From NCBI GenBank assembly GCA_963666485.2, contig CAXXUO010000002.1, positions 256,001-320,000 of the forward strand: a DNA stretch of 64,000 bases, written 5' to 3'. The translations under genes and the position numbers were made by a program. A model generated the notes under the pieces. The model had not been told where the DNA came from and ran no database searches. It saw nothing but the letters and a program-made list of their open reading frames with translations. Source of the DNA: Syntrophorhabdaceae bacterium (GTDB lineage Bacteria; Desulfobacterota; Syntrophorhabdia; Syntrophorhabdales; Syntrophorhabdaceae). Below, one piece after another: positions 1 to 64,000 of this stretch. Every line of letters starts with the position of its first letter. Within the stretch, counting starts at the first letter, position 1.

Positions 1-345
1 ATCGTAACGCCCGAGATAGCCTATACCCTTGTCGATGTCATGAAGGGCGTCATCAAGCACGGCACAGCGCGTGCTGCCGCAAAGATGCCCTATTATCTCG
101 CCGGGAAGACCGGGACCACGGATGATTTCCGGGACGCCTGGTTCATCGGCTTTTCACCGAACCTCCTGTGCGCGGTCTGGATAGGCTACGACAAGAAAAC
201 GAACCTCGGGGCCAAAGAGGCCGGCGGCACCGCGGCCCTGCCCATATGGATCGATTTCATGACAAAGGCCCTGCCCATGTACCCCAACATCGACTTCCCT
301 CCGCCAAAGGTGGACATAGAACCGAAAAGCAATGTGGGTAAATAG
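1..345 (+). CDS. Class A penicillin-binding protein (PBP1A family), C-terminal part, truncated by window start
   Basis: Frame is open from base 1. Contains AGKTGTTDDFRDAWFIGF (KTG transpeptidase motif) and VWIGYD...GGTAALPIW. Confidence 0.9.
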   Translation: MVTPEIAYTLVDVMKGVIKHGTARAAAKMPYYLAGKTGTTDDFRDAWFIGFSPNLLCAVWIGYDKKTNLGAKEAGGTAALPIWIDFMTKALPMYPNIDFPPPKVDIEPKSNVGK

Positions 346-397
346 TTAATAGGTAACGGGTAACGGTTGTAAACGAAAATTATAACATCATACCCGT

Positions 398-575
398 CGT
401 CATTCCCGCGAAGCGGGAATCCAGCGTCTTTGCTTTTCTAATCTTTATGTTTATTAGCCTTTTTGTATATAAGGCGCTTGGCTGATCTACCAGTCCAAGA
501 TGTCTGCACATTTCCAGATATTACCCAAAAAGAACAACTGAAAAAACACTGGATTCCCGCTTCGCGGGAATGACG
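398..575. repeat. Palindromic MITE/REP-like element, family A, copy 1
   Basis: CGTCATTCCCGCGAAGCGGGAATCCAG at 398-424 and its exact reverse complement at 549-575. The interior is homologous to the copy at 11329-11510. Confidence 0.85.
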
Positions 576-635
576 GAAGTTTTATAATATAGTCTTATCG
601 ACGACTTTGTGGCGCTTACGACTGAGAACCTGGAA

Positions 636-735
636 CCCTTACCCATTACTCCTTATCCATTACCATAACCCTTACCCCCTACGCCTTACCCATTACCTAG
701 TACCCATCGCCCCTTGCCTATTGCCTCTCGCCCGT
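636..735. repeat. Degenerate heptamer array (TTACCCA / CCCATCG / TTGCCTA type)
   Basis: Tandem TTACCCA-like units followed by CCCATCG/TTGCCTA units. Complementary TAATAGG/TAACGGG units lie at about 345-366. Confidence 0.6.
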
Positions 736-783
736 TTTTCGTTTATTTACATCCCCCCAATTTTGCCATATAGTATTCGAATC

Positions 784-1692
784 ATGGCTATCGAGATGAA
801 GCAAAGGGTCGCCCTGTTCGCGGCCGCTTCGGCGCTTATACTCGCCGCCGGCAAGATCGCAATCGGGCATTTTTCCGGGTCCATGGCCGTCGTTTCATCG
901 GGCGTCGACAGCCTTCTTGACGTCTTCATGTCCGCCATGAACTTTTATGCCATCAAGAAAGCGTCCGAGCCGGCCGATGAGTTGCATCAGTACGGCCACG
1001 GCAAGGCCGAGGACATAGCCGGGACCTTTCAATCGGTTGTCATCGTGGTGTCCGGGGTATACATCATCGCAAAATCGGTGCATGCGTATATCGACAAACA
1101 GCCTATCTCGTATACGTTCCTCGATTTCTTTATCATGTGCCTTTCCCTCGTGTTCAGCTTCGTTATATCGACAGCCCTCCTGTCGATCGGCAACCGCACC
1201 GGGTCGAACGCACTGCAGGCGGACGCCCTCCATTACCGCAGCGACCTGTACTCGAACTCGGGAGCGATAATCGCTATCATCCTCACCCGCTACACGGGCA
1301 TCACCGCTTTTGACCTCGTATTTGCCGTGATCGCCGGCATCATCATTCTCATCTCTGCCGTCCAGATATTCCGGAGGAGTTTTTCCGGGATCATGGATGC
1401 GCGCCTGTCGGATGAAGTGGAGCGCCAGATACGGGAGATCATCAGCGGAATGCAGTTCCCGCTCGCCGGTTTCCACAAACTCAGAACCCGCCAGGCCGGA
1501 AGCAGCAAGTACGTTGATTTTCACCTTCTTGCCTGCAGAAAACTCGACGTCGACGAGGCCCATACCCTTGCCCACAGGATAGAGAACAGGATCAGGATGT
1601 CGATCGAGGAGGTCGACGTCATCGTGCATGTGGAACCGTGCAAAGAAAGATGCGATCTTACGGAGATAACCTGTGTTTTCAAGAAACGATAG
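784..1692 (+). CDS. Cation diffusion facilitator (FieF-like) transporter
   Basis: Motifs SGVDSLLD, HQYGHGKAE, ADALHYRSD and C-terminal VIVHVEP. Start taken at ATG 784 because the upstream ORF extension is repeat-derived. Confidence 0.9.
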   Translation: MAIEMKQRVALFAAASALILAAGKIAIGHFSGSMAVVSSGVDSLLDVFMSAMNFYAIKKASEPADELHQYGHGKAEDIAGTFQSVVIVVSGVYIIAKSVHAYIDKQPISYTFLDFFIMCLSLVFSFVISTALLSIGNRTGSNALQADALHYRSDLYSNSGAIIAIILTRYTGITAFDLVFAVIAGIIILISAVQIFRRSFSGIMDARLSDEVERQIREIISGMQFPLAGFHKLRTRQAGSSKYVDFHLLACRKLDVDEAHTLAHRIENRIRMSIEEVDVIVHVEPCKERCDLTEITCVFKKR

Positions 1693-2380
1693 CCCCTCAG
1701 CGGCGCGAGTTGCCGGATGGAAAGCCGTACTGCTGGTTTTCCTCCTATTCCTGTCGGGGTGCGCAACCCAGCAGAAAGCTCAGTATGTCAAGCAGCAGGC
1801 CAACCCGCAGATGTACCAGCGTGTCGACCACATTCTTGCCCGGTCCCGGGCCGTTATCAATCCCTATCCCATCTACCGTTTCCAGTTTGCCGTTGTTAAA
1901 GACGATACGCCGAACGCCTGGGTAAATACGCAAAAAGGGATCCTCGTCGTGTCAACCGGCCTCTTGTCGATGTTCGACGACAACGAACTGTCCCTGATAC
2001 TCCTTCACGAAAATGCGCATGTCAAGTATGACCATGCCGCGAAGAACGCCCTTCTTTCCGACGTCACGTCCGCGGCATTCACGATAGGCGGCCTCTTCGT
2101 CCCGGGCGTCGGCTACGGTAATCTCCTCGTCAATCCCCTCGTCACAAGCGGCTACAGCCGGTCGCAGGAACTCGAGGCGGACAGGGATGTGGTGAACCAG
2201 TGCTACCTCATGGGCCTCAACCCGGACCAGTACGTTGCCGCCCTCGAAAAATTAAAGCAATACGCCGCGAGAAAAGGTGAGAGCTCCAACACGACCGGAC
2301 TTTTCGACACCCACCCCAACCTGCAATACAGGATAGACACGATCAACAGGATGACAGGAAGAAAGACAGGCGGGCAATAG
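1673..2380 (+). CDS. M48 family zinc metallopeptidase lipoprotein
   Basis: Lipobox LSGC, PNAW motif, HExxH (HENAH), YSRSQELEAD and THP motifs. Start codon uncertain. Confidence 0.8.
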   Translation: MFSRNDSPSAARVAGWKAVLLVFLLFLSGCATQQKAQYVKQQANPQMYQRVDHILARSRAVINPYPIYRFQFAVVKDDTPNAWVNTQKGILVVSTGLLSMFDDNELSLILLHENAHVKYDHAAKNALLSDVTSAAFTIGGLFVPGVGYGNLLVNPLVTSGYSRSQELEADRDVVNQCYLMGLNPDQYVAALEKLKQYAARKGESSNTTGLFDTHPNLQYRIDTINRMTGRKTGGQ

Positions 2381-2554
2381 GCTATAGGCAATAGGGCATT
2401 AAATTGCACTGGTCAGGATAAACGTTGACAACTACAGACTCATAAATGAAGAGTCACGGTCTTCCGGTTAAGATTGTTTCAGTGTAAGACACTCCAATCG
2501 CAGAGGGATATCAACTGCCACTCATTCATTGTCAAACCTTCCGGAAAAATGTGA

Positions 2555-2748
2555 GGGACGTCCTTAAGAAAGTAAGAAACTCCTCAAACAACTAAACGGA
2601 CCGCCCTGTCGTTATTATCCCCGGACCGGGTAATTCTAAGTTACTTACTTTCTTAAGGACGTCCCCTTTGCCTTTACTGTCGTTATTATCCCCGGACCGG
2701 GTAATTCTAAGTTACTTACTTTCTTAAGGACGTCCCCTTTGCCTTTAC
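2555..2748. repeat. 22-bp inverted repeat plus perfect 71-bp tandem duplication
   Basis: GGGACGTCCTTAAGAAAGTAAG at 2555-2576, with reverse complements at 2644-2665 and 2715-2736. The 71-bp unit 2606-2676 is repeated at 2677-2747. Confidence 0.85.
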
Positions 2749-2754
2749 AGTAAA

Positions 2755-2870
2755 GACAGGCGGGCGATGGGCGATGGGCGATAGGCAATAGGCGATGGGG
2801 CATTAAATGCCGGCATTGTTCCCGGTTTTCCCATCGCCCATCGCCCATCGCCCATCGCCCATCGCCTGTT
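2755..2870. repeat. Inverted heptamer arrays (GGCGATG)n / (CCCATCG)n
   Basis: GGCGATG/GGCAATA units at 2761-2800 face about five CCCATCG units at 2830-2866. A related array lies at 2365-2405. Confidence 0.8.
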
Positions 2871-2911
2871 TTATTTCTCCCTAATATCAATTACTTACAA
2901 CCATCTTCTCA

Positions 2912-2940
2912 TTGACAACCCCCTGACCTGACATTATAGA
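2912..2940 (+). promoter_or_regulatory. Putative sigma70 promoter of the RND operon
   Basis: TTGACA (2912-2917), 17-bp spacer, TATAGA (2935-2940). Confidence 0.55.
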
Positions 2941-2960
2941 CAGCTTAAGGTCTCACCGCC

Positions 2961-4553
2961 GTGTACTGCACGTTTGCCGGCGCCGGACACTTCTATAATG
3001 CGGGTGAAAATATTTCTATCCTGGAGAAAACATTTCTCTGGTTTTTTGCCGCCCTCGCACTGGCAGGATGCATCAAGGTGGGACCGGACTTTACCCGCCC
3101 GGATGCCCCGGTATCGGCTGGATGGCTGGAATCGGGCGACAACAGGATATCAGGAGCGGCGGTCGATTATCGTGCGTGGTGGCACGTCTTCAACGATCCC
3201 TCCCTCAACACCATCATTGACCTCGCCTACCGGCGTAATCTTACCCTCAAGGCCGCGGCGCTTCGCGTTATCGAGGCCCGGGCCCAGCTCGGCATATCGA
3301 TCGGGATGTTGTTCCCGCAGGACCAGCGCCTTATCGGCTCCTACCAGTTCAACCGGGTCAGCGAACGGGCCTTCCAGGCGGGCGCCCTTGCCCACCAGAG
3401 ATACGACCAGGCCGAGGTGGGCGTCACCGCCTCCTGGGAGATTGATTTCTGGGGCAAGTACAGGCGGAACATCGAATCCGCCAAAGACCAGTGGAAGGCA
3501 AGCCTCGCAGACTATGACAACGCGCTCGTGAGCCTCACCGCCGATGCGGCCACGTTCTATATCGCTATACGAACACTTGAAAAACGGATCGATGTCGCCC
3601 TGCAGAGCCTCGAGACACAGAAGGAGGGCCTCACCATAGCCGAGGCGCGCTACAACGCGGGTACCACGTCTTTGCGCGACGTAGAGCAGGCGCGGACCCA
3701 GCTCATGGATACGCAGGCCGCCATTCCCGTGCTGCAAAGCCAGCTCAGGCAGGCAAAGAATGCCTTGAGCGTGCTTTTGGGATCTCCCCCCGGCGACCTT
3801 GCAGACCTTCTTTCGGGTGCGTCCGGCATCCCGGCCCCGCCGCCGGAGGTGCCGCTCGGCATCCCTGCCGATCTCCTCAGGCGCCGCCCGGACATCCGCA
3901 GCGCCGAATACCAGGCCGCAAGCCAGAGCGCCAGGATCGGGGTCGCGAAGGCCGATCTTCTCCCGGCTTTTTCCCTGACGGGCATCTTCGAATTCGTTGC
4001 GACGGACGTCGGGAACGCCTCGACCGGTGACGTTTTCCAGTGGGGCAGCCGGCAATACACATGGGGGCCCGCGGGGGACTGGAAGGTCCTGAACTATGGA
4101 AGGCTCCTGAACGCAGTGCGTGTCGAAGACGCGAGATTCGAGCAGCTGGTCACCGCATACCAGAATACGGTCCTCAAAGCCCAGCAGGAGGTCGAAGACG
4201 CAGTCGCGGGGTTCTTAAGGTCACAGGAGCGGGCTGAATTCCTTGCCCGGAGCGTCGCATCGTCGAAGGTCTCGCTGGATATCGCCCATGCACAATACCG
4301 TGAGGGGGTCGCCGATTACACCACCGTCCTCGTTGCGCAGCAGGCGCTGCTCACCGGGCAGGACAACCTCGCAAGCACGCTCGGGGACGTTTCCCGCTAT
4401 CTGACCGCCGTCTACAGGGCCCTTGGCGGAGGCTGGCAAATACGGGAGAACTCGGACCTCGTGCCGGGGGACACAAAGGCTGCCATGGCAAAGCGAACCT
4501 ATTGGGGGGACCTCCTGGAGCCGGCAGTATACGTACCGCGCGACGGCCCCTGA
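2961..4553 (+). CDS. RND efflux outer-membrane lipoprotein (NodT/OprM family)
   Basis: Lipobox LAGC, ASWEIDFWG, DLLRRRPDIRSAE, VYRALGGGW. Exact start uncertain. Confidence 0.9.
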   Translation: MYCTFAGAGHFYNAGENISILEKTFLWFFAALALAGCIKVGPDFTRPDAPVSAGWLESGDNRISGAAVDYRAWWHVFNDPSLNTIIDLAYRRNLTLKAAALRVIEARAQLGISIGMLFPQDQRLIGSYQFNRVSERAFQAGALAHQRYDQAEVGVTASWEIDFWGKYRRNIESAKDQWKASLADYDNALVSLTADAATFYIAIRTLEKRIDVALQSLETQKEGLTIAEARYNAGTTSLRDVEQARTQLMDTQAAIPVLQSQLRQAKNALSVLLGSPPGDLADLLSGASGIPAPPPEVPLGIPADLLRRRPDIRSAEYQAASQSARIGVAKADLLPAFSLTGIFEFVATDVGNASTGDVFQWGSRQYTWGPAGDWKVLNYGRLLNAVRVEDARFEQLVTAYQNTVLKAQQEVEDAVAGFLRSQERAEFLARSVASSKVSLDIAHAQYREGVADYTTVLVAQQALLTGQDNLASTLGDVSRYLTAVYRALGGGWQIRENSDLVPGDTKAAMAKRTYWGDLLEPAVYVPRDGP

Positions 4554-4599
4554 CATTTGCCGCGGCGTGCTGCCGAAATATAGATCAAAGGCAGGAACA

Positions 4600-5775
4600 A
4601 TGAGAGGGACCGGGAATACAACGACACATCCGCAGGCCACGGCAAGGTTGATGCTGTGCCTTGTGTGCATTTTTCTGGTTGCCCCGGAGTGGGGATGCAG
4701 GAAGAAAACGCAGCAGATGGCGCCGCCTGCACCGCAGGTCACCGTCACGTCACCCCGGGCGCAGGAAATAACCGATTATCTCGATCTCACGGGAAACACC
4801 CAGGCCGTGCAGACGGTGCAATTGCGTGCGCGCGTGGCCGGCTATCTCCAGAAGGTCCTTTTTCAGGACGGCCAGGTCGTCAAGAAGAAACAGCGCCTGT
4901 TCGTCATCCAACAGGATACGTACCAGGCAAACTTAAGGCAGGCAGAAGCTGCAATCGAGCAGCAGAAGGCCCAGCTCGATTTTGCAACGGCCCAGTATGA
5001 AAGATATGCTGCCCTCGTCAAGCAGAAGGCCGCATCTCAATCGGATGTCGACAACTGGCGTTTCCAGCGGGACTCGGCCAAAGCAAACCTTCTCGCGGCG
5101 AAGGCCAAACGGGAGCTGGCCGCTCTCGACCTTGCCTACACGGAGGTAACGGCGCCCTTCGACGGCCGGATAGACAGGCGCCTTAGGGACCCCGGGAACC
5201 TCGTGGGGTCCGGTGAGACCACGGTGCTCGCCGAGATAAACCAGATAAATCCCATCTATGTCTATTTCACGGTGAGCGACACCGATCTCGCCCGGCTCAT
5301 GAAAGAGGCCAGGTGGGCCCCGGGACAGCTGAAAAACAGCGATTGGCCCGCCGAGCTCGGCCTGCCGACGGAAGATGGCTACCCTCACAGGGGAAAGCTC
5401 GATTTTGCATCCATCACCCTGACCGCCACCACGGGCACTCTCCTCATGCGCGGGGTCTTCACAAATCCTGACGGAAAGATAGTACCCGGCCTTTACGCCA
5501 GGATACGCATCCCCGTGAGGATGATGCGAGCGTACCTCGTACCGGAAGAAACCGTCGGGCGCGATCAGCGCGGTTCATACCTTCTTTCCGTCAACGGCCA
5601 GAATGTCGTGCAGCGCCTGGCCGTGAGAACGGGGCCGCAGGTGGGCAAGGAACGCGCCGTGATCGAAGGGCTTTCCGGGAACGAATTGATCATCGTGAAG
5701 GGCATGCAGAGGGCCATTCCCGGGAAAAAGGTCACGCCCGAAAAGCAGGGATCGGACAATAAGGGTACGCCGTGA
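4600..5775 (+). CDS. RND efflux periplasmic adaptor (MFP subunit)
   Basis: VQLRARVAGYL, coiled hairpin, TEVTAPFDGRI, PGNLV. Overlaps the next gene (GTGA). Confidence 0.9.
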   Translation: MRGTGNTTTHPQATARLMLCLVCIFLVAPEWGCRKKTQQMAPPAPQVTVTSPRAQEITDYLDLTGNTQAVQTVQLRARVAGYLQKVLFQDGQVVKKKQRLFVIQQDTYQANLRQAEAAIEQQKAQLDFATAQYERYAALVKQKAASQSDVDNWRFQRDSAKANLLAAKAKRELAALDLAYTEVTAPFDGRIDRRLRDPGNLVGSGETTVLAEINQINPIYVYFTVSDTDLARLMKEARWAPGQLKNSDWPAELGLPTEDGYPHRGKLDFASITLTATTGTLLMRGVFTNPDGKIVPGLYARIRIPVRMMRAYLVPEETVGRDQRGSYLLSVNGQNVVQRLAVRTGPQVGKERAVIEGLSGNELIIVKGMQRAIPGKKVTPEKQGSDNKGTP

Positions 5776-8700
5776 TCTCGAAATTCTTCATTGAGCGCCC
5801 TATTCTCGCGAACGTTCTCGCAGTCGTTACCATCATCGTCGGCCTCGTGAGCTACCGCCAGCTGCCCGTCGAACAGTATCCCCCGATCGTGCCTCCGACC
5901 ATCCAGATATCGGCCCGCTATCCCGGTGCCAGCGCCTCTGTCGTTGCGGAAACGATCGGCGTCCCCCTCGAACAGGCGGTCAACGGCATCGAGCATTCCA
6001 TTTACATGTCATCCACGAGTTCAAGCGATGGTTCGTATACCCTGACCGTCACGTTCGATGTCGGAACCGACCTCGACAAGTCTCTGTCGCTTGTCCAGAA
6101 CCAGGTCAATTCAGCCCTGGCCCAGCTTCCCGGCGGTTCGCAGGAACAGGGCATCAATGTCAGGAAGGTCTCCACAAACATACTCCTGGTCGTCAGCCTC
6201 TATTCGGACAACAACATGTTCGACGAGGCCTTCCTTTCAAACTACGGCATCATCAATATGCAGAACCCGCTGTCACGCGAGCCGGGTGTCGGCCAGGTCC
6301 GCGTCTTCGGGGCAGGCCCGTACAGCATGCGGGTATGGCTCGATCCGCAGAGGCTGAAAACATTCAACCTGACAACGAGCGACGTCCTGAATGTCATACG
6401 CGATCAGAACATCCAGGTCGTGTCCGGCCAGCTCGGCGCTCCCCCGGTCCCGGCCGACCAGGCGTTTCAGTTCACGATAAACAGCCTCGGGCGCCTGTCC
6501 GATGTCAGCCAGTTCGAAGAGATCATCGTAAAGAACGACCCCGGCAACGCCACCCAGTTCGTCCGGCTCAAGGACATAGCCCGCATAGACCTGGCCCAGC
6601 AAAATTATGCGAACTTTGCACGACTGGGCGGCCTCGACTCGGCACAGGTCATTATATTCGCCCTGCCCGAGGCAAACGCGATCCAGGTTGCCAACCACGT
6701 TTACGAAGCGGTCGAGCAGATGAGCAAGGACTTCCCGGAGGGCCTGAAATACTCGATCCGGTACGATACGACAAAGTTTGTCCGGGAATCGATATCGTCG
6801 GTCTATGAGACCCTTTTCGAGGCCGCCATCCTGGTCCTGATCGTTATCATGGTGTTTCTGCAAAGCACCCGGGCGCTTCTCGTTCCCGCCACCACCGTGC
6901 CCGTGACGATCGTCGGGGCCTTCGGCGCCATGTATGCCATGGGCTTTACCATAAACCTCATGACCCTTTTCGCCCTTGTCCTTGCCATCGGGATCGTGGT
7001 CGATGACGCGATCGTCATCGTCGAGAACAGCGCCTATTACATAGAGCGGGGTTTGAGCCCCAAAGACGCCGCCATCAAGGCCATGTCGGAGCTTACCGGG
7101 CCGGTGATGGGCATAACCACAGCACTGATCGCGGTGTTCCTGCCCGCGGCGTTTCTCCCGGGGATAACGGGGCAGATATACCGCCAATTCGCCCTTGTCA
7201 TCGCCGCAACATCCGTCATCAGCGCCATCAACGCCCTGACCCTCAAGCCTGCGCAGTGTGCCCTGTGGCTCAAGACACGATCGGACAAGGAACCGGGCTG
7301 GTTTTACCGGGGATTCAACCGGGCCTTCATTGCCGTCAAGGTGCCCTATATGGGAGTTGTAACGTGGATGGCGAAGCGACCCTGGCCCATGGTGGCCGTG
7401 TTCTTCATCATCATCGGCCTTGCTGCGTGGCAGTTCATTCGTGTGCCGACGGGTTTTCTTCCCACGGAAGACCAGGGTTATGCGGTATTGTTCGCCCGCC
7501 TGCCCGACGGTGCCGCCCAGCCGCGGGCCCGGGTGGTTTCCGAGAAGATGGGCACCGTGCTCCGAAATACCCCGGGTATAGCCAGCTGGGTCACCATCGG
7601 CGGCTACTCTTTCCTCGACGGGGCGAACATCTCGACAGTTTCCAGTACCTTCATCATATACGAGGACTGGAAAAAACGCGGTTCGGCATTGAGCCAGGAT
7701 AAACTCATCGCGCAGCTGAACAGGGACATGGCCCGGATAGAGGAGGCGGATATTTTTGTCATAATCCCACCGTCCATCCGCGGTCTCGGCCAGGCCGGCG
7801 GCTTCCAGATGGTTGTCGAAGACAGAAAGAGCCTCGGGTTCGAAGCGCTTCAGAAGGCGGCGAATGATCTCGTCGACGCGGCGCGGAAAGACCGGAACAT
7901 ACGAGGCCTGACGACAACATTCGACGTCAGAAGCCCGCAGCTTTATCTCGACATAGACAGGACGAAAGCGCAGTCCTTCCAGGTCCCCCTCAACAACGTC
8001 TTCGAAACTCTCCGCGGCTATCTCGGTTCGTCTTTCGTCAACCTCTTCAATAAGTTCAACCAGGTGTACCAGGTGTACATACAGGCAGGAGACAGGCACC
8101 GGTTGACGCCTGAGAACATAAAGAACCTTTACACCCGGAACACGCAGGGCGCGATGGTACCGCTTGGCAGCATCCTCGAGGTAAAGTACGTTCAAGGACC
8201 GGAGCTCGTCACCCGCTATAACCTTTACCCGGCCGCGACCATTTTTGGCTCTGCGGCCCCGGGGTTCAGTTCAGGCCAGGCCCTGGACCTCATGGAAAAG
8301 TTGGCGGGTGACACCCTTCCTTACGGCGTCGGGTATGACTGGACGGCGACGAGCTACCAGGAGCGCGGGGTCGGGTACGAGGCGTATTTCATATATTTCC
8401 TCTCGATAACCCTCGTTTTTATGGCGCTTGCGGCCCTGTACGAGAGCTGGGCGTCGCCGATGGCTGTCATCCTGGCCGTTCCCATGGCGCTCGTCGGCGT
8501 CCTTCTTGCAATTATGATCAGGGGCTTCGACAACAATCTTTATACACAGATCGGCCTCGTCCTCATGATCGCCCTTGCCAGCAAGAACGCCATCCTGGTC
8601 GTGGAATTCGCCCGGGACCTTCAAAAGGAAGGCATGCCGCTCGTCGAGGCGGCGATCGAGGCGACCAGCAGACGGTTTCGCCCCATCATGATGACATCGA

Positions 8701-8888
8701 TCGCCTTTATCCTGGGGGTCACCCCCCTGCTCTTCGCGCGCGGGGCCGGCGCGGCGAGCCAGGAAGCGATCGGCACCGTCGTGTTCGGCGGGATGATAGC
8801 ATCGACCCTTTTTGCCATGCCGTTCGTCCCGGTGTTTTATATAGCCATTGAGCGATTGACTGCCCGCCGGGGCAAAAACAAGATGTGA
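5772..8888 (+). CDS. RND efflux permease (HAE1/AcrB family)
   Basis: 1038 aa. FFIERPI, LPVEQYP, AIGIVVDDAIVIVEN, KNAILVVEFA, RFRPIMMTS. Confidence 0.95.
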   Translation: MISKFFIERPILANVLAVVTIIVGLVSYRQLPVEQYPPIVPPTIQISARYPGASASVVAETIGVPLEQAVNGIEHSIYMSSTSSSDGSYTLTVTFDVGTDLDKSLSLVQNQVNSALAQLPGGSQEQGINVRKVSTNILLVVSLYSDNNMFDEAFLSNYGIINMQNPLSREPGVGQVRVFGAGPYSMRVWLDPQRLKTFNLTTSDVLNVIRDQNIQVVSGQLGAPPVPADQAFQFTINSLGRLSDVSQFEEIIVKNDPGNATQFVRLKDIARIDLAQQNYANFARLGGLDSAQVIIFALPEANAIQVANHVYEAVEQMSKDFPEGLKYSIRYDTTKFVRESISSVYETLFEAAILVLIVIMVFLQSTRALLVPATTVPVTIVGAFGAMYAMGFTINLMTLFALVLAIGIVVDDAIVIVENSAYYIERGLSPKDAAIKAMSELTGPVMGITTALIAVFLPAAFLPGITGQIYRQFALVIAATSVISAINALTLKPAQCALWLKTRSDKEPGWFYRGFNRAFIAVKVPYMGVVTWMAKRPWPMVAVFFIIIGLAAWQFIRVPTGFLPTEDQGYAVLFARLPDGAAQPRARVVSEKMGTVLRNTPGIASWVTIGGYSFLDGANISTVSSTFIIYEDWKKRGSALSQDKLIAQLNRDMARIEEADIFVIIPPSIRGLGQAGGFQMVVEDRKSLGFEALQKAANDLVDAARKDRNIRGLTTTFDVRSPQLYLDIDRTKAQSFQVPLNNVFETLRGYLGSSFVNLFNKFNQVYQVYIQAGDRHRLTPENIKNLYTRNTQGAMVPLGSILEVKYVQGPELVTRYNLYPAATIFGSAAPGFSSGQALDLMEKLAGDTLPYGVGYDWTATSYQERGVGYEAYFIYFLSITLVFMALAALYESWASPMAVILAVPMALVGVLLAIMIRGFDNNLYTQIGLVLMIALASKNAILVVEFARDLQKEGMPLVEAAIEATSRRFRPIMMTSIAFILGVTPLLFARGAGAASQEAIGTVVFGGMIASTLFAMPFVPVFYIAIERLTARRGKNKM

Positions 8889-8988
8889 GCGTTAGAAACG
8901 CGTGGAATATCCGAGCCAGAGAAAGAATGCGATGGCTGCAATATGCAGTATCCACCAGTTCACCGAGAATATCCTGAATAGACCCATA

Positions 8989-9486
8989 TCAGCTCCTCAA
9001 AAGATGTCCGGCATAATAGACTGCAGCCACCGAAACCAGGTGGACCCACCACCAGCCGAGGTTGGGATAGCGGTACGATATGCCTTTCTTTTCGACGGCC
9101 TTGTTGTAGCCGAAAACCTCGCAATCGAACAGTGCCTTCCCGACAAAGAACTTGCCCCATAATATGAGGATATCGGGAAGGGTCGTCTTGAGAAGTATGC
9201 CGGCCGGCGTCAGCGGCGCCGGCAGGTGCGCAAGGCTGAAGTGAGCCATCGTCACCGTCCCTATGATCGTGATGAACCCGTTGACGACATATCCGTAATG
9301 GATCGTTTCCTTCCGCAGGAAAAGCAGGGGAACGATGATAATACTCACGATACCGGTCACGAAGTTGGTAAGAAATGACATGTTCTCTGTAAAAGGGTGG
9401 ATGCGCATGTGAAGGAGGAAACCGCCAAGGGCCATAACGACAAGCGCGGTCAGGCAGAGGGACCTTATATAACTTCTTACCGTCAT
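8989..9486 (-). CDS. Hypothetical integral membrane protein
   Basis: 165 aa with several hydrophobic segments. Purine-rich RBS (AAAGGGGG); directly follows the thioredoxin-like gene. Confidence 0.7.
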   Translation of the reverse strand: MTVRSYIRSLCLTALVVMALGGFLLHMRIHPFTENMSFLTNFVTGIVSIIIVPLLFLRKETIHYGYVVNGFITIIGTVTMAHFSLAHLPAPLTPAGILLKTTLPDILILWGKFFVGKALFDCEVFGYNKAVEKKGISYRYPNLGWWWVHLVSVAAVYYAGHLLRS

Positions 9487-9525
9487 ACTATTCCCCCTTT
9501 CCTGCCCATCACTGACCCCCCGGGA

Positions 9526-10095
9526 TCACGGTAATAAACTATACGGTTCGGACCGCTCGACCCATTCGCTTGAAGGATGCTCCGCTTTCAGTTTGTTATG
9601 GATGGCCTTCAGGTGCTGCGTATCGTGCGTGATCTCGAAATTGGCAACCCCGTGCCAGTATATCGCTTCGGGAACGGCCCTGGATCCAGAATATTCCCTC
9701 ATCAGATTTTCTGCAAGATTAATCGCCTCACGGTATTCCTTTGCATCGAATTTCGCCTTGAGCATCCCGAGAAGCAAAGAGGGGATGAATTCTTTCGGGG
9801 GAATAAAACCGACCGTGCGGTTATGTTCTTTGCCGTTCTCGTCGAGAATTATGACAACCGGGGTCCACTGGATAGTGAAATCGTCTGCATACGGCTTCGC
9901 ATCGGCGAGCATCTGGACGGGGACCAGGTTCGTATTGATAAAATCGGCCACTTTTTGATCGGGGTACGTAACTGCACCCATCTGTTTGCACCCGATTCAG
10001 ACCGGGCTGAAAAAGTCGAGCAATACGAGTTTCTTTTCTTCCTTTGCCCGGCGAAGGGCATCCTCCAAACTACGCAGCCATCGGACCTCTGCCAT
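9526..10095 (-). CDS. Thioredoxin-fold selenoprotein (UxxC) with C-terminal TPR-like helical region
   Basis: RBS AAGGAGG, then ATG 10095. Reads ...LVLLDFFSPV-TGA(9997-9999)-IGCKQMGAVTYP in one frame, so TGA occupies the first Cys position of a CxxC motif. Also WTP cis-Pro motif. Confidence 0.85.
9958..9996 (-). promoter_or_regulatory. Candidate bacterial SECIS hairpin
   Basis: Immediately 3' of the in-frame UGA, AUCGGG-UGC...GUA-C-CCCGAU can pair, with a G-rich apex. Folded by eye only. Confidence 0.45.
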
Positions 10096-10225
10096 AACTG
10101 CCTCCTTGATCGTATTTTGAAAAATATAATGATTTTCCCGAGGCGAGGCAAGGCGATAAGATAAGGATCGAGGTTCGGGGTCCCGGGTATCAGGAGTTGA
10201 TGGCATGATATACCACTACCACCGC

Positions 10226-10375
10226 CGTCATCCCGGTGCTTGACACCGGGATCCAGTGTCTTTGCTTTTTCTTCTTTATTTCAGACCTGAATTGCTTCAT
10301 GGCTTCTTTCATAACATTCAGACAGACAACGAAGAGGCAAAACCTTGGATCCCGGTGTCAAGCACCGGGATGACG
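10226..10375. repeat. Palindromic element, family B, copy 1
   Basis: CGTCATCCCGGTGCTTGACACCGGGATCCA at 10226-10255 and its reverse complement at 10346-10375. The same arms occur at 58327-58473. Confidence 0.85.
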
Positions 10376-10612
10376 ATATCTGTTACTGGAAAAGATTCAA
10401 TCCACTATGTGTAGTCGTTTATTGTGTATATAACCCCCGGGGTTCCAGGTCAGCGAGACGTAAGGCTCGGGTCGCGAGATGGTAATAATCCTCTGTTATC
10501 AACTATCCGTGGATGATAGCTGTTGACTTAATTCGGGACAACCTTACATTTATTTCTGGAATCGCTCTTTCCGGAAGAGCGCTTTTGATGCTTAAGAACG
10601 AAAGGAGGATTT

Positions 10613-10927
10613 ATGAGAAAATTATGTCTTTTTTCAGTGGTCGCCCTTCTGGTCCTTGCGGTCCTTGCCGGATGCCAGACACCGGCGGGAAGGTCATCAG
10701 GTGAGGTTGTGGATGATGCCGCGATAACGACCGAGGTAAAGGCAAAGCTCCTGGAAGATGACGTCACACGGGGCATTGCTATTACAGTGCAGACATTTGA
10801 AGGTACTGTGACCCTGATCGGGGCCGTGGACACCCGTGAGCAGATAAACAGGGCGTCCCAAATCGCGCGCAGCGTCAAAGGCGTCCGGAAGGTGGACAAC
10901 CGGCTTCAGCTGAAAGCTGCGAAGTAA
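10613..10927 (+). CDS. BON domain lipoprotein (OsmY-like)
   Basis: RBS AAGGAGG, lipobox LAGC, DDAAITTEVKAKL, GTVTLIG, GVRKVDNRL. Confidence 0.9.
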   Translation: MRKLCLFSVVALLVLAVLAGCQTPAGRSSGEVVDDAAITTEVKAKLLEDDVTRGIAITVQTFEGTVTLIGAVDTREQINRASQIARSVKGVRKVDNRLQLKAAK

Positions 10928-10939
10928 AAATACCGGGAC

Positions 10940-11251
10940 CTATTTTTTCAGCAGGAGATAGAGCTCGTCGGCAAAGGCATCCCTGGCCGACGGGCCTTTT
11001 CCGGCATCGGTAAAATCGGGCTCATTGAAACGGGCCAGCAGCTCCTGAAAGGTCCCCTGCCCCTTGACCCACCCCAAAAGGCGCAGGAAATCCTCTTCAA
11101 CGGAGAAATCGTTGTTTCCCAGGATAAATCCTTTACACTTTTTGCAAATATACGCCTCGAGCGAGTACGTATTTATATGATTGTCCGGGTCATAATCATG
11201 CCAGCACTTACCCATCGCTTCCGTGATAAACCTGTCCCTTTCCTCATTCAT
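10940..11251 (-). CDS. Hypothetical protein (CWH...CxxC, possibly zinc-binding)
   Basis: RBS GGAGGT upstream of ATG. 103 aa with GKCWH and YICKKC. Confidence 0.65.
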   Translation of the reverse strand: MNEERDRFITEAMGKCWHDYDPDNHINTYSLEAYICKKCKGFILGNNDFSVEEDFLRLLGWVKGQGTFQELLARFNEPDFTDAGKGPSARDAFADELYLLLKK

Positions 11252-11328
11252 AGTAAACCTCCACTCGCACTATATCATGATTCAGGGTAATAGGTAAGAG
11301 GTAATGGTAATGGGTACCAGGACACTGT

Positions 11329-11510
11329 CGTCATTCCCGCGAAATGGGAATCTAGTGTCTTTATCTATTTAATCTTTTATAGGTTTATAATATTGACCTT
11401 TTTCTGTAAGGCACCCTGCCGCTGATCTACCACACAAGATGCATGCACGTTTCCAGCATTACCAAAAAAATAACTTAAAGACACTGGATTCCCGCTTCGC
11501 GGGAATGACG
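11329..11510. repeat. Palindromic MITE/REP-like element, family A, copy 2
   Basis: Arms at 11329-11355 and 11484-11510. Interior GCTGATCTACCA..CAAGATG..TGCAC.TTTCCAG is shared with 398-575. Flanked by TAATAGG-type (11286-11316) and TTACCCA-type (11535-11597) heptamer arrays. Confidence 0.85.
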
Positions 11511-11600
11511 GAAGGTCTCGTTGCACTTTCCCTCACCCATTACCCATTACCTCTTACCCATTACCTATTACACATTATCTATTACACATTACCTATTTTT

Positions 11601-12119
11601 TTACCATACCCCGCCGGGATATCCCCACCATATCGGCCCCGGGTACGGAGGCGGATAATAGTAGTACACAGCTGCCGGCCTCCTGGGCTCGAGGTAGATC
11701 TGCACGATCCTGAATACAGGAAAGACGTATTCCATCTCGTCGACCTTTCCCGCCATTATACCCGTGAAGGTGCCTGCGATCGTGACCCTGCGGTTCTTCT
11801 GATAGATGAGGGGATCGAGGACGCCCATCTCCCGGGGGTAAAGGGCGAGAAAACGTTGACTGGACAGCGGGGTGTCCTGCGGGTATCCAAAGCTGTCCAC
11901 CGGGACGAAAAGGGCCTCTATCTCGGAGCCTTCCGGCTTCAATGTCGTGCGGGCGATCAGACCGCCGAGGATGAACAACTGGCCACGGTACATGTCCGGG
12001 TTTTGGACAAGCGACGGGAGGGATGGATTTTTGGTTGCCTGCTGCATGTAGTCCGGGCGTATGGCCGACGTACACGCAACAAGGCTGAGAACCAAGAGCG
12101 CCACGGCGATGAGCTTCAC
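11601..12119 (-). CDS. Slp family outer-membrane lipoprotein
   Basis: Lipobox LVAC, GGLI, RFLA, LDPLIYQKNRRVTIAG, and a Tyr/Pro/Trp-rich tail. Confidence 0.85.
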   Translation of the reverse strand: MKLIAVALLVLSLVACTSAIRPDYMQQATKNPSLPSLVQNPDMYRGQLFILGGLIARTTLKPEGSEIEALFVPVDSFGYPQDTPLSSQRFLALYPREMGVLDPLIYQKNRRVTIAGTFTGIMAGKVDEMEYVFPVFRIVQIYLEPRRPAAVYYYYPPPYPGPIWWGYPGGVW

Positions 12120-12176
12120 GGGTCATCCTCCTTCACATAGTTTAACATACGACCAGGAAGACTAATGTGCAAGAAG

Positions 12177-15100
12177 CTATTTTCCGGTTACTTCATCACC
12201 CCCGGCATGATCTGCTGAAACCCCATCGCCCCCTCCCGGCTGCTGGCTCACCTTGAAGATGTAGGGGACCGTTGTCACAGGGTCCTTGCCGGGCTGCGTG
12301 ATGTGGACGATGGCCTTGTCGGGGAACTTGACCGGCTGCCCCTTCGGGACCAGGTATTTCGCACCGAGCTCGCGGGGACCCCCCGTCGCCTTGTCGAAAC
12401 CTAAAGCCTGCCATGCGGAGCCCTCGCCGCCGGGGCCAAAGACACTCAAGGGCATGGTGCCGGACTTCGACCAGCCGCCGCTCGTGTGGCTCGTCTGCCG
12501 GTTGTTGACGTACGTGGTCCTCGACCAGCTCACCGAGAGCTGCCACTTCCCCCAGAGCTGGTAGACGACGTACTCGCTGGGGAGTATCGTGGTGCAGTCA
12601 TCGTCCCTGTGGAGGGTCATGCTGTGGATCGTGGGCTTGCCGTCCCCGTCCTTGATGCCCGCGGCAAGGAGGAAGCCCTCCTCCGTCTGCTTTCCTGCTA
12701 TGGATATGGATGTATTGGATGGCGCGTCGCTGAAGGCCTGCATGTTCTCGAACGGGTTCCTGCCAAGGGGCGGGCTGTCGGAGCCGGGCCCCATGCTCCC
12801 CGGGGAAGAGTCCCTGCCTCCCCCGAAAAAGCCCCCGAGGACGCCGCCGAGGACGTTCTTTGCCACATCGGCTGCCGTACCGGATGCACTGCTGCCGTAC
12901 TTGGACTGGGGGCCGATGATGACGGGCTGGAAGGGGGTGGTGGGACATTCCCCCGGCGGCTGGGAAGGAACACCTGAACAGGCATCTTCACATCTTTTAA
13001 GTTCTTTTTCCAGCGCTATCCTCTTTGTCCTCAAAGCCCGGATCTCTTTTGACAGTACATTGAAATCGATAACGGACGCGGTGTCGTCCTGGTATGCCTT
13101 CTGCTTTGCCTTGATCTCCTCCACGACAGCGGTCAATCTCTGTAATTCCTGTTCGCAGGGCGGGCACGTCCGTACCGGGGCGGATGGTTCAGGCCATAAT
13201 GGGGGTACCGGGTATAGGTCCGGGAAGTCCGGGATCGGGTTTCTGTTCCGCCGGGAAGCGCTGGTTTCGGCACCGGGTCAGCCTGTCCGGGGCCCGGTCC
13301 TGCCTTCGGCGGTGCCGGCTCCGGTGTGTGGGCACCTTCGGAGGGGTGGCTTTGCGGCTGCGGCCCTGTCTTGGGAATGGAAAGCCCGGTCTTTGGCGGG
13401 ATCGCCTGCGGTCCGGGAGTTGCCGGTTTCGGCGTCGTTCCGGCCTGGGGTTTCGGAAGCGGTTCGCGGGGTACCTGCTCGGGGCCCGGTCCTGCCTTGG
13501 GAGGCACTGGTTCGGGGGCGGGCACTTTCGGAGGGGTGCTTTGCGGCGCGGGCATCTGCCCGGCCGGAGGTTCCGCCTTTGGTACCTGCGGTTCGGGGGC
13601 CCGCGGAACGGGAGCGGGTATTCCCGAGCATTTTTTCTTCACATAACTTGAGGTCCCTTTCCCGTATCCTTCGCTTCTCCTGCAACCCGGCGACCTCGGC
13701 CTTCAGGGTGTTCCATTCCCTGAGAGATTGCGATTCATACTGCTTTTTCTGCTTCGCAGCGATCTCGTTCACAAGGGCGGTCAACCGCTCCAATTCCGGT
13801 GTACAGGGCGGGCACGTACGGGCCGGAGGGGGGACTATTGACGGCGGCGGTTCACACGCGGTTTCGCACTCCTTCAGTTCCGCCCTGTCCTTGGCTTCGA
13901 CTGCCTTTAAGTTCTCGAGGTAGGATGCCGTATCGGCGATGTCTTTTTGAATATCTCGAATTTCTTGCCGGGATTCCCTGATGTCCGATTCAAGCAGGCC
14001 TGCGGATTGCGGTCCCGGGTCTTTGCCGTCCGTGAGATATGTGTACCATGCCTCTTCCGCACGCAGTTCGGCCCTCAATTTTTCCTGTATGCTCTGGTAG
14101 TATTCTATCTTAAGCAGGGTCCTTTTGAGTCTCTCGGCTTTCTCTATGCAGGGCGGACACGTGGTTTTCACAGGGCCCGGGACCACCGGCGGCTCAGGTT
14201 TCGCGGGCCTTGGCCTCACGGGTTTTTGCGGCGGTGTGATCGACGGGGGCCCGTCCGTGCACGAAGCCTCGCATTTCTTAAGTTCAGCCGCCAATTTTTC
14301 CTCTTTCTGCCTGAGTCTCGACAATTTTTCTTCTGTGTAGCGGATGTCGTCTTGTATCTCTTTAAGGTTGTTTTTAGATTCTTTGACCTCACCTTTCATA
14401 ATTACCCCAAGCATAAGATCGCCGGGTTTGCCCTTCGTGAGATGATCAAGCCATGCTTCTTCCAGGCGCATCTCGGCCCGGAATTCGTCGACCAATTTTT
14501 CGTTGTACTCTATGTCGAGCCGGATATCGGCAAGCAGCTGCGCCATTTCTTTGCAGGGCGGGCATGACGTTTTCGGCTGGACAGGCGTCACCGGGGGCTT
14601 TGGTTTGGGCGGCCTCGGCCGCTCGGGTTTGGGGGGAGCAGTTTCAGGCCCGGGAATGGCCGGGGGCATTGCCGCGGGTTTTTCCTGGCATTTTTTCTCG
14701 CATTCCTTCAGTTTTTTTTCTGCGTCGTCTTTTATTTTTTTGTAGCGGGCAACTTCTTTATCCACGTCCGGTTTGCGCTTCAATCTCTTTTTGTATACGT
14801 CTATTTTTTTCCGGGCTGTGCTTATCTCATAGTCATAATCATATAATGCCGCGCCTGCACCCGCTGCCTTTTTATACATTTCCAGGTCATTCAGCCGCTT
14901 GTACTCGGCATCCATCTGGCGTTTGTATTCTTCCAGTTCCTCTAAGTCCTTCAAGGCCTCGTTAAGCCGGGACGTCGCGGCCTTCAGATCCTCTGCTTCT
15001 GTCCTGCAGGCGGGACACGTGGTCAATGGCGGAGAATCCGGTTTCCCGGGAGGATCTCCCGGCTTCGATGGCGGAACGCCCGGGCTGCACTGTTTCTCGC

Positions 15101-15923
15101 ATTCTTTGAGGTCCTTCACCAGTTTTGCCGCTGCCTTTTCAAGGTCCGCCTTTTTTGCCTTGTTTTCTTCAAGCGCTACCTTATCTGCGTACAGTTCCCG
15201 TTCGAGCCGCATGATAGTTGTTGTCATCTCTTCCAGGGCGAACCGGTACCAGCCTCCCTCTTTGTCAACCCTTTGCGAATAGAGCCCGGCCATGCTCAGG
15301 TGGTTCGTCATCCTCACTTCCTGGTTCGTAATGGCCTTCGTGACTATGTTTATCTCTTTTTCGAGGAATGCTATTTCCCGTGCGGCGATCTGCATCTCCC
15401 TCTTCGTTGTGTCAATATCCGCTGCGATGTTCCGGCAGCGCGGGCATGTGACCGTCGGTTTCAGAGGGGGCAGCGGACCTTTTCTCTCCTTGCAATACTC
15501 CTCGCATGTCTTCAGGTCCCACTCGGCAGATTCTTTGTCAAAATCGAGTTGATTCAGGCGTCTCCTCAAGCGGGCGGCTTCGGCCTCTTTCGCCTTGATC
15601 TTATCAACTTTTTCTTTCAGTTCTTTAATCTCTTTATCCAGCCGGGCATCGTCGATCCCCGGATAATTTTTTCTCTGCTCCTGCCAGATCTTGAGCTTGC
15701 CTTCTTCAACCATGAGGGGTGAAGCCGACAGTTCCGCCTCCAGGGCCTGCAGCTGAGTCATGGTATTATCCCGGTTCTCCGAGATATCCTTGAGAAGCTC
15801 AACAAATTTCTGGCATTCGGGACAGTCGGTCCGGGAAGGTATATCGGGAAAAGCCACCAGGGGAAAAACCAAAACGAACATGAAAGAAAACATAATGGCA
15901 CGATTCAAGAACCGGTCAAACAT
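12177..15923 (-). pseudogene. Large secreted protein with seven CPxC-coiled-coil-CExxC modules and Pro-rich linkers; apparently frameshifted (sequencing error or pseudogene)
   Basis: Signal-peptide-like N-terminus from ATG 15923. The ORFs 13278-15965, 13133-13642 and 12177-13136 carry consecutive parts of one repeat pattern. Removing one base each near 13631-13636, 13253-13255 and 13194-13195 restores a single frame of about 1247 aa. Confidence 0.7.
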
Positions 15924-16055
15924 GGTCGCCTCGCTTTCGATCAAATTGCGGTTGATAAGCGCCATGGTAGCACATAATCAAAAAAATGCACATCAGGAAA
16001 AAACACTTTTTCGATGGGGTGGTTAAATTATCGAGATATTCCCGGACGGGGGCCT

Positions 16056-17372
16056 TTATCCAACTTCGGGGCGGCGCGGCGTGATGTCGGAGCCCAGGTA
16101 AAATTGCCGGATAGGCCGGTTGAATGCAAAACCGATCGCCAGCAGTGCGCATATCACAAAAATAAAGGAAAAAAGCATTGCGATGTTCTTCCCGGTAAGG
16201 TCGATAATGATGCCGCCCAATACGAAGGACAACGGGGCGAGGCCGCCGTTGATCGAATCCAGGGTCCCGAAAACCCTGCCCCGTAAGTTCTCGGGGATCA
16301 CCTTCTGTTTGAGGGATGTATTGATGAGCCGGGAGATGGCCATGCACCCGGAGAGGAGCGACAGGAGCAAAAAAACGGACACGACGCCTGTTGTCAGCGA
16401 AAGGAGAAGGAACAAAAGTGCTTCAGCGAAAAATATCGCGCATATCACGATATAATTCTGTTTTTCCGTCGTGTTGAACTGGCCGAAAATGAAATACGCC
16501 GCAATGGAGCTCAAGGTGAGCAGGCTCAGCAAATAACCGTAGTAGGTGCTTTTCAGGTGAAGTATATCCTCGACCAGGAAAGGCAGGGAGAGCATGACCA
16601 TCGGAAAGAGGAGGTTAGATAAAGCATAGATGATCGTCTGGTTCCTGAGCCCCCTGTTCGCCCAGATGAAAACGAAACCCTCCTTCGTTTCCCCGAGAAA
16701 ACGCCTGTAAGAGAACTGCGCCCCGTTCGGCGGCGGACCGTGTTCGATCTTTATGAACAGGCTCGCGATGGCCGCGGCGAGGTACGATATGCCGTTGATA
16801 AGAAATGCCAGTGCGCCGCCCAGGAATGTAAAGAATATGCCGCCAAGCGCGTTGCCCGCCATCGCCAGGACGCCTGACGAACCCTGGAATAGCGCGTTGC
16901 CCTTCTGGATCTTTTCCTTCGTGATTATTTCGGGGACGATGGAGTACAGCGCCGAGTTAAAAGCGGAATCAATGATACCCACGAGCATCGTCACAAAAAA
17001 TACAGCATAGACGGTCACCGGGAAAGGAGCGAGGCGAAAACCGGCTATAGCACCATCAAACAGTGTGAGACGGGTGAAACAGTTCAGGCCGGCGACAAAC
17101 AGGAGGACCATGAGCACGCCGCGCAAAAGATCACACCACACGATCACCTTTTTCCTGCTCGACCTGTCAACGAGGGTACCGGCAAACGGCCCGAGCAAAA
17201 CCCACGGCAGGAACGCAAGCAGTTCAACGATGCCGATAATGGTTGCGGAACCGGTCAACTGCTTCAGGTACAGGACAAGGACGACCGAATAGAGTGCGCT
17301 GCCGGTAAAAGACAGGCATTGCCCGGCAAAGACCAGGGTAAAGTTCCTGTTGAACAATCTATAAGAGGTCAT
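16056..17372 (-). CDS. MFS transporter (macrolide-efflux/DHA3-like), putative peptide exporter
   Basis: NRNFTLVFAG, GTLVDRSSRKKV motif A, LRGRVFG, about 12 TM segments. Confidence 0.88.
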   Translation of the reverse strand: MTSYRLFNRNFTLVFAGQCLSFTGSALYSVVLVLYLKQLTGSATIIGIVELLAFLPWVLLGPFAGTLVDRSSRKKVIVWCDLLRGVLMVLLFVAGLNCFTRLTLFDGAIAGFRLAPFPVTVYAVFFVTMLVGIIDSAFNSALYSIVPEIITKEKIQKGNALFQGSSGVLAMAGNALGGIFFTFLGGALAFLINGISYLAAAIASLFIKIEHGPPPNGAQFSYRRFLGETKEGFVFIWANRGLRNQTIIYALSNLLFPMVMLSLPFLVEDILHLKSTYYGYLLSLLTLSSIAAYFIFGQFNTTEKQNYIVICAIFFAEALLFLLLSLTTGVVSVFLLLSLLSGCMAISRLINTSLKQKVIPENLRGRVFGTLDSINGGLAPLSFVLGGIIIDLTGKNIAMLFSFIFVICALLAIGFAFNRPIRQFYLGSDITPRRPEVG

Positions 17373-17423
17373 GATCTCTTTTCGAGGCAGTGCCCCGGCA
17401 GTCCCGCGGGGGACAACGGGCTT

Positions 17424-18608
17424 TTACATCTGCCGGGCCCGTGTACCGCATGACTTGGGAACATCGCCGGGATACGCTGTCCTGTGCGCCAGGAACCTCC
17501 TGGCTATGAGCTCCGCGATCTCCCTGTTCTCATCCATCAGTCTGCGCAGGTGCACCTGTGCGTTGCAGAAAGATTCCATAACGTCGGTGTCGGTCACGGG
17601 CTGGAGGGCACAATATTCCCCGCAGATGGGAAAAGCCGGACAGTCCTTGCATTTTTGATCGTAATACGAATTCGGCGCCTCGCATTGCCCGATCACCTTC
17701 ATGGCTCCGTCCATGACTGAAGGCAGGTCCTCCGCCTTCGCGATAGGACCGGTGACACCGGTAAAGAAACTGCAGGGATAGACGAGCCCGTCGAGGTCCA
17801 CGTATGCGGACCACAGTCCGGCCATGCATTTTTGCGGGCGCGGCGCCGGGTTATAGCTCCGGCCGCAAATGACGTTGTTATAATAAAAGGCGAATTTGTT
17901 GAGCCCGACATTGTCCCGCGTGGCGAAATCAAACTGGGAAGCCAGGAACGCCGCCTCGAACTCGGCCTCGGCGCGCAGCGACGGCGGGATCTGCGACACC
18001 GTATGTCCCCTGCCCTGGCTTGAGACACAGTTCACGCGATAGAACCGGACACCATGGCGGGCAAAAAACTCCACGGTGGACGGCAGGGTCTTGAGGGACT
18101 CCACCGTTCCCACGACAAGCGCCGTAACAGGGAACCCGTTCTCGAACAACGTAACGATGTTGTCCCTTCGCCTCATCGATGATATCTTCGGATCGTCGAG
18201 TTCCCCGTCGTAATGGACGGAGAAATGAACATCGTGCTTTTTGAAGAGTTCGATTACCGCCGGGTTCAGGATGGAAATATTGGTCTGAATTGAATACTCG
18301 AGTGTTTTCCCCGATCCATCGAGGTACGGGTCAACGATACCGAAAAACGTTTCATACCAGTCAGCCCGGGCCAGCAGGGGCTCGCCCCCGGAGAAGACCA
18401 TTCCCATATCGGCGGTACTGAAGTCGAGAAGTTTTATGAGTGTTTCGGCGGTCTTCTCAGGATCGACAATTGTCGTCCGCTCTCCCGGCGGCGACGCGGT
18501 AACATTGCAGGCATCCTGAAAGCAGTAGTCGCAGGAAAGGTTGCAGGCCGTGGTCAACTGAAATGTCACGCCCCGAAGATCGCTGAAGATGGGAGATTCT
18601 ATTGTCAT
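17424..18608 (-). CDS. Radical SAM/SPASM domain protein (anSME-like peptide maturase)
   Basis: CNLSCDYC, FSGGEPLL, IQTN; SPASM motifs CMAG...DGLVYPC...CKDCPAFPICGEYC...C. Confidence 0.9.
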   Translation of the reverse strand: MTIESPIFSDLRGVTFQLTTACNLSCDYCFQDACNVTASPPGERTTIVDPEKTAETLIKLLDFSTADMGMVFSGGEPLLARADWYETFFGIVDPYLDGSGKTLEYSIQTNISILNPAVIELFKKHDVHFSVHYDGELDDPKISSMRRRDNIVTLFENGFPVTALVVGTVESLKTLPSTVEFFARHGVRFYRVNCVSSQGRGHTVSQIPPSLRAEAEFEAAFLASQFDFATRDNVGLNKFAFYYNNVICGRSYNPAPRPQKCMAGLWSAYVDLDGLVYPCSFFTGVTGPIAKAEDLPSVMDGAMKVIGQCEAPNSYYDQKCKDCPAFPICGEYCALQPVTDTDVMESFCNAQVHLRRLMDENREIAELIARRFLAHRTAYPGDVPKSCGTRARQM

Positions 18609-18807
18609 TTACGTATCCTTGAGAATTCTTGCATGGGACCGGCGATCTGCCCGGACAAGCCCGCCGGGCGTAAAACCGGGCTGTGTGGTCAAATTTTGAG
18701 GCACAGTACCGTAACCGGCATTCGGATATGAGTCCCGGACGCTTAAAACAGCCGCCATGGATAATTTCTTCAAGGCCGCGGCGATAACGCAGCGGTGCAT
18801 GAGGAGA

Positions 18808-19008
18808 TTATCTGTTCGGGCAATAATTAGAATAAATGCAGCAGCACCCGCAGTCGTCTTCTTCCGGCAGGGGGGAGATCGATGCGCGCATTGTGCCCAG
18901 CATTTCGTTGATTGTCTCTCTCGATGAGCTCAGGTCAAGAGCTACAAATTCCTCGGCTAAATGTTCGGGGACATCATAGAACCGGCCACTTCTGTTCATT
19001 AGCAGCAT
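18808..19008 (-). CDS. Putative RiPP precursor peptide (66 aa, core DDCGCCCIYSNYCPNR)
   Basis: RBS AGGAG 7 nt before ATG. Acidic leader and Cys/Tyr-rich C-terminus; lies between two radical SAM genes on the same strand. Confidence 0.75.
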   Translation of the reverse strand: MLLMNRSGRFYDVPEHLAEEFVALDLSSSRETINEMLGTMRASISPLPEEDDCGCCCIYSNYCPNR

Positions 19009-19118
19009 GATTAACTCCTGTACAACCTGTATTTGTGATAACTGCTGGGCAAATTGTATAACAACAATCCGGAAGATTGCAAGGCAATAAGCAAGGCTAA
19101 AACACGGGTATCGTTCGG

Positions 19119-20285
19119 TTAATTAGCGATATAATTATATACTTCTAATACATTCTTTGGTGAGTCCTGCTTGACGGCCTCCATATTGTCCCCCCCCTTG
19201 ACCAGGAGGTCAAAGAACATCTTTTCGATGCCCGTGAATATGAAGCACGTATCGATATCCTCCCTGTTGAGGACCATGGTCTTCGCGGCGTCGGAGTACA
19301 TAAGCCATTTCTGATCGTCGGCCTGAGGTTTTATACCGGTTTTCAGGGTGAGCGGCTGCAATCTCGATATGAAGTTATTCAGGCATCCGCCAAAGCAGGA
19401 TAACCTGAAATACCTGCACGACGAGCACGGCTCAATGGTGATGTTGTTTTCAAGGAGTTTGTGGAGCCTCATAAAATATGCCTGGAAATCCTGGCCGGTC
19501 GTGTACCGGGAGAACGGGACCTGGAAGCTTGCCGTGCCGAAACAGCTGCTCACCATCTTCCCCGGCATGTAATCCGAAGGGGGCGCGCAGGACGTCAGCA
19601 TGTCTTTCCCGAAATTCCTTTTCCACAGGGCGATGGTGGCGTCGTCGAGCTGGCACAGGGGAATGCTCGTGCAGTCTTCCGCCAGGTTAATGCCAGCTTT
19701 GAACAACTTCCGGGCAACCCGTTGCAGGTCCTCGTTGAACTTCTTCTTCTCTTCAGTGAATTCGATAAATTTATTGCTCCGCTCGCAATCGGGCGAGGCG
19801 ATGCCAAACCTGAGAAAGCGTTTCAAATTGTATCGATCTATCGCCTCTATCCATGTATCGATCTCTTCGGATGTAATGTCCCCGGTGTAGGTCACCCCGA
19901 GTGTGACATATTTGCCCAGGGTCTTCAAAAAATAGTCCAGGTCTGCCTCCGGCCGGGTTGAAAATTTCCTGGCCGCATAATTGACGACATACCTCGCGGA
20001 GGAAAATTGCGTGAGCCGCTCCGTTATTTCCCTGTCGACAAACCCGTGCGTCAGGACGAAGAAATTGTTGAACAACCTGTCCGCCTCGGTCATCAGCGCG
20101 ATAAAGTCGGGGTGCAGGGTCGGTTCTCCGCCGAAGATGCGTATGAACGAATACCCGGAGCTTTTCAAGAATTGCAGGATTTCCTTGAATTCATCGACCC
20201 CCATACAGGAGGTGCTGTCCGAAAACGGTTTTGCAAAACAATAGTCGCAGTTGCAGTTGCATTGATAATTGATTATGACGTTCAA
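19119..20285 (-). CDS. Radical SAM protein with SPASM/twitch-like Cys cluster and C-terminal extension
   Basis: RBS AAAGGA then TTG. CNCNCDYC, GGEPTLHPDF, SCAP...SSCF, PCSSCRYFRLSCFGGC. Confidence 0.88.
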   Translation of the reverse strand: MNVIINYQCNCNCDYCFAKPFSDSTSCMGVDEFKEILQFLKSSGYSFIRIFGGEPTLHPDFIALMTEADRLFNNFFVLTHGFVDREITERLTQFSSARYVVNYAARKFSTRPEADLDYFLKTLGKYVTLGVTYTGDITSEEIDTWIEAIDRYNLKRFLRFGIASPDCERSNKFIEFTEEKKKFNEDLQRVARKLFKAGINLAEDCTSIPLCQLDDATIALWKRNFGKDMLTSCAPPSDYMPGKMVSSCFGTASFQVPFSRYTTGQDFQAYFMRLHKLLENNITIEPCSSCRYFRLSCFGGCLNNFISRLQPLTLKTGIKPQADDQKWLMYSDAAKTMVLNREDIDTCFIFTGIEKMFFDLLVKGGDNMEAVKQDSPKNVLEVYNYIAN

Positions 20286-20514
20286 AACGATTTCCTTTCG
20301 TGCGCCGGTTCACATATGCTGCCATTTATGTACCATTCATCGCCGCTGCCGGGCAAGGGCAATAACGTGAAAACCCTGGATGTGAATTGTTCGTCGGGAC
20401 CGTCGGGCCTTTCGGCTCCGGCCGCGTGTATTATATTACTCGTAGGAAAAAGGTCATTTTTCCGGGCCTTGTTCCGGCAATACATTGCTTCAAAAAGATA
20501 AGGTCGTGATAAGC

Positions 20515-21936
20515 ATGTTCGATGGACCTGAAGGAACCGTGAACGACGGCCTGAGGCTTGAAGGCGACAGCATGGGAAAGGTCTGGGTACCGGCCGACCG
20601 CCTGTGGGGGGCCGGCACCCAGCGCGCCCTCAAGCACTTCAGGATCGGCACCGACGTAAACCCCCCGGAGCTCATCAGGGCCCTCGTCATCGTGAAAGAG
20701 GCTTCGGCCATGGCCAACCGGGAATTGCTCAAGCTTGACGAAGAACGGGCGAGCGCCATCATAGAGGCCGCCCGCGAAGCTGTCTCGGGCAAACTGGACG
20801 GCCATTTCCCTTTGCCCGTCTGGCTGAGCGGAAGCGGCACGCAATTGAATATGAATGTCAACGAGGTCCTTGCGAACCGGGCCATAGAACTGATGGGCGG
20901 GATCAAAGGGACCAGGTCGCCGGTCCATCCCAACGATCATGTCAACATGTCGCAGTCGACGAACGATGTCTTCCCGACGGCCATGAACATTGCGGCCCTG
21001 ACCGCTATCCGGGACCATCTCGGACCGGCTGTCCGGAAACTGGCGGACGGCCTTGAAGAAAAGGCGAAGGCATGGGCCGGCATCACGAAGATCGGCAGGA
21101 CGCACCTCATGGATGCGGTGCCGCTCACCCTGGGCCAGGAGTTCTCCGGGTACGCCGCCATGATCGGCGACGATCTCGCGAGGCTCGACGCCGTACTTCC
21201 CGGACTTTATCACCTTGCCATCGGCGGTACGGCAGTGGGTACCGGCATAACAGCGGAAAAGGGGTTCGGGGACGCAGCCGTGCGCCATATTGCCGGGATC
21301 ACGGGCCTTCCGGTTTCCCCTGCTCCGAACAGGTTTGCCGTGCAGGGCGCCCACGATGCGATGGTCATGGTGAGTGCTGCCCTGAAAGGCATGGCCGTTT
21401 CCCTTTTCAAGATAGCCAACGACATCCGGCTTCTCGCCTCCGGGCCCGACGCGGGTATCCGCGAGCTTATTCTCCCCGCTAACGAACCGGGGTCCTCCAT
21501 CATGCCCGGCAAGGTAAACCCGACCCAATGCGAGGCAATGACCATGGTGGCCGTGCAGGTGATGGGCTATGACCTGGCGGTGGCTTTCGCCGGCGCCGGC
21601 GGCTACCTGGAGATGAACGCATACAAGCCGCTCATTGCATTCAATGTCATCCAATCGATCCGGCTTATCTCGGATGCCTGCAATTCATTCGAGACATTCC
21701 TTGTTGCGGGACTCAAACCGGATAGAAAAAAAATAGATGACTATGTGAATCGCTCACTGATGCTCGTGACGGCCCTCGTACCGGTCATCGGTTACGACAG
21801 GGCCGCCCGGGTGGTTGACCTGGCTGTCGCCGAAGGCCTTACACTCAAGGATGCGGCCCTGAAGCTCGGCTGCATTTCGGCCGAAGAGTTCGATCGCGTT
21901 GTCGATCCTTACAGACTGGCACATGACAACGCGTGA
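20515..21936 (+). CDS. fumC: Class II fumarate hydratase
   Basis: GSGTQLNMNVNEV, HPNDHVNMSQSTND, KIGRTHLMDA, GSSIMPGKVNPTQCE. Confidence 0.95.
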   Translation: MFDGPEGTVNDGLRLEGDSMGKVWVPADRLWGAGTQRALKHFRIGTDVNPPELIRALVIVKEASAMANRELLKLDEERASAIIEAAREAVSGKLDGHFPLPVWLSGSGTQLNMNVNEVLANRAIELMGGIKGTRSPVHPNDHVNMSQSTNDVFPTAMNIAALTAIRDHLGPAVRKLADGLEEKAKAWAGITKIGRTHLMDAVPLTLGQEFSGYAAMIGDDLARLDAVLPGLYHLAIGGTAVGTGITAEKGFGDAAVRHIAGITGLPVSPAPNRFAVQGAHDAMVMVSAALKGMAVSLFKIANDIRLLASGPDAGIRELILPANEPGSSIMPGKVNPTQCEAMTMVAVQVMGYDLAVAFAGAGGYLEMNAYKPLIAFNVIQSIRLISDACNSFETFLVAGLKPDRKKIDDYVNRSLMLVTALVPVIGYDRAARVVDLAVAEGLTLKDAALKLGCISAEEFDRVVDPYRLAHDNA

Positions 21937-21957
21937 CGTGGTGGAGGTATTCATCCC

Positions 21958-23679
21958 ATGATCTTCGATTATGACATAGTGATCGCCGGCGCGGGGCTCG
22001 CGGGTTTGCGGGCCGCGGTGGAGGCCGTGGGAGGGGCCCGCGTCGCAGTCGTATCCAAGGTCCTGCCCACACGCTCCCATTCAGGGGCAGCCCAGGGAGG
22101 GATCACCGCCGCGCTCGGCAACGAGGAGGAGGACCGCTGGGAATGGCACCTGTTCGATACCGTCAAGGGCGGTGATTACTTAAGCGACCAGGACGCCGTC
22201 GAGATCATGGTGAGGGACGCGCCGCGGGCGATCTACGAACTGGAACACATGGGGGTCCCCTTCAGCCGCACAAAGGACGGCAAGATAGCCCAGAGGAACT
22301 TCGGGGGCCACACGAGGGATTTCGGCAAGGCGCCTGTGAAGCGCGCCTGCCATGCGGCGGACCACACCGGGAGGGTGGTCCTCGATACGCTCTACGACCA
22401 GGCCCTCCGGCAGAACGTGAGATTCTACGCGGAGCATCATGTCCTGTCCCTCGTTTTCCGCGATGGGCGGTGCGCGGGTGTCGTGACGTACGAACTCGCC
22501 ACGGGCGAGGTGAATTTCCTGCGGGCAAAAATAGTCCTGCTTGCGACCGGCGGCTGCGGCAAGATCTATCAAACGACATCAAATGGTTTTGCCACCACCG
22601 GCGAGATCCTGAACCTCGCCTACCGGGAAGGCGTCCCGCTCCAGGATATGGAGTTCGTCCAGTTTCACCCGACCGGCCTGTTCCCGCTCGGCATCCTCGT
22701 CAGTGAAGCCGCGCGGGGCGAAGGAGGGGTCCTGCGCAATAACGCGGGGGAGGCCTTCATGGAACGGTATGCGCCGAAGATCAGGGACCTGGCAGCCCGC
22801 GACGTTGTCTCCCGGGCGATCCTGAGCGAGGTCCGCGCGGGGCGCGGCATCGGGGGAAAGCCGTATGTTCACCTCGATCTAACCCACCTGGGGGAACAGA
22901 AGATAACCGAGAAACTCTGGGAGATCACCTCGTTCGCGCGGACCTACCTCGGCATCGACGCCGTCACGCAGCCCATTCCCGTTGCACCCACCTGCCATTA
23001 CCTGATGGGCGGGATCCCGACGGACTTAGACGGCAGGGTCCTTGCCGATGAAAAAGGCCGGACCGTCCCCGGGCTCTATGCGGCGGGCGAATGTGCCTGC
23101 GTGTCCATACACGGCGCAAACCGGCTCGGGTGCAACTCGCTCCTCGACCTCGTCGTCTTCGGCAGGCGCAGCGGAAAAGCGATGAAAGACGAGCTGCCGG
23201 GGATGGTTTCCGTGCCGGGCCCCGACCCGGCCGAGATCGTCAAAGAAATGCTTGCGTCACTCCTCGAAAGGGAAGGAACGGAAAGATCCCACGTGATACG
23301 GCAGGAAATGCAGGCCCTCATGACGGAACGCGCCTCCGTCTTTCGCACGGGGGAAGGTTTGAAACAGGGATTGGATTCCATCAGGTCTCTGAAGGAAAGA
23401 TACCTTCACCTGCCGGTGACGAACAGGGCGGGGCCGTTCAATTATGACCTCATGGAAACGATCGAGCTAGGCCATCAACTGGAGCTCTGCGAGGTGATCC
23501 TCACGAGTGCGCTCAACCGGAGAGAGAGCCGCGGCGCCCACTACCGGGAAGATTTTCCCGAAAGGGACGACCGGAACTATGTGAAGCACACCCTCGCATT
23601 CGATGCGCCCGGGGGGCCGCGGATAGAATATAAACCGGCGGTGATAACCAGGTTCCAGCCAGAGGTGAGAGTGTACTGA
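21958..23679 (+). CDS. sdhA: Succinate dehydrogenase/fumarate reductase flavoprotein subunit
   Basis: [16 protein letters not shown] (covalent FAD His), [33 protein letters not shown]. Confidence 0.95.
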
Positions 23680-23688
23680 TGACGGGAG

Positions 23689-24396
23689 GTGTCCGTGGCT
23701 ATAAGGCTCAAGGTCTTTCGCTTCGATCCGGCAAAGGATGAAAAGCCGTATTACAAGGACTATGAGGTCGACGCCGAACCCACGGACCGGCTTCTCGATT
23801 GCCTGAACCGTGTCCGCTGGGAGAAGGACCCTGGCCTTTCCTTCCGCATGTCGTGCGGCCACGGCATCTGCGGGTCGGACGGCATGCGTATTGACGGGAT
23901 GTGCGGGCTTCCCTGCCAGAGGCTCGTCAAGTCGCTCGGGCCCGAGGTGCTCATCGAGCCCCTGCCCGTGTTCAGGGTGATCAAGGACCTCGTCGTTGAC
24001 CTCGAGCCGTTCTTCGAAAGATACCGTTCGATAAGGCCATACCTCATCGCCGCCGAACCGCCCGGCGACGAACGCAGGCAATCACCGGACGAGGCCCGCC
24101 TGCTGGAAACGTCGGTGCGCTGCATCCTGTGTGCCTGCTGCACCGCGTCATGCCCGGTGAACCAGGACCCGCAGACCACGGACTACGTGGGGCCCGCCGC
24201 CCTGGTCCGGGCCTTTCGTTATCTTTTCGACTCGCGGGACGAGGGCCTCGCGCAGCGCCTGCCCGTTCTCGACAGGAAAGAAGGCGCGTGGGGCTGCCGG
24301 ACCCTGTGGAAATGCACGGAGGTCTGTCCCCGGAAGATCCCTGTTACGAAGCTGATCGGCCAGATCAAACGGAAGATCTACGAGACGAAAAAATGA
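23689..24396 (+). CDS. sdhB: Succinate dehydrogenase iron-sulfur subunit
   Basis: SCGHGICGSDG, CILCACCTASCP, CRTLWKCTEVCP. Confidence 0.93.
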   Translation: MSVAIRLKVFRFDPAKDEKPYYKDYEVDAEPTDRLLDCLNRVRWEKDPGLSFRMSCGHGICGSDGMRIDGMCGLPCQRLVKSLGPEVLIEPLPVFRVIKDLVVDLEPFFERYRSIRPYLIAAEPPGDERRQSPDEARLLETSVRCILCACCTASCPVNQDPQTTDYVGPAALVRAFRYLFDSRDEGLAQRLPVLDRKEGAWGCRTLWKCTEVCPRKIPVTKLIGQIKRKIYETKK

Positions 24397-24412
24397 AGGG
24401 CGAACCGCGGCT

Positions 24413-27400
24413 TTGCCGGTGGAGAAATGCGACGTGAGTCCGGCTGAATTGAACGTCCGTATCGTTGAAAGAGGAAAAGAGCTTAACGCGGCCCTCAAGG
24501 GAGAGAAACCGTCCCTTTTTCAGCGATCACGGTGGGTTGGCACGGTCCTCACCTGGCTTCTCAGACATGATGAACTGCGTGCCGGCGTATTTCGCTTTGT
24601 CGATGTATTCCCCGCCCTCGCCACGTCCGCGATGCTGGTCGACCACCTCGAGGACCTCGCAAGGTCCGACGGTTTGCACGCACCCATCCGGTGGGCCGTG
24701 CACCGTGCCCTGGCGGGAGACGGGCTTGCGAGGTCCGCCCTCGCCACGACGGTCCGGTACACGATGCGAAAGCTGGGCGAACAATTCATGGTGGGTGAGA
24801 ACACGGGAGATGCCGTTCGGAGGCTTTCGCATATACGCCGTGAAGGGTGTGCCTTCTCGGTCGATATTCTCGGAGAATCGGTCCTGAGCGAGGCTGAGGC
24901 CCGGGAGTACCGTGACCACTACCTCGATCTCATCGGTGCGCTCGCGCAAGCCCAAAGGCACTGGCCGCCCCTTGGCACGAAGGACGATCAGCCTGACCAC
25001 GACTGGGGATATCACCCGAAAGTAAACATTTCCCTCAAGCCGACATCTCTCTATTCGCAAGCCAGGCCCGTCGATTTCAATAACTCCGTCGAGGCGATGG
25101 TCGCACAGATCCGGCCGGTGTACGAAAAACTGCTCGGCAGCGGCGGTTCCCTTTGCATCGACATGGAATCGTACCAGTACAAGGACCTGTCGCTTGAGGT
25201 CTACAAACGGCTCAGGGCCGAATATCCCGGTCATCCCCACCTCGCCGTCGCCTTGCAGGCCTACCTTACCGACACGGACAATGACCTTTCCGAATTGCTC
25301 GACTGGAGCGACAGGCAGGGACTGCCTGTCTCGATCCGTCTCGTGAAAGGCGCCTACTGGGACCACGAGGTAATGAGGGCCCGCCAGAACGGCTGGGACG
25401 TCCCGGTCTACAGGGAGAAGGCGAAGACCGATGCCTCTTTCGAGCGCAACGCGCTGCGCATTCTGTCCCACCCCACCGCCTACCTTGCCTGCGCCTCCCA
25501 CAATATACGCTCCATCGCCGCAGTGATGGAGGCAGCCAGGTCCCTGGGCGTTCCGGACAACCGCTACGAGTTCCAGATGCTCTACGGCATGGCGGAACCC
25601 ATCCGGAGGGCCCTCGCACGAATGACCGGCCGGGTGCGGCTTTATTGCCCGTATGGCCGGATCGTGCCCGGGATGGCCTATCTCGTGCGCCGCCTTCTTG
25701 AAAATACCGCCAACCAGAGCTTCCTGCGCCTCGCCTTCACACGGGTGAAAGATGTCGACGCCCTCCTTGCAGACCCGGCGGGATTGACGGCTGAAGGCGG
25801 GACCGTCCCGGCCGTCTCTACCGGTCCTGCAGCCTTTTCCAACCAGCCGCCGGCCGACTTCACAAAGCGCGAGGAACGCCGCCTCTTCGCCCGGGCGGTG
25901 GCACTCGTCCGCCGGGAGTTCGAAAAGCCCTGCCCCCTCTTCATCAACGGCGAGGACAGGGCCACCGGGGATGTACTTCCCTCACTGAACCCGGCCGATC
26001 CTGACGAGGTGATCGCCCGTGTCTGCCAGGCGGGACGGGATGATGTGGACGATGCCATCGCGGCGGCGCAAAGCGCCTTCATGCGCTGGCGCGAGACGGA
26101 AAGCCCCGTCAGGGCCGGATACCTTACGGCTGCCGCGGCCTGGATGAGAGACCACAGGTACGAACTGGCGGCCCTGCAGGTATGGGAGATCGGCAAACAA
26201 TGGGGCGAGGCCTCATCCGACGTGGCGGAAGCCATCGACTACCTGGAATATTATGCCCGCGAGATGATACGGCTCGGCGTGCCCCATCCCCTTCCCTCGG
26301 TCCCCGGTGAGGTCAATAAGTACCTGTATGAGCCCCGGGGCGTCGCCGCCGTGATCGCGCCGTGGAATTTCCCGCTCGCCATTACGACCGGGATGGTCTC
26401 AGCGGCCGTCGTTACCGGGAACTGCGTGGTCTACAAACCCTCTCCCCTTACCCCCGCGGTCGGCCGCAGCCTGGCAGACGCATTCAGGGCCGCCAATCTG
26501 CCGGCGGGCGTTTTCAATTTCATCCCCGGCCGCACCGAGGTCATTGCGGAATACGTGATAAACCATCCTTCGATCGCCACCATTGCCTTCACCGGGTCTA
26601 CGCAAACCGGTCTCAAGATCATAGAGAGCACTGCGATCACCCGGCCCGGGCAGGTATGTGTCAAACGCATGATATGCGAAATGGGCGGAAAAAATGCGAT
26701 CATCATAGACGACGACGCCGATCTCGATGAGGCGGTACCCGGGGTCCTCGTATCCGCCTTCGGCTTCCAGGGTCAGAAATGCTCCGCCTGCTCGAGGGTC
26801 ATTGTCCTCGAAACCATATACGATGCCTTTGTCGAGCGCCTGGTCAGCGCGGCCGAATCGCTCCCGCTGGGCCCCGCGAGCGATCCCGCTTTCGTCCTGG
26901 GCCCCGTCTGCGACGCCGCCTCCCGGGCGAGGATCTCAGGCTACATCGAGACGGCTGCCCGGGAAGGGAGGGTCCTCTATAAAGGCAGGACGCCGCCTGC
27001 CGGCAATTATGTACCCGTTACCATTGTGGGCGATATCGCACCCGGGCATCGGCTCGCCGAGGAAGAGATATTCGGACCGGTCCTCGCCGTCATGAAGGCC
27101 AAGACCTTCGGGCAGGCCCTCGACGTTGCCAATTCAACGATGTATGCCCTCACGGGAGGCGTGTTCAGCCGGAATCCGCGCCACCTTGACGAAGCACGGA
27201 AAAGATTCCGGACGGGCAATCTCTATCTGAACCGCCATATTACCGGTGCCCTTGTGGGCCGCCAGCCCTTCGGCGGTCTTAAGATGTCCGGACTTGGCAC
27301 GAAGGCGGGCGGTGAAGGATACCTGCTTCATTTTATGGACCCCCGGGTCATTACGGAAAACACCGCGCGCCGGGGCTTTTCCCCGGAGTTGCTCGACCGG

Positions 27401-27430
27401 GGACGAAACGGCGAAAGGACGAAACGGTAG
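24413..27430 (+). CDS. putA: Bifunctional proline dehydrogenase / P5C (glutamate semialdehyde) dehydrogenase
   Basis: FRFVDVFP, IDME, LQAYL, IRLVKGAYWD, ASHN, YLVRRLLEN; ALDH motifs PWNFP, EMGGKN, GQKCSACS, EEIFGPV. Start approximate. Confidence 0.95.
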   Translation: MPVEKCDVSPAELNVRIVERGKELNAALKGEKPSLFQRSRWVGTVLTWLLRHDELRAGVFRFVDVFPALATSAMLVDHLEDLARSDGLHAPIRWAVHRALAGDGLARSALATTVRYTMRKLGEQFMVGENTGDAVRRLSHIRREGCAFSVDILGESVLSEAEAREYRDHYLDLIGALAQAQRHWPPLGTKDDQPDHDWGYHPKVNISLKPTSLYSQARPVDFNNSVEAMVAQIRPVYEKLLGSGGSLCIDMESYQYKDLSLEVYKRLRAEYPGHPHLAVALQAYLTDTDNDLSELLDWSDRQGLPVSIRLVKGAYWDHEVMRARQNGWDVPVYREKAKTDASFERNALRILSHPTAYLACASHNIRSIAAVMEAARSLGVPDNRYEFQMLYGMAEPIRRALARMTGRVRLYCPYGRIVPGMAYLVRRLLENTANQSFLRLAFTRVKDVDALLADPAGLTAEGGTVPAVSTGPAAFSNQPPADFTKREERRLFARAVALVRREFEKPCPLFINGEDRATGDVLPSLNPADPDEVIARVCQAGRDDVDDAIAAAQSAFMRWRETESPVRAGYLTAAAAWMRDHRYELAALQVWEIGKQWGEASSDVAEAIDYLEYYAREMIRLGVPHPLPSVPGEVNKYLYEPRGVAAVIAPWNFPLAITTGMVSAAVVTGNCVVYKPSPLTPAVGRSLADAFRAANLPAGVFNFIPGRTEVIAEYVINHPSIATIAFTGSTQTGLKIIESTAITRPGQVCVKRMICEMGGKNAIIIDDDADLDEAVPGVLVSAFGFQGQKCSACSRVIVLETIYDAFVERLVSAAESLPLGPASDPAFVLGPVCDAASRARISGYIETAAREGRVLYKGRTPPAGNYVPVTIVGDIAPGHRLAEEEIFGPVLAVMKAKTFGQALDVANSTMYALTGGVFSRNPRHLDEARKRFRTGNLYLNRHITGALVGRQPFGGLKMSGLGTKAGGEGYLLHFMDPRVITENTARRGFSPELLDRGRNGERTKR

Positions 27431-27462
27431 CTATGCGGCACAGAAAGGATTATAATTTCTAG

Positions 27463-28470
27463 ATGACACATACAGTCACTCTCATTCCCGGTGACGGCAT
27501 CGGTCCCGAGGTTTCTGCAGCCGCGCTGCGCGTTATTGAAGCAGCCGGTGTCGATATCGCGTGGGAAAGGTTCGACGTCGGGAACCGCGCCCAGGAATCG
27601 TCAGGCTCTTCGCTCCCCGATGAGGTCATCGAATCCATCAGGCGCAATGGCCTTGCCCTCAAAGGCCCGGTCGCCACCGAGATCGGGAAGGGCTTTACGA
27701 GCGTCAACGTTCGATTGCGCAAGGCACTCGATCTTTATGCCAATTTACGCCCTGTGCGGAAGCTCCCGGGAGTCGAGACACCCTTTGGCGACCTCAACCT
27801 CGTCGTCGTCAGGGAAAACACGGAAGACCTCTATGCGGGCATCGAACACGAGGTCGTGCCGGGGGTCATAGAATCACTGAAGATCATCACCGAAAAAGGG
27901 AGCACCCGCATCGCCGCCTTTGCCTTTAATTATGCAAGGACATTGGGACGAAAGAAGGTCACCGCCATTCACAAAGCGAACATTATGAAGATGTCGGACG
28001 GGCTGTTCCTGAACTGCTTCAGGCGTGTCGCCGCCGATTACCCGGACATCGAACACGACGAAATGATCGTCGATACCGCGTGTATGAAGCTTGTCATGGA
28101 CCCGCATCAATTTGACGTCCTCGTGATGGAGAACCTTTACGGGGACATCATTTCCGATCTCGCCGCAGGCCTTGTGGGAGGTCTCGGGGTCGTCCCCGGC
28201 GCCAACCTGGGCGAAAAGGCGGCTATTTTCGAGGCCGTACACGGCACGGCGCCGGACATTGCCGGGCAGGGCCTCGCGAACCCCACGGCAATACTCCTGT
28301 CCGTCGTCATGATGCTGCGCCACCTCGGGGAAGAAAACGCAGCATCGGGCATCGAAACCGCGTTGAACAAAGTACTCACACAACGGGAAAAGACGACGCC
28401 CGACCTTGGAGGCAGGGCTTCGACCACGGAGTTTACAGACGCCGTCATTACGGCCCTTGAACAAACGTAA
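27463..28470 (+). CDS. icd: Isocitrate dehydrogenase, NAD-dependent type (IDH/IPMDH family)
   Basis: IPGDGIGPEV, KGFTSVNVRLRK, RENTEDLY, HKANIMKMSDGLF, NLYGDIISDL, FEAVHGTAPDIAG; TCA gene context. Confidence 0.8.
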   Translation: MTHTVTLIPGDGIGPEVSAAALRVIEAAGVDIAWERFDVGNRAQESSGSSLPDEVIESIRRNGLALKGPVATEIGKGFTSVNVRLRKALDLYANLRPVRKLPGVETPFGDLNLVVVRENTEDLYAGIEHEVVPGVIESLKIITEKGSTRIAAFAFNYARTLGRKKVTAIHKANIMKMSDGLFLNCFRRVAADYPDIEHDEMIVDTACMKLVMDPHQFDVLVMENLYGDIISDLAAGLVGGLGVVPGANLGEKAAIFEAVHGTAPDIAGQGLANPTAILLSVVMMLRHLGEENAASGIETALNKVLTQREKTTPDLGGRASTTEFTDAVITALEQT

Positions 28471-28581
28471 AACATACGATGGGAGCCTATCGGCGATGAA
28501 TCGCCACCCGGTGTACCGGCTTGCGGCCATGCGAGAATAGTTGTACACTATCAGGCACAGTTGCTTTTTCAGGAGACTCAC

Positions 28582-31518
28582 ATGGCCAAAGCAAAAGACC
28601 CGGCCGAAGAGGAACTTGACACGGGAATCTCTAAGCTTTATCCACTCACGAGCGCACCCCAGACCGTAAACAGGGCGGAAGAGGAACCTTTCCGGATCAC
28701 ATCCGGTTGGCTCGAGATCGCGGAACAAGCCGCAGATGCGGGATTCTATGACTGGGACATGGTCACGGAACAGCTCACGTGGTCCCGGGGGATATACCAC
28801 CTGTTTGGTCTTTCTCCCGATGTAAAAGCAACCTTTGATACGTGGCTTGCGGTGATGCACCCTGACGACCGTGAACCGGCGATGGCAAGGATCCATCAAT
28901 CATGCGAGGAAAGGCTGCCCGGCAGAAACGAGTACCGTATCATCCTGCCTGGCGGGCAAGAGCGGTGGATAAGCGCATTCGGGACGACATTTTACGATGA
29001 GGCCGGCAAACCTTTTCGGCGTTGCGGCATCTGCATCGATATAACCGAGCGCAAGCAGTCGGAGGCCACGCTCAACAGAAGCGCGGAAAGGCTGGCCATT
29101 ATATCGGATACAGCCAACCGCCTCTTGATGAGCAAGGAGCCTCAATCGATCGTTGAAGACCTGTGTCAAAAGGTGATGGAACACCTTGATTGCCACGTTT
29201 TTTTCAATTTCCTCGTCGATGATGAAAGGAACTGCCTGCGGCTCAATGCTTATGCGGGAATCCCGGAAGAGACAGCCCGGGAGATCCATTTCCTGGATTA
29301 TGGTGTTGCCGTATGCGGCTGCGCGGCCAGGGACGCGTGCCGGATCGTAGCGCAGAACATCCCCACGACCCCGGATATCAGAACGGACCTCGTCCGTTCG
29401 TTTGGAATCACCGCCTATGCCTGCCACCCCCTGTTCGCACAGGGCAAAGTCATCGGGACCCTTTCTTTTGGTACCCGGTCGCGTCTTACCTTTAGCCAGG
29501 ACGAACTCTCCCTCATGAAAACTGTAGCCGACCAGGTTGCCATCGCGATGGAACGCATACGCCTTTTGCGGTCGGCGCAGGCGCGTGCCGAAGAACTCGA
29601 GCTCCGTGTCGGGGAACGTACTGACGAACTTCGGCAGGCCCTGCAATCGCTTTCCCGGGGCAGACAACGGTTATACGATGTGTTGGAGACGCTGCCCGCC
29701 TACGTTGTACTTCTCGCGCCGGATTACCGGGTCCCGTTCGCGAACCGTGTTTTCCGGGACCTTTTCGGCGATCCTGCCGACAAGAAGTGTTTTGAACATC
29801 TCTTTGGATGGACCGAACCATGTGAGACGTGTCAAACCTATGAAACGCTGAGGACCTCGATGCCCCAGCATTGGATGTGGGCCGGCCCGAACGGGCGGAC
29901 GTACGAAGTTCGTGATTTCCCCTTCACGGACACGGACGGATCTGCCCTTATCCTCGAGATGGGCGTGGATATAACGGACCAGAAACGTGCGGAGGAAGAG
30001 GTCCGTCTCGCGTATGCCTACAACCGGAACCTCATTGAGGTAAACCTCGACCCTCTCGTGACAGTCAGCCCGGACGGCCGGATAGCGGACGCGAATACAG
30101 CAACGGAAAGGGTGACGGGGTATTCCCGCGAAGAACTGATCGGCACGGATTTCAGCGATTACTATACCGAGCCTGAAAAGGCAAAGACCGGATATTTACT
30201 GGCCTTCGAGAAGGGCGCCGTAAAGGACTATGAACTCGCCATCCGCCACCGCGACGGACATGTTACGCCTGTCCTGTACAACGCGTCTGTCTACAGAGAT
30301 GAAACCGGCAAGGTGAGCGGTGTTTTCGCCGCAGCCCGGGACATGACCGACCAAAGGCGCCTCGAAAGCGAGCTTCGCCACTCCCAGAAGATGGAAGCTA
30401 TCGGCACCCTGGCGGGAGGCATTGCGCATGACTTCAATAATATGCTGGCCGCCATTCTCGGTTTTACGGAAATGGTCATGGAAGATACGCGCGACCGTTC
30501 CGACGTGCAGAGAAGTTTGCAGAACATCTCAAGGGCAGCCATACGAGCACGGGACCTGGTGAAACGGATCCTCACCTTCTCCCGCAGGACGGAGGAGCAA
30601 AGAAGTCCCATTTCCCTGTCACCCATCATCAGGGAGACAGTCGAGTTGCTCCGTGCTTCTATCCCTGCAATGATCGATATCGAACTCTCCCTCACGGCGA
30701 CGTCCGACACGGTCCTCGCCTCACCGCTGGACGTGCAGGAGGTCCTCATGAACCTTGTCACCAACGCCTCCCTTGCAATGCCGGAAAAAGGGGGGACTAT
30801 CGAGGTGAGCCTCAGCGACATCGACTTTGCGCCCGAATCAACCGTGCAAGGTTTTGAAGTAGTGCCGGGGGAGTATGTTCAGCTGGTTGTAAAGGATACC
30901 GGCTCGGGCATGGGGCCCGACGTGATGAAAAGGGTCTTCGATCCCTTCTTCACGACACGGGAAGTCGGGAAGGGCACGGGCATGGGTTTGGCGATGGTAT
31001 ACGGCATCGTGCAGAACCTGCAGGGTACCGTTACAGTTGAAAGCGAGGTCGGAGCGGGTTCTACCTTCAGAGTACTCCTGCCCAAGGTCAAGGCGGATAC
31101 ACAAGCGGAGGTAGAGCAGCCTGCCGCGGTCCCTCGCGGCAACGAGCGGATCCTCTTCATTGATGATGAACAAATGCTTGTCGAATGGGGGCGGATCACG
31201 CTTGAGCGCCTTGGTTACACGGTAACCACTATGACGGACAGCCGGGAAGCATTGAAAACTTTTTTTGCCGGTCCTTTCCTCTTTGACCTCGTCATTACCG
31301 ACCATTCCATGCCGCAGATGTCCGGGGTTCAACTCGCCAAAGAGTTTCTCTCAGTAAGAGGAGACATACCCGTGATCCTCTGCACCGGTTACAGCGACGC
31401 CGTTAATTCGGAAACAGCGAGAGCGGAGGGCATCAACGACTTCCTCATGAAACCCCTGTCCAAAGAGGAATTGGCGATAGCGATCAGAAAAGCGCTTGAC
31501 ACAAGATGCGCCGTGTGA
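28582..31518 (+). CDS. Hybrid sensor histidine kinase (PAS-GAF-PAS-PAS-HisKA-HATPase-REC)
   Basis: RBS AGGAG. GGIAHDFNN H-box, NLVTNA, DTGSGM, FDPFFTT, GTGMGL; receiver ILFIDDE...DLVITD...KP. Confidence 0.93.
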   Translation: MAKAKDPAEEELDTGISKLYPLTSAPQTVNRAEEEPFRITSGWLEIAEQAADAGFYDWDMVTEQLTWSRGIYHLFGLSPDVKATFDTWLAVMHPDDREPAMARIHQSCEERLPGRNEYRIILPGGQERWISAFGTTFYDEAGKPFRRCGICIDITERKQSEATLNRSAERLAIISDTANRLLMSKEPQSIVEDLCQKVMEHLDCHVFFNFLVDDERNCLRLNAYAGIPEETAREIHFLDYGVAVCGCAARDACRIVAQNIPTTPDIRTDLVRSFGITAYACHPLFAQGKVIGTLSFGTRSRLTFSQDELSLMKTVADQVAIAMERIRLLRSAQARAEELELRVGERTDELRQALQSLSRGRQRLYDVLETLPAYVVLLAPDYRVPFANRVFRDLFGDPADKKCFEHLFGWTEPCETCQTYETLRTSMPQHWMWAGPNGRTYEVRDFPFTDTDGSALILEMGVDITDQKRAEEEVRLAYAYNRNLIEVNLDPLVTVSPDGRIADANTATERVTGYSREELIGTDFSDYYTEPEKAKTGYLLAFEKGAVKDYELAIRHRDGHVTPVLYNASVYRDETGKVSGVFAAARDMTDQRRLESELRHSQKMEAIGTLAGGIAHDFNNMLAAILGFTEMVMEDTRDRSDVQRSLQNISRAAIRARDLVKRILTFSRRTEEQRSPISLSPIIRETVELLRASIPAMIDIELSLTATSDTVLASPLDVQEVLMNLVTNASLAMPEKGGTIEVSLSDIDFAPESTVQGFEVVPGEYVQLVVKDTGSGMGPDVMKRVFDPFFTTREVGKGTGMGLAMVYGIVQNLQGTVTVESEVGAGSTFRVLLPKVKADTQAEVEQPAAVPRGNERILFIDDEQMLVEWGRITLERLGYTVTTMTDSREALKTFFAGPFLFDLVITDHSMPQMSGVQLAKEFLSVRGDIPVILCTGYSDAVNSETARAEGINDFLMKPLSKEELAIAIRKALDTRCAV

Positions 31519-31566
31519 AAAGAAACATCGCAGAGTTCCCCGGATCGTCCGAACCTATCTTCTCAA

Positions 31567-33201
31567 TTAAATCTCGCAGATGAGGTTCCCCAGTTCTTCC
31601 GAGAATGTCGCGTAGTTCGCCGAATAATCTATGGGACATTCCACGACTGCCGGCCGGTTGAGCGCGAAGGCCTCGTTGAGAACGTGCGAGAGATCGTCCC
31701 CTTCCCGGACGGAAAAACCGGCGGCGCCGAAACTCTCCGCAAATGTGACGAAGTCCGGGTTCCCGAGATCGAGGCCGAAGTTCGTGAACCCCTTGGCCTC
31801 CTGCTCCCACTTGATGAACCCGTAGGCGTTGTCATTGAGAATGAGTACGACCACGGGAATGTTGCACCGGATGGCTGTTTCGAGTTCCTGGGCGCTCATC
31901 ATGAAGCCCCCGTCCCCCACGACGGCAAGCACTCTCCGGCGGGGATTCAACATCTTTGCCGTCATTGCCGACGGCAGACCCGCCCCCATGCTCGCGAGCG
32001 CATTGTCGACGAGGAATGTATTGGGTTTGTAGGTTTTGTAAAGACGGCAGAACCACAGCTTGTAAATGCCGTTGTCGAGAACGACGATATCCTCTTCGTC
32101 GAGAACGTCCCTGACATGCCGGACCACGTCCCGCGGCTGAAGCGGGAATCGAGCCTCGATCTGCCCTTCCAGCTTCCCGCTTAAGAAAGCCCGTACAGCG
32201 GGGTATATCTCATCGTTTCTCCGCGGCGTGATCTGCGCCTCGAGCATGCGAAGGGCCGAAGCGACATCCCCCGTCACCTCGAGGACCGGGTTGTAGTATT
32301 TATCCAGTTCAGCCCCGGAAAAGTCGATGTGGACGATCTTCTTGTCGAGGTTCCTGTTCCATACGTATGGCGGGTACTCCACGATGTTGTAGCCGATCGT
32401 GATGACGACATCCGCCCGGTCGATGCCGCAGCTCACAAAATCGCGGCGATGTATCCCCGTACTGAAAAGGCTGTATTCCGATGCGTCGGAGAGCACGCCT
32501 TTGCCCATCTGGGTATGAACTGCATAGACCCCCGTGTTCTCGACGAACGAGGCCAACTCCCCGGTGATACGGTTTCGATTGGCACCCCCGGACAGGAGAA
32601 TGAGCGGGTGGCGCGCTCCGTTAATGAATCCGGCGGCAAGGGCCACGGCCTTCGTGTCCGGGGCAGATCGCCGGGCAATGCCCGGCGGCTGTACGACCGC
32701 ACCGGTATCATCCTCAGCCACATCCTCGGGCAGTTCGATATGTACCGCACCCGGCCGCTCGGCCTCGGCAAGTTTGAAGGCGTTGCGCACGACCGTTGCG
32801 ACCGTGCCCGGATCGACGACGGAGGTGGAATCCTTGGTGATCGGCGACATGAGGCCCACGACATCGATGAGCTGAAAACGCGCCTGCCTGTTGTCCCGCA
32901 AGGCCTTCTGCCCCGTGATGGCCACGAGGGGTGCGCCGATGAGCTGTGCGTGGGCAATGCCGGTAACGAGGTTCGTCGCGCCCGGGCCTAAGGTCGAGAA
33001 ACAGACGCCTGCCTTCCCCGTCAGCCGCCCGTACGCGGCGGCCCGGAATGCTGCCGCCTGTTCGTGGCGGGTAATATGCACCTCAATCTTCGATGTGCGC
33101 AGTGACTCGAGAAAAGCGAGGTTCTCTTCACCCGGCAGACCGAAAACATGCCTCACGCCCTCTTCCTCGAGCTGCCTCACCATCAGGTCGGATGCCTTCA
33201 T
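31567..33201 (-). CDS. TPP-dependent acetolactate-synthase-like enzyme, candidate 2-oxoglutarate decarboxylase (OgdA-like)
   Basis: FGLPGEENL, RHEQ, STLGPGATNL, TPP motif GDGGFMM...LNDNAYG. Directly downstream of SSA dehydrogenase in a TCA operon. Confidence 0.85.
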   Translation of the reverse strand: MKASDLMVRQLEEEGVRHVFGLPGEENLAFLESLRTSKIEVHITRHEQAAAFRAAAYGRLTGKAGVCFSTLGPGATNLVTGIAHAQLIGAPLVAITGQKALRDNRQARFQLIDVVGLMSPITKDSTSVVDPGTVATVVRNAFKLAEAERPGAVHIELPEDVAEDDTGAVVQPPGIARRSAPDTKAVALAAGFINGARHPLILLSGGANRNRITGELASFVENTGVYAVHTQMGKGVLSDASEYSLFSTGIHRRDFVSCGIDRADVVITIGYNIVEYPPYVWNRNLDKKIVHIDFSGAELDKYYNPVLEVTGDVASALRMLEAQITPRRNDEIYPAVRAFLSGKLEGQIEARFPLQPRDVVRHVRDVLDEEDIVVLDNGIYKLWFCRLYKTYKPNTFLVDNALASMGAGLPSAMTAKMLNPRRRVLAVVGDGGFMMSAQELETAIRCNIPVVVLILNDNAYGFIKWEQEAKGFTNFGLDLGNPDFVTFAESFGAAGFSVREGDDLSHVLNEAFALNRPAVVECPIDYSANYATFSEELGNLICEI

Positions 33202-33221
33202 CTGCCCTCCCGGAATATGCA

Positions 33222-34598
33222 CTACTCAAGTACAACGACACTCTTGACGTTCACAAACTCCTTGAAGCCGTAGTGTGACAATTCCCTGCCGACACCGGAG
33301 CGCTTCACGCCGCCGAAGGGCAGCCGGGGATCTGATTTTACAAAATCATTGATCGCAACGACCCCGGCCTCGAGCTGCCCGGCAAGGCGCTCGGCCCTCA
33401 CGAGGTCCCGTGTCCATATCGACGCACCGAGCCCGTACTCGGTCGCGTTGGCGATCCGGACAGCCTCTTCCTCACTGTCGACCACGATGATCGGCGCGAT
33501 CGGCCCGAACACCTCCTCTTTCAAGACCTTCATATCTTCGGCAGGGTTCAAAACAACCGCGGGTGCGAAGAAAAAACCCTTGCTGAACGAATGTTCCCCT
33601 TGTATGACCTCGGCACCCTTTTCCCGGGCATCCTTGAGTTGTTCCTTCAGGTTATCAAGGAAATCTTTCCGGGAAAGCGGGCCAATATCTGTGGCCTCAT
33701 CCATGGGATCGCCGATCTTCAACTGCTGCATGCGTTGAACGAAGATCTTCTGGAACTCACCGGCCACTTTCCTCAAGACGATGAAGCGCTTGGCTGCAAT
33801 GCAGCTCTGGCCGGTGTTTAGCGTCCGGGCTGTCACCGCGGTCTGCGCCGCTCTTTCTATGTCCGCGTCTTCAAGGACGATGAAAGGATCGGAGCCGCCC
33901 AGTTCGAGGACGACCTTCCTGATGTTCCTTCCCGCCGCCTTACCCACCTCAGCACCTGCTCTTACACTTCCGGTCAGGGTAACGGCATCCACTTTATTTT
34001 CATCAAGGAGGGAAAGAGCCTCGGGAGGTTCTACGAACACTGCCTTGAGGACACCGGGAGGGAAGCCCGCCGTGAGGAACGCCGCCTCGATGGCACGGGC
34101 GGTGGCCGGGACGGAAGGCGCATGTTTCAGGATCACGCAGTTGCCGGCAACGATCGCGGGTATCCCGAACCGGAAGACCTGCCAGAACGGGAAGTTCCAG
34201 GGCATGATGGCCAGAACGATCCCCAGCGGGTCGAACCGTATGTAGCTCCTCTTCGCCTCGGTCTTTATCTCTTCGGGACGCAGCACGGCCGCCGCGTTCT
34301 CCGAAAGATAATCGCACAGCCACGCGCACTTCTCGATCTCACTCAGAGCCTCGCGGATAGGCTTGCCCATCTCCCGGGTGATAAGCCCCGCGTACTTCCG
34401 CTTTTCTTCACGCAGGCGGGCCGCCAGCCGCCGCACGCAGGCCACTCTTCCCTCCAGGGGTACAGTGCGCCAGGCGGTGAAAGCTGCGCGGCATCGGGCC
34501 GTCGCCTCGTCAAGCTCCGCTTTTGTCATGAGGGGGAATTCTTCAACAACGTCTTCGGTATAGGGGTTGATCGACTGCATCTTTCCCATTTTTATCAT
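33222..34598 (-). CDS. NAD(P)-dependent succinate-semialdehyde dehydrogenase (Sad/GabD1 type)
   Basis: [65 protein letters not shown] overlap with gltA. Confidence 0.88.
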
Positions 34599-35830
34599 CC
34601 TTTCGGTGCATCTCTTTTTTCTACAGGCTCGTAGACGCATCCCGTCTTGCCGCAGTAGTGGCCGACATACTCGGATAAAGGCCGGTAGAGGGCGGGCTTT
34701 TCCTGCGCGTCGGCGAATTTCTCCTCGATGACGTGCGCCGTCCAGCCCGCGACCCGTGCGACCGCAAAGACCGCAGTCATGAGGTCGATCGGGATACCTA
34801 AGAAATGGTACACAGAGCCGCTCCAGAAATCAACATTGGGCCTGACCGTCTTCTTGCCCCGCGCGGCAAGCTCGGCGGTCGCCGCCGTCTCGATCCCGGA
34901 GAGAAGCCCGCACCAATCGTCCCCGTGAAACCTTTTCCCGAGGGTGAAGCACATGGACCGCAAAAACGGTGCGCGGGGATCGAGGGTCTTGTACACCGCG
35001 TGGCCGAGGCCCATGATCTTCTCCCCGGCTTCAAGGTGGTCCCGTATCCATCCGGGGATATCTTTCTCTGTGCGAAGCTCGAGGAGCATCTCCATGACCC
35101 GGGCGTTGGCCCCGCCGTGCAGGTCCCCTGAAAGGGCCCCCACTCCCGCGGCGATGGCAGCATACATGTGGGCCCCCGTCGAGGCGACCTCCCGGCAGGC
35201 AAACGTGGACGCATTGAATGAATGGTCGGCATGAACGAGCAGCGCGATATCGAGATCGCGGGCCATTTCGCCGTCGGGCTCTTTGCCGGTGAGCAGCCAC
35301 AGGAAGTTGGCTGCATGCGGCAGGGACCGGTTCGATGGAAGGGGTTCGGCCCCCTGGCGTATCCTGTGCCAGGCGGCCACGATCACGGGCACCCGGGATA
35401 TAAGGCGTATGGCACTGGCCATGTTCGCCTCACGCGATTCATTGCCAAGGTCCGGGTCGATCGTTGCCAGGACCGGGACGGCGGCCTGGAGCACATCCAT
35501 GGGATGGGATTCCCGGGGCAGTTTTTTCAGCACGTCGAAAATGAAGTCAGGCACCGTCCGCGCCTCGACGAGGAGCCCGGAGAACCTCAGGAGCTCATCC
35601 CTGCCGGGAAGTTCGTCATGGTGAAGCAGGTACGCCGTTTCCTCAAACGTCGACTCCCGCGCCAGTTCCTCTATCCGGTATCCCCGGTAGATGAGGGTCC
35701 CGTTCTCACCGTCTACATGGCTGATCTTTGTATCGGCCACGGTAACGCCCCGCAAGCCGATATTCTTAACCCTGACGGTTGTCCCCGTCTTTTCACCTGC
35801 AGATGATGCTGCTCCGGCGGTCTCAGTCAT
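34595..35830 (-). CDS. gltA: Citrate synthase (Si-type)
   Basis: GLRGV, HPMDVL, HADHSFNAST, LHGGAN, MGLGHAVYK, DPRA, PNVDF. Confidence 0.93.
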   Translation of the reverse strand: MTETAGAASSAGEKTGTTVRVKNIGLRGVTVADTKISHVDGENGTLIYRGYRIEELARESTFEETAYLLHHDELPGRDELLRFSGLLVEARTVPDFIFDVLKKLPRESHPMDVLQAAVPVLATIDPDLGNESREANMASAIRLISRVPVIVAAWHRIRQGAEPLPSNRSLPHAANFLWLLTGKEPDGEMARDLDIALLVHADHSFNASTFACREVASTGAHMYAAIAAGVGALSGDLHGGANARVMEMLLELRTEKDIPGWIRDHLEAGEKIMGLGHAVYKTLDPRAPFLRSMCFTLGKRFHGDDWCGLLSGIETAATAELAARGKKTVRPNVDFWSGSVYHFLGIPIDLMTAVFAVARVAGWTAHVIEEKFADAQEKPALYRPLSEYVGHYCGKTGCVYEPVEKRDAPKG

Positions 35831-37778
35831 GGCTCCCCCGGTTGTGAAGCAGTTCGTTCTTCACGAAATTCAAGGTCCCTCCCGCCAGCAGGTGCTCACG
35901 CTCACGCCTCGATACATCAAGCAGGACAATGATGGTCTTTCCCGCCGCCTCCACGGGGATCTCCGTGTCACCCAGCTCGATCCTTTCACGCACTTCGGGG
36001 AAGCTGACCTTCGTCCCTTCGGCAAGAAGTTCGTAATCCTCCGGGTCTTCCAGGACAAGCGGCAGGATGCCGAAATTACAGAGATTGGATTTGTGGATGC
36101 GCGCAAAGCTTTTCACTATCTTGGCGCACACACCCAGGTACCGGGGCGCCAGGGCTGCGTGTTCCCGGCTCGATCCCTGGCCGTAGTTCTGGCCTCCCAC
36201 CACGACAACAGTGCCCCGCGCCCTGCAGGCAGCGGCAAAGTCCGGCCGGACCTGTTCGAACACGTGCTGCGCGATCGCTTCGATGTTTGACCGAAGGGGG
36301 AGCACCTCGTTGCCGGCGGGCATGATCGTGTCGGTGGATATGTTGTCGCCCACGCGGAGGACAACCTCGGCCGCAATAAATTCGGGCAAAGGCGCGAGGT
36401 CCGGCAGGGGCTTTATGTTGGGCCCGCGTATGATAGCGGTTCCTCTCCTTTCTTCGGACGGAAAAATAAGGGAACGGTCGTCGGTGAGATATCTCTTCGG
36501 GTCGCGGATGCGCGGGTATGGCATCTCTGACGCGAGGTCGCGGGGATCGGTGATGACGCCCTTCAGGGCGGAAGCTGTCGCCGTCTCCGGCGAGCAGAGA
36601 TAGACCTGATCGTCCCGGGTGCCCGAGCGCCCGGGAAAATTTCTCGGGAAGGTCCTCAAGCTGACCTCACCCGTCCCGGGGGCCTGGCCCATCCCGATGC
36701 ACCCCAGGCAGCCGGGCTCATGAACGCGCGTACCGCCTTTAAGGAATGCCAGCATCCCGTTCTGGCTGGCCACGTTCTCGAGTACCTGGCGGCTGCCGGG
36801 ATTCACATGAAAAGAAACCGCCGGGTGTACGTGCCTGCCCTCGAGGATCTTTGCCGCGACCATCAGGTCCCGGTAGGAGGAATTGACGCTGCTGCCCACG
36901 ATCGCCTGGTCCACTTTTATACCGGCCACCTCGCGCACGGGGACGACGTTGCCGGGTGACACGGGTTTCGCGATAAGCGGCTCGACGGAACTGAGGTCAA
37001 GGGTCATCTCTTCGTCGTACCCTGCGCCCTCATCGGCTGAAAGCTCGTGCCATGATCCGCCGCGGCCCTGTGCTTCGAGGTATGCCCGTGTCCTTGCATC
37101 GGAGGGGAAAACGCTGCTCGTGGCGCCAAGCTCGGCCCCCATGTTGCCTATGGTCTCCCGGTCCGTAGCCGAGAGTGTTGCCACGCCCGGGCCGTAATAT
37201 TCCACGATCTTGCCCACGCAGCCCTTGACACCGAGGCGGCGCAGCATCTCGAGGATGACGTCCTTGGCGCTTACCCAGTCGGGAAGGCTCCCGTCGAGCT
37301 TGACACCCAGCACGCGCGGACAGGGAAGATAATACGGAAAGCCGGCCATGGCGAGGGCCACGTCGAGCCCCCCCGCCCCGATGCCGATCATGGAGACGCC
37401 GGCAGCCCCCGGCGTATGACTGTCCGCACCGAGCAGGGTCTTGCCGGGCGCCCCGAAACGCTCCATGTGGACCTGGTGGGACACGCCGTTGCCCGCCCCG
37501 CTGAAATGAATACCGTAGCGAGCGCAGGCGGTTTGCAGGAACTTGTGGTCGTCGGCGTTCTTGAAGTCCGTGTGCAGGATATTGTGGTCCACGTACTGGA
37601 CCGCCAGTTCCGTCTTGACTGTGTCAAGCCCCAGGGCCTCGAATTCGAGCATGGCAAGGGTCCCCGTGGCATCCTGGAGCAGGGCGTGGTCGATCCTGAT
37701 ACCGATCTCTGCGCCCGGTGCGAGTTTGCCTTCGATGAGATGATCACCGAGTATCTTCTGGACAAGGTTTCGTTTCAT
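35823..37778 (-). CDS. Aconitate hydratase (about 650-aa single-chain type)
   Basis: QDATG, YVDHN, HQVHMERF, GADSHT, CLGCIGMGQ, RTFPRNFPGRSG, NYGQGSSREHAA. Confidence 0.9.
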   Translation of the reverse strand: MKRNLVQKILGDHLIEGKLAPGAEIGIRIDHALLQDATGTLAMLEFEALGLDTVKTELAVQYVDHNILHTDFKNADDHKFLQTACARYGIHFSGAGNGVSHQVHMERFGAPGKTLLGADSHTPGAAGVSMIGIGAGGLDVALAMAGFPYYLPCPRVLGVKLDGSLPDWVSAKDVILEMLRRLGVKGCVGKIVEYYGPGVATLSATDRETIGNMGAELGATSSVFPSDARTRAYLEAQGRGGSWHELSADEGAGYDEEMTLDLSSVEPLIAKPVSPGNVVPVREVAGIKVDQAIVGSSVNSSYRDLMVAAKILEGRHVHPAVSFHVNPGSRQVLENVASQNGMLAFLKGGTRVHEPGCLGCIGMGQAPGTGEVSLRTFPRNFPGRSGTRDDQVYLCSPETATASALKGVITDPRDLASEMPYPRIRDPKRYLTDDRSLIFPSEERRGTAIIRGPNIKPLPDLAPLPEFIAAEVVLRVGDNISTDTIMPAGNEVLPLRSNIEAIAQHVFEQVRPDFAAACRARGTVVVVGGQNYGQGSSREHAALAPRYLGVCAKIVKSFARIHKSNLCNFGILPLVLEDPEDYELLAEGTKVSFPEVRERIELGDTEIPVEAAGKTIIVLLDVSRREREHLLAGGTLNFVKNELLHNRGSHD

Positions 37779-37796
37779 AGCGTCACCGGATATGCA

Positions 37797-38831
37797 TTAC
37801 GTGAAGACACGCCTGTCTATCTCGGACAGGGAGTTGCAGCCCGTCATGATCATCGCTTTCCTTAAATCCTGGGAAAGGAACCGGGCTTCGGCGACGACAC
37901 CGTCCGCCCCGCCTCCTATGGCGGCCCGGATGAATTCCCGGCCCACGCCCACGAAGTCGGCCCCCAGGGCAAGCATTTTCAATACGTCGAAGCCGGTACG
38001 GACACCTCCGTCCGCGCCAATGACCACCTTGCCTTTCAAAATAGGTACCAGCCGCGGCAGGACCTCGGCGATCCCCGGCATGGAATCGAGGATGCGGCCG
38101 CCGTGGTTCGAAACGACGACCATTGTGCAGCCGGTCTCCAGCGTTGCCGCCGCGTCCTCTTCACTTGTGATCCCCTTGAGTATGAAGGGAAGCGATGTGG
38201 CGTGAACCAGTTCTTTCAGTTCAGCTATTGACTTCCGGAAAACGGGCTGGCCTTTCAGGGCCATCACAACGGAGCCTGCACCATCGAGATCGACCCCCAC
38301 GGCAGCCGCCCCGGCTTCTTCGGCCTCCTTGATGACGCGAAGCAGGACAGCTTGCTCACGCGGCTTGAAGATCTGCACGCCCCACCCGCCGGCTTCCCGT
38401 ATCGCCTGCAGCCCGGGCCGGCCCTCAAAAGTTTCGGCGGTATCACCGGCAAATGAGATGGTCCCCGCCGCCTTGCACCCTCCGATCACCGCCCGAAAGA
38501 AGTCGGCTTCACTGATCGCGCCCCCCATGCTGATGTTGACCCCGCTCATGGAGGAACAGTAGATCGGGGCGTTGATCTCGTGCCCGAAAAAAGAAATTTT
38601 CATTTGCGGTTCGGCATGCCCTGAGATCAGGCGGGACTTCAACCGAAGGCGGTCCAGCGCTTCGACATTCGCCGCGAAGGTGAGACCTTTCCCGATCCCT
38701 CCCATCCCCAGGGGCTTGCCATACTTGATGCCCTGGCAGAGCCGGTCCGGCCGGCCGTCACACACCTTGTAAACCGCGCAGTATCCCTTCATCAGTTCCC
38801 GTGCTTTATTCCGGGCATCCGTCAGATCCAT
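37797..38831 (-). CDS. FMN-dependent alpha-hydroxy-acid dehydrogenase with N-terminal Cys motif
   Basis: PFILKGI, VVSNHGGRILD, DGGVRTGFDVLKMLALGA; N-terminal CAVYKVCDG...C. RBS GGAGGT before ATG 38831. Confidence 0.88.
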   Translation of the reverse strand: MDLTDARNKARELMKGYCAVYKVCDGRPDRLCQGIKYGKPLGMGGIGKGLTFAANVEALDRLRLKSRLISGHAEPQMKISFFGHEINAPIYCSSMSGVNISMGGAISEADFFRAVIGGCKAAGTISFAGDTAETFEGRPGLQAIREAGGWGVQIFKPREQAVLLRVIKEAEEAGAAAVGVDLDGAGSVVMALKGQPVFRKSIAELKELVHATSLPFILKGITSEEDAAATLETGCTMVVVSNHGGRILDSMPGIAEVLPRLVPILKGKVVIGADGGVRTGFDVLKMLALGADFVGVGREFIRAAIGGGADGVVAEARFLSQDLRKAMIMTGCNSLSEIDRRVFT

Positions 38832-38930
38832 GAGAACCTCCCGAAGTCGCTCGTGCACACGTGCGCCTTCATACGTTCGTACTAAAGTGAACGTAATGCG
38901 TGAGGGCACTGCCGTCAAATTCTTATCGGC

Positions 38931-40232
38931 TTAAGGGAATATCCCGCGAAGCCTCGTGGCCTCTGCGATGCGCCCGATGCTGAGGATGGTTGCCGCCGTC
39001 CGCATGTCCGTGTTGTATCTTTTGGCCAATACTCTGACCTCGCCGAAGGCCCTCAAGAGTATTCTCCTCAGCCGCTGATAGACCTCGTCCGCACTCCAGA
39101 GCAGTTCCTGCAGGTTCTGGACCCACTCGAAATAGGAAACGACGATCCCGCCCGCGTTCGCCAGGATGTCGGGGACGAGAAAGATGTCCCTCTGCCTGAG
39201 TATATCGTCGGCCGCCGGGGTCGTCGGCCCGTTGGCGCCCTCGATGACCATACGGCACCGCAGTTCGGCCGCGTTCTTTTCCGTTATCTGGTTCTCTATT
39301 GCGGCGGGCACCAGGATATCGCATTCCGTCCGAAGGAGTTCTTCATTGCTTATCTCGTCCCCGTCGATCCCGCCCTGCGTGAAACAGCTGCCGTCCGCCT
39401 TGCACGCAAGGGCCTTGGCGACGTTAAGGCCGCGGGGATTATAGATCCCCCCGTTGATATCGGAAATGGCAACCACTCTGGCCCCGGCCCGCATGAAGAG
39501 CCGGGCGGCCGTTCCCCCGACGTTCCCTGCCCCCTGTATCGCCACGGTTGCATCTTTGAGCGCCAGGCCTTTAAGCCGTGCCGCCCTCTCGGCGACGATC
39601 AAAAGGCCCCGGGCGGTCGCTTCCAATCTTCCCCGGGACCCGCCAAGCTCGAGCGGTTTTCCCGTCACGATACCCGGCACCGGGTGGCCGGTCCTTATAC
39701 TGAACGTGTCCATGACCCATGCCATGACCTGGGGGTTTGTTGCAAGGTCGGGGGCAAGTATGTCCGTCTCGGGACCGATGAACGGCGATATCTCCCAGGT
39801 AAAACGGCGCGTCATATTCTCGAGTTCCCGGAGCGACATGGTGCCAGGATCGCATTTCACCCCGCCTTTCGCGCCGCCGAAAGGAACGTTGACGACCGTC
39901 GCCTTCCACGTCATCAGCATGGCGAGGGCCTTCATCTCGTCAAGGTTTATCCCGGGATGGAACCGCAAGCCCCCCTTGAAGGGGCCCCTCGTGTCGTTGT
40001 GCTGCACGCGGTATCCCTCGAAGACGCGGATGCCTCCATCGTCCATCCTGACCGGGAAGTGGACAACGATCTCCCGTTTTGTCTGCTTGATCTTTTCGAG
40101 GATGCCGGGGTCTACGTGAGGCAGGTACCGGGCAGCGGTCTCCACCTGCCGTACGGCCATCTGCGCGAGATTTACCTTTCCGTCGTTCGCGGTCCCCGAT
40201 CTTCTTGCTGATGGTTTCTCTGACAGGGCCAA
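38931..40232 (-). CDS. gdhA: Glutamate dehydrogenase (Glu/Leu/Phe/Val family)
   Basis: GYRVQHN, GPFKGGLRFH, PFGGAKGG, VTGKP, QGAGNVG, EGANGP, ANAGGIVVSYFEW. Confidence 0.92.
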   Translation of the reverse strand: MALSEKPSARRSGTANDGKVNLAQMAVRQVETAARYLPHVDPGILEKIKQTKREIVVHFPVRMDDGGIRVFEGYRVQHNDTRGPFKGGLRFHPGINLDEMKALAMLMTWKATVVNVPFGGAKGGVKCDPGTMSLRELENMTRRFTWEISPFIGPETDILAPDLATNPQVMAWVMDTFSIRTGHPVPGIVTGKPLELGGSRGRLEATARGLLIVAERAARLKGLALKDATVAIQGAGNVGGTAARLFMRAGARVVAISDINGGIYNPRGLNVAKALACKADGSCFTQGGIDGDEISNEELLRTECDILVPAAIENQITEKNAAELRCRMVIEGANGPTTPAADDILRQRDIFLVPDILANAGGIVVSYFEWVQNLQELLWSADEVYQRLRRILLRAFGEVRVLAKRYNTDMRTAATILSIGRIAEATRLRGIFP

Positions 40233-40290
40233 AGGACCTCCGGTGATTTACTTCATCTGGCCGCCCATCTTTACACTCTCAGTTCTGAAC

Positions 40291-41535
40291 CTAATATAAG
40301 GCCCGCGTGAAAACCTGCAAGACAGGAGGGTCCTGGCGGGCGCACCCGGCCCGGTAGACGTAGTCGCGCGTCATGGGCAGGGAATTGTTCAATCCGTTGG
40401 AGAACAGTACCTGGTAGAGCCTGATGTCGCCCCAGCGAAAGGATGCGGCGCTGCCGTTCAGGTACATGCGCCACATGCGTACGAACCTCGCATCGAACAT
40501 TCTTTCGATCTCCCTTCTATTCGTCTCGAATCGTGCCGCCCATTCGTCGAGGGTCCTGGCATAGTGGAGGCGAAGGTTCTCGATATCGAGGGGCACGAGC
40601 CCCTTTTTCCCCATGCTGTCGATCACGCGGCCAAGGGGCGGGATATAACCTCCCGGGAAAATATATTTCATCGTCCACGGGTCGCCGGGGCTGTTGTGCT
40701 CTTTGCCGATCGTATGAAGAAGGCCGAGGCCGCCCGGCTTTAACATACTCTTTGCCTTTTCCATGAACAGGGGAATGTAACGTTTCCCCACATGTTCAAA
40801 CATGCCGATGGAAACAAACTTGTCGAACCGGCCGCGGATCTTCCTGTAATCTTCGCGCAGGATGGTGATCTCCTTTTCCAGGCCCTCATCTTTCACCCGC
40901 CGGCTCGCATACTCCTCCTGGTAGCGCGAAAGCGTGCACCCTACCCCGCGGACGCCATAATGGCGTGCGGCATAGAGAAGCATTCCGCCCCAGCCGCAGC
41001 CGACGTCTACGATCGTATCTCCCGCGCGAAGGCACAGCTTTCTGCATATATGTTCGTACTTGTGCCGCTGCGCCTCGTCAAGGGTGTCTTCATCCCTCAT
41101 GAAATAGGCACACGAATACGTCATGCTCTCGTCAAGGTAGAGCCTGTAAAAATCATTGCCGAGATCATAATGATGGGCAATGTGCCCGGGCGCCCTCCTG
41201 AGCGTGTTGAGGGAGGCAATGTATTGAAAGGCTGCGGCCGCTATGGTCTTCGCCGAAAGATTGAAGCCGTGAGAATCCAGACGGATCCCGAGGCGCAGAA
41301 GCTGCTGGAGGTCGCCGTCCACGTCGATAGTGCCGGCGGCATATTCCTCCCTGAACCCCATGGACCCTCGTGACAGGATGACCCTTACCGCCTCCTCGTT
41401 ATTAACTTTAAGGGCAAAGGCAGGCGCGGCGGTGCCGTATCTCTTTGTCTCCCCGTCCCAGAATTCAACGTCGAACGCGGCGTCGGGAAATGCAACGCTC
41501 GCACTTCCCAGCAACTCCTGAAATGTCTTCTTCAT
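40291..41535 (-). CDS. cfa: Cyclopropane-fatty-acyl-phospholipid synthase
   Basis: HYDLGNDFY, MTYSCAYF, DVGCGWGG, SIGMFEHVG, KYIFPGG, RMWRMYL. Confidence 0.92.
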   Translation of the reverse strand: MKKTFQELLGSASVAFPDAAFDVEFWDGETKRYGTAAPAFALKVNNEEAVRVILSRGSMGFREEYAAGTIDVDGDLQQLLRLGIRLDSHGFNLSAKTIAAAAFQYIASLNTLRRAPGHIAHHYDLGNDFYRLYLDESMTYSCAYFMRDEDTLDEAQRHKYEHICRKLCLRAGDTIVDVGCGWGGMLLYAARHYGVRGVGCTLSRYQEEYASRRVKDEGLEKEITILREDYRKIRGRFDKFVSIGMFEHVGKRYIPLFMEKAKSMLKPGGLGLLHTIGKEHNSPGDPWTMKYIFPGGYIPPLGRVIDSMGKKGLVPLDIENLRLHYARTLDEWAARFETNRREIERMFDARFVRMWRMYLNGSAASFRWGDIRLYQVLFSNGLNNSLPMTRDYVYRAGCARQDPPVLQVFTRALY

Positions 41536-41752
41536 GTGCGTCTCCGTAAATAACATCTCACTCCATGGTCCGCTTCCGGGGTCCCGGCAAAATTGCAAAA
41601 TCCCCTATTTGATATAATAATCATGGAAGGACAAAATGCCGCGAATACTCCGTATCGCGGTGCGATATCAAAAAGATCCACCGGCAACTCGACCGAATGT
41701 AAAATGCCTCGCATAAGACGATTGACAACATTCCACAATTCCTATATTTTAT

Positions 41753-41780
41753 AGCGATATATATTACTGAATATAACGCA
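41753..41780 (+). promoter_or_regulatory. ModE-type operator upstream of modA
   Basis: AGCGATATATA-TTACTG-AATATAACGCA matches the ModE consensus ATCGNTATATA-N6-TATATANCGAT. TTGACA lies at 41722. Confidence 0.7.
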
Positions 41781-41809
41781 CGGATTATCTGATCCAAGGA
41801 GGCCCGGCA

Positions 41810-42676
41810 ATGTGGTTGCGTCGTTTTCTGATTCATTCGTGGACCGTCTCGATCTGTCTTATCATCCTGTTGCTGATCGCGGCAAGGGCTCATGGAGGGG
41901 GAGAGCTTCTTATATTTGCCGGGGCAGCAAGCAAGCCGCCGACAGAAGAAGCGATAAAAGTGTTTGAGAAAAAAACGGGTGTAAAGGTACATGTCGTGTT
42001 CGGAGGGTCCGGCTTTGTTCTGTCCCAGATGTCGCTGGGAAAGAAAGGGGATATTTACTTCCCCGGATCATCCGATTACATGGAAATCGCCAAGAAAAAG
42101 GGGCTTGTGTTCCCGGAGACCGAAAAATATGTCGTGTATCTCGTCCCGGCCATTAACGTTCAAAAAGGAAACCCGAAAAACATCACGTCATTGCAGGACC
42201 TCACCAAACCGGGGATCCGCGTTGCCATCGCCAATCCGGAAGGTGTGTGCGTTGGGCTTTACGCGGTAGAGATCATAGAAAAGAATCTTAACCCTGAGCA
42301 AAAGGCGGCCTTTAGGAAAAATCTCGTTACGTACGTGGAGAGCTGCGAGAAGACCGCGACCGCGATTTCGTTCAAAGCGGTCGATGCGGTCATAGGCTGG
42401 GAGGTCTTCAGGTATTGGGACCCGAAACGCATAGAAACGATTCCTCTCAGGAAACAGGAAGTGGTCCGCATAGGATACATACCGATAGCGGTATCCAAAT
42501 TCACGGCAAACAAGCCTCTTGCGCAAAAATTCATCGATTTTATTCTTTCCGCCGAAGGAAGGGCGTTCTTTAAAAAATATCACTACTTCTTGACCCCTGA
42601 AGAAGCTACATCATGGATCGGTGAAAAAAAGCCGGTCGGGGGAGAATACTCCGTCCCCCGGAGTTGGATAGAGTGA
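41810..42676 (+). CDS. modA: Molybdate ABC transporter substrate-binding protein
   Basis: Signal peptide, IFAGAAS, VFGGSG, DIYFPGS, NPKNITSLQDL, AIANP; upstream ModE box. Confidence 0.85.
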   Translation: MWLRRFLIHSWTVSICLIILLLIAARAHGGGELLIFAGAASKPPTEEAIKVFEKKTGVKVHVVFGGSGFVLSQMSLGKKGDIYFPGSSDYMEIAKKKGLVFPETEKYVVYLVPAINVQKGNPKNITSLQDLTKPGIRVAIANPEGVCVGLYAVEIIEKNLNPEQKAAFRKNLVTYVESCEKTATAISFKAVDAVIGWEVFRYWDPKRIETIPLRKQEVVRIGYIPIAVSKFTANKPLAQKFIDFILSAEGRAFFKKYHYFLTPEEATSWIGEKKPVGGEYSVPRSWIE

Positions 42677-42761
42677 TATCGTTACGATCTTACCGCCGGG
42701 AATATAAGGGGCCGGTTTTCTGTAGGAATGAAGTGAAATCAGGTATACAGGTTGGCGCTGA

Positions 42762-43694
42762 TCAAAAAATAATTCTATCCCCGTTCCCGAGGTAAAGATC
42801 GCTTCCGGAGCCGTTGCGCGCCGTGCCGGCCACTACCGGGTAGCCGAGGTCCATCATCCTCCGAACTGCACTCAGTCCTGTACAGTGATTGCAGGCGATC
42901 TTCCTGAAACCGTACGCGCCAAGATCTTCGACGATCTTCTCACCTTTCGCGTCGAGTTCCCCCACAGGGGCGATATGCAAGCCCCCGTACAACCCGTACA
43001 GGTTTTCTCCCCCCTCTATCTGAGTCCGGGCAAACTCGGCAAACGTTATGATGCTCTGATGGCAGCATCCCGTAACACAGACGATGCCCTTGTCCTTTAC
43101 GTGGAAAAAGAGGGATTGTTCGCCCCTTATTCTGAAAGGGACATCGAGATCGAATGTGACCGAGGCACAGCCGGGATACAGCACATATATTACATCCGGG
43201 TCATGCCGGATCAACTCGCCCGTATGGGGAAATGCATTCCCGGCATGGGACAGCGGAAACTGCGCACCTTTCAGCAGTATATGACCTTTTTCCTGAAACG
43301 TGTTGGGGATCATGATCGTAATGTCCGGGTCATGCCTGAGCACCGATGCGATCCCGAAGTAATGGTCGAAATGCTCATGCGTCACATAGAGGAATTCGAT
43401 ATCGCCCCTGTCCAGCATAGCGTCGACGCCTTCACGCTTGAATGCCGCATCCATGTAGCCATTGTTCCAACCGGAATCAAGCAGGAACGTGCGGCGGGAC
43501 CCGTCAAGCCCCTCGACCTCGACCAGGCTGGAATAGCCCCCGCTGTTGCCTTCGTCCCAATCGATCGACCACTGATCGATACTACGGCCTCCTGCCCGTT
43601 CCACGTTTTTCTGCCAGGCATCACCGTCGAGCCAGCTGGTTTCCGAGATGCATGTAATGGCAACGCTCTTGCAAACACCGATATCTGTTTTCAT
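42762..43694 (-). CDS. MBL-fold metallo-hydrolase (COG1237-like)
   Basis: LLDSG, THEHFDHYFG, EQSL, TGCCH, GGLH, HCTG. Confidence 0.85.
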   Translation of the reverse strand: MKTDIGVCKSVAITCISETSWLDGDAWQKNVERAGGRSIDQWSIDWDEGNSGGYSSLVEVEGLDGSRRTFLLDSGWNNGYMDAAFKREGVDAMLDRGDIEFLYVTHEHFDHYFGIASVLRHDPDITIMIPNTFQEKGHILLKGAQFPLSHAGNAFPHTGELIRHDPDVIYVLYPGCASVTFDLDVPFRIRGEQSLFFHVKDKGIVCVTGCCHQSIITFAEFARTQIEGGENLYGLYGGLHIAPVGELDAKGEKIVEDLGAYGFRKIACNHCTGLSAVRRMMDLGYPVVAGTARNGSGSDLYLGNGDRIIF

Positions 43695-43829
43695 CTCATC
43701 CTGAATGACGCCCCGTCAAGCGCCCGTCTGACCGCCGATACCATTTCCTGCCGGGTGACCGGCTTCATGAATGCTTTTGGGGTCAAGTTCATTGAACAGT
43801 TGAGCTTTGGTCTTGGCTTCGTCCTGCAA
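43691..43829 (-). pseudogene. Deletion remnant of a hybrid sensor kinase (N-terminal start fused to receiver-domain end)
   Basis: RBS GGAG then TTG gives MQDEAKTKAQLFNEL. Another frame gives KAFMKPVTRQEMVSAVRRALD...*, like the end of the 28582 kinase (FLMKPLSKEELAIAIRKALD). Its stop overlaps the MBL ATG. Confidence 0.55.
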
Positions 43830-43897
43830 TCTGGTTTTCTCCCTGTATTAGCTGAATACTGAATAAATTATATTACATTTTCAAACAAATTGCTTTT

Positions 43898-43990
43898 GGG
43901 GTCACGTCTTGCATTATCACATTTTGCGTTTTAATGGGACTGGGTAAGGATGTGCCAGTCATAAAATGTTATATTGCAAGACTTGACCCC
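43898..43990. repeat. 28-bp imperfect inverted repeat (REP/MITE-like)
   Basis: GGGGTCACGTCTTGCATTATCACATTTT (43898-43925) versus AAAATGTTATATTGCAAGACTTGACCCC (43963-43990), 3 mismatches. Confidence 0.75.
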
Positions 43991-44005
43991 GGGACTGCGC
44001 CCTTT

Positions 44006-45616
44006 CTATGTTACCCACACACGGTCGAGGGAGATCCCGGAAATATCCACACGGACTGCCGGCATGTTTTTTTCAATGTCCCAGGGGATAAAATAGGTCA
44101 GCTCCTCGATCTCGTCCCTGAAACGGGAATGGAATTTTTTCTTGAGGTGAGCTTCCACATCTTTGATCGTCTTCATGATGCACCGGCTTATACCTGCGCT
44201 CTCATTGAGCGCCTTGAGATACGGCACGGTTTTCAGCTGGTCCAGGGCTTCCTGCGAATGAATTCCTTCCACCTGCCGCCTCATGGCGTATACGTTCCCT
44301 TTATCGCGGATGATCAGGATGATCTCATTTACCAGGACCTTTGCATTGTTGAAGTGCAATTCCCCCTGCGAAGCCCCGATCATTCTGAGCAGCACCCGCC
44401 GTCGCAGGAGATGGTCGAAAACGAGCGTCGACAATCTTTCAAAAATAAAACGCGTGCCCCGGTGATGGAACTCCCTGAGCCTCGTGGGATCGAACCCGAA
44501 ATCGATCAGGTCGGAGATCGTCGGTTTATCAGGCGGGTTGAGCCCTGTCCTCTTCATCCAGTTGTGGAGGTACGGGCGCTGATAGAACGGGAGGCTTTCA
44601 ATGTACAGGGTCGGGTTATCCTTCAGCGTACGCGGCAGGCTATGAAGGATTTCCTCGTTCCCCCACATTCCCCCGTCGTCTTTGCCAAATGTCCAGATCG
44701 AATACGGTTGGATCGGCAAACGTCTGACCGTGTCCGAAAACGATAATTGCTCGAGGGATTCACCGCCGGTATATCCTATCAACGTCTCGATGCGCCTGTG
44801 AAAACCGATGAGCCGCGTGGCAAGCCGCGTGAACATGAAATTCATAAGCGTGTTCGGCGTTCCGGACGCAAGGTCCTCGGCGAAAAGCCTCGACAACGAC
44901 CCGTACACGTTTTGAAATTCCGCTATGGTCCGTTTGACCATGTCCTCGTTGTCGTGCATCTCGATGACGGGCCTTTTCTTTTTGAGAGCGAAAAGGATGC
45001 GGACAAGGTCCGCCTTGAGGTCTCCGGCCGCGGCCGCCTCGGGAAAGAAGACCATGTAGTTTTCAAAGCCCTCCGATCCCCCGTCGCCGATAACATCCGC
45101 CAGCGGCCGCCACCCGAGGTTCGTGTATATCGAATATGTCGGGTCGTCGCCCGGGATGATATTGTCGAGCAATCCCAGGGCCCTCTTCTTTTTCAGGAAA
45201 TCCGCAAAGGCGGTGATGATCCTGCTGCCAAGCCCCAAACGCCGGAAAGCGGGCAAGATCTCGACGTAAACCAGGTAGTAGCACGGGACGGACCTTTTCA
45301 GGTAAAGCATGTTGAGATAGCCTAAGGTCTCATCGTTGTCCGTAGTGAGCTCGAGCGTACAGAAGCGCCTGCGTTGTTCCTTTGCCCGAAAGCGTTCCAC
45401 CTTTGCCCCGTGCACGGTATGGTCAATGAGCTCATGAAGGCCGGCAAATGCCGCGTAGGGTGACGGAGCGTCAAGGCGTTCCATCTGCTCGTCGAAGGTG
45501 AAATTTATCAGGGCCAGGGCATCCGCTGCCCGCATACCGGTCTTCTTTATCCTTGTCCCGATCTGGTCGATCTGTTCCGGCAATGTCATATGCGACCCTA
45601 AACGAAAACGGGCCAT
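44006..45616 (-). CDS. Hypothetical protein with GNAT-like acetyl-CoA-binding motif
   Basis: YYLVYVEILPAFRRLGLGSRII and IYTNLGW. 536-aa ORF; start may be ATG 45589. Confidence 0.7.
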   Translation of the reverse strand: MARFRLGSHMTLPEQIDQIGTRIKKTGMRAADALALINFTFDEQMERLDAPSPYAAFAGLHELIDHTVHGAKVERFRAKEQRRRFCTLELTTDNDETLGYLNMLYLKRSVPCYYLVYVEILPAFRRLGLGSRIITAFADFLKKKRALGLLDNIIPGDDPTYSIYTNLGWRPLADVIGDGGSEGFENYMVFFPEAAAAGDLKADLVRILFALKKKRPVIEMHDNEDMVKRTIAEFQNVYGSLSRLFAEDLASGTPNTLMNFMFTRLATRLIGFHRRIETLIGYTGGESLEQLSFSDTVRRLPIQPYSIWTFGKDDGGMWGNEEILHSLPRTLKDNPTLYIESLPFYQRPYLHNWMKRTGLNPPDKPTISDLIDFGFDPTRLREFHHRGTRFIFERLSTLVFDHLLRRRVLLRMIGASQGELHFNNAKVLVNEIILIIRDKGNVYAMRRQVEGIHSQEALDQLKTVPYLKALNESAGISRCIMKTIKDVEAHLKKKFHSRFRDEIEELTYFIPWDIEKNMPAVRVDISGISLDRVWVT

Positions 45617-45813
45617 GGACCCGCCATGACCCGTTCATATTTCAAACAAACAAGCGCCGGTTACCCCCGGCCGGTCCCGGCTTCATCGCGCCGGCATATC
45701 ATAAGCATAGCACAGGATCTCCCCCGGTGGGGGTGGATCTGGTTTTTTCGGAGATGCAGCCGGGGATAAACCGATCCCGGCCGCATTCCGAACACAAAAT
45801 AAGGGTTTAGGAG

Positions 45814-46302
45814 CTATTTGAGAGGTTCCGGCATGGCTGACGAATGGTGACTGGTAATAAGCCATTTTGTACCGGTCCATCGATACGTGAATGTGTAGCG
45901 CGCATCGATACTCTCTCCTGTTTCGGCAAATGTGAAGGTGTAGAGCCCTGCATCGACGGCACTGTTGCATCCCGGTTCGACAAACCGTTCCTTTATCCGG
46001 CCCGATGGTTTTTTCTCAAGAAAGTGCCGGAAATAGTCTTCTTTTTCTCGGCTCGTCCAGCGAGGCTTATTTGAAACGGTCGGCAGCAGAAGAGAATTCT
46101 CTGCGTACAAAGCAGCGACCTTTCGCGGGTCCCCGGTCAAAAGCGCTTTGTTCCAACGGTCGAATAATGACTCAATTTCACCCGGCGTCGTGCTTTTACA
46201 CGATTGGGTATATGTGTCCGGCCCGCCCTGTGCAGCCGCCTTATGGGTGCATGCGGCCGGCAAAAGGAACAGGAGACATACGATCACTGACAATCTTTTC
46301 AC
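45814..46302 (-). CDS. NTF2-like SgcJ/EcaC (DUF4440) family secreted protein
   Basis: RBS GGAGGT then GTG 46302. Signal/lipobox, LFDRWNKAL, LLPTVSN, ARYTFTY, WLITSHHSSAMPE. Confidence 0.85.
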   Translation of the reverse strand: MKRLSVIVCLLFLLPAACTHKAAAQGGPDTYTQSCKSTTPGEIESLFDRWNKALLTGDPRKVAALYAENSLLLPTVSNKPRWTSREKEDYFRHFLEKKPSGRIKERFVEPGCNSAVDAGLYTFTFAETGESIDARYTFTYRWTGTKWLITSHHSSAMPEPLK

Positions 46303-46360
46303 TGAACACCTCCGCATGATGTTATTCAATACGATATCGTGACCGGCGTCAAGGCATTGC

Positions 46361-49300
46361 CTACCACCTGTACTTGAATCCCATTCCCCCCGTATGCAGG
46401 GTCTCATTGGCGGAGAAGGCCCCTTCGTAGGAGAGATAGAGGGAGAGGTTGCCCATACCCTGGCGGATAACGGAAACGCCGGCAACGAGCCTGTCCCTGT
46501 CGGGCCTGTCGGGTATCACCGTGAATGGTGCCCCGGGGTACCCGGTGAAGGAGGCGTTCATGCCGTAGGTGTCGTCAGAGAACTCGTGGTCCCAGCGCAA
46601 CTTCATCTCGGGGATGAGGGTACCGCTCTCGAGGGCGAACTCCTTCCTTAACCTGACGCCAAGAGAGGAGACAAGGGACGAGTAGTTTTGCCTGTCGACG
46701 CTCAAGGCGAGTGTTTCCGCCCCCGACTCGGTAAACCCGTCGCGCAGGAGGTAGCTTGCCTGGATGCCGGCAAGGGGTACGATGTCCATGAAGGTTCCCG
46801 TGAACCTGTACCCCGTCTCCACGTACCCGCTCGCAATGTGCCCCGCGTAACTCGCCTGCGCGATCCGGTCGTCTGAAGAGAATGCGAGCAGCCGCGTCGT
46901 GTCGTAATCGTTGTACCCGTATCCCAAGATGCCGTTCACGTAGACGGGACCATGGGAGTAGACGCCGTATACGGACGCCTGATGGCCCTTCACGTATGCC
47001 GTGTCACTGAGCGCGTCCATGCCGAGCTTCGTATAGGAATACCCCATGGTGATCCCCATGAGAAGCGAAGGGCTGAGCTTCGTGTCGTATCCCATGACGA
47101 ACCCCGAGGTCGCCTGGTCATACCGGGAGGATATGTCGTTCTGTCTCGTCTCCCCGAATCCGCCGTACCCCCGGGCGAAGAAGCCCCATTGCGGTTGTAC
47201 GATGGGCTGGTCGGCTGCCTCGAGGGCGTTGAGCTGGGCAAGGAGCAGGGTAGGCGCGCTTGCGCCCATATCGGTGCGGGAGCCCATGATGGGAAGGCCG
47301 GCAAAAGAGGACCCCGGGTTCCCCGAGAGGAATGAATGCGCCCTTTCCTTCATGACGTCCATATACCTGTTGAACTGGGAGAAACCGGCGGATGCGGATG
47401 CCGTATGGTTATACCCGGCGAGCCTGTCATAGGAGTTCTTCGCCCCCTGGGCGGAGTGGCTCTCGAGACTCGTCATGGCAGACCCCAAGGAGGGCCTACC
47501 CTGCGATACGGCCATCTTGATCCTGTCCTGTGGCACGGGGACCTTATTCTTATCCTGTTCCGCCTTCTCGAAGATGCGCGCGACGCTCTTCTGGTTTGGG
47601 GTCTCGGCCACATCGGAGTACGCCCTGCCGTTGCGGGTGAGCGTCAGGTAGACGTTCTTGCTGTCATAGTTGAGCGAAGGATCGAGGAAAGCGAGGTTCG
47701 TTTCGGCATTCTTGAACGTGCCGTCAACCGTATTGGCGGTGAGGATCGTGTATTTTGTATCCTTCGCATAGGTACCGGTGTCCGCGAGGACGGACACGGT
47801 GCCGCCCATGAGCGTCGCTGTGCCCTGCCCCCGTGAATACCAGTGCGGCTTCGCCACGACGAGCCTGTCGGCCTGACCCATTTCATTGGCCCTGATCATG
47901 AAGAGCGCGCCGGGATTATGGGTGTAATTACCGTAGATGGTCATACGGTTATCCTTGCCGATGGGGTTATTCCTGTTATACGGCATCAAAATACCGCTGT
48001 TCGTGACGTCTCCGGTGATCGTCCCGCTGCCTGTAAGGATGCCGTTGCCGGCGATGTTGACTCCACCTGTGACATCGGTGTTCACCGCAAGGATGCCGTA
48101 TGGTTTTATGTTGGCGTTTGCGAATGAACTGTCCTTGGCCCCGCTTTCAAGGGTCCAGTAAGCGCCCCGTGTGCCGTTGCCGACGTTAAGATTTGTTATG
48201 TTCTTGAAATAGCTGTTGAGAGAATTAGACCCGTAGAGGTTCAGGGTGTTGTTTCCCTTGCCGAGGTCTATCTTCCCGATGATCGTCGCCCCTGTATCGA
48301 GAGAGACAATATCATCTCCCTTACCGCCGTAAATGGCATAGCCGTCATTCCACATCCACTGGAACCAGGATGTGTCCACGCCGCTTACTGTCCCGACAAC
48401 ATAGATGTTCATCGCGCCTTCGGACCGAATGGCGACGGCATCCCCGGACGCGTTGGCGAAGACCTTACCCGAAATGAACATCGCTGTGTCGGGCGTACCG
48501 CCGTTGAGTGCGCCTTTAGCATAGATGCCGTAGGCATTGTGGGCCGTACCCGGAATGCGAAGCCAGTAATTTGCCGGCTCGGCTTTTATCGTACCGGACA
48601 TGATGCGAACGGAGATATCCTTGTCGGCATAAAGGCCGTAAGCGGAGTTAAAACCGGCACCGACGACCCCGCCAACCGTGGTCGCGGAAGCCGATACAGT
48701 GCCCGAGAGGGTATCGATCTTTATGTTTTCGCCGGCATAGAGACCATAGCCTGCAGCGTAGCCGACGCCGCCCGCACCGACCCCGATTGCCGTCCCATGT
48801 GCGTTCACATTTCCCGACAGCGTGCCGATCGTGATGTCCTTCCCTGCATAGAGGCCGTAACCGGTTGTGGACGCCACGCCGACGACGCCGGTCGCGACAT
48901 CTGTCCCGTTTCCTTTCACAGTTCCCGATAACGTATCGATCGTGATATCCTTGCCGGCATAGATTCCGTAACCGGAGCCGTCGCCGCCTCCAACCCCCGC
49001 CGGAATGGCGCCGATCCCGACGCCGGTGCTGAGTGCAAACCCGCTCCCGGTCACGTTTCCGGACAGGGTATCGATCGTAATGGTGTCACCTGCATAAAGA
49101 CCATAACCCGAACCGGCCCCGCCTCCAACCCCGACACCCTGCAGGCCAATTCCGAGCCCGCCACCGACCGCTGTTCCTGACCCGTACACATTGCCTGAAA
49201 GCGTGCCAATTGCGAGGTTATTGCCTGCATAGACACCGTAGCCGGAACCATAACTGAGCCCGGCCGCTGCACCGACGCCAACTCCATCTTCGATTCCCAC

Positions 49301-52126
49301 GCCTATTCCCAGTGCGAGATCGAGAGCAAAACCCGTGCCCTCCACGCTGCCGGCAAGGGTGCCGACCGTGATATTCTGTCCGGCATAGAGGCCATAGCCG
49401 GAACCGTAACTTAAACCGGCCGCGGCGCCGACACCGCCGGCCGCGCCTATACCAATACCAAGTGTACCATTCATCGCAATCCCTTGACCGGCAACGTTTC
49501 CGGTGAGGCTGGTAATTGTGATATCCTTTCCGGCATAGACGCCGTAGCCGGACCCGTAACTGAACCCGGCCCCGACACCGACGCCAGCGCCCGATGCTTC
49601 CCCGTACCCGGCTTGAAGCTGTGCCGCGGAACCCGTACCGGCAACACGTCCGGTAAGGTTGGCGATGGTAATGTTCTCACCGGCATAGAGACCGTAGCCG
49701 GACCCGTAACTGAACCCGGCCCCGACACCGATCCCGGCCCCATTGTTGCCTGACCCTATGCCTATCCCGGCCCCGACAGCCGTTCCTGTTCCATACACGG
49801 TACCCGACAGAGTATTTATTGCGATATTGTTGCCGGCATAGACGCCGTAGCCGGAGCCGTATGCGCCAATAGATTCAATTCCTGCCGCTTTATCCGAATT
49901 CCCCAGCGCGATCCCGAATCCGACTGCCGTCCCGATACCTTCGGCCTTTCCCGACAGGGTGCCGACGGTTACATCTCTGCCGGCGTAAAGACCGTAGCCG
50001 GAACCGTATGCGCCGGTGAGCCCGGCCCCGGCCCCCAGGGACTCGTGATCGTACTTTTGTCCCGTGGTTATCCCGATGCCGGCTCCAACCGCACTGCCTG
50101 TCCCCGTTACCGTACCCGATAAGGTCTCTATCTTTGCGTCCCGTCCGGCGTACAGACCATAACCGGAACCGAAGGCGCCGTTAAAGCCGAGCCCGGCTCC
50201 AACTGCTTTATATTCATACGGTGTCCGTAATCCAAACCCGGCTGTGACCGCGGTCCCGGTCCCGTTCACAGTGCCCGACAGGGTGCCGACCGTAATATCG
50301 TTGCCGGCATAAAGGCCGTAACCGGAACCGTATGCGCCGGTAAATCCTGCTCCGACGCCGGCTGGAACGCGTTTCGTTTCTCCGGTCGCAACCCCGATAT
50401 CAAAACCGACAGCGGTCCCGGTCCCGTTCACAGTGCCCGACAGGGTGCCGACCGTAATATCGTTGCCGGCATAAAGGCCGTAACCGGAACCGTATGCGCC
50501 GGTAAATCCTGCGCCAAATCCCGCAGACCCGTCCCTTTCAAAATCGTCAAACATGCTCGTCCCGCGTCCGAAATCGAATCCGAACCCGACCGATGTCCCG
50601 GTACCGTTCACAGTGCCCGACAGGGTGCCGACCGTAATATCGTTGCCGGCATAAAGGCCGTAACCGGAACCGTATGCGCCGGTAAATCCTGCTCCGACAC
50701 CCTGGCCTTGTGTACTCCATGGATACCCCGAAGTACCGCTGCCGATCCTGAGCCCGGCACCCACGGCGGTCCCGGTCCCGCTCACTTCCCCCGACAGAGT
50801 GCCAATCCCAATATCGTTGCCGGCATAAAGGCCGTAACCGGATGCATACGCGCCGTTAAACCCGACTCCAACTCCGGCTGCCATGTCTGAATAACGCAGG
50901 TAACCCGCCCCGGCGGCGAGCCCGATCGCCATCCCGTCGCCTTTCACGTTCCCCTCGAGAATATTGATCCTGATATCGTGGCCGGCCCACGCGCCATACC
51001 CCGAGGCGAACGAGCCGCTGAATTCGGCCCCCGTCGCCGCGCCGTGCTGGAAAAGCTGCCCCCTGCCGATCGCGATACCAAGTCCGACCGCATTCCCGCT
51101 CCCCGTTACATTGCCCGAGAGCGTGCCGATCCCAATATCATTACCGGCGTAAAGGCCGTAGCCGGATGCATACGCGCCCGTAAACCCAAGCCCAAATACG
51201 TGCCAGGGTTGGGTCGCAACCGAGGTGTCAGGTGCGGAGCCATATCCATCGTATAGTCTTTTTCGCCCGAAGTTTATCGCCAAACCCACCGCCGTCCCGG
51301 TCCCGCTCACGTCGCCGGAGAGGGTGCCGATCGAGATATTTTCACCGGCATACATGCCATACCCCGATCCGTAGGCCCCCGTGAAGCCGTACCTCCCGGC
51401 TCCCACACCTACTCCCGTCCCGCTTCCCGAAACACTGCCCGATAAAGTACCGACGGTGATATTTTTTCCTGCATACATACCAAATCCCGATGCATATGCA
51501 CCCGCAAATATGGCCCCGAGTGCGCCCGACCCCCCGGTGCCGGTCACGGTGCCCGAGAGATTGTCGATAGCGATGTCATTCTCCGCATAGAGGCCAAAAC
51601 CCGTTCCGTATGCTGCGAAAAGCCCGGCTGACGCGCCGAGCCCGCTGACGTTGCCGGAGAGGGTACCGATGGTGATGCTGTCAGCGGAATAGATACCGTA
51701 GGCGTTGCCATAAAAGAGCATGATCCCCATTCCGCTCACGTCGCCGGAGAGTGCGTCCATGGCGAAACCTTTGTCGGCATAGATTCCGTATGTATAAAAG
51801 GGCCGGATCCGGGAACTGTTGAGCTTTACGTCGTGTCCGGGGGCATTTTCAAACTTCACCGGTTTTTTAAGTTCGGGAAGGCTTACGTCGAGCGTTGGAG
51901 GTTCCGTCGATCCGGGCTCCCGCGGGATGTCAAATACGATCTTGTTGCCGTCGTCATCTCCGCTTGCGTTAAGGTCTTGAATCGCCTGGTTGAGGGACCC
52001 CGGGCCGGAATCATTCGTGCTCGTGACGCGGTATTCTTTGGCCGGTCCGGCACAAGGAAAGGCCAGAAACATCAAAAGAAAAAATACGAGGCATGCAGCG
52101 GATTTCTTTTTTGGGAAGTCGTTCAT
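46361..52126 (-). CDS. Autotransporter adhesin with about 23 Gly-rich beta-solenoid repeats
   Basis: Signal peptide; VTSTNDSGPGSL; repeats GYGLYAGxDITIGTLSGxVxGxG; linker YDSKNVYLTLTRN; C-terminal beta-barrel ending FKYRW. Confidence 0.9.
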   Translation of the reverse strand: MNDFPKKKSAACLVFFLLMFLAFPCAGPAKEYRVTSTNDSGPGSLNQAIQDLNASGDDDGNKIVFDIPREPGSTEPPTLDVSLPELKKPVKFENAPGHDVKLNSSRIRPFYTYGIYADKGFAMDALSGDVSGMGIMLFYGNAYGIYSADSITIGTLSGNVSGLGASAGLFAAYGTGFGLYAENDIAIDNLSGTVTGTGGSGALGAIFAGAYASGFGMYAGKNITVGTLSGSVSGSGTGVGVGAGRYGFTGAYGSGYGMYAGENISIGTLSGDVSGTGTAVGLAINFGRKRLYDGYGSAPDTSVATQPWHVFGLGFTGAYASGYGLYAGNDIGIGTLSGNVTGSGNAVGLGIAIGRGQLFQHGAATGAEFSGSFASGYGAWAGHDIRINILEGNVKGDGMAIGLAAGAGYLRYSDMAAGVGVGFNGAYASGYGLYAGNDIGIGTLSGEVSGTGTAVGAGLRIGSGTSGYPWSTQGQGVGAGFTGAYGSGYGLYAGNDITVGTLSGTVNGTGTSVGFGFDFGRGTSMFDDFERDGSAGFGAGFTGAYGSGYGLYAGNDITVGTLSGTVNGTGTAVGFDIGVATGETKRVPAGVGAGFTGAYGSGYGLYAGNDITVGTLSGTVNGTGTAVTAGFGLRTPYEYKAVGAGLGFNGAFGSGYGLYAGRDAKIETLSGTVTGTGSAVGAGIGITTGQKYDHESLGAGAGLTGAYGSGYGLYAGRDVTVGTLSGKAEGIGTAVGFGIALGNSDKAAGIESIGAYGSGYGVYAGNNIAINTLSGTVYGTGTAVGAGIGIGSGNNGAGIGVGAGFSYGSGYGLYAGENITIANLTGRVAGTGSAAQLQAGYGEASGAGVGVGAGFSYGSGYGVYAGKDITITSLTGNVAGQGIAMNGTLGIGIGAAGGVGAAAGLSYGSGYGLYAGQNITVGTLAGSVEGTGFALDLALGIGVGIEDGVGVGAAAGLSYGSGYGVYAGNNLAIGTLSGNVYGSGTAVGGGLGIGLQGVGVGGGAGSGYGLYAGDTITIDTLSGNVTGSGFALSTGVGIGAIPAGVGGGDGSGYGIYAGKDITIDTLSGTVKGNGTDVATGVVGVASTTGYGLYAGKDITIGTLSGNVNAHGTAIGVGAGGVGYAAGYGLYAGENIKIDTLSGTVSASATTVGGVVGAGFNSAYGLYADKDISVRIMSGTIKAEPANYWLRIPGTAHNAYGIYAKGALNGGTPDTAMFISGKVFANASGDAVAIRSEGAMNIYVVGTVSGVDTSWFQWMWNDGYAIYGGKGDDIVSLDTGATIIGKIDLGKGNNTLNLYGSNSLNSYFKNITNLNVGNGTRGAYWTLESGAKDSSFANANIKPYGILAVNTDVTGGVNIAGNGILTGSGTITGDVTNSGILMPYNRNNPIGKDNRMTIYGNYTHNPGALFMIRANEMGQADRLVVAKPHWYSRGQGTATLMGGTVSVLADTGTYAKDTKYTILTANTVDGTFKNAETNLAFLDPSLNYDSKNVYLTLTRNGRAYSDVAETPNQKSVARIFEKAEQDKNKVPVPQDRIKMAVSQGRPSLGSAMTSLESHSAQGAKNSYDRLAGYNHTASASAGFSQFNRYMDVMKERAHSFLSGNPGSSFAGLPIMGSRTDMGASAPTLLLAQLNALEAADQPIVQPQWGFFARGYGGFGETRQNDISSRYDQATSGFVMGYDTKLSPSLLMGITMGYSYTKLGMDALSDTAYVKGHQASVYGVYSHGPVYVNGILGYGYNDYDTTRLLAFSSDDRIAQASYAGHIASGYVETGYRFTGTFMDIVPLAGIQASYLLRDGFTESGAETLALSVDRQNYSSLVSSLGVRLRKEFALESGTLIPEMKLRWDHEFSDDTYGMNASFTGYPGAPFTVIPDRPDRDRLVAGVSVIRQGMGNLSLYLSYEGAFSANETLHTGGMGFKYRW
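50250..50698. repeat. Three near-identical 100-bp repeats inside the autotransporter
   Basis: ...CCGTTCACAGTGCCCGACAGGGTGCCGACCGTAATATCGTTGCCGGCATAAAGGCCGTAACCGGAACCGTATGCGCCGGTAAATCCTGC at about 50250, 50412 and 50596. Confidence 0.85.
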
Positions 52127-52544
52127 GGCTTTCTCCTTATAATGCCGGATACGATCGAGCCTCTCGGACCTTTTCGTAACCTGATAATTTTTATGGTGCT
52201 CTATATTCTAGCTTTTATACGGACTCCCGCACTATAGAGAGATATCGATATTTGATGTAGATAAAAGCTGATAAAATTAGGATCTTTACGTCCCGTTGAA
52301 AAAAGATTGTTTCGCAGAAAAACAGAGAGACCCTGCCACCAGGCCGGATTCTAGTAAATTCCTGATTCGTCGATGCAGGATCGATCCCGCCCCGGAATAT
52401 CTGCCTGAACCTTAAATACGTGCCCATGGTTATGTGAATAAATAACCGACTACAGGTAATCGTTAGGTCCAACGACATCATTCTGTCCCCGTACCTGATT
52501 AAATGATTCCCATTTAGGATCATTTGATCGTGAGGAGGTTTTTC

Positions 52545-53837
52545 ATGAAAAAATTGGCTTTAACCCTGTTAACTCTCTTGCTTGCCATCCCCGCATTGAG
52601 CGACGCGGGCGGCGTATCGAGCAGGTACGACGTGACATTCGGCGGGTATGTAAAATATGATGTCGGTTATTCAACGCAGAATAATAATGCGGACCCGATA
52701 CTGGCCAGCCGGGAAAGCAGCGGTAGAATTAGATGGCTCGCGGATGACTATGGGAATACATTCCAGACCGCGGGCGAAACGCGCTTTAACTTCCTCATCA
52801 AGGGCCCCGACCTGGGCGGCGCCAAAACAAAGGCCTTTATCGAAGGCGATTTCCGGGGGGTGACAACAGGAAGTTCTTACGGCGGTTTCCAGTTAAGGCA
52901 CGCTTTCATGACCCTGAACTGGCCGACTGCGGAATTAATGCTCGGGCAGAACTGGCAGCAATGGGGCATGCCGTACTATAACGCGGCGATCGGCATCAAT
53001 GATTTCGCCCAGTATATTGGCGGGCACAGGACCCCCCAGGCGGCATTCCGTTATTTTTTTACAAAGGAGTTCAATGCAATGGCCGGTCTGACCGCGGCGA
53101 CGGAATGGTCGGGAGCCGACGGGATCAACGGGTACAATGACGGTTATGCTCGAAGCGGCTGGCCCGGGCTCATGGGCGAGATAGCGTACACGACGGACGG
53201 GTGCGGCAAGATCGGACCGAACAACCTGAAATTTGCCATTGGCGGGTACTTCGGGAAAGAGAAACAGATATGGCCCCCGTACAAATCAACGCGCAGCGAA
53301 AAAGGGTACCAGGACGATGAAGTCGATGCATGGCTCACCGCCTTCCGGTACAGCATTCCCCTCGTCCCGGAAAAACAGGGCAATAAGGCAATGTCCCTTC
53401 TCCTGAACGGCAATTTCTTTTACGGCCAGAACGTGGCAGGCAATAACTGGATGATGCCCGGCGGCCCGAGCAATGGCTCATACTGGCGTAATTTCCGCAC
53501 CATGGAAGCTGCTGCCCCGGTGGTATGGGGAGCTTTCGCCCAACTTTCATGGTGGCTGACGGATACGCTGTCGGTCAACGGAATGTACGGGTACCTGAAA
53601 TATAAATATAGCACCATAGCCGAGGACCTGATGCCTGACCATGTCAACATGATGCAGACCTGGGGCGTGAATCTCTTGTGGAACGCCAACGAATCGCTGC
53701 GGTTGGGCCTGCAGTGGATGACGATGTTCACGGGGTACAACAGGCCGTACTATTTCCCGGCAATAGGCTTCAAGGACTCCGGGGACCGCACGGGAAAGAT
53801 CGACCAGTACAGGCTGGCAGCGTGGTATTTCTTCTAA
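52545..53837 (+). CDS. Outer-membrane porin (DcaP-like)
   Basis: RBS GAGGAGG, signal peptide, GGYVKYD, ETRFNF, FIEGDF, LRHAF, LGQNW, C-terminal aromatic WYFF. Confidence 0.8.
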   Translation: MKKLALTLLTLLLAIPALSDAGGVSSRYDVTFGGYVKYDVGYSTQNNNADPILASRESSGRIRWLADDYGNTFQTAGETRFNFLIKGPDLGGAKTKAFIEGDFRGVTTGSSYGGFQLRHAFMTLNWPTAELMLGQNWQQWGMPYYNAAIGINDFAQYIGGHRTPQAAFRYFFTKEFNAMAGLTAATEWSGADGINGYNDGYARSGWPGLMGEIAYTTDGCGKIGPNNLKFAIGGYFGKEKQIWPPYKSTRSEKGYQDDEVDAWLTAFRYSIPLVPEKQGNKAMSLLLNGNFFYGQNVAGNNWMMPGGPSNGSYWRNFRTMEAAAPVVWGAFAQLSWWLTDTLSVNGMYGYLKYKYSTIAEDLMPDHVNMMQTWGVNLLWNANESLRLGLQWMTMFTGYNRPYYFPAIGFKDSGDRTGKIDQYRLAAWYFF

Positions 53838-53854
53838 GACATTTCCCGGCTCAC

Positions 53855-53884
53855 ATGGGTCCCTTATAGTCAGGGGCCCATTTA
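53855..53884 (+). terminator. Possible intrinsic terminator after the porin
   Basis: Hairpin ATGGGTCCCT...AGGGGCCCAT followed by a short T run. Confidence 0.35.
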
Positions 53885-53953
53885 ACCCTGCCGGCCGACA
53901 ATCGTTCGCTTGTTTTCCCGGGCGGCATATACTACAATTCTAGCATTCACGGG

Positions 53954-55666
53954 ATGACACGAGAAGGTTCAACGAAGAGTAAAGCCAGAACAGCACAGGT
54001 CTTAAGGCTCCTGCACGCATTGCTTTCAGATATCGCCGGGCCGGAGATCAGGCGGCTTGTCACCGCCGCCCTTTTCATTTGTCTCTCCACTTTTGGTTCC
54101 ATCGCCGGGCCTTTCCTCATAAAAGAGATCATAGATGTCGCGCTTCCGGCGAGGGATGTCCGCCTCCTCGGCATTTACTCGGTACTCCTGCTCCTGACGA
54201 ATGCGGTTGCGCTCGTTTTCTGGTCCATCCATTCCCGTTTCGCCATACGCTCATCCGAAAGGATCTTTCTGAAATTCCGCGAAAAGCTTGTTTCCGCCGT
54301 CTTGCGGAAGAGGCTCGATTTCTTCTCCCGGTACGGGTCGGGGGATATCCTTACGAGAGTTAATAACGACCTCGACTTTATCAGCCTTTTTCTCCATCAG
54401 ACGGTGCTGCGCTGCCTGGCGTTTTCCGTTTTCTCGATCGTCCTCCTGGCCGGGCTCATTATCTGGAACTGGCGGCTGGGCCTCACATTCCTGCTGACCC
54501 TTCCCTTTCTCCAGTTCTACGCCTGGAAAACATACGAGCCCGCGGCGAAACATTTCAGGTTATCCAAGGAGAAACTTTCATCGCAGAGCGAGACCCTTCT
54601 CGATATCCTCGCCGGCGTCCCTGAACTGAGGTTCTACCAGCAGGGCCGGGAGGCGGTCCGGCGCTTCCGGCGCAACGCGGAGGCATATACCGAACAAAAT
54701 ATCCGGACGCTCATGATCAGTGATCATTTTTCGAACGGGCTCGATTTTCTCGGGGTACTGGTGCGGCTCCTGCCGTTCATCGTCGGCGGCTATCTTATCT
54801 GCCTCGGCTCATCCGACATTACGATAGGCATGCTCGTTGCCTATTTTGTCATATTCTTCCGCCTCGCGCTCCAGATATTCGCCATTTTTCAAGGCATCCT
54901 TGCATCCGCACAGGCGCTGCCCTCATTGCAGCGCCTGAAAGAACTCCTGGATTTTCCCGAAGATACCGAGCCCGAAGAGTTCGGCATCGATGAGGTCCCT
55001 GACGCGACCGATATTGAATTTAACGATGTCTCGTTCGCTTATCCGAACGGTCATCCCGTTTTTACAGGCCTCAACCTCCGTGTCAGCCAGGGAGAAAAGG
55101 TGGCCATCATGGGCCAGAGTGGATCCGGCAAAAGCACGCTCGCGCAGCTGATCACGCGGTTCCTTGCCCCGAGTTCCGGCCATGTGCTTTTCGGAGGCAA
55201 GGATGTCAGATCGTACCCCCTGGCGTTTTACCTGAGCTTTTTCGCCTATGTCCGGCAGGAGGCCCATTTATTCAAGGTCAGTTTCAAGGACAATATCGCG
55301 ATGGGGTGGTACGGGGTCCCCCTGGACCGCATCAAGGAAGCGGCGTCCCTTGTCCGCATGAACGACGTAATCGAGCGATTGCCGATGCACTATGACACCG
55401 TGTATGCCGAGGACGGCACGAATCTTTCCGGCGGGCAGAAACAAAGGATCGCTCTCGCGCGGGCGCTTATCCGGGACCCCCATATCCTGGTCCTCGACGA
55501 ATTCACCTCCGGGCTCGACCCCCAGGTGGAAAAAGAGATACTTGACGACATGTTCGCATTGTTCGAGAAACAGACGATCATATGCATAACCCATAAACAA
55601 TCGGTCGCCGACAGGTTTCAGAGGACCATTACGATCGGCCAGGCCGTGCACTCTCCCATTTCGTGA
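53954..55666 (+). CDS. ABC exporter, fused permease and ATPase
   Basis: N-terminal TM domain, GQSGSGKST, LSGGQKQRIALARAL, LVLDE, ITH. Confidence 0.92.
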   Translation: MTREGSTKSKARTAQVLRLLHALLSDIAGPEIRRLVTAALFICLSTFGSIAGPFLIKEIIDVALPARDVRLLGIYSVLLLLTNAVALVFWSIHSRFAIRSSERIFLKFREKLVSAVLRKRLDFFSRYGSGDILTRVNNDLDFISLFLHQTVLRCLAFSVFSIVLLAGLIIWNWRLGLTFLLTLPFLQFYAWKTYEPAAKHFRLSKEKLSSQSETLLDILAGVPELRFYQQGREAVRRFRRNAEAYTEQNIRTLMISDHFSNGLDFLGVLVRLLPFIVGGYLICLGSSDITIGMLVAYFVIFFRLALQIFAIFQGILASAQALPSLQRLKELLDFPEDTEPEEFGIDEVPDATDIEFNDVSFAYPNGHPVFTGLNLRVSQGEKVAIMGQSGSGKSTLAQLITRFLAPSSGHVLFGGKDVRSYPLAFYLSFFAYVRQEAHLFKVSFKDNIAMGWYGVPLDRIKEAASLVRMNDVIERLPMHYDTVYAEDGTNLSGGQKQRIALARALIRDPHILVLDEFTSGLDPQVEKEILDDMFALFEKQTIICITHKQSVADRFQRTITIGQAVHSPIS

Positions 55667-55713
55667 GATAATGGGACGCAATAATTCATGAGTTCATTGA
55701 GGAGGAATATTAC

Positions 55714-56700
55714 ATGATCAAATTGACGCCGGATGAGGTCAGGGAACGTTTCGGGAAATTCTATTATGAATCCTTCCTCACAATAGTGGATAGTGAAAAA
55801 AGTAAGATCGAGATAGTCGAAACCTTCGGCAATTATCCCGGCAGTGCGGAATGGACTGCGATAAACAGGTGCCGGGCAGGAGGAATAATCGAGTCCTATG
55901 AAATATACGGGCAGACATCGTATATCAGGGCCAGGCTGGGCGAATCTCCCGTTCATTTCGGGCCCGCGGATGCCGAGCAGGGCGGACAGGCGCTGCAGGG
56001 GGCGCTGGTCGAAGGTGACCGGGTCAGGACAAAATGGATCGGCATCGCAGGCATGAGCCTGAGCACATGCGGTTCCCTGACGCAGGCCCCGGGGGTCATC
56101 GAAGCGTGGTACCCCTCCGAAGACGACCTCAATGTCGGGGGCAATAAGACAGGGCGTGTCGAGATCATCTCTCCGGCGTACGAAAAAATAAGCTTCGGTA
56201 TTGACGATACGGACGACCCGAGCGGCGGGGCAACATTCGCGCTTATAGTGAACGCGCGGCTCGAGGCGGGCAAGATCCCCGGGGTACACCCTCTTATGGT
56301 CAGGTTTGCCCAGTTGCTGCCGAAGTGCCCTTATAAAACGACGAACTGTACGTCGTCATTTATGTCCTTCGCGGTCAGGCCGGGTACAGCCCGGAAGGTC
56401 ATCGATGTCATCGTGGACATGGTCAGGTCTCAATCACGCTCCGATGATGCCGCAATCGCCGTGCTGAGCGGTATAGGTGTGCCCGGGAACCTGGTTGCCT
56501 TCGGGTGGGATGCGAAAAGGCGCATGATCTCGCTCGACGAGGCATATGCGTTGGATGGCAAAGAAGGGGTTGATCTGATCCCCGTGGGACCCGGCAAAAA
56601 GGGGCTGATCGGCGCATTGGCTGCACTTGGCCTCTCCGAAGAAAAATATGCCGCCGCCCTCGAAAATGATAAAGGTTTTGACCTTATCAGAAGATGGTAG
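55714..56700 (+). CDS. Methanogenesis marker protein 11 (DUF1743/TiaS-like) homolog
   Basis: RBS GAGGAGG. GIDDTD..GGAT, QL.P..P.KTTNC.S, GLIGALAA (TiaS-like C-half). The N-half motifs EW..NR.RAGG, GGQAL.G and QAPGV match the archaeal family as I recall it. Confidence 0.75.
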   Translation: MIKLTPDEVRERFGKFYYESFLTIVDSEKSKIEIVETFGNYPGSAEWTAINRCRAGGIIESYEIYGQTSYIRARLGESPVHFGPADAEQGGQALQGALVEGDRVRTKWIGIAGMSLSTCGSLTQAPGVIEAWYPSEDDLNVGGNKTGRVEIISPAYEKISFGIDDTDDPSGGATFALIVNARLEAGKIPGVHPLMVRFAQLLPKCPYKTTNCTSSFMSFAVRPGTARKVIDVIVDMVRSQSRSDDAAIAVLSGIGVPGNLVAFGWDAKRRMISLDEAYALDGKEGVDLIPVGPGKKGLIGALAALGLSEEKYAAALENDKGFDLIRRW

Positions 56701-56725
56701 AAAACGACCGCTTTAGGACTGTTCC

Positions 56726-58231
56726 GTGGAACCTTTCGCTGACAATTCAACGCTGATCGTACCGAACGATCTTTTTTATATGCCCCTCATCCAGGCTTTT
56801 ATATCTGAGGTTGCAAACAGGATGGGATTCAGCAAGCGTGACATGTCCATGATGATGGTCGCTGTCGAAGAAGCGGTCGTGAACGTGGTCAGGCATGCCT
56901 TTGAGCCCGGTGAGAAAACAACCTTTCAGGTCATTGTTGCACCGGGCAATATGAACTTAACGGTCATTATCAAAGACAAGGGACTGCCGTATTCACCTGG
57001 CATCGTGCCCGATTATAACCCCCCGTCCGATATTTATGACGCAGCCAATGCCGGGCTTGGCTTATATCTTATAAGGAAGGGCGTTGACGAAATATTTTTC
57101 AATAACCTGGGCCGGGAAGGCAAAGAACTGCACCTTGTCAAACATGTTCCGTACCGCAGTGTCCAGGAGATACACACCGAAACCGAACTTGAACGTTTCC
57201 CTGAACCTGTCGTAACAGGACCGGCCAAACAAAAGTCCTTTTCCATCCGCCCGATAGAACCGTCCGAGGTTTACGACGTGTCAAGGCTGTTTTACCGGAC
57301 GTACGGGTATACATACGGCGTCGATACGATCTATTACCCTGAAAAACTCGCCCAAAGCCACGCCGATGGAACGATAACATCCGTGGTGACTGTCGGGGAA
57401 GATGGCCGCCTCGTCGGGCATGCCGCACTTGTGCGCGATGGCAGGGAAGACAGGATAGCCGAGCTGGCAATGGCTGTTGTCGAGCCCTCGTACAGGGGGC
57501 ACGGATGTCAAAACCTGATGACCCTGCGCCTCGTTGAGGAAGCGAAGAAGGAAGGCCTCGCCGGGATATACAGCAAGGCCGTCACCAATCACATGTACGC
57601 ACAGAAAGCCGGGGAGAAAGCGGGATTCAAACGGTGTGCGCTTGTCGCCGGTGTGATCCCCGCAGACAGGATATATAAGGGAATGGACGCTGCCTTAACC
57701 CAGCGCGGATCGGTGGTCTTTGGGTACAAGGCGGTTGGCGACCCGGGGAATATCATGGTGTTTGCACCGTCAAAACACAGCGCGATCATCCAGAAGACGT
57801 ACGGGGCATTGGGGATAGACCGGGTCTTCGCGGAAGGGCCCCGGAAAGAGCAGGAGGCCGATGAGGAGCCAGGGGACGTCAGGGTCGCCGTTATTCCCGG
57901 ATTCAACCGTGGGACAATTGAGGTCAAGAAATACGGAAAGCATACAGCGGTGCAGGTGCACACCATCCTCAAGATGCTTTGTTACCAGAAGGTCGACCAG
58001 ATAACGCTTTATCTCAATTCCCACGATCCGGCCATATGTGGTCTGATCGACACATTTGAAAACATGGGGTTCTTCTACGCAGGCATCCTGCCCTTTTCGC
58101 ACGTGGGAGACGCGCTGCTGCTCCAATATCTCAACAATGCGCCCATCGATTACGACAAGGTTTACGTGGCATGCGAGATGGGCCGCGAGATCCTGGAATA
58201 TGTGAGATCATGCGATCCTAACAACCGGTAG
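56726..58231 (+). CDS. Fusion of RsbW-like HATPase_c domain and GNAT acetyltransferase
   Basis: AVEEAVVNVVRHA, DKG, GLGLYLI; then FYRTYGYTY...YYPE, LVGHAAL, VVEPSYRGHG, AVTNH..AQK. Confidence 0.8.
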   Translation: MEPFADNSTLIVPNDLFYMPLIQAFISEVANRMGFSKRDMSMMMVAVEEAVVNVVRHAFEPGEKTTFQVIVAPGNMNLTVIIKDKGLPYSPGIVPDYNPPSDIYDAANAGLGLYLIRKGVDEIFFNNLGREGKELHLVKHVPYRSVQEIHTETELERFPEPVVTGPAKQKSFSIRPIEPSEVYDVSRLFYRTYGYTYGVDTIYYPEKLAQSHADGTITSVVTVGEDGRLVGHAALVRDGREDRIAELAMAVVEPSYRGHGCQNLMTLRLVEEAKKEGLAGIYSKAVTNHMYAQKAGEKAGFKRCALVAGVIPADRIYKGMDAALTQRGSVVFGYKAVGDPGNIMVFAPSKHSAIIQKTYGALGIDRVFAEGPRKEQEADEEPGDVRVAVIPGFNRGTIEVKKYGKHTAVQVHTILKMLCYQKVDQITLYLNSHDPAICGLIDTFENMGFFYAGILPFSHVGDALLLQYLNNAPIDYDKVYVACEMGREILEYVRSCDPNNR

Positions 58232-58232
58232 A

Positions 58233-58334
58233 CCACACACACCCCTCGTCATCCACACACACCCCTCGTCATCCACACACCACCGTCGTCATCCACACAC
58301 CACCGTCGTCATCCACACACCACCGTCGTCATCC
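58233..58334. repeat. Five tandem 20-bp repeats
   Basis: CCACACACACCCCTCGTCAT x2, then CCACACACCACCGTCGTCAT x3. The last unit runs into the family B palindrome. Confidence 0.9.
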
Positions 58335-58473
58335 CGGTGCTTGACACCGGGATCCAGTGTCTTTGTCCTTTCTTTTTTATTTCCGGTATAAGCGATCTCA
58401 GACTGTGCAATAACCACATGCAAGACGGATATGAGAGAAATCCTGGATCCCGGTGTCAAGCACCGGGATGACG
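58327..58473. repeat. Palindromic element, family B, copy 2
   Basis: Arms at 58327-58357 and 58443-58473, identical to the arms at 10226-10375. Confidence 0.88.
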
Positions 58474-59901
58474 TGAATTGGTAGAAGCCCTTCTATTTAT
58501 TTTCCCGAGCAGCGAAAAAATACATGCGACAAAACAGCACAATGCGCCCGCCAGGTATGCGTAACGGAAGCCCGGCAATGCGGATTGTGCGGTCAGTTTT
58601 CCGACGAGATCGCTCCCGCCGGACACACCCGAGGAAAAGATCGCCTCTAAAACGGTGACCCCGAGCACCATCCCGAGATTGTTGACCGTGTTGAACAGTC
58701 CCGAGGACACCCCGCGTTTATCCGGGGGCGCGTATGTCATGATCTGGTTATTGTTTGGTGAAAAAAACAGGACAAAGGAAAGCGCAAGCCAGACGAGATA
58801 TACGAATACCGTGGCATAGCCTCCCCGGGAAAGCGATAACGCAAATGTCAGGACGCAGGCCGTGGCGGACAGTGTGGCAATGCTGCATAACAGTGCGGGG
58901 TTTACCCGGTCTGAAAGCCGGCCGGCCGCAGGAGACAGAGCAACATAAATGACCGAATAGGCTATGAGGACCATTCCCGTCTGCTGCGCGTTGAGCCCCA
59001 TTACCACGTCGAGATAAAATGGCAGAAGGATGCCGTTCCCGGATATGAGCATATAGGCGAAGAATGTCGCTATAAGGGCGAATGTAAAATGAGGACGGGA
59101 AAAAAGGCGTATGTCGAGAAGCGGGTCATCGTGCCGCAGTTCCCACCAGGCAAAGAACCCGAGCGATATGAGGGCCAACCCCAAACAACCGACAGTCTCC
59201 GGCGACAACCCCCGGGTATTGAGATGATTGATACCCCATATGAAGAAGGCAAGTCCCGCGAAACTTACTGCGGCACCCGTAAAATCAAACGGCTGGCCCT
59301 CCCCTCGAACCGTCTTGCCGCCACGGTCATCAGGCCCCGGAATGAATCTGCTGCCCGCTGCAATTGCTGCTATACCGACAGGGACGTTGATAAAGAATGC
59401 CCAGTTCCATGAAAGGTATCCCGTCACGATCCCGCCGACGGGAGCGCCTGTCGCCACGCCGAGGGCCGATGCGGTCGAGGTGATGCCGAACGCCCATCCC
59501 GTCCTTTCGGGCGGCAAAAGCTGGGAGATTATCGCAAAGCTGACGGCAAGAAGCATCGAGGCGCCGATCCCCTGGATAACGCGGCACAGGATAAGCATCG
59601 TGAGATCATGAGACAGCCCGCACAAGAGCGAGCCCACCGTGAAAACCGCGTACCCTGCGATGAACACGCGTTTCAATCCTATCCTGTCGCCGAGCTTTCC
59701 AAAAAGCAGCAGCGTTGTCGTGATAACGAGAAGATAGGATGAGAGTACCTGGGAAGCATCTGACGATGACATACCGAGCGAACGGGAGATCGTCGGCAGG
59801 GAAACGTTGACCATGTAATTATTGAGGCGCACAAGGAATGAGCTGAACGCCACGCTCATCACGATCAGAAAATAGGCATACGTACGGTTTTGGGCGGCCA
59901 A
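58456..59901 (-). CDS. MFS transporter, DHA2 (14-TM) family
   Basis: VNVSLPTI, FGKLGDRIGLKR, RVIQGIGAS, WNWAFFINVPVG, FDFTGA, PLLDIRLF. Confidence 0.9.
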   Translation of the reverse strand: MAAQNRTYAYFLIVMSVAFSSFLVRLNNYMVNVSLPTISRSLGMSSSDASQVLSSYLLVITTTLLLFGKLGDRIGLKRVFIAGYAVFTVGSLLCGLSHDLTMLILCRVIQGIGASMLLAVSFAIISQLLPPERTGWAFGITSTASALGVATGAPVGGIVTGYLSWNWAFFINVPVGIAAIAAGSRFIPGPDDRGGKTVRGEGQPFDFTGAAVSFAGLAFFIWGINHLNTRGLSPETVGCLGLALISLGFFAWWELRHDDPLLDIRLFSRPHFTFALIATFFAYMLISGNGILLPFYLDVVMGLNAQQTGMVLIAYSVIYVALSPAAGRLSDRVNPALLCSIATLSATACVLTFALSLSRGGYATVFVYLVWLALSFVLFFSPNNNQIMTYAPPDKRGVSSGLFNTVNNLGMVLGVTVLEAIFSSGVSGGSDLVGKLTAQSALPGFRYAYLAGALCCFVACIFSLLGKINRRASTNSRHPGA

Positions 59902-59911
59902 TGTGAATTAT

Positions 59912-61054
59912 TTATAATCTTTGGCTGTCCATCGCAAGCTTTTTCTCGTCGCCCTTTAGTTCCCGGGGACAATGTGCGGCGCGGTGCGGGTCATGATCGA
60001 GGACATAGGACTTGATGGCGGCAAGTGTCTCCGATGCCACGTTAATATCATCATAGTCGACATGGGCGTTATGGACATATTGAAGGACGAGAGCGTCCCC
60101 GACCGGGGAATGCGGCATGATACCCGAAATAAAGAACCCCAGGCGTTCGAATTCCCGGCAGGCCGTTGCAGTATGGGGTGATGCCAGGGGAAGCTCCATC
60201 GAAATGTATCGGATATCCCTCGCCCGCATATCACGCCACAGTTCCTCGACGCAGCGGTAAATACCCACACCATACCGATCGATCGTGACCTGCGCCACAT
60301 CCCTGGCGACCATGCGCGCCTTCAGTAAGGCACGCCCTGTTAAAGGGGGGCGATCCGCCGGCGCAAGGCTTACCGGGGAGCGCTTCAATCCTGCCTGTCT
60401 GTACAGCATCTCGATAAATTTACGATGGTGTACAGGGGGATATATCGTTATGTCCCGTTGATCCTTGAGCGGCAGGTAGCCTATTGCCAGGGATTGTCTT
60501 CTCCCGGGGGCCGGATGTTTTCCGTCGTATATCCTGCGGTCCGGCATTATGCCCACCTGGAGACCGATGCGCTTGAAACCGAACTTCTGGCCCGTCTTTT
60601 GTGCAAATACATGGTGCGTCACACCCTGGCTCAGGATCCCCTCAAGACCTCGCGCCCGCGCCTCCTGTATGACCGCGCCCAGCATCCTGGATTCACACCC
60701 CATATTGCGAAAATCTCGATGGACCACAGACAATGCGGCCCGCCCAAAATCAGCCTCTTTATTGTCCTTTATCAGTGCACAGTGGCCGACCACCCGGCCG
60801 TCAGGGGCAATGGCAACGATCGACGTCAACTCCCCTCTCGATATTCTTCCCGCCAGGATATCCGCACTGTAAACCCCGGGGTTTGCGTCTCCAAAGACGC
60901 TTTCAAAAGTGCGGCCATAGACGCTTTCAAATAGTGCCGGTATTTGCTGCACATCCCCGGGTCCCGCTTTTCGTATTTCGATCAAGGACGTGCATTCGTG
61001 CCGGGCCGATGAATCATGCACGACCCTGCTTGCGGACGAAACGGACGATATCAT
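59912..61054 (-). CDS. GNAT acetyltransferase, paralog of the C-terminal part of 56726-58231
   Basis: VVGHCAL, VVHRDFRNMG, GVTHHVFAQK, FERLGFFISGIMPHSPVGDALVLQY. Confidence 0.8.
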   Translation of the reverse strand: MISSVSSASRVVHDSSARHECTSLIEIRKAGPGDVQQIPALFESVYGRTFESVFGDANPGVYSADILAGRISRGELTSIVAIAPDGRVVGHCALIKDNKEADFGRAALSVVHRDFRNMGCESRMLGAVIQEARARGLEGILSQGVTHHVFAQKTGQKFGFKRIGLQVGIMPDRRIYDGKHPAPGRRQSLAIGYLPLKDQRDITIYPPVHHRKFIEMLYRQAGLKRSPVSLAPADRPPLTGRALLKARMVARDVAQVTIDRYGVGIYRCVEELWRDMRARDIRYISMELPLASPHTATACREFERLGFFISGIMPHSPVGDALVLQYVHNAHVDYDDINVASETLAAIKSYVLDHDPHRAAHCPRELKGDEKKLAMDSQRL

Positions 61055-61098
61055 GACCCTTTTCCTTCCCCTTTCACGTCAGTTAACATGGTGCCCCT

Positions 61099-61572
61099 TC
61101 AATCCCTCGCAATGTCCGCCATACCGGCGAGGTCCTCCGGGATCGGCAAATACTTGATCAGATGGAGCTCTTTCCCGTCGGGATGGTTCCTCACCATCAC
61201 CTGGTCAAAACTGCTTCGCATGATCTGGAAACCCAGGCCCGACTCGGGGTAACTGTCAATATTCCTCGCAGACATATCGTCCGGGTACAGTGCAGTTTCG
61301 TGTTCGAACGGTTTGCCGTCATCCCGGACAACGATCGAGAACAGGGAGTCCGTAATACGGAATATGATCTCATACATAGCTTTTTCCGTCGTGCCGTATG
61401 AATGCGTGATAACGTTAAGAATGGCCTCTTCGAGCCCGAGGCACACCTTGGCCCTGTCGACGGCGCCGAGGCGCGCTTTTTTGCCCAACTCGTCCGTAAA
61501 TGCCTTCGAAGCCATAAGCGAATAGAGATTGTTCGGAAGTACCAGTTTCGAACTGTAACCCAGACCCTTCAT
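61099..61572 (-). CDS. RsbW-like ATP-binding protein (HATPase_c)
   Basis: RBS GGAGGT. LEEAILNVITH, DDGKPF, GLGFQIM, GKELHLIK. Confidence 0.85.
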   Translation of the reverse strand: MKGLGYSSKLVLPNNLYSLMASKAFTDELGKKARLGAVDRAKVCLGLEEAILNVITHSYGTTEKAMYEIIFRITDSLFSIVVRDDGKPFEHETALYPDDMSARNIDSYPESGLGFQIMRSSFDQVMVRNHPDGKELHLIKYLPIPEDLAGMADIARD

Positions 61573-61936
61573 GCACGACCTCCTTTTTTCGGAACTATCG
61601 ATCTATGCGAACAGACAGATGTGCCCGGTGGACAGCCGACAGAAAGGCGAGGGAGAGAAATTCCATCGTCTGCGGGATTTGGTTTCAGGCATGATGGGGG
61701 GTAATTAGCGGCGCAGGTCTGCGCCAGCGGTATACTTCTTTGCTGCAAAGGCTTCCTTACCCGTCGATCCAGAAATGCTCTCCGCTCGCCCAGTAATGAC
61801 TTCATAACCCTTAGGGTATCAGTCGGACCGCATTTCGTCTGTCGTCCGGTGTGAACGAATGGTGTCGTCTAATGATTATTTCCCGGTACGGGAAAAAGAG
61901 TGTACATTGTGTTATGGGCCCGCGTGACCGTGCGGA

Positions 61937-62590
61937 TCAATCGGGCATTATCAGGCCATGCTTGATCGAAAATTTTATGAGTTCGGAATAATCTTTCAGC
62001 ATGAGCTTCGTCATGATGCGATGGCGGTATGTCGCAACGGTACTCGGCGCGAGAAACAAGATATCGGCCACATCCCTGTTTGATTTCCCTTCCGAAATGA
62101 GCTGCGTTATCTCTCTTTCCCGGCGCGTCAGTTTTTCGAAATAGTCGCCTTTTTCTTCCCTGTCACGGTACCTGATATAATCGTCTATGACCGTACCGCT
62201 GACGGAATCGCAGATATAACGTTTCCCGGAATATACCGCATTTATGGCCCGGATGAGCTCCTCACCCGCAAGCTCTTTCAAGAGATATGCCGATGCGCCC
62301 GCCTTGAATGCGCGGAATATGTGTTCCTGCGAGGCATTCATCGTCAATATGATGATCTTTGTCTCTTTGTGTTCCTCGCGAATCGCATCCGTAGCATCGA
62401 TGCCGTTCATCTCAGGCATGAAAATATCGAGGATGACGATGTCGGGTTTTTTCTTGAGGACCTCCCTCACCGCCTCCCGCCCGTTGGAACTCTCGCCTAC
62501 CACCGTGATGTTTCTTTCATTTTCCAGGAGCAGCCTGATCCCCTGTCTGAACATTATGTGGTCATCAGCCAGAAAAACATTAATACTCAT
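61937..62590 (-). CDS. NarL/FixJ family response regulator
   Basis: VFLADDH, PDIVILDIFMP, LTRREREI, TVATYRHRIMTKL. ATG 62590 overlaps the kinase stop. Confidence 0.93.
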   Translation of the reverse strand: MSINVFLADDHIMFRQGIRLLLENERNITVVGESSNGREAVREVLKKKPDIVILDIFMPEMNGIDATDAIREEHKETKIIILTMNASQEHIFRAFKAGASAYLLKELAGEELIRAINAVYSGKRYICDSVSGTVIDDYIRYRDREEKGDYFEKLTRREREITQLISEGKSNRDVADILFLAPSTVATYRHRIMTKLMLKDYSELIKFSIKHGLIMPD

Positions 62591-63716
62591 AAAGGCACCT
62601 CGACGAAGATGTGTGTTCCCTTTCCCAGGTCCGATGTGATCGTGCATGAGCCGCCGATCACTATCGACCGCTCTCTCATGGACAAAAGTCCCATGCCTTT
62701 TTGTCCGTTTCCCTTGCGTGATCGGGTCTTCTTGTATCCTATGCCGTTATCCCGGATGGCCAGAAGAAGCGAATTATCTTTCAGGTGGACATCGATCTCG
62801 ACCGCTGTTGCCCGGGCATGTTTGGACACGTTTGTCAGGGCTTCCCTGGCTATGAGAAAAAGCGTGCTTTCAATATGGGCCTCCGGCCTTGGATGCAGAT
62901 CTTTTCCCCTGACGTCCACCTCTATGCCTGTTTTTTCCGAAAATTGACGGGAATACCAGCGCAGGGCGGCGACCAGTCCATAGTCGTCGAGCACGGGAAG
63001 CCTCAATTCCGTAAGGATATTTCTTATCTTGGCCGTCGTGTCCTTGAGAAGCATTGCGGAGTCGCTGATTATTTTTTTCGTCGATACGAGAGATTCCTTC
63101 GACATAACAGATTGCAAGAGATTGAGATTGAGGCCGATCGTGCTCAAGTTTTGCCCGATCTGGTCATGGATCTCACGGGAGATACGTTTTTTTTTGCGCC
63201 TCTTCGGCCATTGCCAGACGACGGATAAGAGATTTCAACTCTTCGTAGACCTGGTTCAATTCCAGGGTCCTGGCCTTGACCCGCATCTCCAATTCGTCGC
63301 GTGCGGCTTATCAGCTCGTTTTCCAATTTCTTCTCGATCGTTATGTCAATGCCTACCGAAAGCACCTGGTGGATCTTGCCCTCACCGTCCACCAGTCCTC
63401 TGTTTGTCCAGGCAATAACAACGCGTTCCCCCGACTTCAGGATATTTTCATTGATGTTCTTGATATACCGGTCGGGGTCCTTGCAAACGTCTTGCATGAC
63501 ACGAGATAATTTTTGTCCCGAACTATCGGTCACGGGGACGATCGTACCGAGAATGTTCAATCCAATGAGTTCGTCAAGCTTAAAACCGAAAAATTCTGAC
63601 CCGTACCTGTTGATATACTGTATTGTCCCGGCAGGCGACCACAGGAGTATGATACTGTTTGCCATCTCGGCCAAATCTTCATAAAGCTGCGGCATTTTAT
63701 TCATAATCCGGCTCAC
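62587..63716 (-). pseudogene. PAS + HisKA_3 sensor kinase with one +1 frameshift
   Basis: The PAS part and the kinase part (RISREIHDQIGQNL, EALTNVSKHA, DNGIG, GMGL) are in different frames. Removing one A at about 63308-63309 joins them as ...ELIAARDELEMRV... Confidence 0.75.
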
Positions 63717-63888
63717 CCCACTGTAAGTAATGCACTATGGATTAATTATGTCAAAATAATTTTGATCATATCAAGGCCTGTTTCCTCTTTTCAACGATCA
63801 TTGATGCCGTTTGTCAACATCGGACGACAGACGCGCCCTATCCTGCCGATTAAACTTGAGGTCAAAAAAAGAGTATAAGGATGACGCT

Positions 63889-64000
63889 ATGGGCCTAGGC
63901 AGCGACCTGTTCAGAAAAAAATCGGTTTCATCCGTTTTGTCATCAGATTACGAGGGTACAGCCGGAAACGGCGAGGCGAGTCTTGTCAGGGCGCTTGGCG
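63889..64000 (+). CDS. Amino acid permease (APC family), N-terminus, truncated by window end
   Basis: MGLGSDLFRKKSV...SLVRALG is a typical start for cationic amino acid permeases. Confidence 0.6.
   Translation, partial: MGLGSDLFRKKSVSSVLSSDYEGTAGNGEASLVRALG

Follow-up and report, generated by a model that had tools for sequence, protein, structure and literature searches.

A compact set of genes in a Syntrophorhabdaceae bacterium most likely turns the Cys- and Tyr-rich tail of a 66-aa peptide into a cross-linked, exported product. The set lies within the 64,000-nt stretch of DNA analyzed here (the window), where its four members proved to be genuine genes that evolve under purifying selection. 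We are highly confident that they encode a RiPP pathway with the second of two radical SAM enzymes (rSAM2) as the core maturase. Judged from searches of the literature and of family models, the RiPP family appears to be undescribed; its chemistry we infer from sequence. Our leading reading, which we hold tentatively and at slightly under an even chance, is that rSAM2 forms cyclophane-type (aromatic-to-carbon) rings on an aromatic-x-Asn motif and/or on Tyr-Cys-Pro in that tail.

Gene layout and distribution

The original prediction of four co-oriented genes, comprising two radical SAM/SPASM enzymes, a small peptide with a ribosome-binding site and an MFS transporter, was confirmed by the ORFs (all on the minus strand), by Pfam Radical_SAM matches above cut-off for both enzymes and by SPASM-type C-terminal cysteines in both. 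Along the minus strand, rSAM1 (19119..20285; 388 aa), a radical SAM/SPASM-type accessory confined to one subclade, is followed by the 66-aa precursor (18808..19008), whose Shine-Dalgarno site AGGAG (19015..19019) lies 6 nt 5' of the ATG; a G-A-G-G-type site is common to the homologous loci. Next come a spacer (18609..18807), the 394-aa rSAM2 (17424..18608) and, directly 3' of it, a Mef/EntS/Tap-like transporter of 438 aa (16056..17372) with an MFS_1 match, presumed to be an exporter. A weak sigma70-like promoter candidate was placed between rSAM1 and the peptide (19053..19082) by a scan that returned 6 sites against 3.9 +/- 2.0 expected by chance, and promoter and terminator scans of the cluster gave nothing above chance. 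The spacer between precursor and rSAM2 carries a strong hairpin in 15 of 19 loci (z < -2); in the window it is not clear (-0.59). One public contig, possibly from the window's own sample, covers positions 11500-21000 with neither a base difference nor a gap across the cluster. Purifying selection acts on all five genes, counting the B12-type gene described below (dN/dS 0.09-0.17 at dS 0.7-1.0; 0.14 for rSAM1).

The conserved unit consists of the peptide, rSAM2, the MFS gene and, in convergent orientation, a B12-type radical SAM gene. Among 24 distinct loci, rSAM2 stands directly behind the peptide in 22/22 and the MFS gene is present in 19/19 of those long enough, so that the expectation of a similar peptide adjoining rSAM2 homologs held on checking; the B12-type gene is found in 16 of the 17 loci reaching past the MFS gene. 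No sulfatase-sized gene stood beside rSAM2 homologs in the loci read, the neighbor always being a peptide. Peptide, rSAM2 and B12-type gene occur in the identical 10 of 69 family genomes, and wider samples gave 2/401 genomes in the organism's own phylum, 1/351 in the order of genome G458 and 2 true cases among 351 in the phylum of G459. Two candidates, L014 and L050, proved to be unrelated loci. The idea that rSAM1 and rSAM2 form a characteristic pair did not survive as a family trait: rSAM1 is found at 2 of 24 loci, or 2 of 20 when the count is confined to those with 1.3 kb or more of upstream sequence, and 2 of the 69 family genomes carry it. The family-wide second enzyme is the B12-type one, which was invisible from the window since this genome carries its gene on a different contig.

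The hosts are syntrophic and sulfate-reducing bacteria of anaerobic sludge and sediment, all strict anaerobes, and the literature searched contained no characterized radical-SAM peptide from such organisms. Nor did it describe the family, although the supplements of large subscription-journal surveys of radical-SAM RiPPs, which could list it, fell outside its scope. The family motifs were absent from the supplements searched, of which that of PMC10288494 was probably without its SI PDF.

The precursor peptide

Homologs of the peptide occur in 22 other clusters (48-83% identity), codons at invariant core residues vary synonymously across 23 cores, and comparison with the closest relative gives a dN/dS of 0.12; the peptide is therefore beyond chance. 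It comprises a conserved N-terminal leader (M-L-L-x-N-x-x-G-x-x-Y-D-x-P-E), a variable acidic linker and a terminal core, putatively residues C53-R66 by conservation of the tails (18811..18852), with the family C-terminus G-C-C-[C/N]-x-aromatic-x-N-[Y/W]-C-P-N. The view that this is a RiPP-type cluster with a precursor of no recognized class was borne out: searches of NCBIfam and Pfam at E 0.1 matched no family (SCIFF, mycofactocin, PqqA, XYE or other curated precursors), six distant members matched none in NCBIfam at E 0.01, and the ESM Atlas returned only low-recognition, unrelated clusters.

The invariant core positions are C55, C56, N61, the aromatic at 62 and P64. We compared 52 tails, chosen by a pattern that itself fixes N61, position 62 and P64 and that fits 40 of 41 family proteins (the exception is frameshifted); in these, position 59 is aromatic in 50 (Y 43, F 5, W 1, H 1) and Leu or Val in the other two, and position 62 is Y in 47 or W in 5. 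C55 and C56 are present in 52/52 tails and C63 in 51/52. C53 and C57 are gained or lost jointly and probably form an optional disulfide. Selenocysteine at the core cysteines was considered and rejected, since all 23 intact cores use TGC or TGT, and a weak TGA-bearing match in G998 was a chance one, lying out of frame within a larger gene. As separate observations, the genome has a tRNA-Sec, and a truncated relic precursor in G020 has a lone TGA at a Cys position.

The core maturase and its proposed cross-link

The nearest fold to rSAM2 is anSME (Z 26.8, rmsd 3.6, 346 residues aligned), three Z units above the next, in line with its earlier description as anSME-like; further neighbors are ChlB (Z 23.6) and, on a par with it, CteB (Z 22.8), which forms thioethers. 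Nothing precedes the radical SAM domain in the protein, which can be aligned along its whole length with the chains of anSME and ChlB, both without an RRE (ChlB over residues 5-367). No RRE was found in rSAM2, and no PF05402 match genome-wide that would mark a stand-alone PqqD. All seven canonical cysteines of its SPASM domain (C261, C279, C320, C323, C329, C333, C348) are kept without variation, and an eighth, C387, is also invariant. The catalytic-site profile is F,S,Q,H,S,F, with F30, S73, Q108 and H132 each in 33/33 rows; only the Gln matches positions 1-4 of ChlB (Y, H, Q, S), the sole 3-CyFE member whose catalytic-site residues were compared. Position 3 is likewise Gln in anSME, but Thr in CteB and Ile in StsB, and the residue before GGE is Ser in rSAM2 versus His in ChlB.

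Family models place rSAM2 far from every curated group. Against cyclophane-synthase models it scored (score/cut-off) 64/450 for DynA, 54/445 for YhhB, 50/425 for AmcB, 44/310 for GrrM/OscB, 41/370 for FxsB and 35/450 for XyeB; against thioether models 68/340 for PapB, 53/500 for CcpM and 31/425 for the SCIFF maturase; and against the anSME model TIGR03942 65/349 bits. The SPASM half alone had no match among PDB sequences. By these membership tests rSAM2 falls outside the triceptides, the sacti- and ranthipeptides and anSME, and sequence comparison places it in a closely knit family that no curated one closely matches. Its active-site profile is neither thioether-forming nor known cyclophane-forming, which makes rSAM2 a reasonable candidate for forming a new cross-link.

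The aromatic-X-X motif is the defining feature of triceptides (PMC11499958), and the core holds two such motifs side by side, aromatic59-x-Asn61 in 50/52 tails and aromatic62-x-Pro64 in 52/52. The triceptide enzymes (ChlB, XyeB/XncB, YhhB, HtkB, MicB) and DynA resemble rSAM2 in being SPASM enzymes of about 375-395 aa that lack an N-terminal RRE, and ChlB also in having Gln at catalytic-site position 3. rSAM2 differs in its low model scores, in the Ser for His before GGE and in its invariant His132, a position held by Ser in the others. The pathway differs in its Cys-rich core, in a constant B12 radical SAM partner and in Pro as candidate third ring residue, for which we found no precedent.

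The cyclophane reading would run as follows. The precursor would be translated from its own ribosome-binding site, and rSAM2 would bind the conserved leader without an RRE. It could then abstract a hydrogen atom from Asn61 (and/or Pro64), and the resulting carbon would join the aromatic ring two places before, to close either a single three-residue ring of cyclophane type or two such rings side by side, Tyr59-Ser-Asn61 and Tyr62-Cys-Pro64. Acting in trans, the B12 enzyme may subsequently modify the core, with C-methylation as the most likely reaction, and rSAM1 would add a further step in this subclade only. The leader would be removed near Gly54 by a housekeeping protease (the genome has two TldD/PmbA genes) or by none, and the MFS transporter would export a small, rigid, Cys-rich peptide. 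Separately, we note that the cyclophane model leaves C55, C56 and C63 unexplained.

Those cysteines are central to an unlikely but serious alternative, in which rSAM2 forms ranthionine- or sactionine-type thioethers between C55, C56 and/or C63 and Asn61 or carbons close to it, methylation falls to the B12 enzyme and the aromatics serve to bind the target. Their near-complete conservation would suit them as donors. The core Cys count is also odd (3 or 5) in nearly all cores, and pairing of the others would leave one thiol free. Known ranthi- and sactipeptide systems (PapB, CteB/SCIFF, NxxcB, StsB and CrpC of Methanococcus voltae) share the Cys-rich core, an Asn at a set distance, a seven-Cys SPASM domain and anaerobic hosts. 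PapB tops the NCBIfam matches, though by a small margin and, like the SCIFF maturase, far below cut-off. The seven invariant SPASM cysteines would allow an Aux I site open to a substrate thiol, in keeping with PMC10878394, but the invariant C387 could fill that site. Moreover, most sacti/ranthipeptide-type pathways use an RRE (PMC10288494), which rSAM2 and, as a stand-alone PqqD, the genome lack; the catalytic site shares only 1/6 residues with CteB and 0/6 with StsB; and the precursor matches neither the SCIFF model nor any other.

It is quite improbable that rSAM2 instead performs other radical chemistry, such as an anSME-like Cys oxidation or formation of a dehydro residue, leaving the ring to rSAM1 or to the B12 enzyme (by Tyr59-Tyr62 aryl coupling as in biphenomycin, or by a C-S bond). 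As the clear top structural match, anSME shares the RRE-less architecture and 3/6 catalytic-site residues with rSAM2, but identity is only 14-16% and rSAM2 lacks one Aux I cysteine. After Y-P-C it has Ser280 (33/33) rather than the Asp that has a catalytic role in anSME. The B12 radical SAM enzymes PbsB and BipD cross-link two tyrosine-type rings in RiPPs, according to PMC12257519 and PMC12707348, and in each of the three cluster types encountered the precursor next to an rSAM1-like enzyme contains Tyr-x-x-Tyr. However, those three contexts are the only basis for that link, position 59 is non-Tyr in 9/52 tails, and the biphenomycin ring spans i to i+2, not i to i+3. Still less probable is that the peptide is not a released product but matures inside the cell as a cofactor carrier or as a small protein that binds metal or Fe-S, with the MFS transporter exporting a by-product. 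The absence of an encoded protease, pointed out in the original prediction and extending to the loci compared (none is conserved), would fit such a protein, as would an N-terminal half conserved as much as the core and 3-5 closely spaced core Cys in strict anaerobes. Against it stand the RiPP-precursor layout, with D/E-V-E-G-Q immediately N-terminal to G-C-C in distant members, the patchy distribution among family genomes and the tandem pair of precursors at one locus. The related suggestion of a metal chelator found no support, as no metal-uptake, metal-regulation or other metal-handling gene is conserved around the loci.

Accessory enzymes and significance

The B12-type enzyme probably acts on this precursor. 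Its gene in this genome is intact and unlinked (contig C1, G000 C1:887758-889593), and it traces back to another copy of the cluster than the window's rSAM2 does; its low dN/dS may therefore date from an intact older cluster. The B12 label comes from NCBIfam matches over the N-terminal region, Pfam giving only Radical_SAM; the best family was TIGR03975 in 5/5 proteins scanned, at 126-172 bits against a cut-off of 281.85. Like PoyB/PoyC, BotRMT (TIGR03975) and PbsB/BipD, the protein has about 610 aa with an N-terminal cobalamin-type region and a radical SAM domain. Its C-terminus gives a weak winged-helix signal and is a possible RRE candidate (a PqqD match in 2/13 members, best E 0.0066), a tentative parallel to RiPP B12 enzymes, and the cluster has an MFS gene, as in bip. 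Unlike those enzymes, it has no MNIO, YcaO or epimerase partner and is here unlinked from its precursor.

For rSAM1, we lean modestly towards action on this precursor. Relatives occur with lasso and Tyr-x-Asn-repeat clusters, and the ESM Atlas returned only generic radical SAM clusters. Its C-terminal extension (about residues 320-388) has a beta-beta-beta-alpha-alpha-alpha look and is a possible RRE candidate; hhalign gave a probability of 0.06 with the beta3-alpha1 register matched, from shallow profiles, Pfam and PDB searches gave none, and a structure model was set aside (pLDDT 47.5). Neither rSAM1-type locus readable beyond the MFS gene (the window and L001) has a linked B12 gene, so rSAM1 could replace the B12 enzyme instead of adding to it.

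More speculatively, and on balance rather unlikely, rSAM2 would define a new SPASM subfamily, one that has no RRE and a distinct active site (Ser73, His132, Ser280), making a fused bicycle in which an unprecedented Tyr/Trp-to-Pro cross-link sits beside an aromatic-x-Asn ring; the B12 enzyme would perform non-methylating chemistry on the fixed cysteines and be shareable in trans after cluster replacement; and rSAM1 would belong to a portable Tyr-x-x-Tyr enzyme family that plugs into lasso, Tyr-x-Asn-repeat and present pathways. Whatever its chemistry, the pathway is compact, with a 66-aa substrate, one 394-aa core enzyme and two optional tailoring enzymes, and the variation found in nature (cores with 3 or 5 Cys; Y, F, W, H, L or V at one position) already amounts to a mutational series. 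The genome also illustrates a split RiPP pathway, in which a new cluster replaced the old and one old enzyme was retained elsewhere, so that mining by neighborhood only would miss the B12 enzyme.

Precursor family and gene unit

The radical SAM/SPASM-type enzymes rSAM1 (positions 19119-20285) and rSAM2 (17424-18608), the 66-aa putative precursor peptide between them (18808-19008; AGGAG six bases upstream), and the presumed MFS exporter (16056-17372) are all present on the minus strand as the original prediction described, with Pfam assigning Radical_SAM to both enzymes and MFS_1 to the transporter. Neither enzyme is near any NCBIfam cut-off, and the peptide has no Pfam or NCBIfam match at E 0.1. 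The window corresponds to C2:256001-320000 of genome G000. One public contig, which may be the window's own sample, covers 11500-21000 with zero substitutions and gaps confined to the neighboring gene. At 12177-15965 (minus strand), a long Pro-/Cys-rich repeat protein, apparently secreted, is split into three ORFs by breaks that may be assembly errors (small indels occur at 12229-13631 in one public contig); it is missing at the corresponding place in related locus L001.

A protein search placed the peptide in a family of 23 clusters, including the window's, at 48 to 100% identity, and an HMM run against 1.84 billion representatives matched 10 proteins, of which two are long and unrelated and eight are short members of the family, distant ones among them. 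A conserved N terminus, M-L-L-x-N-x-x-G-x-x-Y-D-x-P-E, is joined by a variable linker to the tail G-C-C-[C/N]-x-aromatic-x-N-[Y/W]-C-P-N. In 52 distinct tails, selected with a pattern that itself requires the invariant residues and fits 40 of 41 family proteins (the exception is frameshifted), C55, C56, N61, an aromatic at position 62 (Y in 47, W in 5), and P64 are fixed, and C63 is kept in 51; position 59 is Y in 43, F in 5, and W, H, L, or V in one each. At positions 53 and 57, 23 tails have both cysteines, 28 have neither, and one is mixed; the rSAM2 tree shows two joint changes, too small a number to test statistically. Motifs of the D/E-V-E-G-Q kind end leaders, and the presence of this motif directly before G-C-C in distant members suggests that the core begins at Gly54. 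Synonymous variation in invariant codons and a dN/dS of 0.12 show that selection acts on the peptide as a protein. In L041:1390-1836, two tandem precursors lie behind an rSAM1 gene, and the contig stops within the second.

Removing duplicates, short re-cuts, the unrelated L014 and L050, and a relic locus (L025/L033) reduced 50 loci to 24 distinct ones, from records of Syntrophorhabdus, Syntrophus, Desulfatitalea, Desulfobacterales, and Nitrospirota and from metagenomes. The rSAM2 gene is next after the peptide in all 22 loci of sufficient length, upholding the predicted RiPP system, and the MFS gene is next in 19/19. Beyond it lies a convergent gene of ~610 aa in 16 of the 17 loci reaching that far (L001 is the exception), whose best family in all five proteins scanned is TIGR03975 (RiPP B12 radical SAM C-methyltransferase; 126 to 172 of 282 bits). 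rSAM1 occurs in only 2 of 24 loci (2 of 20 counting those with at least 1.3 kb upstream), so the family-defining second enzyme is this B12 enzyme and not, as had been proposed, rSAM1. The peptide, rSAM2, and the B12 gene occur in the same 10 of 69 family genomes and in none of the remaining 59, and a close rSAM1 occurs in 2 of the 69; since kin are not independent, this co-occurrence of genes is a pattern rather than a test. No protease gene is conserved across the loci; the window's genome (G000) has two TldD/PmbA genes and no match to PqqD. Of 19 loci, 15 have a strong hairpin just 3' of the precursor gene; the window and L001 do not. A palindrome around C-A-A-T-A-T-T-G (window 19060-19090 and upstream of L003, L006, L009, L041, and L042), which overlaps the -35 region in several loci and is altered in the window, is a possible repressor site.

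rSAM1 and the displaced B12 gene

Seven other database clusters match rSAM1 at 67 to 84% identity, with the next at 27%. Three of these come from contigs equal or close in length to those of rSAM2 matches whose sequences cluster with the window's rSAM2 (SH-aLRT 93 to 95); rSAM1 therefore appears confined to a single subclade. Full-length relatives at 25 to 32% identity occur in seven genus-mates, and the six whose surroundings were fetched are lasso-peptide clusters; a further relative, in G459, has as its neighbors another SPASM enzyme and a precursor of Tyr-x-Asn repeats. Judged by these gene neighborhoods, the wider family of rSAM1 recurs in RiPP clusters. Tyr-x-x-Tyr is present in all three precursor types beside rSAM1-like enzymes, in three contexts only. 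The C-terminal extension of rSAM1 is RRE-like by eye, with no RRE test significant. The lasso clusters (L071-L076, in G022, G026, G025, G009, G018, and G008; e.g., L073:1450-8718) contain an ABC transporter, a PqqD-B2 fusion, a lasso cyclase-like gene, a precursor with a Gly-rich ring and a Tyr-Gly-Gly-Tyr loop, an rSAM1-like radical SAM gene, and a 520- to 580-aa partner with no Pfam or NCBIfam match. Radical SAM tailoring of a lasso peptide would merit separate study. In G459 (L086:7626-11010), the precursor is 125 aa long, has R-R-E-A-I-K as its leader motif, and contains many copies of the Tyr-x-Asn repeat; after it come the rSAM1-like gene, the same partner, and a SPASM enzyme in which His precedes GGE.

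The B12 gene of G000 is carried intact on another contig (C1:887758-889593), at 49 to 74% identity to its orthologs, with no adjoining precursor. It is also unlinked in G020, where it adjoins and is faced by a truncated 3-Cys-type precursor with an internal TGA stop codon (L033:8041-8133), rSAM2 and MFS being missing between them. Together with L008, the displaced copies fall within the 3-Cys-type loci (support 99/99), and the window's rSAM2 falls outside the 3-Cys-type group (97/97); an AU test rejected a clade of the window, L001, and L008 (p 1.4e-6), a group named after seeing the rSAM2 tree. On these trees, the simplest history would be that a 5-Cys-type cluster with rSAM1 arrived and that rSAM2 and MFS, then the precursor, disappeared from the older cluster, leaving its B12 gene. 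Between G000 and G020, dN/dS is 0.17 for the B12 gene, 0.09 for rSAM2, 0.14 for rSAM1, and 0.16 for MFS, at a dS of ~1. The B12 value favors action of the displaced enzyme in trans. It may instead date from the older cluster, which could have stayed complete through a large part of that period, as the still recognizable relic precursor would indicate; rSAM1 may also be a substitute for the B12 enzyme instead of an addition to it. The B12 gene of L008 (10789-12526; G022) is in two pieces, through decay or assembly error. Contig C1 of G000 also carries pentapeptide-repeat genes and a 943-aa gene, VgrG-like by eye, near the displaced gene (L051:11015-18638). At ~932-935 kb it has a separate system (L080:5114-7960), in which two small repeat proteins precede another, distant B12 gene that is TIGR03975-like.

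Putative chemistry and role

rSAM2 has 51 database matches at 59 to 94% identity, and a search dependent on shared words gave no further match at E 1e-20 or better from its 3968 candidates. Its predicted model is good (pLDDT 81) and nearest to anSME (Z 26.8, rmsd 3.6, 346 aligned), followed by ChlB (23.6, 3.9, 332), CteB (22.8, 4.0, 317), and TigE (22.3, 4.5, 311), these three being effectively tied. The enzyme has no N-terminal RRE; C261, C279, C320, C323, C329, C333, C348, and an eighth cysteine, C387, are invariant in 33 rows. Under the six-position catalytic-site scheme in the accessible part of PMC10288494, with positions assigned by motif and not on the model, rSAM2 has the invariant profile F, S, Q, H, S, F. 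The same source gives F, F, T, S, H, Q for CteB and Y, T, I, S, K, L for StsB; alignment gave F, Q, Q, S, D, F for anSME and, for positions 1 to 4 of ChlB, Y, H, Q, S. His132, at position 4, differs from all four.

The comparisons show gene content, conservation, selection, and fold, and all of the chemistry is inferred; rSAM2 would form cyclophane-type rings on aromatic59-x-Asn61 and/or the adjacent aromatic-x-Pro. We prefer this reading tentatively, at slightly short of even chances, because rSAM2 is RRE-less and position 59 takes all four aromatics before a fixed Asn, with aromatic-x-Pro next; triceptides are defined by aromatic-X-X type motifs in the available text of PMC11499958 and PMC12912966. 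The main rival, thioethers from the fixed cysteines, seems rather unlikely: the SPASM Cys set permits an open Aux I site (PMC10878394, in part), but rSAM2 has neither an RRE nor a matching catalytic-site profile. The B12 enzyme would most likely methylate carbon, since most of its class do so (PMC12931638, in the portion available), and the accessible parts of PMC12257519 and PMC12707348, on PbsB/BipD, make aryl coupling possible. Weak matches to PqqD and other winged-helix families occur at its C terminus, in 2 of the 13 members (E 0.0066 at best).

The peptide system resembles radical SAM RiPP pathways in how it works, and family tests placed it with none of triceptides, sacti/ranthipeptides, anSME, or curated precursors. 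It also differs from the Crp system of Methanococcus voltae, rejected as its family on the RRE-bearing enzyme and larger protein substrate that the available part of PMC13692751 describes. Searches of full-text literature, mostly outside subscription journals, turned up neither the motif nor the cluster, and survey supplements may list the family. This is a real, conserved RiPP family for which we found no description, with an unusual core maturase (rSAM2) and a displaced B12 partner. The dedicated MFS, predicted to serve export, and the patchy distribution suggest that its product would be an antagonistic or signaling peptide more than a housekeeping cofactor.

Follow-up and report, generated by a model that had tools for sequence, protein, structure and literature searches.

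The cyanobacterial variant of the TCA cycle employs OgdA, a 2-oxoglutarate decarboxylase, together with SsaD, as set out in the available extracts of two accounts (Zhang et al., PMC5160925; PMC10418658). Another variant, that of H. pylori and C. glutamicum, relies on malate:quinone oxidoreductase (MQO), and extracts of the same source describe two enzymes converting malate to oxaloacetate, NAD(P)-dependent malate dehydrogenase (MDH) and FAD-dependent MQO (PMC8100219). The DVU2784-type 'L-lactate dehydrogenase' was, in the extract at hand, assigned its function by homology only (PMC4481167). Our literature search, with most subscription journals outside its coverage, found no paper describing an FMN-dependent malate dehydrogenase and none on the TCA cycle of the present lineage with an FMN malate enzyme; in the literature consulted, no member of PF01070 acts on malate.

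The stretch of 64,000 nucleotides analysed here (the window), from a Syntrophorhabdaceae bacterium that is probably anaerobic, contains a 20-kb island of 12 genes, all with intact reading frames. As with OgdA/SsaD, a ThDP enzyme of about 550 residues with conserved ThDP-binding residues lies beside a GabD-type candidate succinic semialdehyde dehydrogenase (SSADH), a pair predicted to bypass OGDH and SCS. Unlike the cyanobacterial system, as far as the extracts describe it, the island enzyme has another subfamily motif and differs at four of six docked substrate contacts, the pair sits within a whole TCA operon, and KorAB-like and SucCD-like genes are present in the host as well. As with MQO in the extracts of its description, a candidate enzyme would oxidise malate through a flavin, independently of NAD, and thereby close a cycle that lacks MDH. 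MQO (PF06039) uses FAD, whereas the candidate is a TIM barrel with FMN that has conserved cysteines and, occasionally, a fused rubredoxin domain. Comparative sequence evidence suggests that this FMN/Fe-S clade is probably a class of malate dehydrogenase in its own right, the third and not homologous to the other two; here it would close a respiratory TCA cycle devoid of MDH, MQO and OGDH, in a lineage considered obligately syntrophic.

Layout and conservation of the island

The island comprises two convergent arms, with the following features:

20515..21936, + strand: class II fumarase FumC (fumarate to malate); TIGR00979 639 bits (cut-off 665), above aspA at 440; ATG at 20515
21958..23679, + strand: SdhA flavoprotein, forward type, no SdhC/D anchor in the operon; TIGR01816 790, above cut-off 727; catalytic motifs present
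23689..24396, + strand: SdhB iron-sulfur subunit; PRK05950 277, above cut-off 228
24413..27430, + strand: bifunctional PutA (proline to glutamate), accessory; Pro_dh, Aldedh and PutA_N domains
27463..28470, + strand: NAD-type isocitrate dehydrogenase (icd); TIGR00175 455, above cut-off 432
28561..31518, + strand: PAS-GAF-PAS hybrid histidine kinase (by domains), inserted between the arms, outside the conserved island
31567..33201, - strand: ThDP (TPP) enzyme of the PRK08322 family, 544 aa, candidate 2-oxoglutarate decarboxylase; PRK08322 753, above cut-off 509
33222..34598, - strand: GabD/Sad-type aldehyde dehydrogenase (ALDH), candidate SSADH; start codon uncertain, ORF open to 34640
34595..35830, - strand: citrate synthase (gltA), type II/(Si)-like; sole PF00285 copy in the genome
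35823..37778, - strand: aconitase, PRK07229 type; 932, above cut-off 612
37797..38831, - strand: FMN-dependent enzyme of the alpha-hydroxy-acid dehydrogenase fold, 344 aa, candidate NAD-independent malate dehydrogenase; PF01070; three N-terminal cysteines
38931..40232, - strand: glutamate dehydrogenase (gdh), GdhA_Arch/GdhB-like group by profile score, likely catabolic, accessory

Profile and Pfam searches found every gene named by the initial annotation open at its claimed position and strand, and gene calls across the island bear out its remark that kor, suc and mdh genes are missing. It overlooked that the sdhC and sdhD anchors are missing too: the gaps of 21 nt between fumC and sdhA and 16 nt between sdhB and putA hold no anchor gene, in which respect the operon differs from Complex II (SdhCDAB), and the operons of G014, G034 and L031 have no membrane anchors either. 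Intergenic gaps within each arm run from -46 to 32 nt, with 90 nt ahead of the kinase.

A 28-kb contig from a separate study spans 20400-40242 colinearly, with 1631 letters differing, and in the same-genus genome G014 both arms are colinear at about 78% nucleotide identity; since both match, the gene arrangement is neither chance nor a misassembly. The synteny that the initial annotation proposed to check is thus present in both, but rare within the genus, where only 1 of 16-19 other members searched has the island, which is a conserved but patchily distributed TCA gene set. GC3 of the island genes lies inside the genome's range, so that very recent transfer shows no sign, and repeat and promoter scans detected neither mobile-element ends nor informative promoter sites. 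The upstream cfa gene was rejected as an island member, G014 having different genes there.

The FMN-dependent enzyme and the malate step

The candidate malate dehydrogenase is a PF01070 member (Pfam, 203 bits) that matches neither the Ldh_1 nor the Mqo family, and would be, if its role is right, a non-homologous replacement for NAD-MDH and MQO. Its predicted model (pLDDT 86) has its best structural matches in HAO1/glycolate oxidase, with a Foldseek TM of 0.79 and 26% identity to the PF01070 oxidase fold. It shares with HAO1, lactate oxidase, mandelate oxidase and LldD the fold, the His and Arg of the SNHGGR motif and the FMN-binding Lys and Asp, and H243, R246, K219 and D181 are invariant in 95 of 95 clade rows. 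It departs from these oxidases in a short loop 4, an added Cys-rich N-terminus and, by pairwise alignment to lactate oxidase, a Phe at the QIY Tyr; the same alignment gave no clear counterpart of the other tyrosine and of the second arginine, which, with the QIY Tyr, presumably play active-site roles in lactate/glycolate oxidases. The invariant K156 may substitute for those that are missing. Its matches in the ESM Atlas were FMN_dh clusters only, with automatic names.

In the mechanism that we propose, the 2-hydroxy acid would be oxidised at FMN with the aid of His243 and Arg246 of the SNHGGR motif, much as in lactate and glycolate oxidases, while the clade-specific Arg/Lys199, Ser187 and Tyr37 would bind the second carboxylate of malate. 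Cys18, Cys24 and Cys32 may hold an Fe-S cluster that delivers single electrons to rubredoxin, quinone or a similar carrier, a transfer that would render the malate step exergonic. The cysteine loop is modelled poorly (pLDDT <50 at residues 17-23 and 33-48), and the cysteines are missing or the N-terminus truncated at 11 of 95 clade loci. A predicted complex of the homodimer with FMN and 4Fe-4S scored 0.02 and is given no weight either way. A rubredoxin domain occurs in 10 of 120 homologues among the matches listed, all ten bearing the clade signature.

Genomic context and phylogeny point to the TCA cycle. At 52 of 80 metagenome loci the FMN gene has a core TCA gene no more than 3 kb away, a proximity shared by 3.5% of the positions in this genome, and among distant (46-57%) relatives 17 of 64 place it directly behind fumarase. 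A FastTree tree with SH-like support, from which 4 duplicate loci and rows <270 aa were dropped, separates the clade (SH support 100) from a sister clade that we take to include Desulfovibrio DVU2784. The two are 38-49% identical and have a Cys-bearing N-terminus in common; the sister clade differs in its four cysteines, Pro199, the lack of the Tyr37 loop and its surroundings, a TCA gene lying within 3 kb at none of its 33 loci versus 65 of 95 in the clade. Where at least 4 kb of flank is available the figures are 0/26 and 38/48, and 20 of the 30 clade loci (of 95) with no TCA neighbour have short flanks. Locus L135 reads sucD/sucC, korA, sdhA-sdhB-fumC-FMN-gltA. All 13 neighbouring 'fumC' genes tested score best as fumarase, not aspartase (3 over the cut-off), and no MDH/LDH match lies near the FMN gene in any of these loci. 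The clade, annotated as lactate or hydroxymandelate oxidases, is widespread and spans Desulfobacterota, Syntrophorhabdales and Asgard archaea. Of the 9 FMN carriers, 7 have (Si)-citrate synthase, which none of 21 other members of the order has; part of this reflects the same operon.

TIGR01763 MDH occurs in 218 of 301 sampled Desulfobacterota genomes but in none of the six clade carriers among them, which are kin and four of which were known before the sample was drawn. Mqo (PF06039) is absent from 17 of 17 carriers, and 9 of 16 other carriers lack the Ldh_1 family entirely. Since canonical MDH is rare across the order with or without the island (30 genomes gave one clear case) and is scarce in carriers of the sister clade too (11/24), this anticorrelation is partly a matter of lineage. 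An LDH-like enzyme with R102/E199/T246/H68/I250 is encoded on contig C10 of this genome and in G014, with a further divergent R102 LDH-like member in G086; because some intermediate Arg102-type enzymes use oxaloacetate, according to extracts of one report (PMC9486893), an NAD-linked malate route is conceivable here. The clade context, its signature and the carriers devoid of MDH nonetheless lend strong comparative support to the earlier proposal that the non-standard FMN gene fills the malate gap, and we regard it as quite likely that it encodes an undescribed NAD-independent FMN/Fe-S malate dehydrogenase. With such a third class, TCA cycles now counted as incomplete would be closed in many anaerobes and archaea, and a family whose annotation is widely wrong would be put right. 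It might also explain the orphan malate dehydrogenase activities, independent of NAD, that have been reported in sulfate reducers.

From 2-oxoglutarate to succinate

The TPP enzyme keeps the ThDP catalytic residues described in the available extracts for MaKGD: E47, D430, D457, M405 and Y460, mapped by motif offset, equal MaKGD E50, D435, D462, M410 and Y465. Its pocket residues N377, A403, F462, H251, K381 and E466 agree at two of six positions with MaKGD V382, A408, L467, Q254, K386 and K471, Glu466 replacing Lys471, in a MaKGD pocket that, by the same extracts, itself comes from docking on a predicted model. The cyanobacteria-like motif type is a separate protein (about 45% identity) in G029/G024, and no cyanobacterial match to the TPP enzyme was among the matches listed in the plasmid searches; the TPP homologue search covered relatives at >=68% only. 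The ALDH has the SSADHs 4it9 and 3vz1 as its best PDB matches (E 4e-123) and reaches 495 bits against PRK09406, below the cut-off of 730. It adjoins the TPP gene here and in the close relatives seen, and the pair recurs inside a second TCA operon of different order (L098, L229). Proteobacterial plasmids carry similar pairs, as do G092 and G248, where no TCA gene lies within about 1.5 kb. A semialdehyde bypass from 2-oxoglutarate to succinate, formed by the TPP enzyme and SSADH, is moderately probable; the suggestion that the pair fills this gap gains from its embedding among TCA genes and its SSADH-like member, and is weakened by the four pocket residues that differ from OgdA.

Alternative readings and physiological setting

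At a probability of roughly 0.55, we read the island as an oxidative TCA gene set in which malate would be oxidised to oxaloacetate by the FMN/iron-sulfur enzyme without NAD, and 2-oxoglutarate converted by the ThDP enzyme and ALDH to succinic semialdehyde and thence to succinate, with genes elsewhere supplying acetyl-CoA, a membrane anchor for SDH and the terminal acceptor, and PutA and GDH acting as optional feeders. Synteny and comparative context favour the initial annotation in so far as it saw an oxidative TCA set with three unusual genes in the gaps of the cycle. Its term 'self-contained' is not sustained, since the island has no SDH anchors, acetyl-CoA source or electron acceptor and several steps are encoded elsewhere in the genome: SucCD-like and KorAB-like genes, a class I fumarase, malic enzyme and a second SDH. 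Of the genes that the initial annotation proposed to look for elsewhere, KorAB-like and SucCD-like ones are present, and a genome-wide absence of KOR and SCS is rejected.

These genes bear on a possible, though less favoured, reading, namely that KorAB-like and SucCD-like enzymes oxidise 2-oxoglutarate, the TPP enzyme and ALDH being a general 2-oxo-acid decarboxylase/aldehyde dehydrogenase pair (or the former a catabolic acetolactate synthase) and only the malate step being non-standard. SucD-like genes in 23 of 24 genomes tested, seven POR_N matches (2-oxoacid:ferredoxin oxidoreductase genes) in this genome, the divergent pocket and the separate cyanobacteria-like type suit it; the pair's place in two differently ordered TCA operons and the ALDH's closeness to SSADHs argue against it, as does the lack, here and in G014, of the higher-scoring SucD type, their SucD-like scores being only 357-364 bits while 7 of 10 genus members without the island carry, in addition, one that scores 437-446 bits. 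It is unlikely that the FMN enzyme is instead an L-2-hydroxyglutarate or broad 2-hydroxy-acid dehydrogenase that feeds 2-oxoglutarate or repairs side products, malate passing through malic enzyme or the Arg102 LDH-like protein. In this island the FMN gene follows gdh, another 2-oxoglutarate producer, a site for a second carboxylate would suit 2-hydroxyglutarate as well, malic enzyme adjoins the class I fumarase, and the presumed sister-clade gene DVU2784 bears a lactate dehydrogenase name. However, gdh lies within 3 kb at just 2 of 80 loci, versus 20 for fumC and 29 for gltA, and the fumC-FMN-gltA order and carriers without MDH point to the malate slot.

The original model, in which the loop is devoted to breaking down proline and glutamate and regulates itself through the adjacent kinase, appears improbable. 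In its favour, putA and gdh are tightly packed into both arms here and in G014, and a relative of about 92% identity keeps the kinase. The kinase, however, has no counterpart in the G014 island, where the TPP gene abuts icd, and is absent from the G034 cluster; it is a later insertion, and as a dedicated regulator it was rejected, so that 'its own sensor kinase' no longer applies. Nor is the set specifically 'fed by proline and glutamate': the only islands seen to contain putA are this one and those of G014 and the 92% relative, the G034 cluster and the other related loci being without it, and gdh is missing from many related clusters, a patchiness that makes both optional entry points. Such a loop would, moreover, still need outside acetyl-CoA and acceptors. 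Least probable is reductive operation in a strict syntroph, as a reverse oxidative TCA cycle or fumarate electron sink, which SdhAB with no anchor in the operon (and so possibly soluble) and a host lineage named after syntrophs might suggest. Decarboxylation of 2-oxoglutarate to the semialdehyde and oxidation of the latter are effectively irreversible, SdhA scores as forward type and IDH as NAD type, and oxidases co-occur with the island.

The oxidative reading agrees with this last distribution. Within the genus, heme-copper oxidase family genes are found in both carriers and in none of 10 other members, a co-occurrence that suggests a respiratory oxidative cycle; overall, 9 of 9 carriers have them, as do 6 of 7 members of family f3 that lack the island. 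All five carriers tested have cydA. Since cytochrome bd and a heme-copper oxidase resembling CcoN are both encoded in this genome, the most likely role of the module is in respiration at low oxygen (or high-potential respiration of another kind). That the same few genomes combine the island with terminal oxidases suggests complete acetyl-CoA oxidation by low-oxygen respiration in some members of this syntroph lineage.

The kinase has 104 tblastn matches in its own genome and a GC3 of 0.66, versus 0.70-0.78 in the 10 island genes measured. A separate NADP-GDH is encoded on contig C9 of this genome.

Gene content and distribution of the island

ORF calling and family scans confirmed 12 intact genes in the island, bearing out the two converging arms of TCA genes described in the initial annotation.

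Genes of the island (window 20515..40232) by strand
Plus strand (+): fumC, sdhA, sdhB, putA, NAD-type icd, hybrid kinase
Minus strand (-): gdh, FMN_dh protein, aconitase, citrate synthase, GabD-like aldehyde dehydrogenase, PRK08322 ThDP enzyme

The genes are tightly packed, the exception being 90 nt ahead of the kinase, and the island contains no sdhC or sdhD. The arrangement is real, since one contig of a separate study covers 20400-40242, kinase included. The source genome (3.77 Mb) is 99% complete, and the island genes have their closest named relatives in Syntrophorhabdales/Syntrophales-type MAGs.

Both arms are syntenic in other genomes. A member of the same genus, G014, retains them in the same order at ~78% nucleotide identity, with the TPP gene directly after icd and no kinase, while in G034 they lie ~6 kb apart and lack putA and the kinase. 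The kinase also belongs to a large paralogue family and has a lower GC3 than its neighbours; we read it as a later insertion, and the proposal that the island possesses its own sensor kinase is not upheld. Partial forms elsewhere comprise FMN-acn-gltA, with or without gdh and the ALDH-TPP pair, and the FMN gene stands beside acn, gltA or sdh in 14 of 17 genome loci. The distribution is patchy: the TPP gene is present in 1 of 19 other genomes of the genus, whose other members carry the close FMN clade in 1/16 cases; with the source genome counted, 9/83 genomes across the order have that clade.

A candidate FMN-dependent malate dehydrogenase

The FMN_dh (PF01070) protein, with a true length of 344 aa, is modelled as an FMN TIM barrel nearest to glycolate/hydroxy-acid oxidases (pLDDT 86; TM 0.79). 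The catalytic His/Arg are kept, the substrate tyrosine of lactate oxidase is missing, and three N-terminal cysteines lie in a loop for which model confidence is low. Among the best 80 of 451 confirmed metagenome loci, a core TCA gene occurs within 3 kb of the FMN gene at 52, versus a 3.5% background (9/16 close loci; 43/64 relatives at 46-57% identity). The gene directly follows fumarase in 17 distant relatives, and operons of the sdhA-sdhB-fumC-FMN-gltA kind recur. Fumarase was the best score for 13/13 tested neighbours, three of them exceeding the cut-off, and type-II citrate synthase for 6/6. Scanning 130 of the 239 flanking ORFs added KorB-like subunits, ATP-citrate lyase and PEP carboxylase; MDH or LDH had no match within these loci.

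In a tree of 128 rows, a 95-row clade separates from a 33-row sister clade (SH 100), and a TCA neighbour accompanies 65/95 versus 0/33; these rows are kin rather than independent, which overstates the Fisher p. Four residues set the clade apart, namely Tyr21, Tyr37, Ser187 (95/95) and Arg/Lys199 (93/95); their sister-clade counterparts are Cys at 21, a gap at 37, Arg or a hydrophobic residue at 187 and Pro at 199. Named homologues include Thor-, Hel- and Hodarchaeota, and 10 of 120 homologues among the matches listed combine a rubredoxin domain with the clade signature. One subclade (loci L111, L125, L126, L133, L153, L154 and L167) has lost the three cysteines and keeps Tyr37, Ser187 and Arg199; gltA or acn adjoins in 3/7.

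In one Desulfobacterota sample of 301 genomes, MDH above the TIGR01763 cut-off was present in 218, versus 0/6 clade carriers and 11/24 genomes having the sister clade only, an anticorrelation weakened by the rarity of MDH across the whole order and by the carriers being related genomes, mostly incomplete MAGs. Sixteen further carriers, none with Mqo, include nine without any Ldh_1 member and one with a weak fragment; the others hold Q102 LDH, R102 LDH-like or divergent Ldh_1 members.

An NAD-linked route to oxaloacetate has to be weighed against this. The source genome has two Ldh_1 members, and for each the LDH score exceeds the MDH score. Gln102 is present in one; the other (C10:73507-74493, L089) combines R102/E199/T246/H68/I250 with an otherwise LDH-type scaffold, which by sequence is an intermediate pattern, and has relatives in G014 and in island-free G003, G017 and G018. 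According to passages of PMC9486893, some intermediate enzymes with T246 accept oxaloacetate as well as pyruvate, and T246 combined with I250 disfavours oxaloacetate. The protein would pass the MDH filter set out in a passage of PMC13147460, which removes Q102 sequences and nothing else. Because of this protein, an NAD-linked malate route is possible, although not a canonical one.

Taken together, the fumarase-FMN-citrate synthase position, the clade-specific basic residue and the absence of MDH make malate the most likely substrate of the candidate FMN enzyme, at a probability of roughly 0.7. The searched literature yielded no report of an FMN_dh-family malate dehydrogenase, and passages of PMC9386147 and PMC11976288 mention none. 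Precedents exist for TCA gene clusters, for the semialdehyde bypass and for malate oxidation by MQO independent of NAD, as passages of PMC9768450 and PMC8100219 indicate. The island is a variation on a known pathway and probably contains a new enzyme class, the candidate FMN malate dehydrogenase.

A proposed semialdehyde bypass and the remainder of the genome

The closest structures to the ALDH are SSADHs. Relative to Microcystis KGD, as described in part of PMC10418658, the TPP enzyme keeps all described ThDP catalytic residues; of the six docked substrate contacts, which were mapped by motif offset, it shares only two. Glu replaces Lys471 in 109/120 of its homologues, and a more cyanobacteria-like motif type is separate, at ~45% identity. 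Context favours the bypass, since ALDH-TPP also occurs within a second TCA operon of different gene order (L098, L229), clusters without the pair often carry suc/kor genes (L135, L037), and both genus carriers have the weaker SucD-like type only. Against it, the pair lacks a TCA gene within ~1.5 kb at some loci and is found on proteobacterial plasmids. On balance, we lean towards these two enzymes forming a 2-oxoglutarate semialdehyde bypass. The original 2011 bypass paper reportedly notes relatives among methanogens and anaerobes. Cyanobacteria are an established case of the bypass (in a passage of PMC5160925), and a homologue is recorded in anaerobic Sphaerochaeta (in a passage of PMC3372971).

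Neither SucA nor Mqo was found in the source genome. Two of the steps that the initial annotation saw missing from the island have candidates in the rest of the genome: a SucCD-like pair and seven matches to 2-oxoacid:ferredoxin oxidoreductase alpha are encoded elsewhere. So are a malic enzyme together with class I fumarase, an NADP-GDH separate from the island gdh, and an aconitase/NADP-IDH cluster with a homocitrate-synthase-like gene, which we take to be Re-citrate synthase. With these SucCD-like, oxidoreductase, malic enzyme and fumarase genes and a second SdhAB outside it, and no acetyl-CoA source within, the island cannot be the self-contained loop originally suggested. The second SdhAB (C1:1195610-1199870, L006) shares its operon with genes for a small membrane protein, a Rieske-like protein and cytochrome b, and could supply the anchor for the anchorless SdhAB of the island. 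Within the genus, a SucD-like type of 357-372 bits occurs in all members, and one of 437-446 bits in 7/10 island-free members and no carriers.

Respiratory context and flanking genes

SdhAB, PutA and the candidate FMN enzyme would all depend on an electron acceptor of more positive potential than NAD. Encoded in the source genome are cydAB, a CcoN-like subunit that scores under the ccoN cut-off and a 769-aa PF00115 protein. Within the genus, PF00115 is found in both carriers versus 0/10 others; across the order it is found in 9/9 carriers, yet also in 6/7 island-free members of one family (f3). (Si)-citrate synthase tracks the FMN gene (7/9 carriers versus 0/21 others). The island is best read as an optional module for running the TCA cycle oxidatively, in support of low-oxygen or other high-potential respiration. 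Proline and glutamate, originally proposed to feed the cycle, are best regarded as added entries in one branch.

A respiratory cluster of the source genome (C1:580370-595460, L249) holds a CcoN-like oxidase subunit, a copper ATPase, cydAB and three genes that on visual inspection look like alternative-complex-III subunits and have no NCBIfam match at 1e-25. In G035, cydA lies ~11 kb from a gdh-FMN-acn-gltA-ALDH-TPP operon on the same contig (C163).

Window 12177-20285 (-) may be a peptide-modification cluster: it carries a pair of radical SAM genes, one of them SPASM-maturase-like, together with genes for an MFS exporter and for a Cys/Pro-rich repeat protein of 895 aa that matches no family. 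The stretch stands in place of the G014 DNA linking fumC to a region that matches window 7438-12094. A cyclopropane fatty acid synthase gene (40291-41598, -), 58 nt upstream of gdh, is absent from that position in G014, and window 46361-52126 (-) encodes a predicted secreted protein of 1921 aa.

Follow-up and report, generated by a model that had tools for sequence, protein, structure and literature searches.

The closest described relatives of the protein considered here are methanogenesis marker 11 (TIGR03280), which we take to be the m17/DUF1743 family of Adam et al. 2022, and TiaS, whose DDTD, T18-type Thr, K-T and G-x-IGA residues form its ATP/Mg site and phospho-acceptor. Adam et al. describe m17 as a predicted ATPase whose function is indeterminate, a verdict they apply to both marker 4 and marker 11 (PMC9635834). 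Marker 4, MtxX (Mmp4; TIGR03270; PDB 9NZY), resembles the Pta/Ptb phosphotransacylases. The accessible parts of the paper on its structure describe a PTA fold in which the catalytic Arg is kept, the catalytic Asp base is missing and extra arginines are present, together with a cleft that should accommodate a ligand both hydrophobic and acidic; PlsX is among the structural homologs, and mtxX adjoins uppS in Methanobacteria and Methanococci (PMC12978539). Those parts give no function for MtxX and mention neither bacterial copies nor a linkage to marker 11 (PMC12978539). Our literature search, in which subscription journals were poorly covered, found no paper that ties Mmp11 or MtxX to coenzyme B or that reports bacterial copies.

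The later steps of coenzyme B synthesis comprise decarboxylation, thiolation, ATP-dependent coupling to threonine via an acyl-phosphate, and phosphorylation. According to work by White in 1994, the late intermediates are said to run from 7-mercaptoheptanoate through its acyl-phosphate and the N-acyl-threonine to the O-phospho-threonine amide. We know of no genes for the last steps of this synthesis and of no bacterium that uses coenzyme B. The precursor 2-oxosuberate may also feed biotin or lipoate. Coenzyme B is made via 2-oxosuberate by the Aks enzymes, and in the available sections of one paper genes are named only for 2-oxoacid elongation (PMC3087415).

We analyzed a 64,000-nucleotide stretch of the genome of a Syntrophorhabdaceae bacterium (the window), which encodes a marker 11 relative that we call Mmp11-II (Table 1). 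This gene belongs to a module that is real, rare and co-transferred, and that is a variant of known families; the fold of the protein and its intact ATP-site motifs are shown below, as are the linkage of the genes, their joint transfer and the purifying selection on them.

Table 1. Coordinates of the mmp11-II gene, its domains and its neighbors (window positions unless another contig is given)
Feature	Position	Strand	Basis or remark
Type II Mmp11-family protein, 328 aa	55714..56700	+	predicted ATP-dependent small-molecule kinase/ligase
Shine-Dalgarno-like gaggagg, 5' of the ATG of mmp11-II	55699..55705	+	seen in the sequence
N-terminal domain, ~residues 1-155	55714..56178	+	AF2 pLDDT 93.5 (domain folded alone); type II motif table
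TiaS TCKD-like kinase domain, residues 156-317	56179..56664	+	structure superposition, Foldseek, sequence alignment
Type IV (exporter-fold) ABC half-transporter, small bacterial clade	53954..55666	+	47 bp gap to mmp11-II
HATPase_c_2 (RsbW-like)-GNAT fusion	56726..58231	+	25 bp gap after mmp11-II
Porin-like outer-membrane protein	52524..53837	+	no HMM match; call from sequence features
NarL-type response regulator and frameshifted PAS histidine kinase	61937..63716	-	kinase at 62587-63728
mtxX/Mmp4 of the host, 185 bits	G000:C2:335793-336626 (L098:9794-10627)	-	~23 kb downstream of mmp11-II, outside the window

A two-domain protein of the Mmp11 superfamily

An earlier note on this DNA had described a full-length open reading frame with three TiaS-like motifs. 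All are present, namely GIDDTD at residues 162-167 (56197-56214), KTTNC at 208-212 (56335-56349) and GLIGALAA at 297-304 (56602-56625), and a plausible ribosome-binding sequence precedes the start codon (Table 1). The same note had called the protein a homolog of marker 11 and proposed a check against the marker 11 and DUF1743 models. Homology was borne out, as TIGR03280 matched with 163 bits (E 8e-48) over model positions 2-287 of 292; the score, however, lies below the curated equivalog cut-off of 255.8, and the protein falls in a separate clade. These two results rule out a canonical marker 11.

The relationship to TiaS is confined to the C-terminal half of the protein. The Pfam TiaS_TCKD model gave 25.7 bits against a cut-off of 27, and the TiaS FLD/DUF1743 model gave no match at E<=0.01 in the Pfam search. 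The TiaS model itself scored 48.8 bits (cut-off 600) and covered only positions 3-159 of 422, which rules out a TiaS ortholog. The AlphaFold model of the whole protein (pLDDT 90.5) shows two domains. When residues 156-317 were superposed on the TiaS-tRNA-ATP complex (3amt), VIA returned a Z of 22.1 with an rmsd of 1.8 Å over 154 residues, and Foldseek matched the domain to TiaS with an E of 4.9e-9; the TiaS-like catalytic domain proposed earlier was thus recovered. Sequence alignment shows that DDTD, the K-T pair, G-x-IGA and the Thr equivalent to TiaS T18 (T174) are retained. Mmp11-II therefore shares with TiaS the TCKD fold and the ATP-site motifs, but it lacks the rest of TiaS, and its N-terminal domain is unrelated.

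For that N-terminal domain, the best VIA match had a Z of 6.7 over 56 of 156 residues, and Foldseek returned nothing at E<=0.001, leaving no clear match among solved folds. It carries the signature E46-W47-x3-N51-R52-x-R54-A-G-G plus GGQ92, and it is the putative substrate-binding part of the protein. Full-length homology across both domains places the protein in the Mmp11 superfamily, comprising types I-III.

The same genome also encodes a stand-alone TCKD-only protein of 242 aa, flanked by a UMP-kinase-fold protein and a porin paralog that is 55% identical to the one at 52524 in the window (region L016:7299-10601; G000:C3 near 396756). Short TCKD-only-like matches were also seen in genomes G003, G036, G040 and G060.

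Types I, II and III

A tree of 64 Mmp11 sequences, hand-chosen from 237 full-length ones (IQ-TREE, LG+G4), separated type I, the canonical form (100/99), from type II (96/99) and from a third clade of longer proteins, type III. The window protein falls within type II and not within the clade of above-cut-off marker 11 proteins. Other type II copies scored 173-234 bits against TIGR03280, and a tandem type I copy scored 334. Fourteen rows form a bacterial clade (100/100), several of them unlabelled proteins grouped by tree position; this clade groups with seven further proteins, six of Methanocellales type and one unlabelled (100/99), and the combined group joins the type II proteins of Methanomicrobiales (100/98). 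The branch leading to the bacterial copies is long (0.38 changes per column). An AU test of an archaeal type II clade without the bacteria gave a p-AU of 0.0435, a borderline rejection of a hypothesis framed after the tree was seen.

The distribution of the types was surveyed in a sample of 201 Halobacteriota genomes, in which matches between 180 and 234 bits were counted as type II. Type II and type I occur in tandem in 24 of the 38 genomes with type II, and no type II was found in 66 of the 103 genomes with type I. Type II is thus not a required step of de novo synthesis, and the idea that types I and II are two required kinases was rejected, as many methanogens have type I only. Together, the two types cover the methanogens seen; Methanobacteria and Methanococci lie outside the sample. 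Among 121 Thermoplasmatota genomes, 22 of 24 matches occurred as single copies scoring 203-232 bits; the score identified them as type II, and for G065 the tree did so too.

Types I and II share full-length homology, the two-domain build and the TCKD motifs, but they differ in the N-terminal domain: type II has E-W-x3-N-R-x-R-A-G-G and GGQ, whereas type I has W-x3-H-Y and a glycine loop (GLGGGG). Because these conserved residues differ, the two types probably act on different substrates. Their partners differ as well, type I being linked to genes for a TPP enzyme and a radical SAM (rSAM) protein, and type II in bacteria to MtxX and an ABC transporter. Marker 11 is thereby split into paralogs with different partners. 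Type III proteins, of 370-400 aa with an N-terminal extension, were noted in several archaea (L107:1168-2361, L129:6465-7583, L130:6074-7252 and L131:6813-8021).

Occurrence in bacteria

The mmp11-II gene is surrounded by bacterial genes on a contig of 669 kb, and a 5.5-Mb chromosome from the same family, assembled as a single contig (G692), carries an ortholog. Short-read contigs spanning 52000-58295 showed no differences; all came from one sample, possibly the source. Taken together, these observations rule out contamination or mis-binning. The GC3 of the gene (0.66) is inside the interquartile range of the genome (0.65-0.73). Its dN/dS against four orthologs was ~0.05-0.09 and that of mtxX 0.05-0.06, with dS near saturation in both cases; by this measure, both genes are under purifying selection.

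Carriers are few. We found the gene in 4 of 69 genomes of the family, which hence does not need it, and in none of 300 other genomes of the phylum. A metagenome scan yielded one bacterial-type locus among four. A widespread bacterial family, which the earlier note had named as grounds for abandoning its reading, is therefore ruled out. Among the best 80 of 440 confirmed matches in a scan of genome contigs, the top five are bacterial (from Syntrophorhabdaceae, Syntrophaceae, Syntrophus and one unclassified deltaproteobacterium), and the others are archaeal or mis-binned archaeal. Four contigs titled Bacteroides, Ruminococcus, Dialister and Prevotella (L082, L087, L089 and L091) have Methanomassiliicoccales-type gene order and sequences and are probably mis-binned; on the basis of this synteny, they were left out of the bacterial count.

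The host is not a methanogen by the markers sought: it has no McrB match, and its relatives are labelled Syntrophorhabdaceae. Homologs of HdrA, HdrB and HdrC are present. No match to the rSAM, DUF7714, ComDE or cysteate synthase genes was found in the host genome, and its TPP-enzyme matches are IorA-like only. The rSAM ortholog is also absent from four other carriers and from G006. On this evidence, a route to a thiol precursor is not apparent in the bacterial carriers.

MtxX as the conserved partner

Nine bacterial loci in eight records hold a full-length mmp11-II (the window, L012, L013, L014, L018-L021 and L155; L017 duplicates L012). In seven of the nine, the next gene is mtxX, the most conserved partner of mmp11-II; the copy of the host lies beyond the window and was overlooked in the earlier note. 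The exceptions are the window, where the distance is 23 kb, and L013, a second copy in a genome whose pair is at L012. The order mmp11-II then mtxX also holds in all four Methanocellales-type loci among the best 80 of 440 matches. Elsewhere, mtxX directly follows type II in L122 and L124 and immediately precedes it in L054.

The bacterial MtxX proteins score 164-210 bits against TIGR03270 (cut-off 190); they retain the conserved Arg residues, and most have the DTSR motif. In the MtxX tree, Methanocellales form the sister group (100/97) of a clade made up of the seven bacterial proteins (100/99). Since this tree and the Mmp11 tree both unite bacteria with Methanocellales (100/97 and 100/99) and the gene order is common to both groups, the data indicate a single transfer of a two-gene mmp11-II/mtxX cassette. 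The transfer from methanogens suggested by the earlier note is thus corroborated, and the co-transfer into bacteria ties markers 4 and 11 together. At one locus, on a single-contig chromosome, an IS1380 transposase follows mtxX, and two unannotated open reading frames, one transposase-like, lie between the ABC and mmp11 genes (L020:7394-9398 and 11878-13359 for these features together).

The ABC transporter and the window neighborhood

As the earlier note had stated, mmp11-II lies between the ABC and HATPase-GNAT genes (Table 1). An ABC half-transporter 54-67% identical to the one in the window occurs within 4 kb in eight of the nine bacterial loci and at ~12 kb in the ninth, in tandem, divergent or convergent arrangements relative to the pair; the proposed link to the transporter accordingly stands. 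Of 61 relatives, the four that carry mtxX (G000, G001, G002 and G006) are also the four that carry the ABC ortholog, and three of them have a full-length mmp11-II; as these genomes are close kin, the co-occurrence does not amount to a statistical test. In G006, both genes are on one 1,562-bp contig that is cut inside mtxX. No ABC ortholog was found in three Methanocellales-type and two Methanomicrobiales genomes, the Methanocellales matches being only 26-29% identical, so the transporter was recruited in bacteria. Homologs at 40-50% identity exist in other bacteria as well. Comparison with PDB sequences gave generic ABCB/MsbA-type matches only and no clue to the substrate. The best-supported conclusion is that Mmp11-II, MtxX and the transporter very probably constitute one unit, in which a small, transported molecule would be phospho-activated at the expense of ATP and undergo acyl transfer.

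Other parts of the earlier picture of this neighborhood did not survive. The interval 53954-61572 had been treated as a single operon, but 58456-61572 is on the opposite strand from mmp11-II. An amino-acid permease had been listed as a neighbor; such permeases lie just beyond the window edge (L015). The GNATs had been taken to point to an amine-containing product, but among the eight other loci, several of them short, a GNAT and porin fragments recur only in G002, of the same genus, and the DHA2 MFS in none. Comparison thus lends little support to such a product and does not support any of the three as core parts of the module. The HATPase_c_2-GNAT fusion is probably co-transcribed with mmp11-II in the window; from its distribution, it does not appear to be a conserved part of the module. 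A 571-aa dehydrogenase-like neighbor was also rejected, being present in 22 of 61 relatives; this Rossmann-fold protein (L098:858-2573) corresponds to PF27054 (ESM Atlas) and lies beside amino-acid permeases. The main functional clue came not from the GNATs of the window but from archaeal neighborhoods with coenzyme B precursor genes.

Archaeal neighborhoods and coenzyme B

Type II heads an operon in 41 of 75 archaeal loci, where the next genes are type I and those for a LipS2-like radical SAM protein, a TPP enzyme and AksA-, AksD-, DUF7714- and AksF-like proteins. These loci carry all seven of the operon genes searched for, an arrangement that was not found for the bacterial copies; most remaining Methanomicrobiales loci are short, so that only the first operon genes are visible. 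The Aks genes of the operon do not reach the cut-offs of the equivalogs from methanogens, with HacA_Meth at 427 of 550 and AksF2 at 311 of 540. Homologs of AksA, AksD-E and AksF thus follow type II and type I genes in Methanomicrobiales, whereas the bacterial hosts show no TPP or rSAM ortholog of that operon. L025:1322-9968 and most Methanomicrobiales loci in L025-L096 contain a candidate complete coenzyme B operon, with AksE sometimes included. DUF7714 is weakly XcbA-like in L079.

Outside this operon order, type I adjoins the TPP enzyme or the rSAM gene. In the Halobacteriota sample, all 47 genomes with a TPP match above 350 bits have type I, in 39 of them within 4 kb; the count was limited to that score as the profile failed to separate Methanomicrobiales orthologs from IorA. 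At L117:6777-11794, type I mmp11 and the rSAM gene adjoin cysteate-synthase-like (PALP) and ComDE-like (TPP) genes, which suggests that coenzyme M and coenzyme B genes cluster there. A TPP enzyme, an rSAM protein of a sulfur-inserting type, a TiaS-type kinase and a PTA-fold protein match the late steps of coenzyme B synthesis one to one.

Methanomicrobium mobile provides a natural deletion that points to a salvage role for type II. The available part of one review lists this organism as requiring coenzyme B, and the same part states that its factor remains unidentified (PMC10658910). Its draft genome retains type II and mtxX and has no type I, rSAM, TPP ortholog or AksA/LeuA match. The three Methanomicrobium loci gave matches to type II and DUF7714 alone; they represent one loss event rather than three. 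Two Methanomassiliicoccales-type genomes also have type II and mtxX with no TPP ortholog, although one has a 38% identical rSAM homolog and one a LeuA-length synthase. These cases indicate that type II and MtxX remain when de novo synthesis is missing, as would be expected of a finishing or salvage module.

A proposed function and its alternatives

Our best guess is that mmp11-II encodes the kinase half of a two-enzyme module that came from a Methanocellales-related archaeon. Tentatively, the module would comprise a kinase and an acyl-phosphate transferase that finish or salvage coenzyme B or an analogue, a proposal we put forward as possible. Mmp11-II would use ATP in its TiaS-type site and place a phosphate on an oxygen of a small, anionic substrate, which the conserved N51, R52 and R54 of the N-terminal domain would hold. 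MtxX would move an acyl group between an acyl-phosphate and an amine; its loss of the Asp base, its retained Arg and the hydrophobic and acidic ligand expected of its cleft would suit an amine acceptor such as threonine. Together, the two proteins could perform late steps of coenzyme B assembly, with type II as a salvage or finishing version that was kept after the loss of de novo synthesis. Of two candidate phosphorylations, that of the threonine hydroxyl is our first guess for type II. Several points count against the proposal: most type I genomes in the sample showed no type II, no thiol-precursor route is apparent in the hosts, few genomes of the family carry the gene, no bacterium is known to us to use coenzyme B, uppS adjoins type II or mtxX in several archaeal groups, the Aks genes of the operon fall short of their cut-offs, and 2-oxosuberate may serve biotin or lipoate as well.

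In bacteria, the pair was joined to a bacterial ABC transporter, and the module might carry coenzyme B, dephospho-coenzyme B or a closely similar molecule through the membrane and complete its assembly. The simplest use would be as a thiol/disulfide partner for the host HdrABC or in exchange with a methanogen partner. That some Syntrophorhabdaceae and Syntrophaceae, families with known syntrophic partners of methanogens, took over coenzyme B-finishing enzymes, coupled them to a dedicated transporter and use the product with their own HdrABC or trade it with methanogens is, in our estimation, unlikely. The aromatic catabolism of these bacteria passes through the C7 compound pimelyl-CoA, a possible source of the heptanoyl chain that would need no Aks genes.

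Should the coenzyme B interpretation prove correct, the missing late enzymes of its synthesis would be named, and with them candidate targets for methane mitigation; these hosts would also be the first bacterial case of coenzyme B uptake, completion or export, and cofactor exchange between syntrophs and methanogens would be suggested. The bacterial copies should be easy to express, which would allow a direct two-enzyme assay.

Somewhat unlikely, yet the most serious of the alternatives, is that the bacteria repurposed the same chemistry for an unrelated N-acyl amino acid or amide exported by the transporter, with coenzyme B possibly still the substrate of the archaeal family. The transporter has an exporter fold and is bacterial in origin, the bacterial Mmp11 branch is long, and the hosts show no de novo coenzyme B genes. 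In the eight other bacterial loci, several of which end near the gene so that the counts are lower bounds, amino-acid permeases lie near the pair in at least four, a two-component gene in at least three and acyltransferase-3 in at least two. However, the bacterial copies keep the type II N-terminal signature of Methanocellales, which suggests the same substrate class, and no precursor-making enzyme is conserved beside the pair.

We consider it quite improbable that the module is catabolic, with the transporter importing coenzyme B or another N-acyl amino acid and the pair running towards phosphorolysis, much like Pta/Ack, to yield threonine and an acyl-phosphate for carbon, sulfur or energy. 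The PTA fold of MtxX, as given in the accessible parts of the structure paper, accords with this scheme (PMC12978539). So do the uptake and catabolic genes around the host mtxX, which include an aromatic-acid-type MFS (the next gene after mtxX), a DctA-like symporter, a CoA-transferase and an acyl-CoA dehydrogenase; these are not conserved elsewhere, however, except for the MFS in G001 and G002 and DctA in G002. Moreover, we know of no TiaS-type chemistry that runs as substrate-level phosphorylation.

To about the same degree, we doubt that the pair adds an acyl or phosphate group to a precursor that is polyprenyl-linked or belongs to the envelope and that the transporter then flips or exports. 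Type II adjoins uppS in all 12 Methanomassiliicoccales-type loci, a neighbor that hints at lipid or envelope chemistry, and OpgC-like acyltransferase-3 genes lie near the pair in L014, L015 and L155. The uppS neighbor of mtxX in Methanobacteria and Methanococci and the structural homolog PlsX, both from the available parts of the structure paper, point the same way (PMC12978539). Against this, uppS is not beside the pair in the bacterial, Methanocellales or Methanomicrobiales loci, and the family is tied more extensively, through operons, to Aks, TPP and rSAM genes.

Finally, although TiaS is the sole close structural relative and NCBI names several copies "tRNA(Ile2) 2-agmatinylcytidine synthetase", it is highly improbable that Mmp11-II modifies a macromolecule as TiaS does (phosphorylating or amidating tRNA or protein, with MtxX and the transporter as passengers), given the low and partial TiaS score, the missing TiaS domains, the separate TiaS-length open reading frames of archaeal carriers (410 aa in G062, 457 aa in G061) and an ABC link that persists through several different gene arrangements.

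Other features of the window

A scan for promoters and terminators returned 4 promoter-like sites against 5.1 expected and was uninformative. The PAS histidine kinase is broken across three frames relative to an intact 387-aa homolog in L155, which marks either a pseudogene or an error in the assembly. The interval 58236-58475, which separates the convergent GNAT and MFS genes, contains 5.1 copies of a 20-bp tandem repeat and a palindromic REP-like element with ~63 matches across the genome.

Three regions farther from mmp11-II, all on the minus strand, were also noted. On inspection of the sequence, 16056-20285 encodes an MFS exporter and a pair of proteins that look like radical SAM/SPASM members, possibly a cluster of the RiPP type. 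The genes at 12177-15965 specify two proteins that look secreted and contain coiled-coil stretches as well as repeated CxxC motifs, and a 1921-aa glycine-rich autotransporter with a 162-bp tandem repeat occupies 46361-52126.
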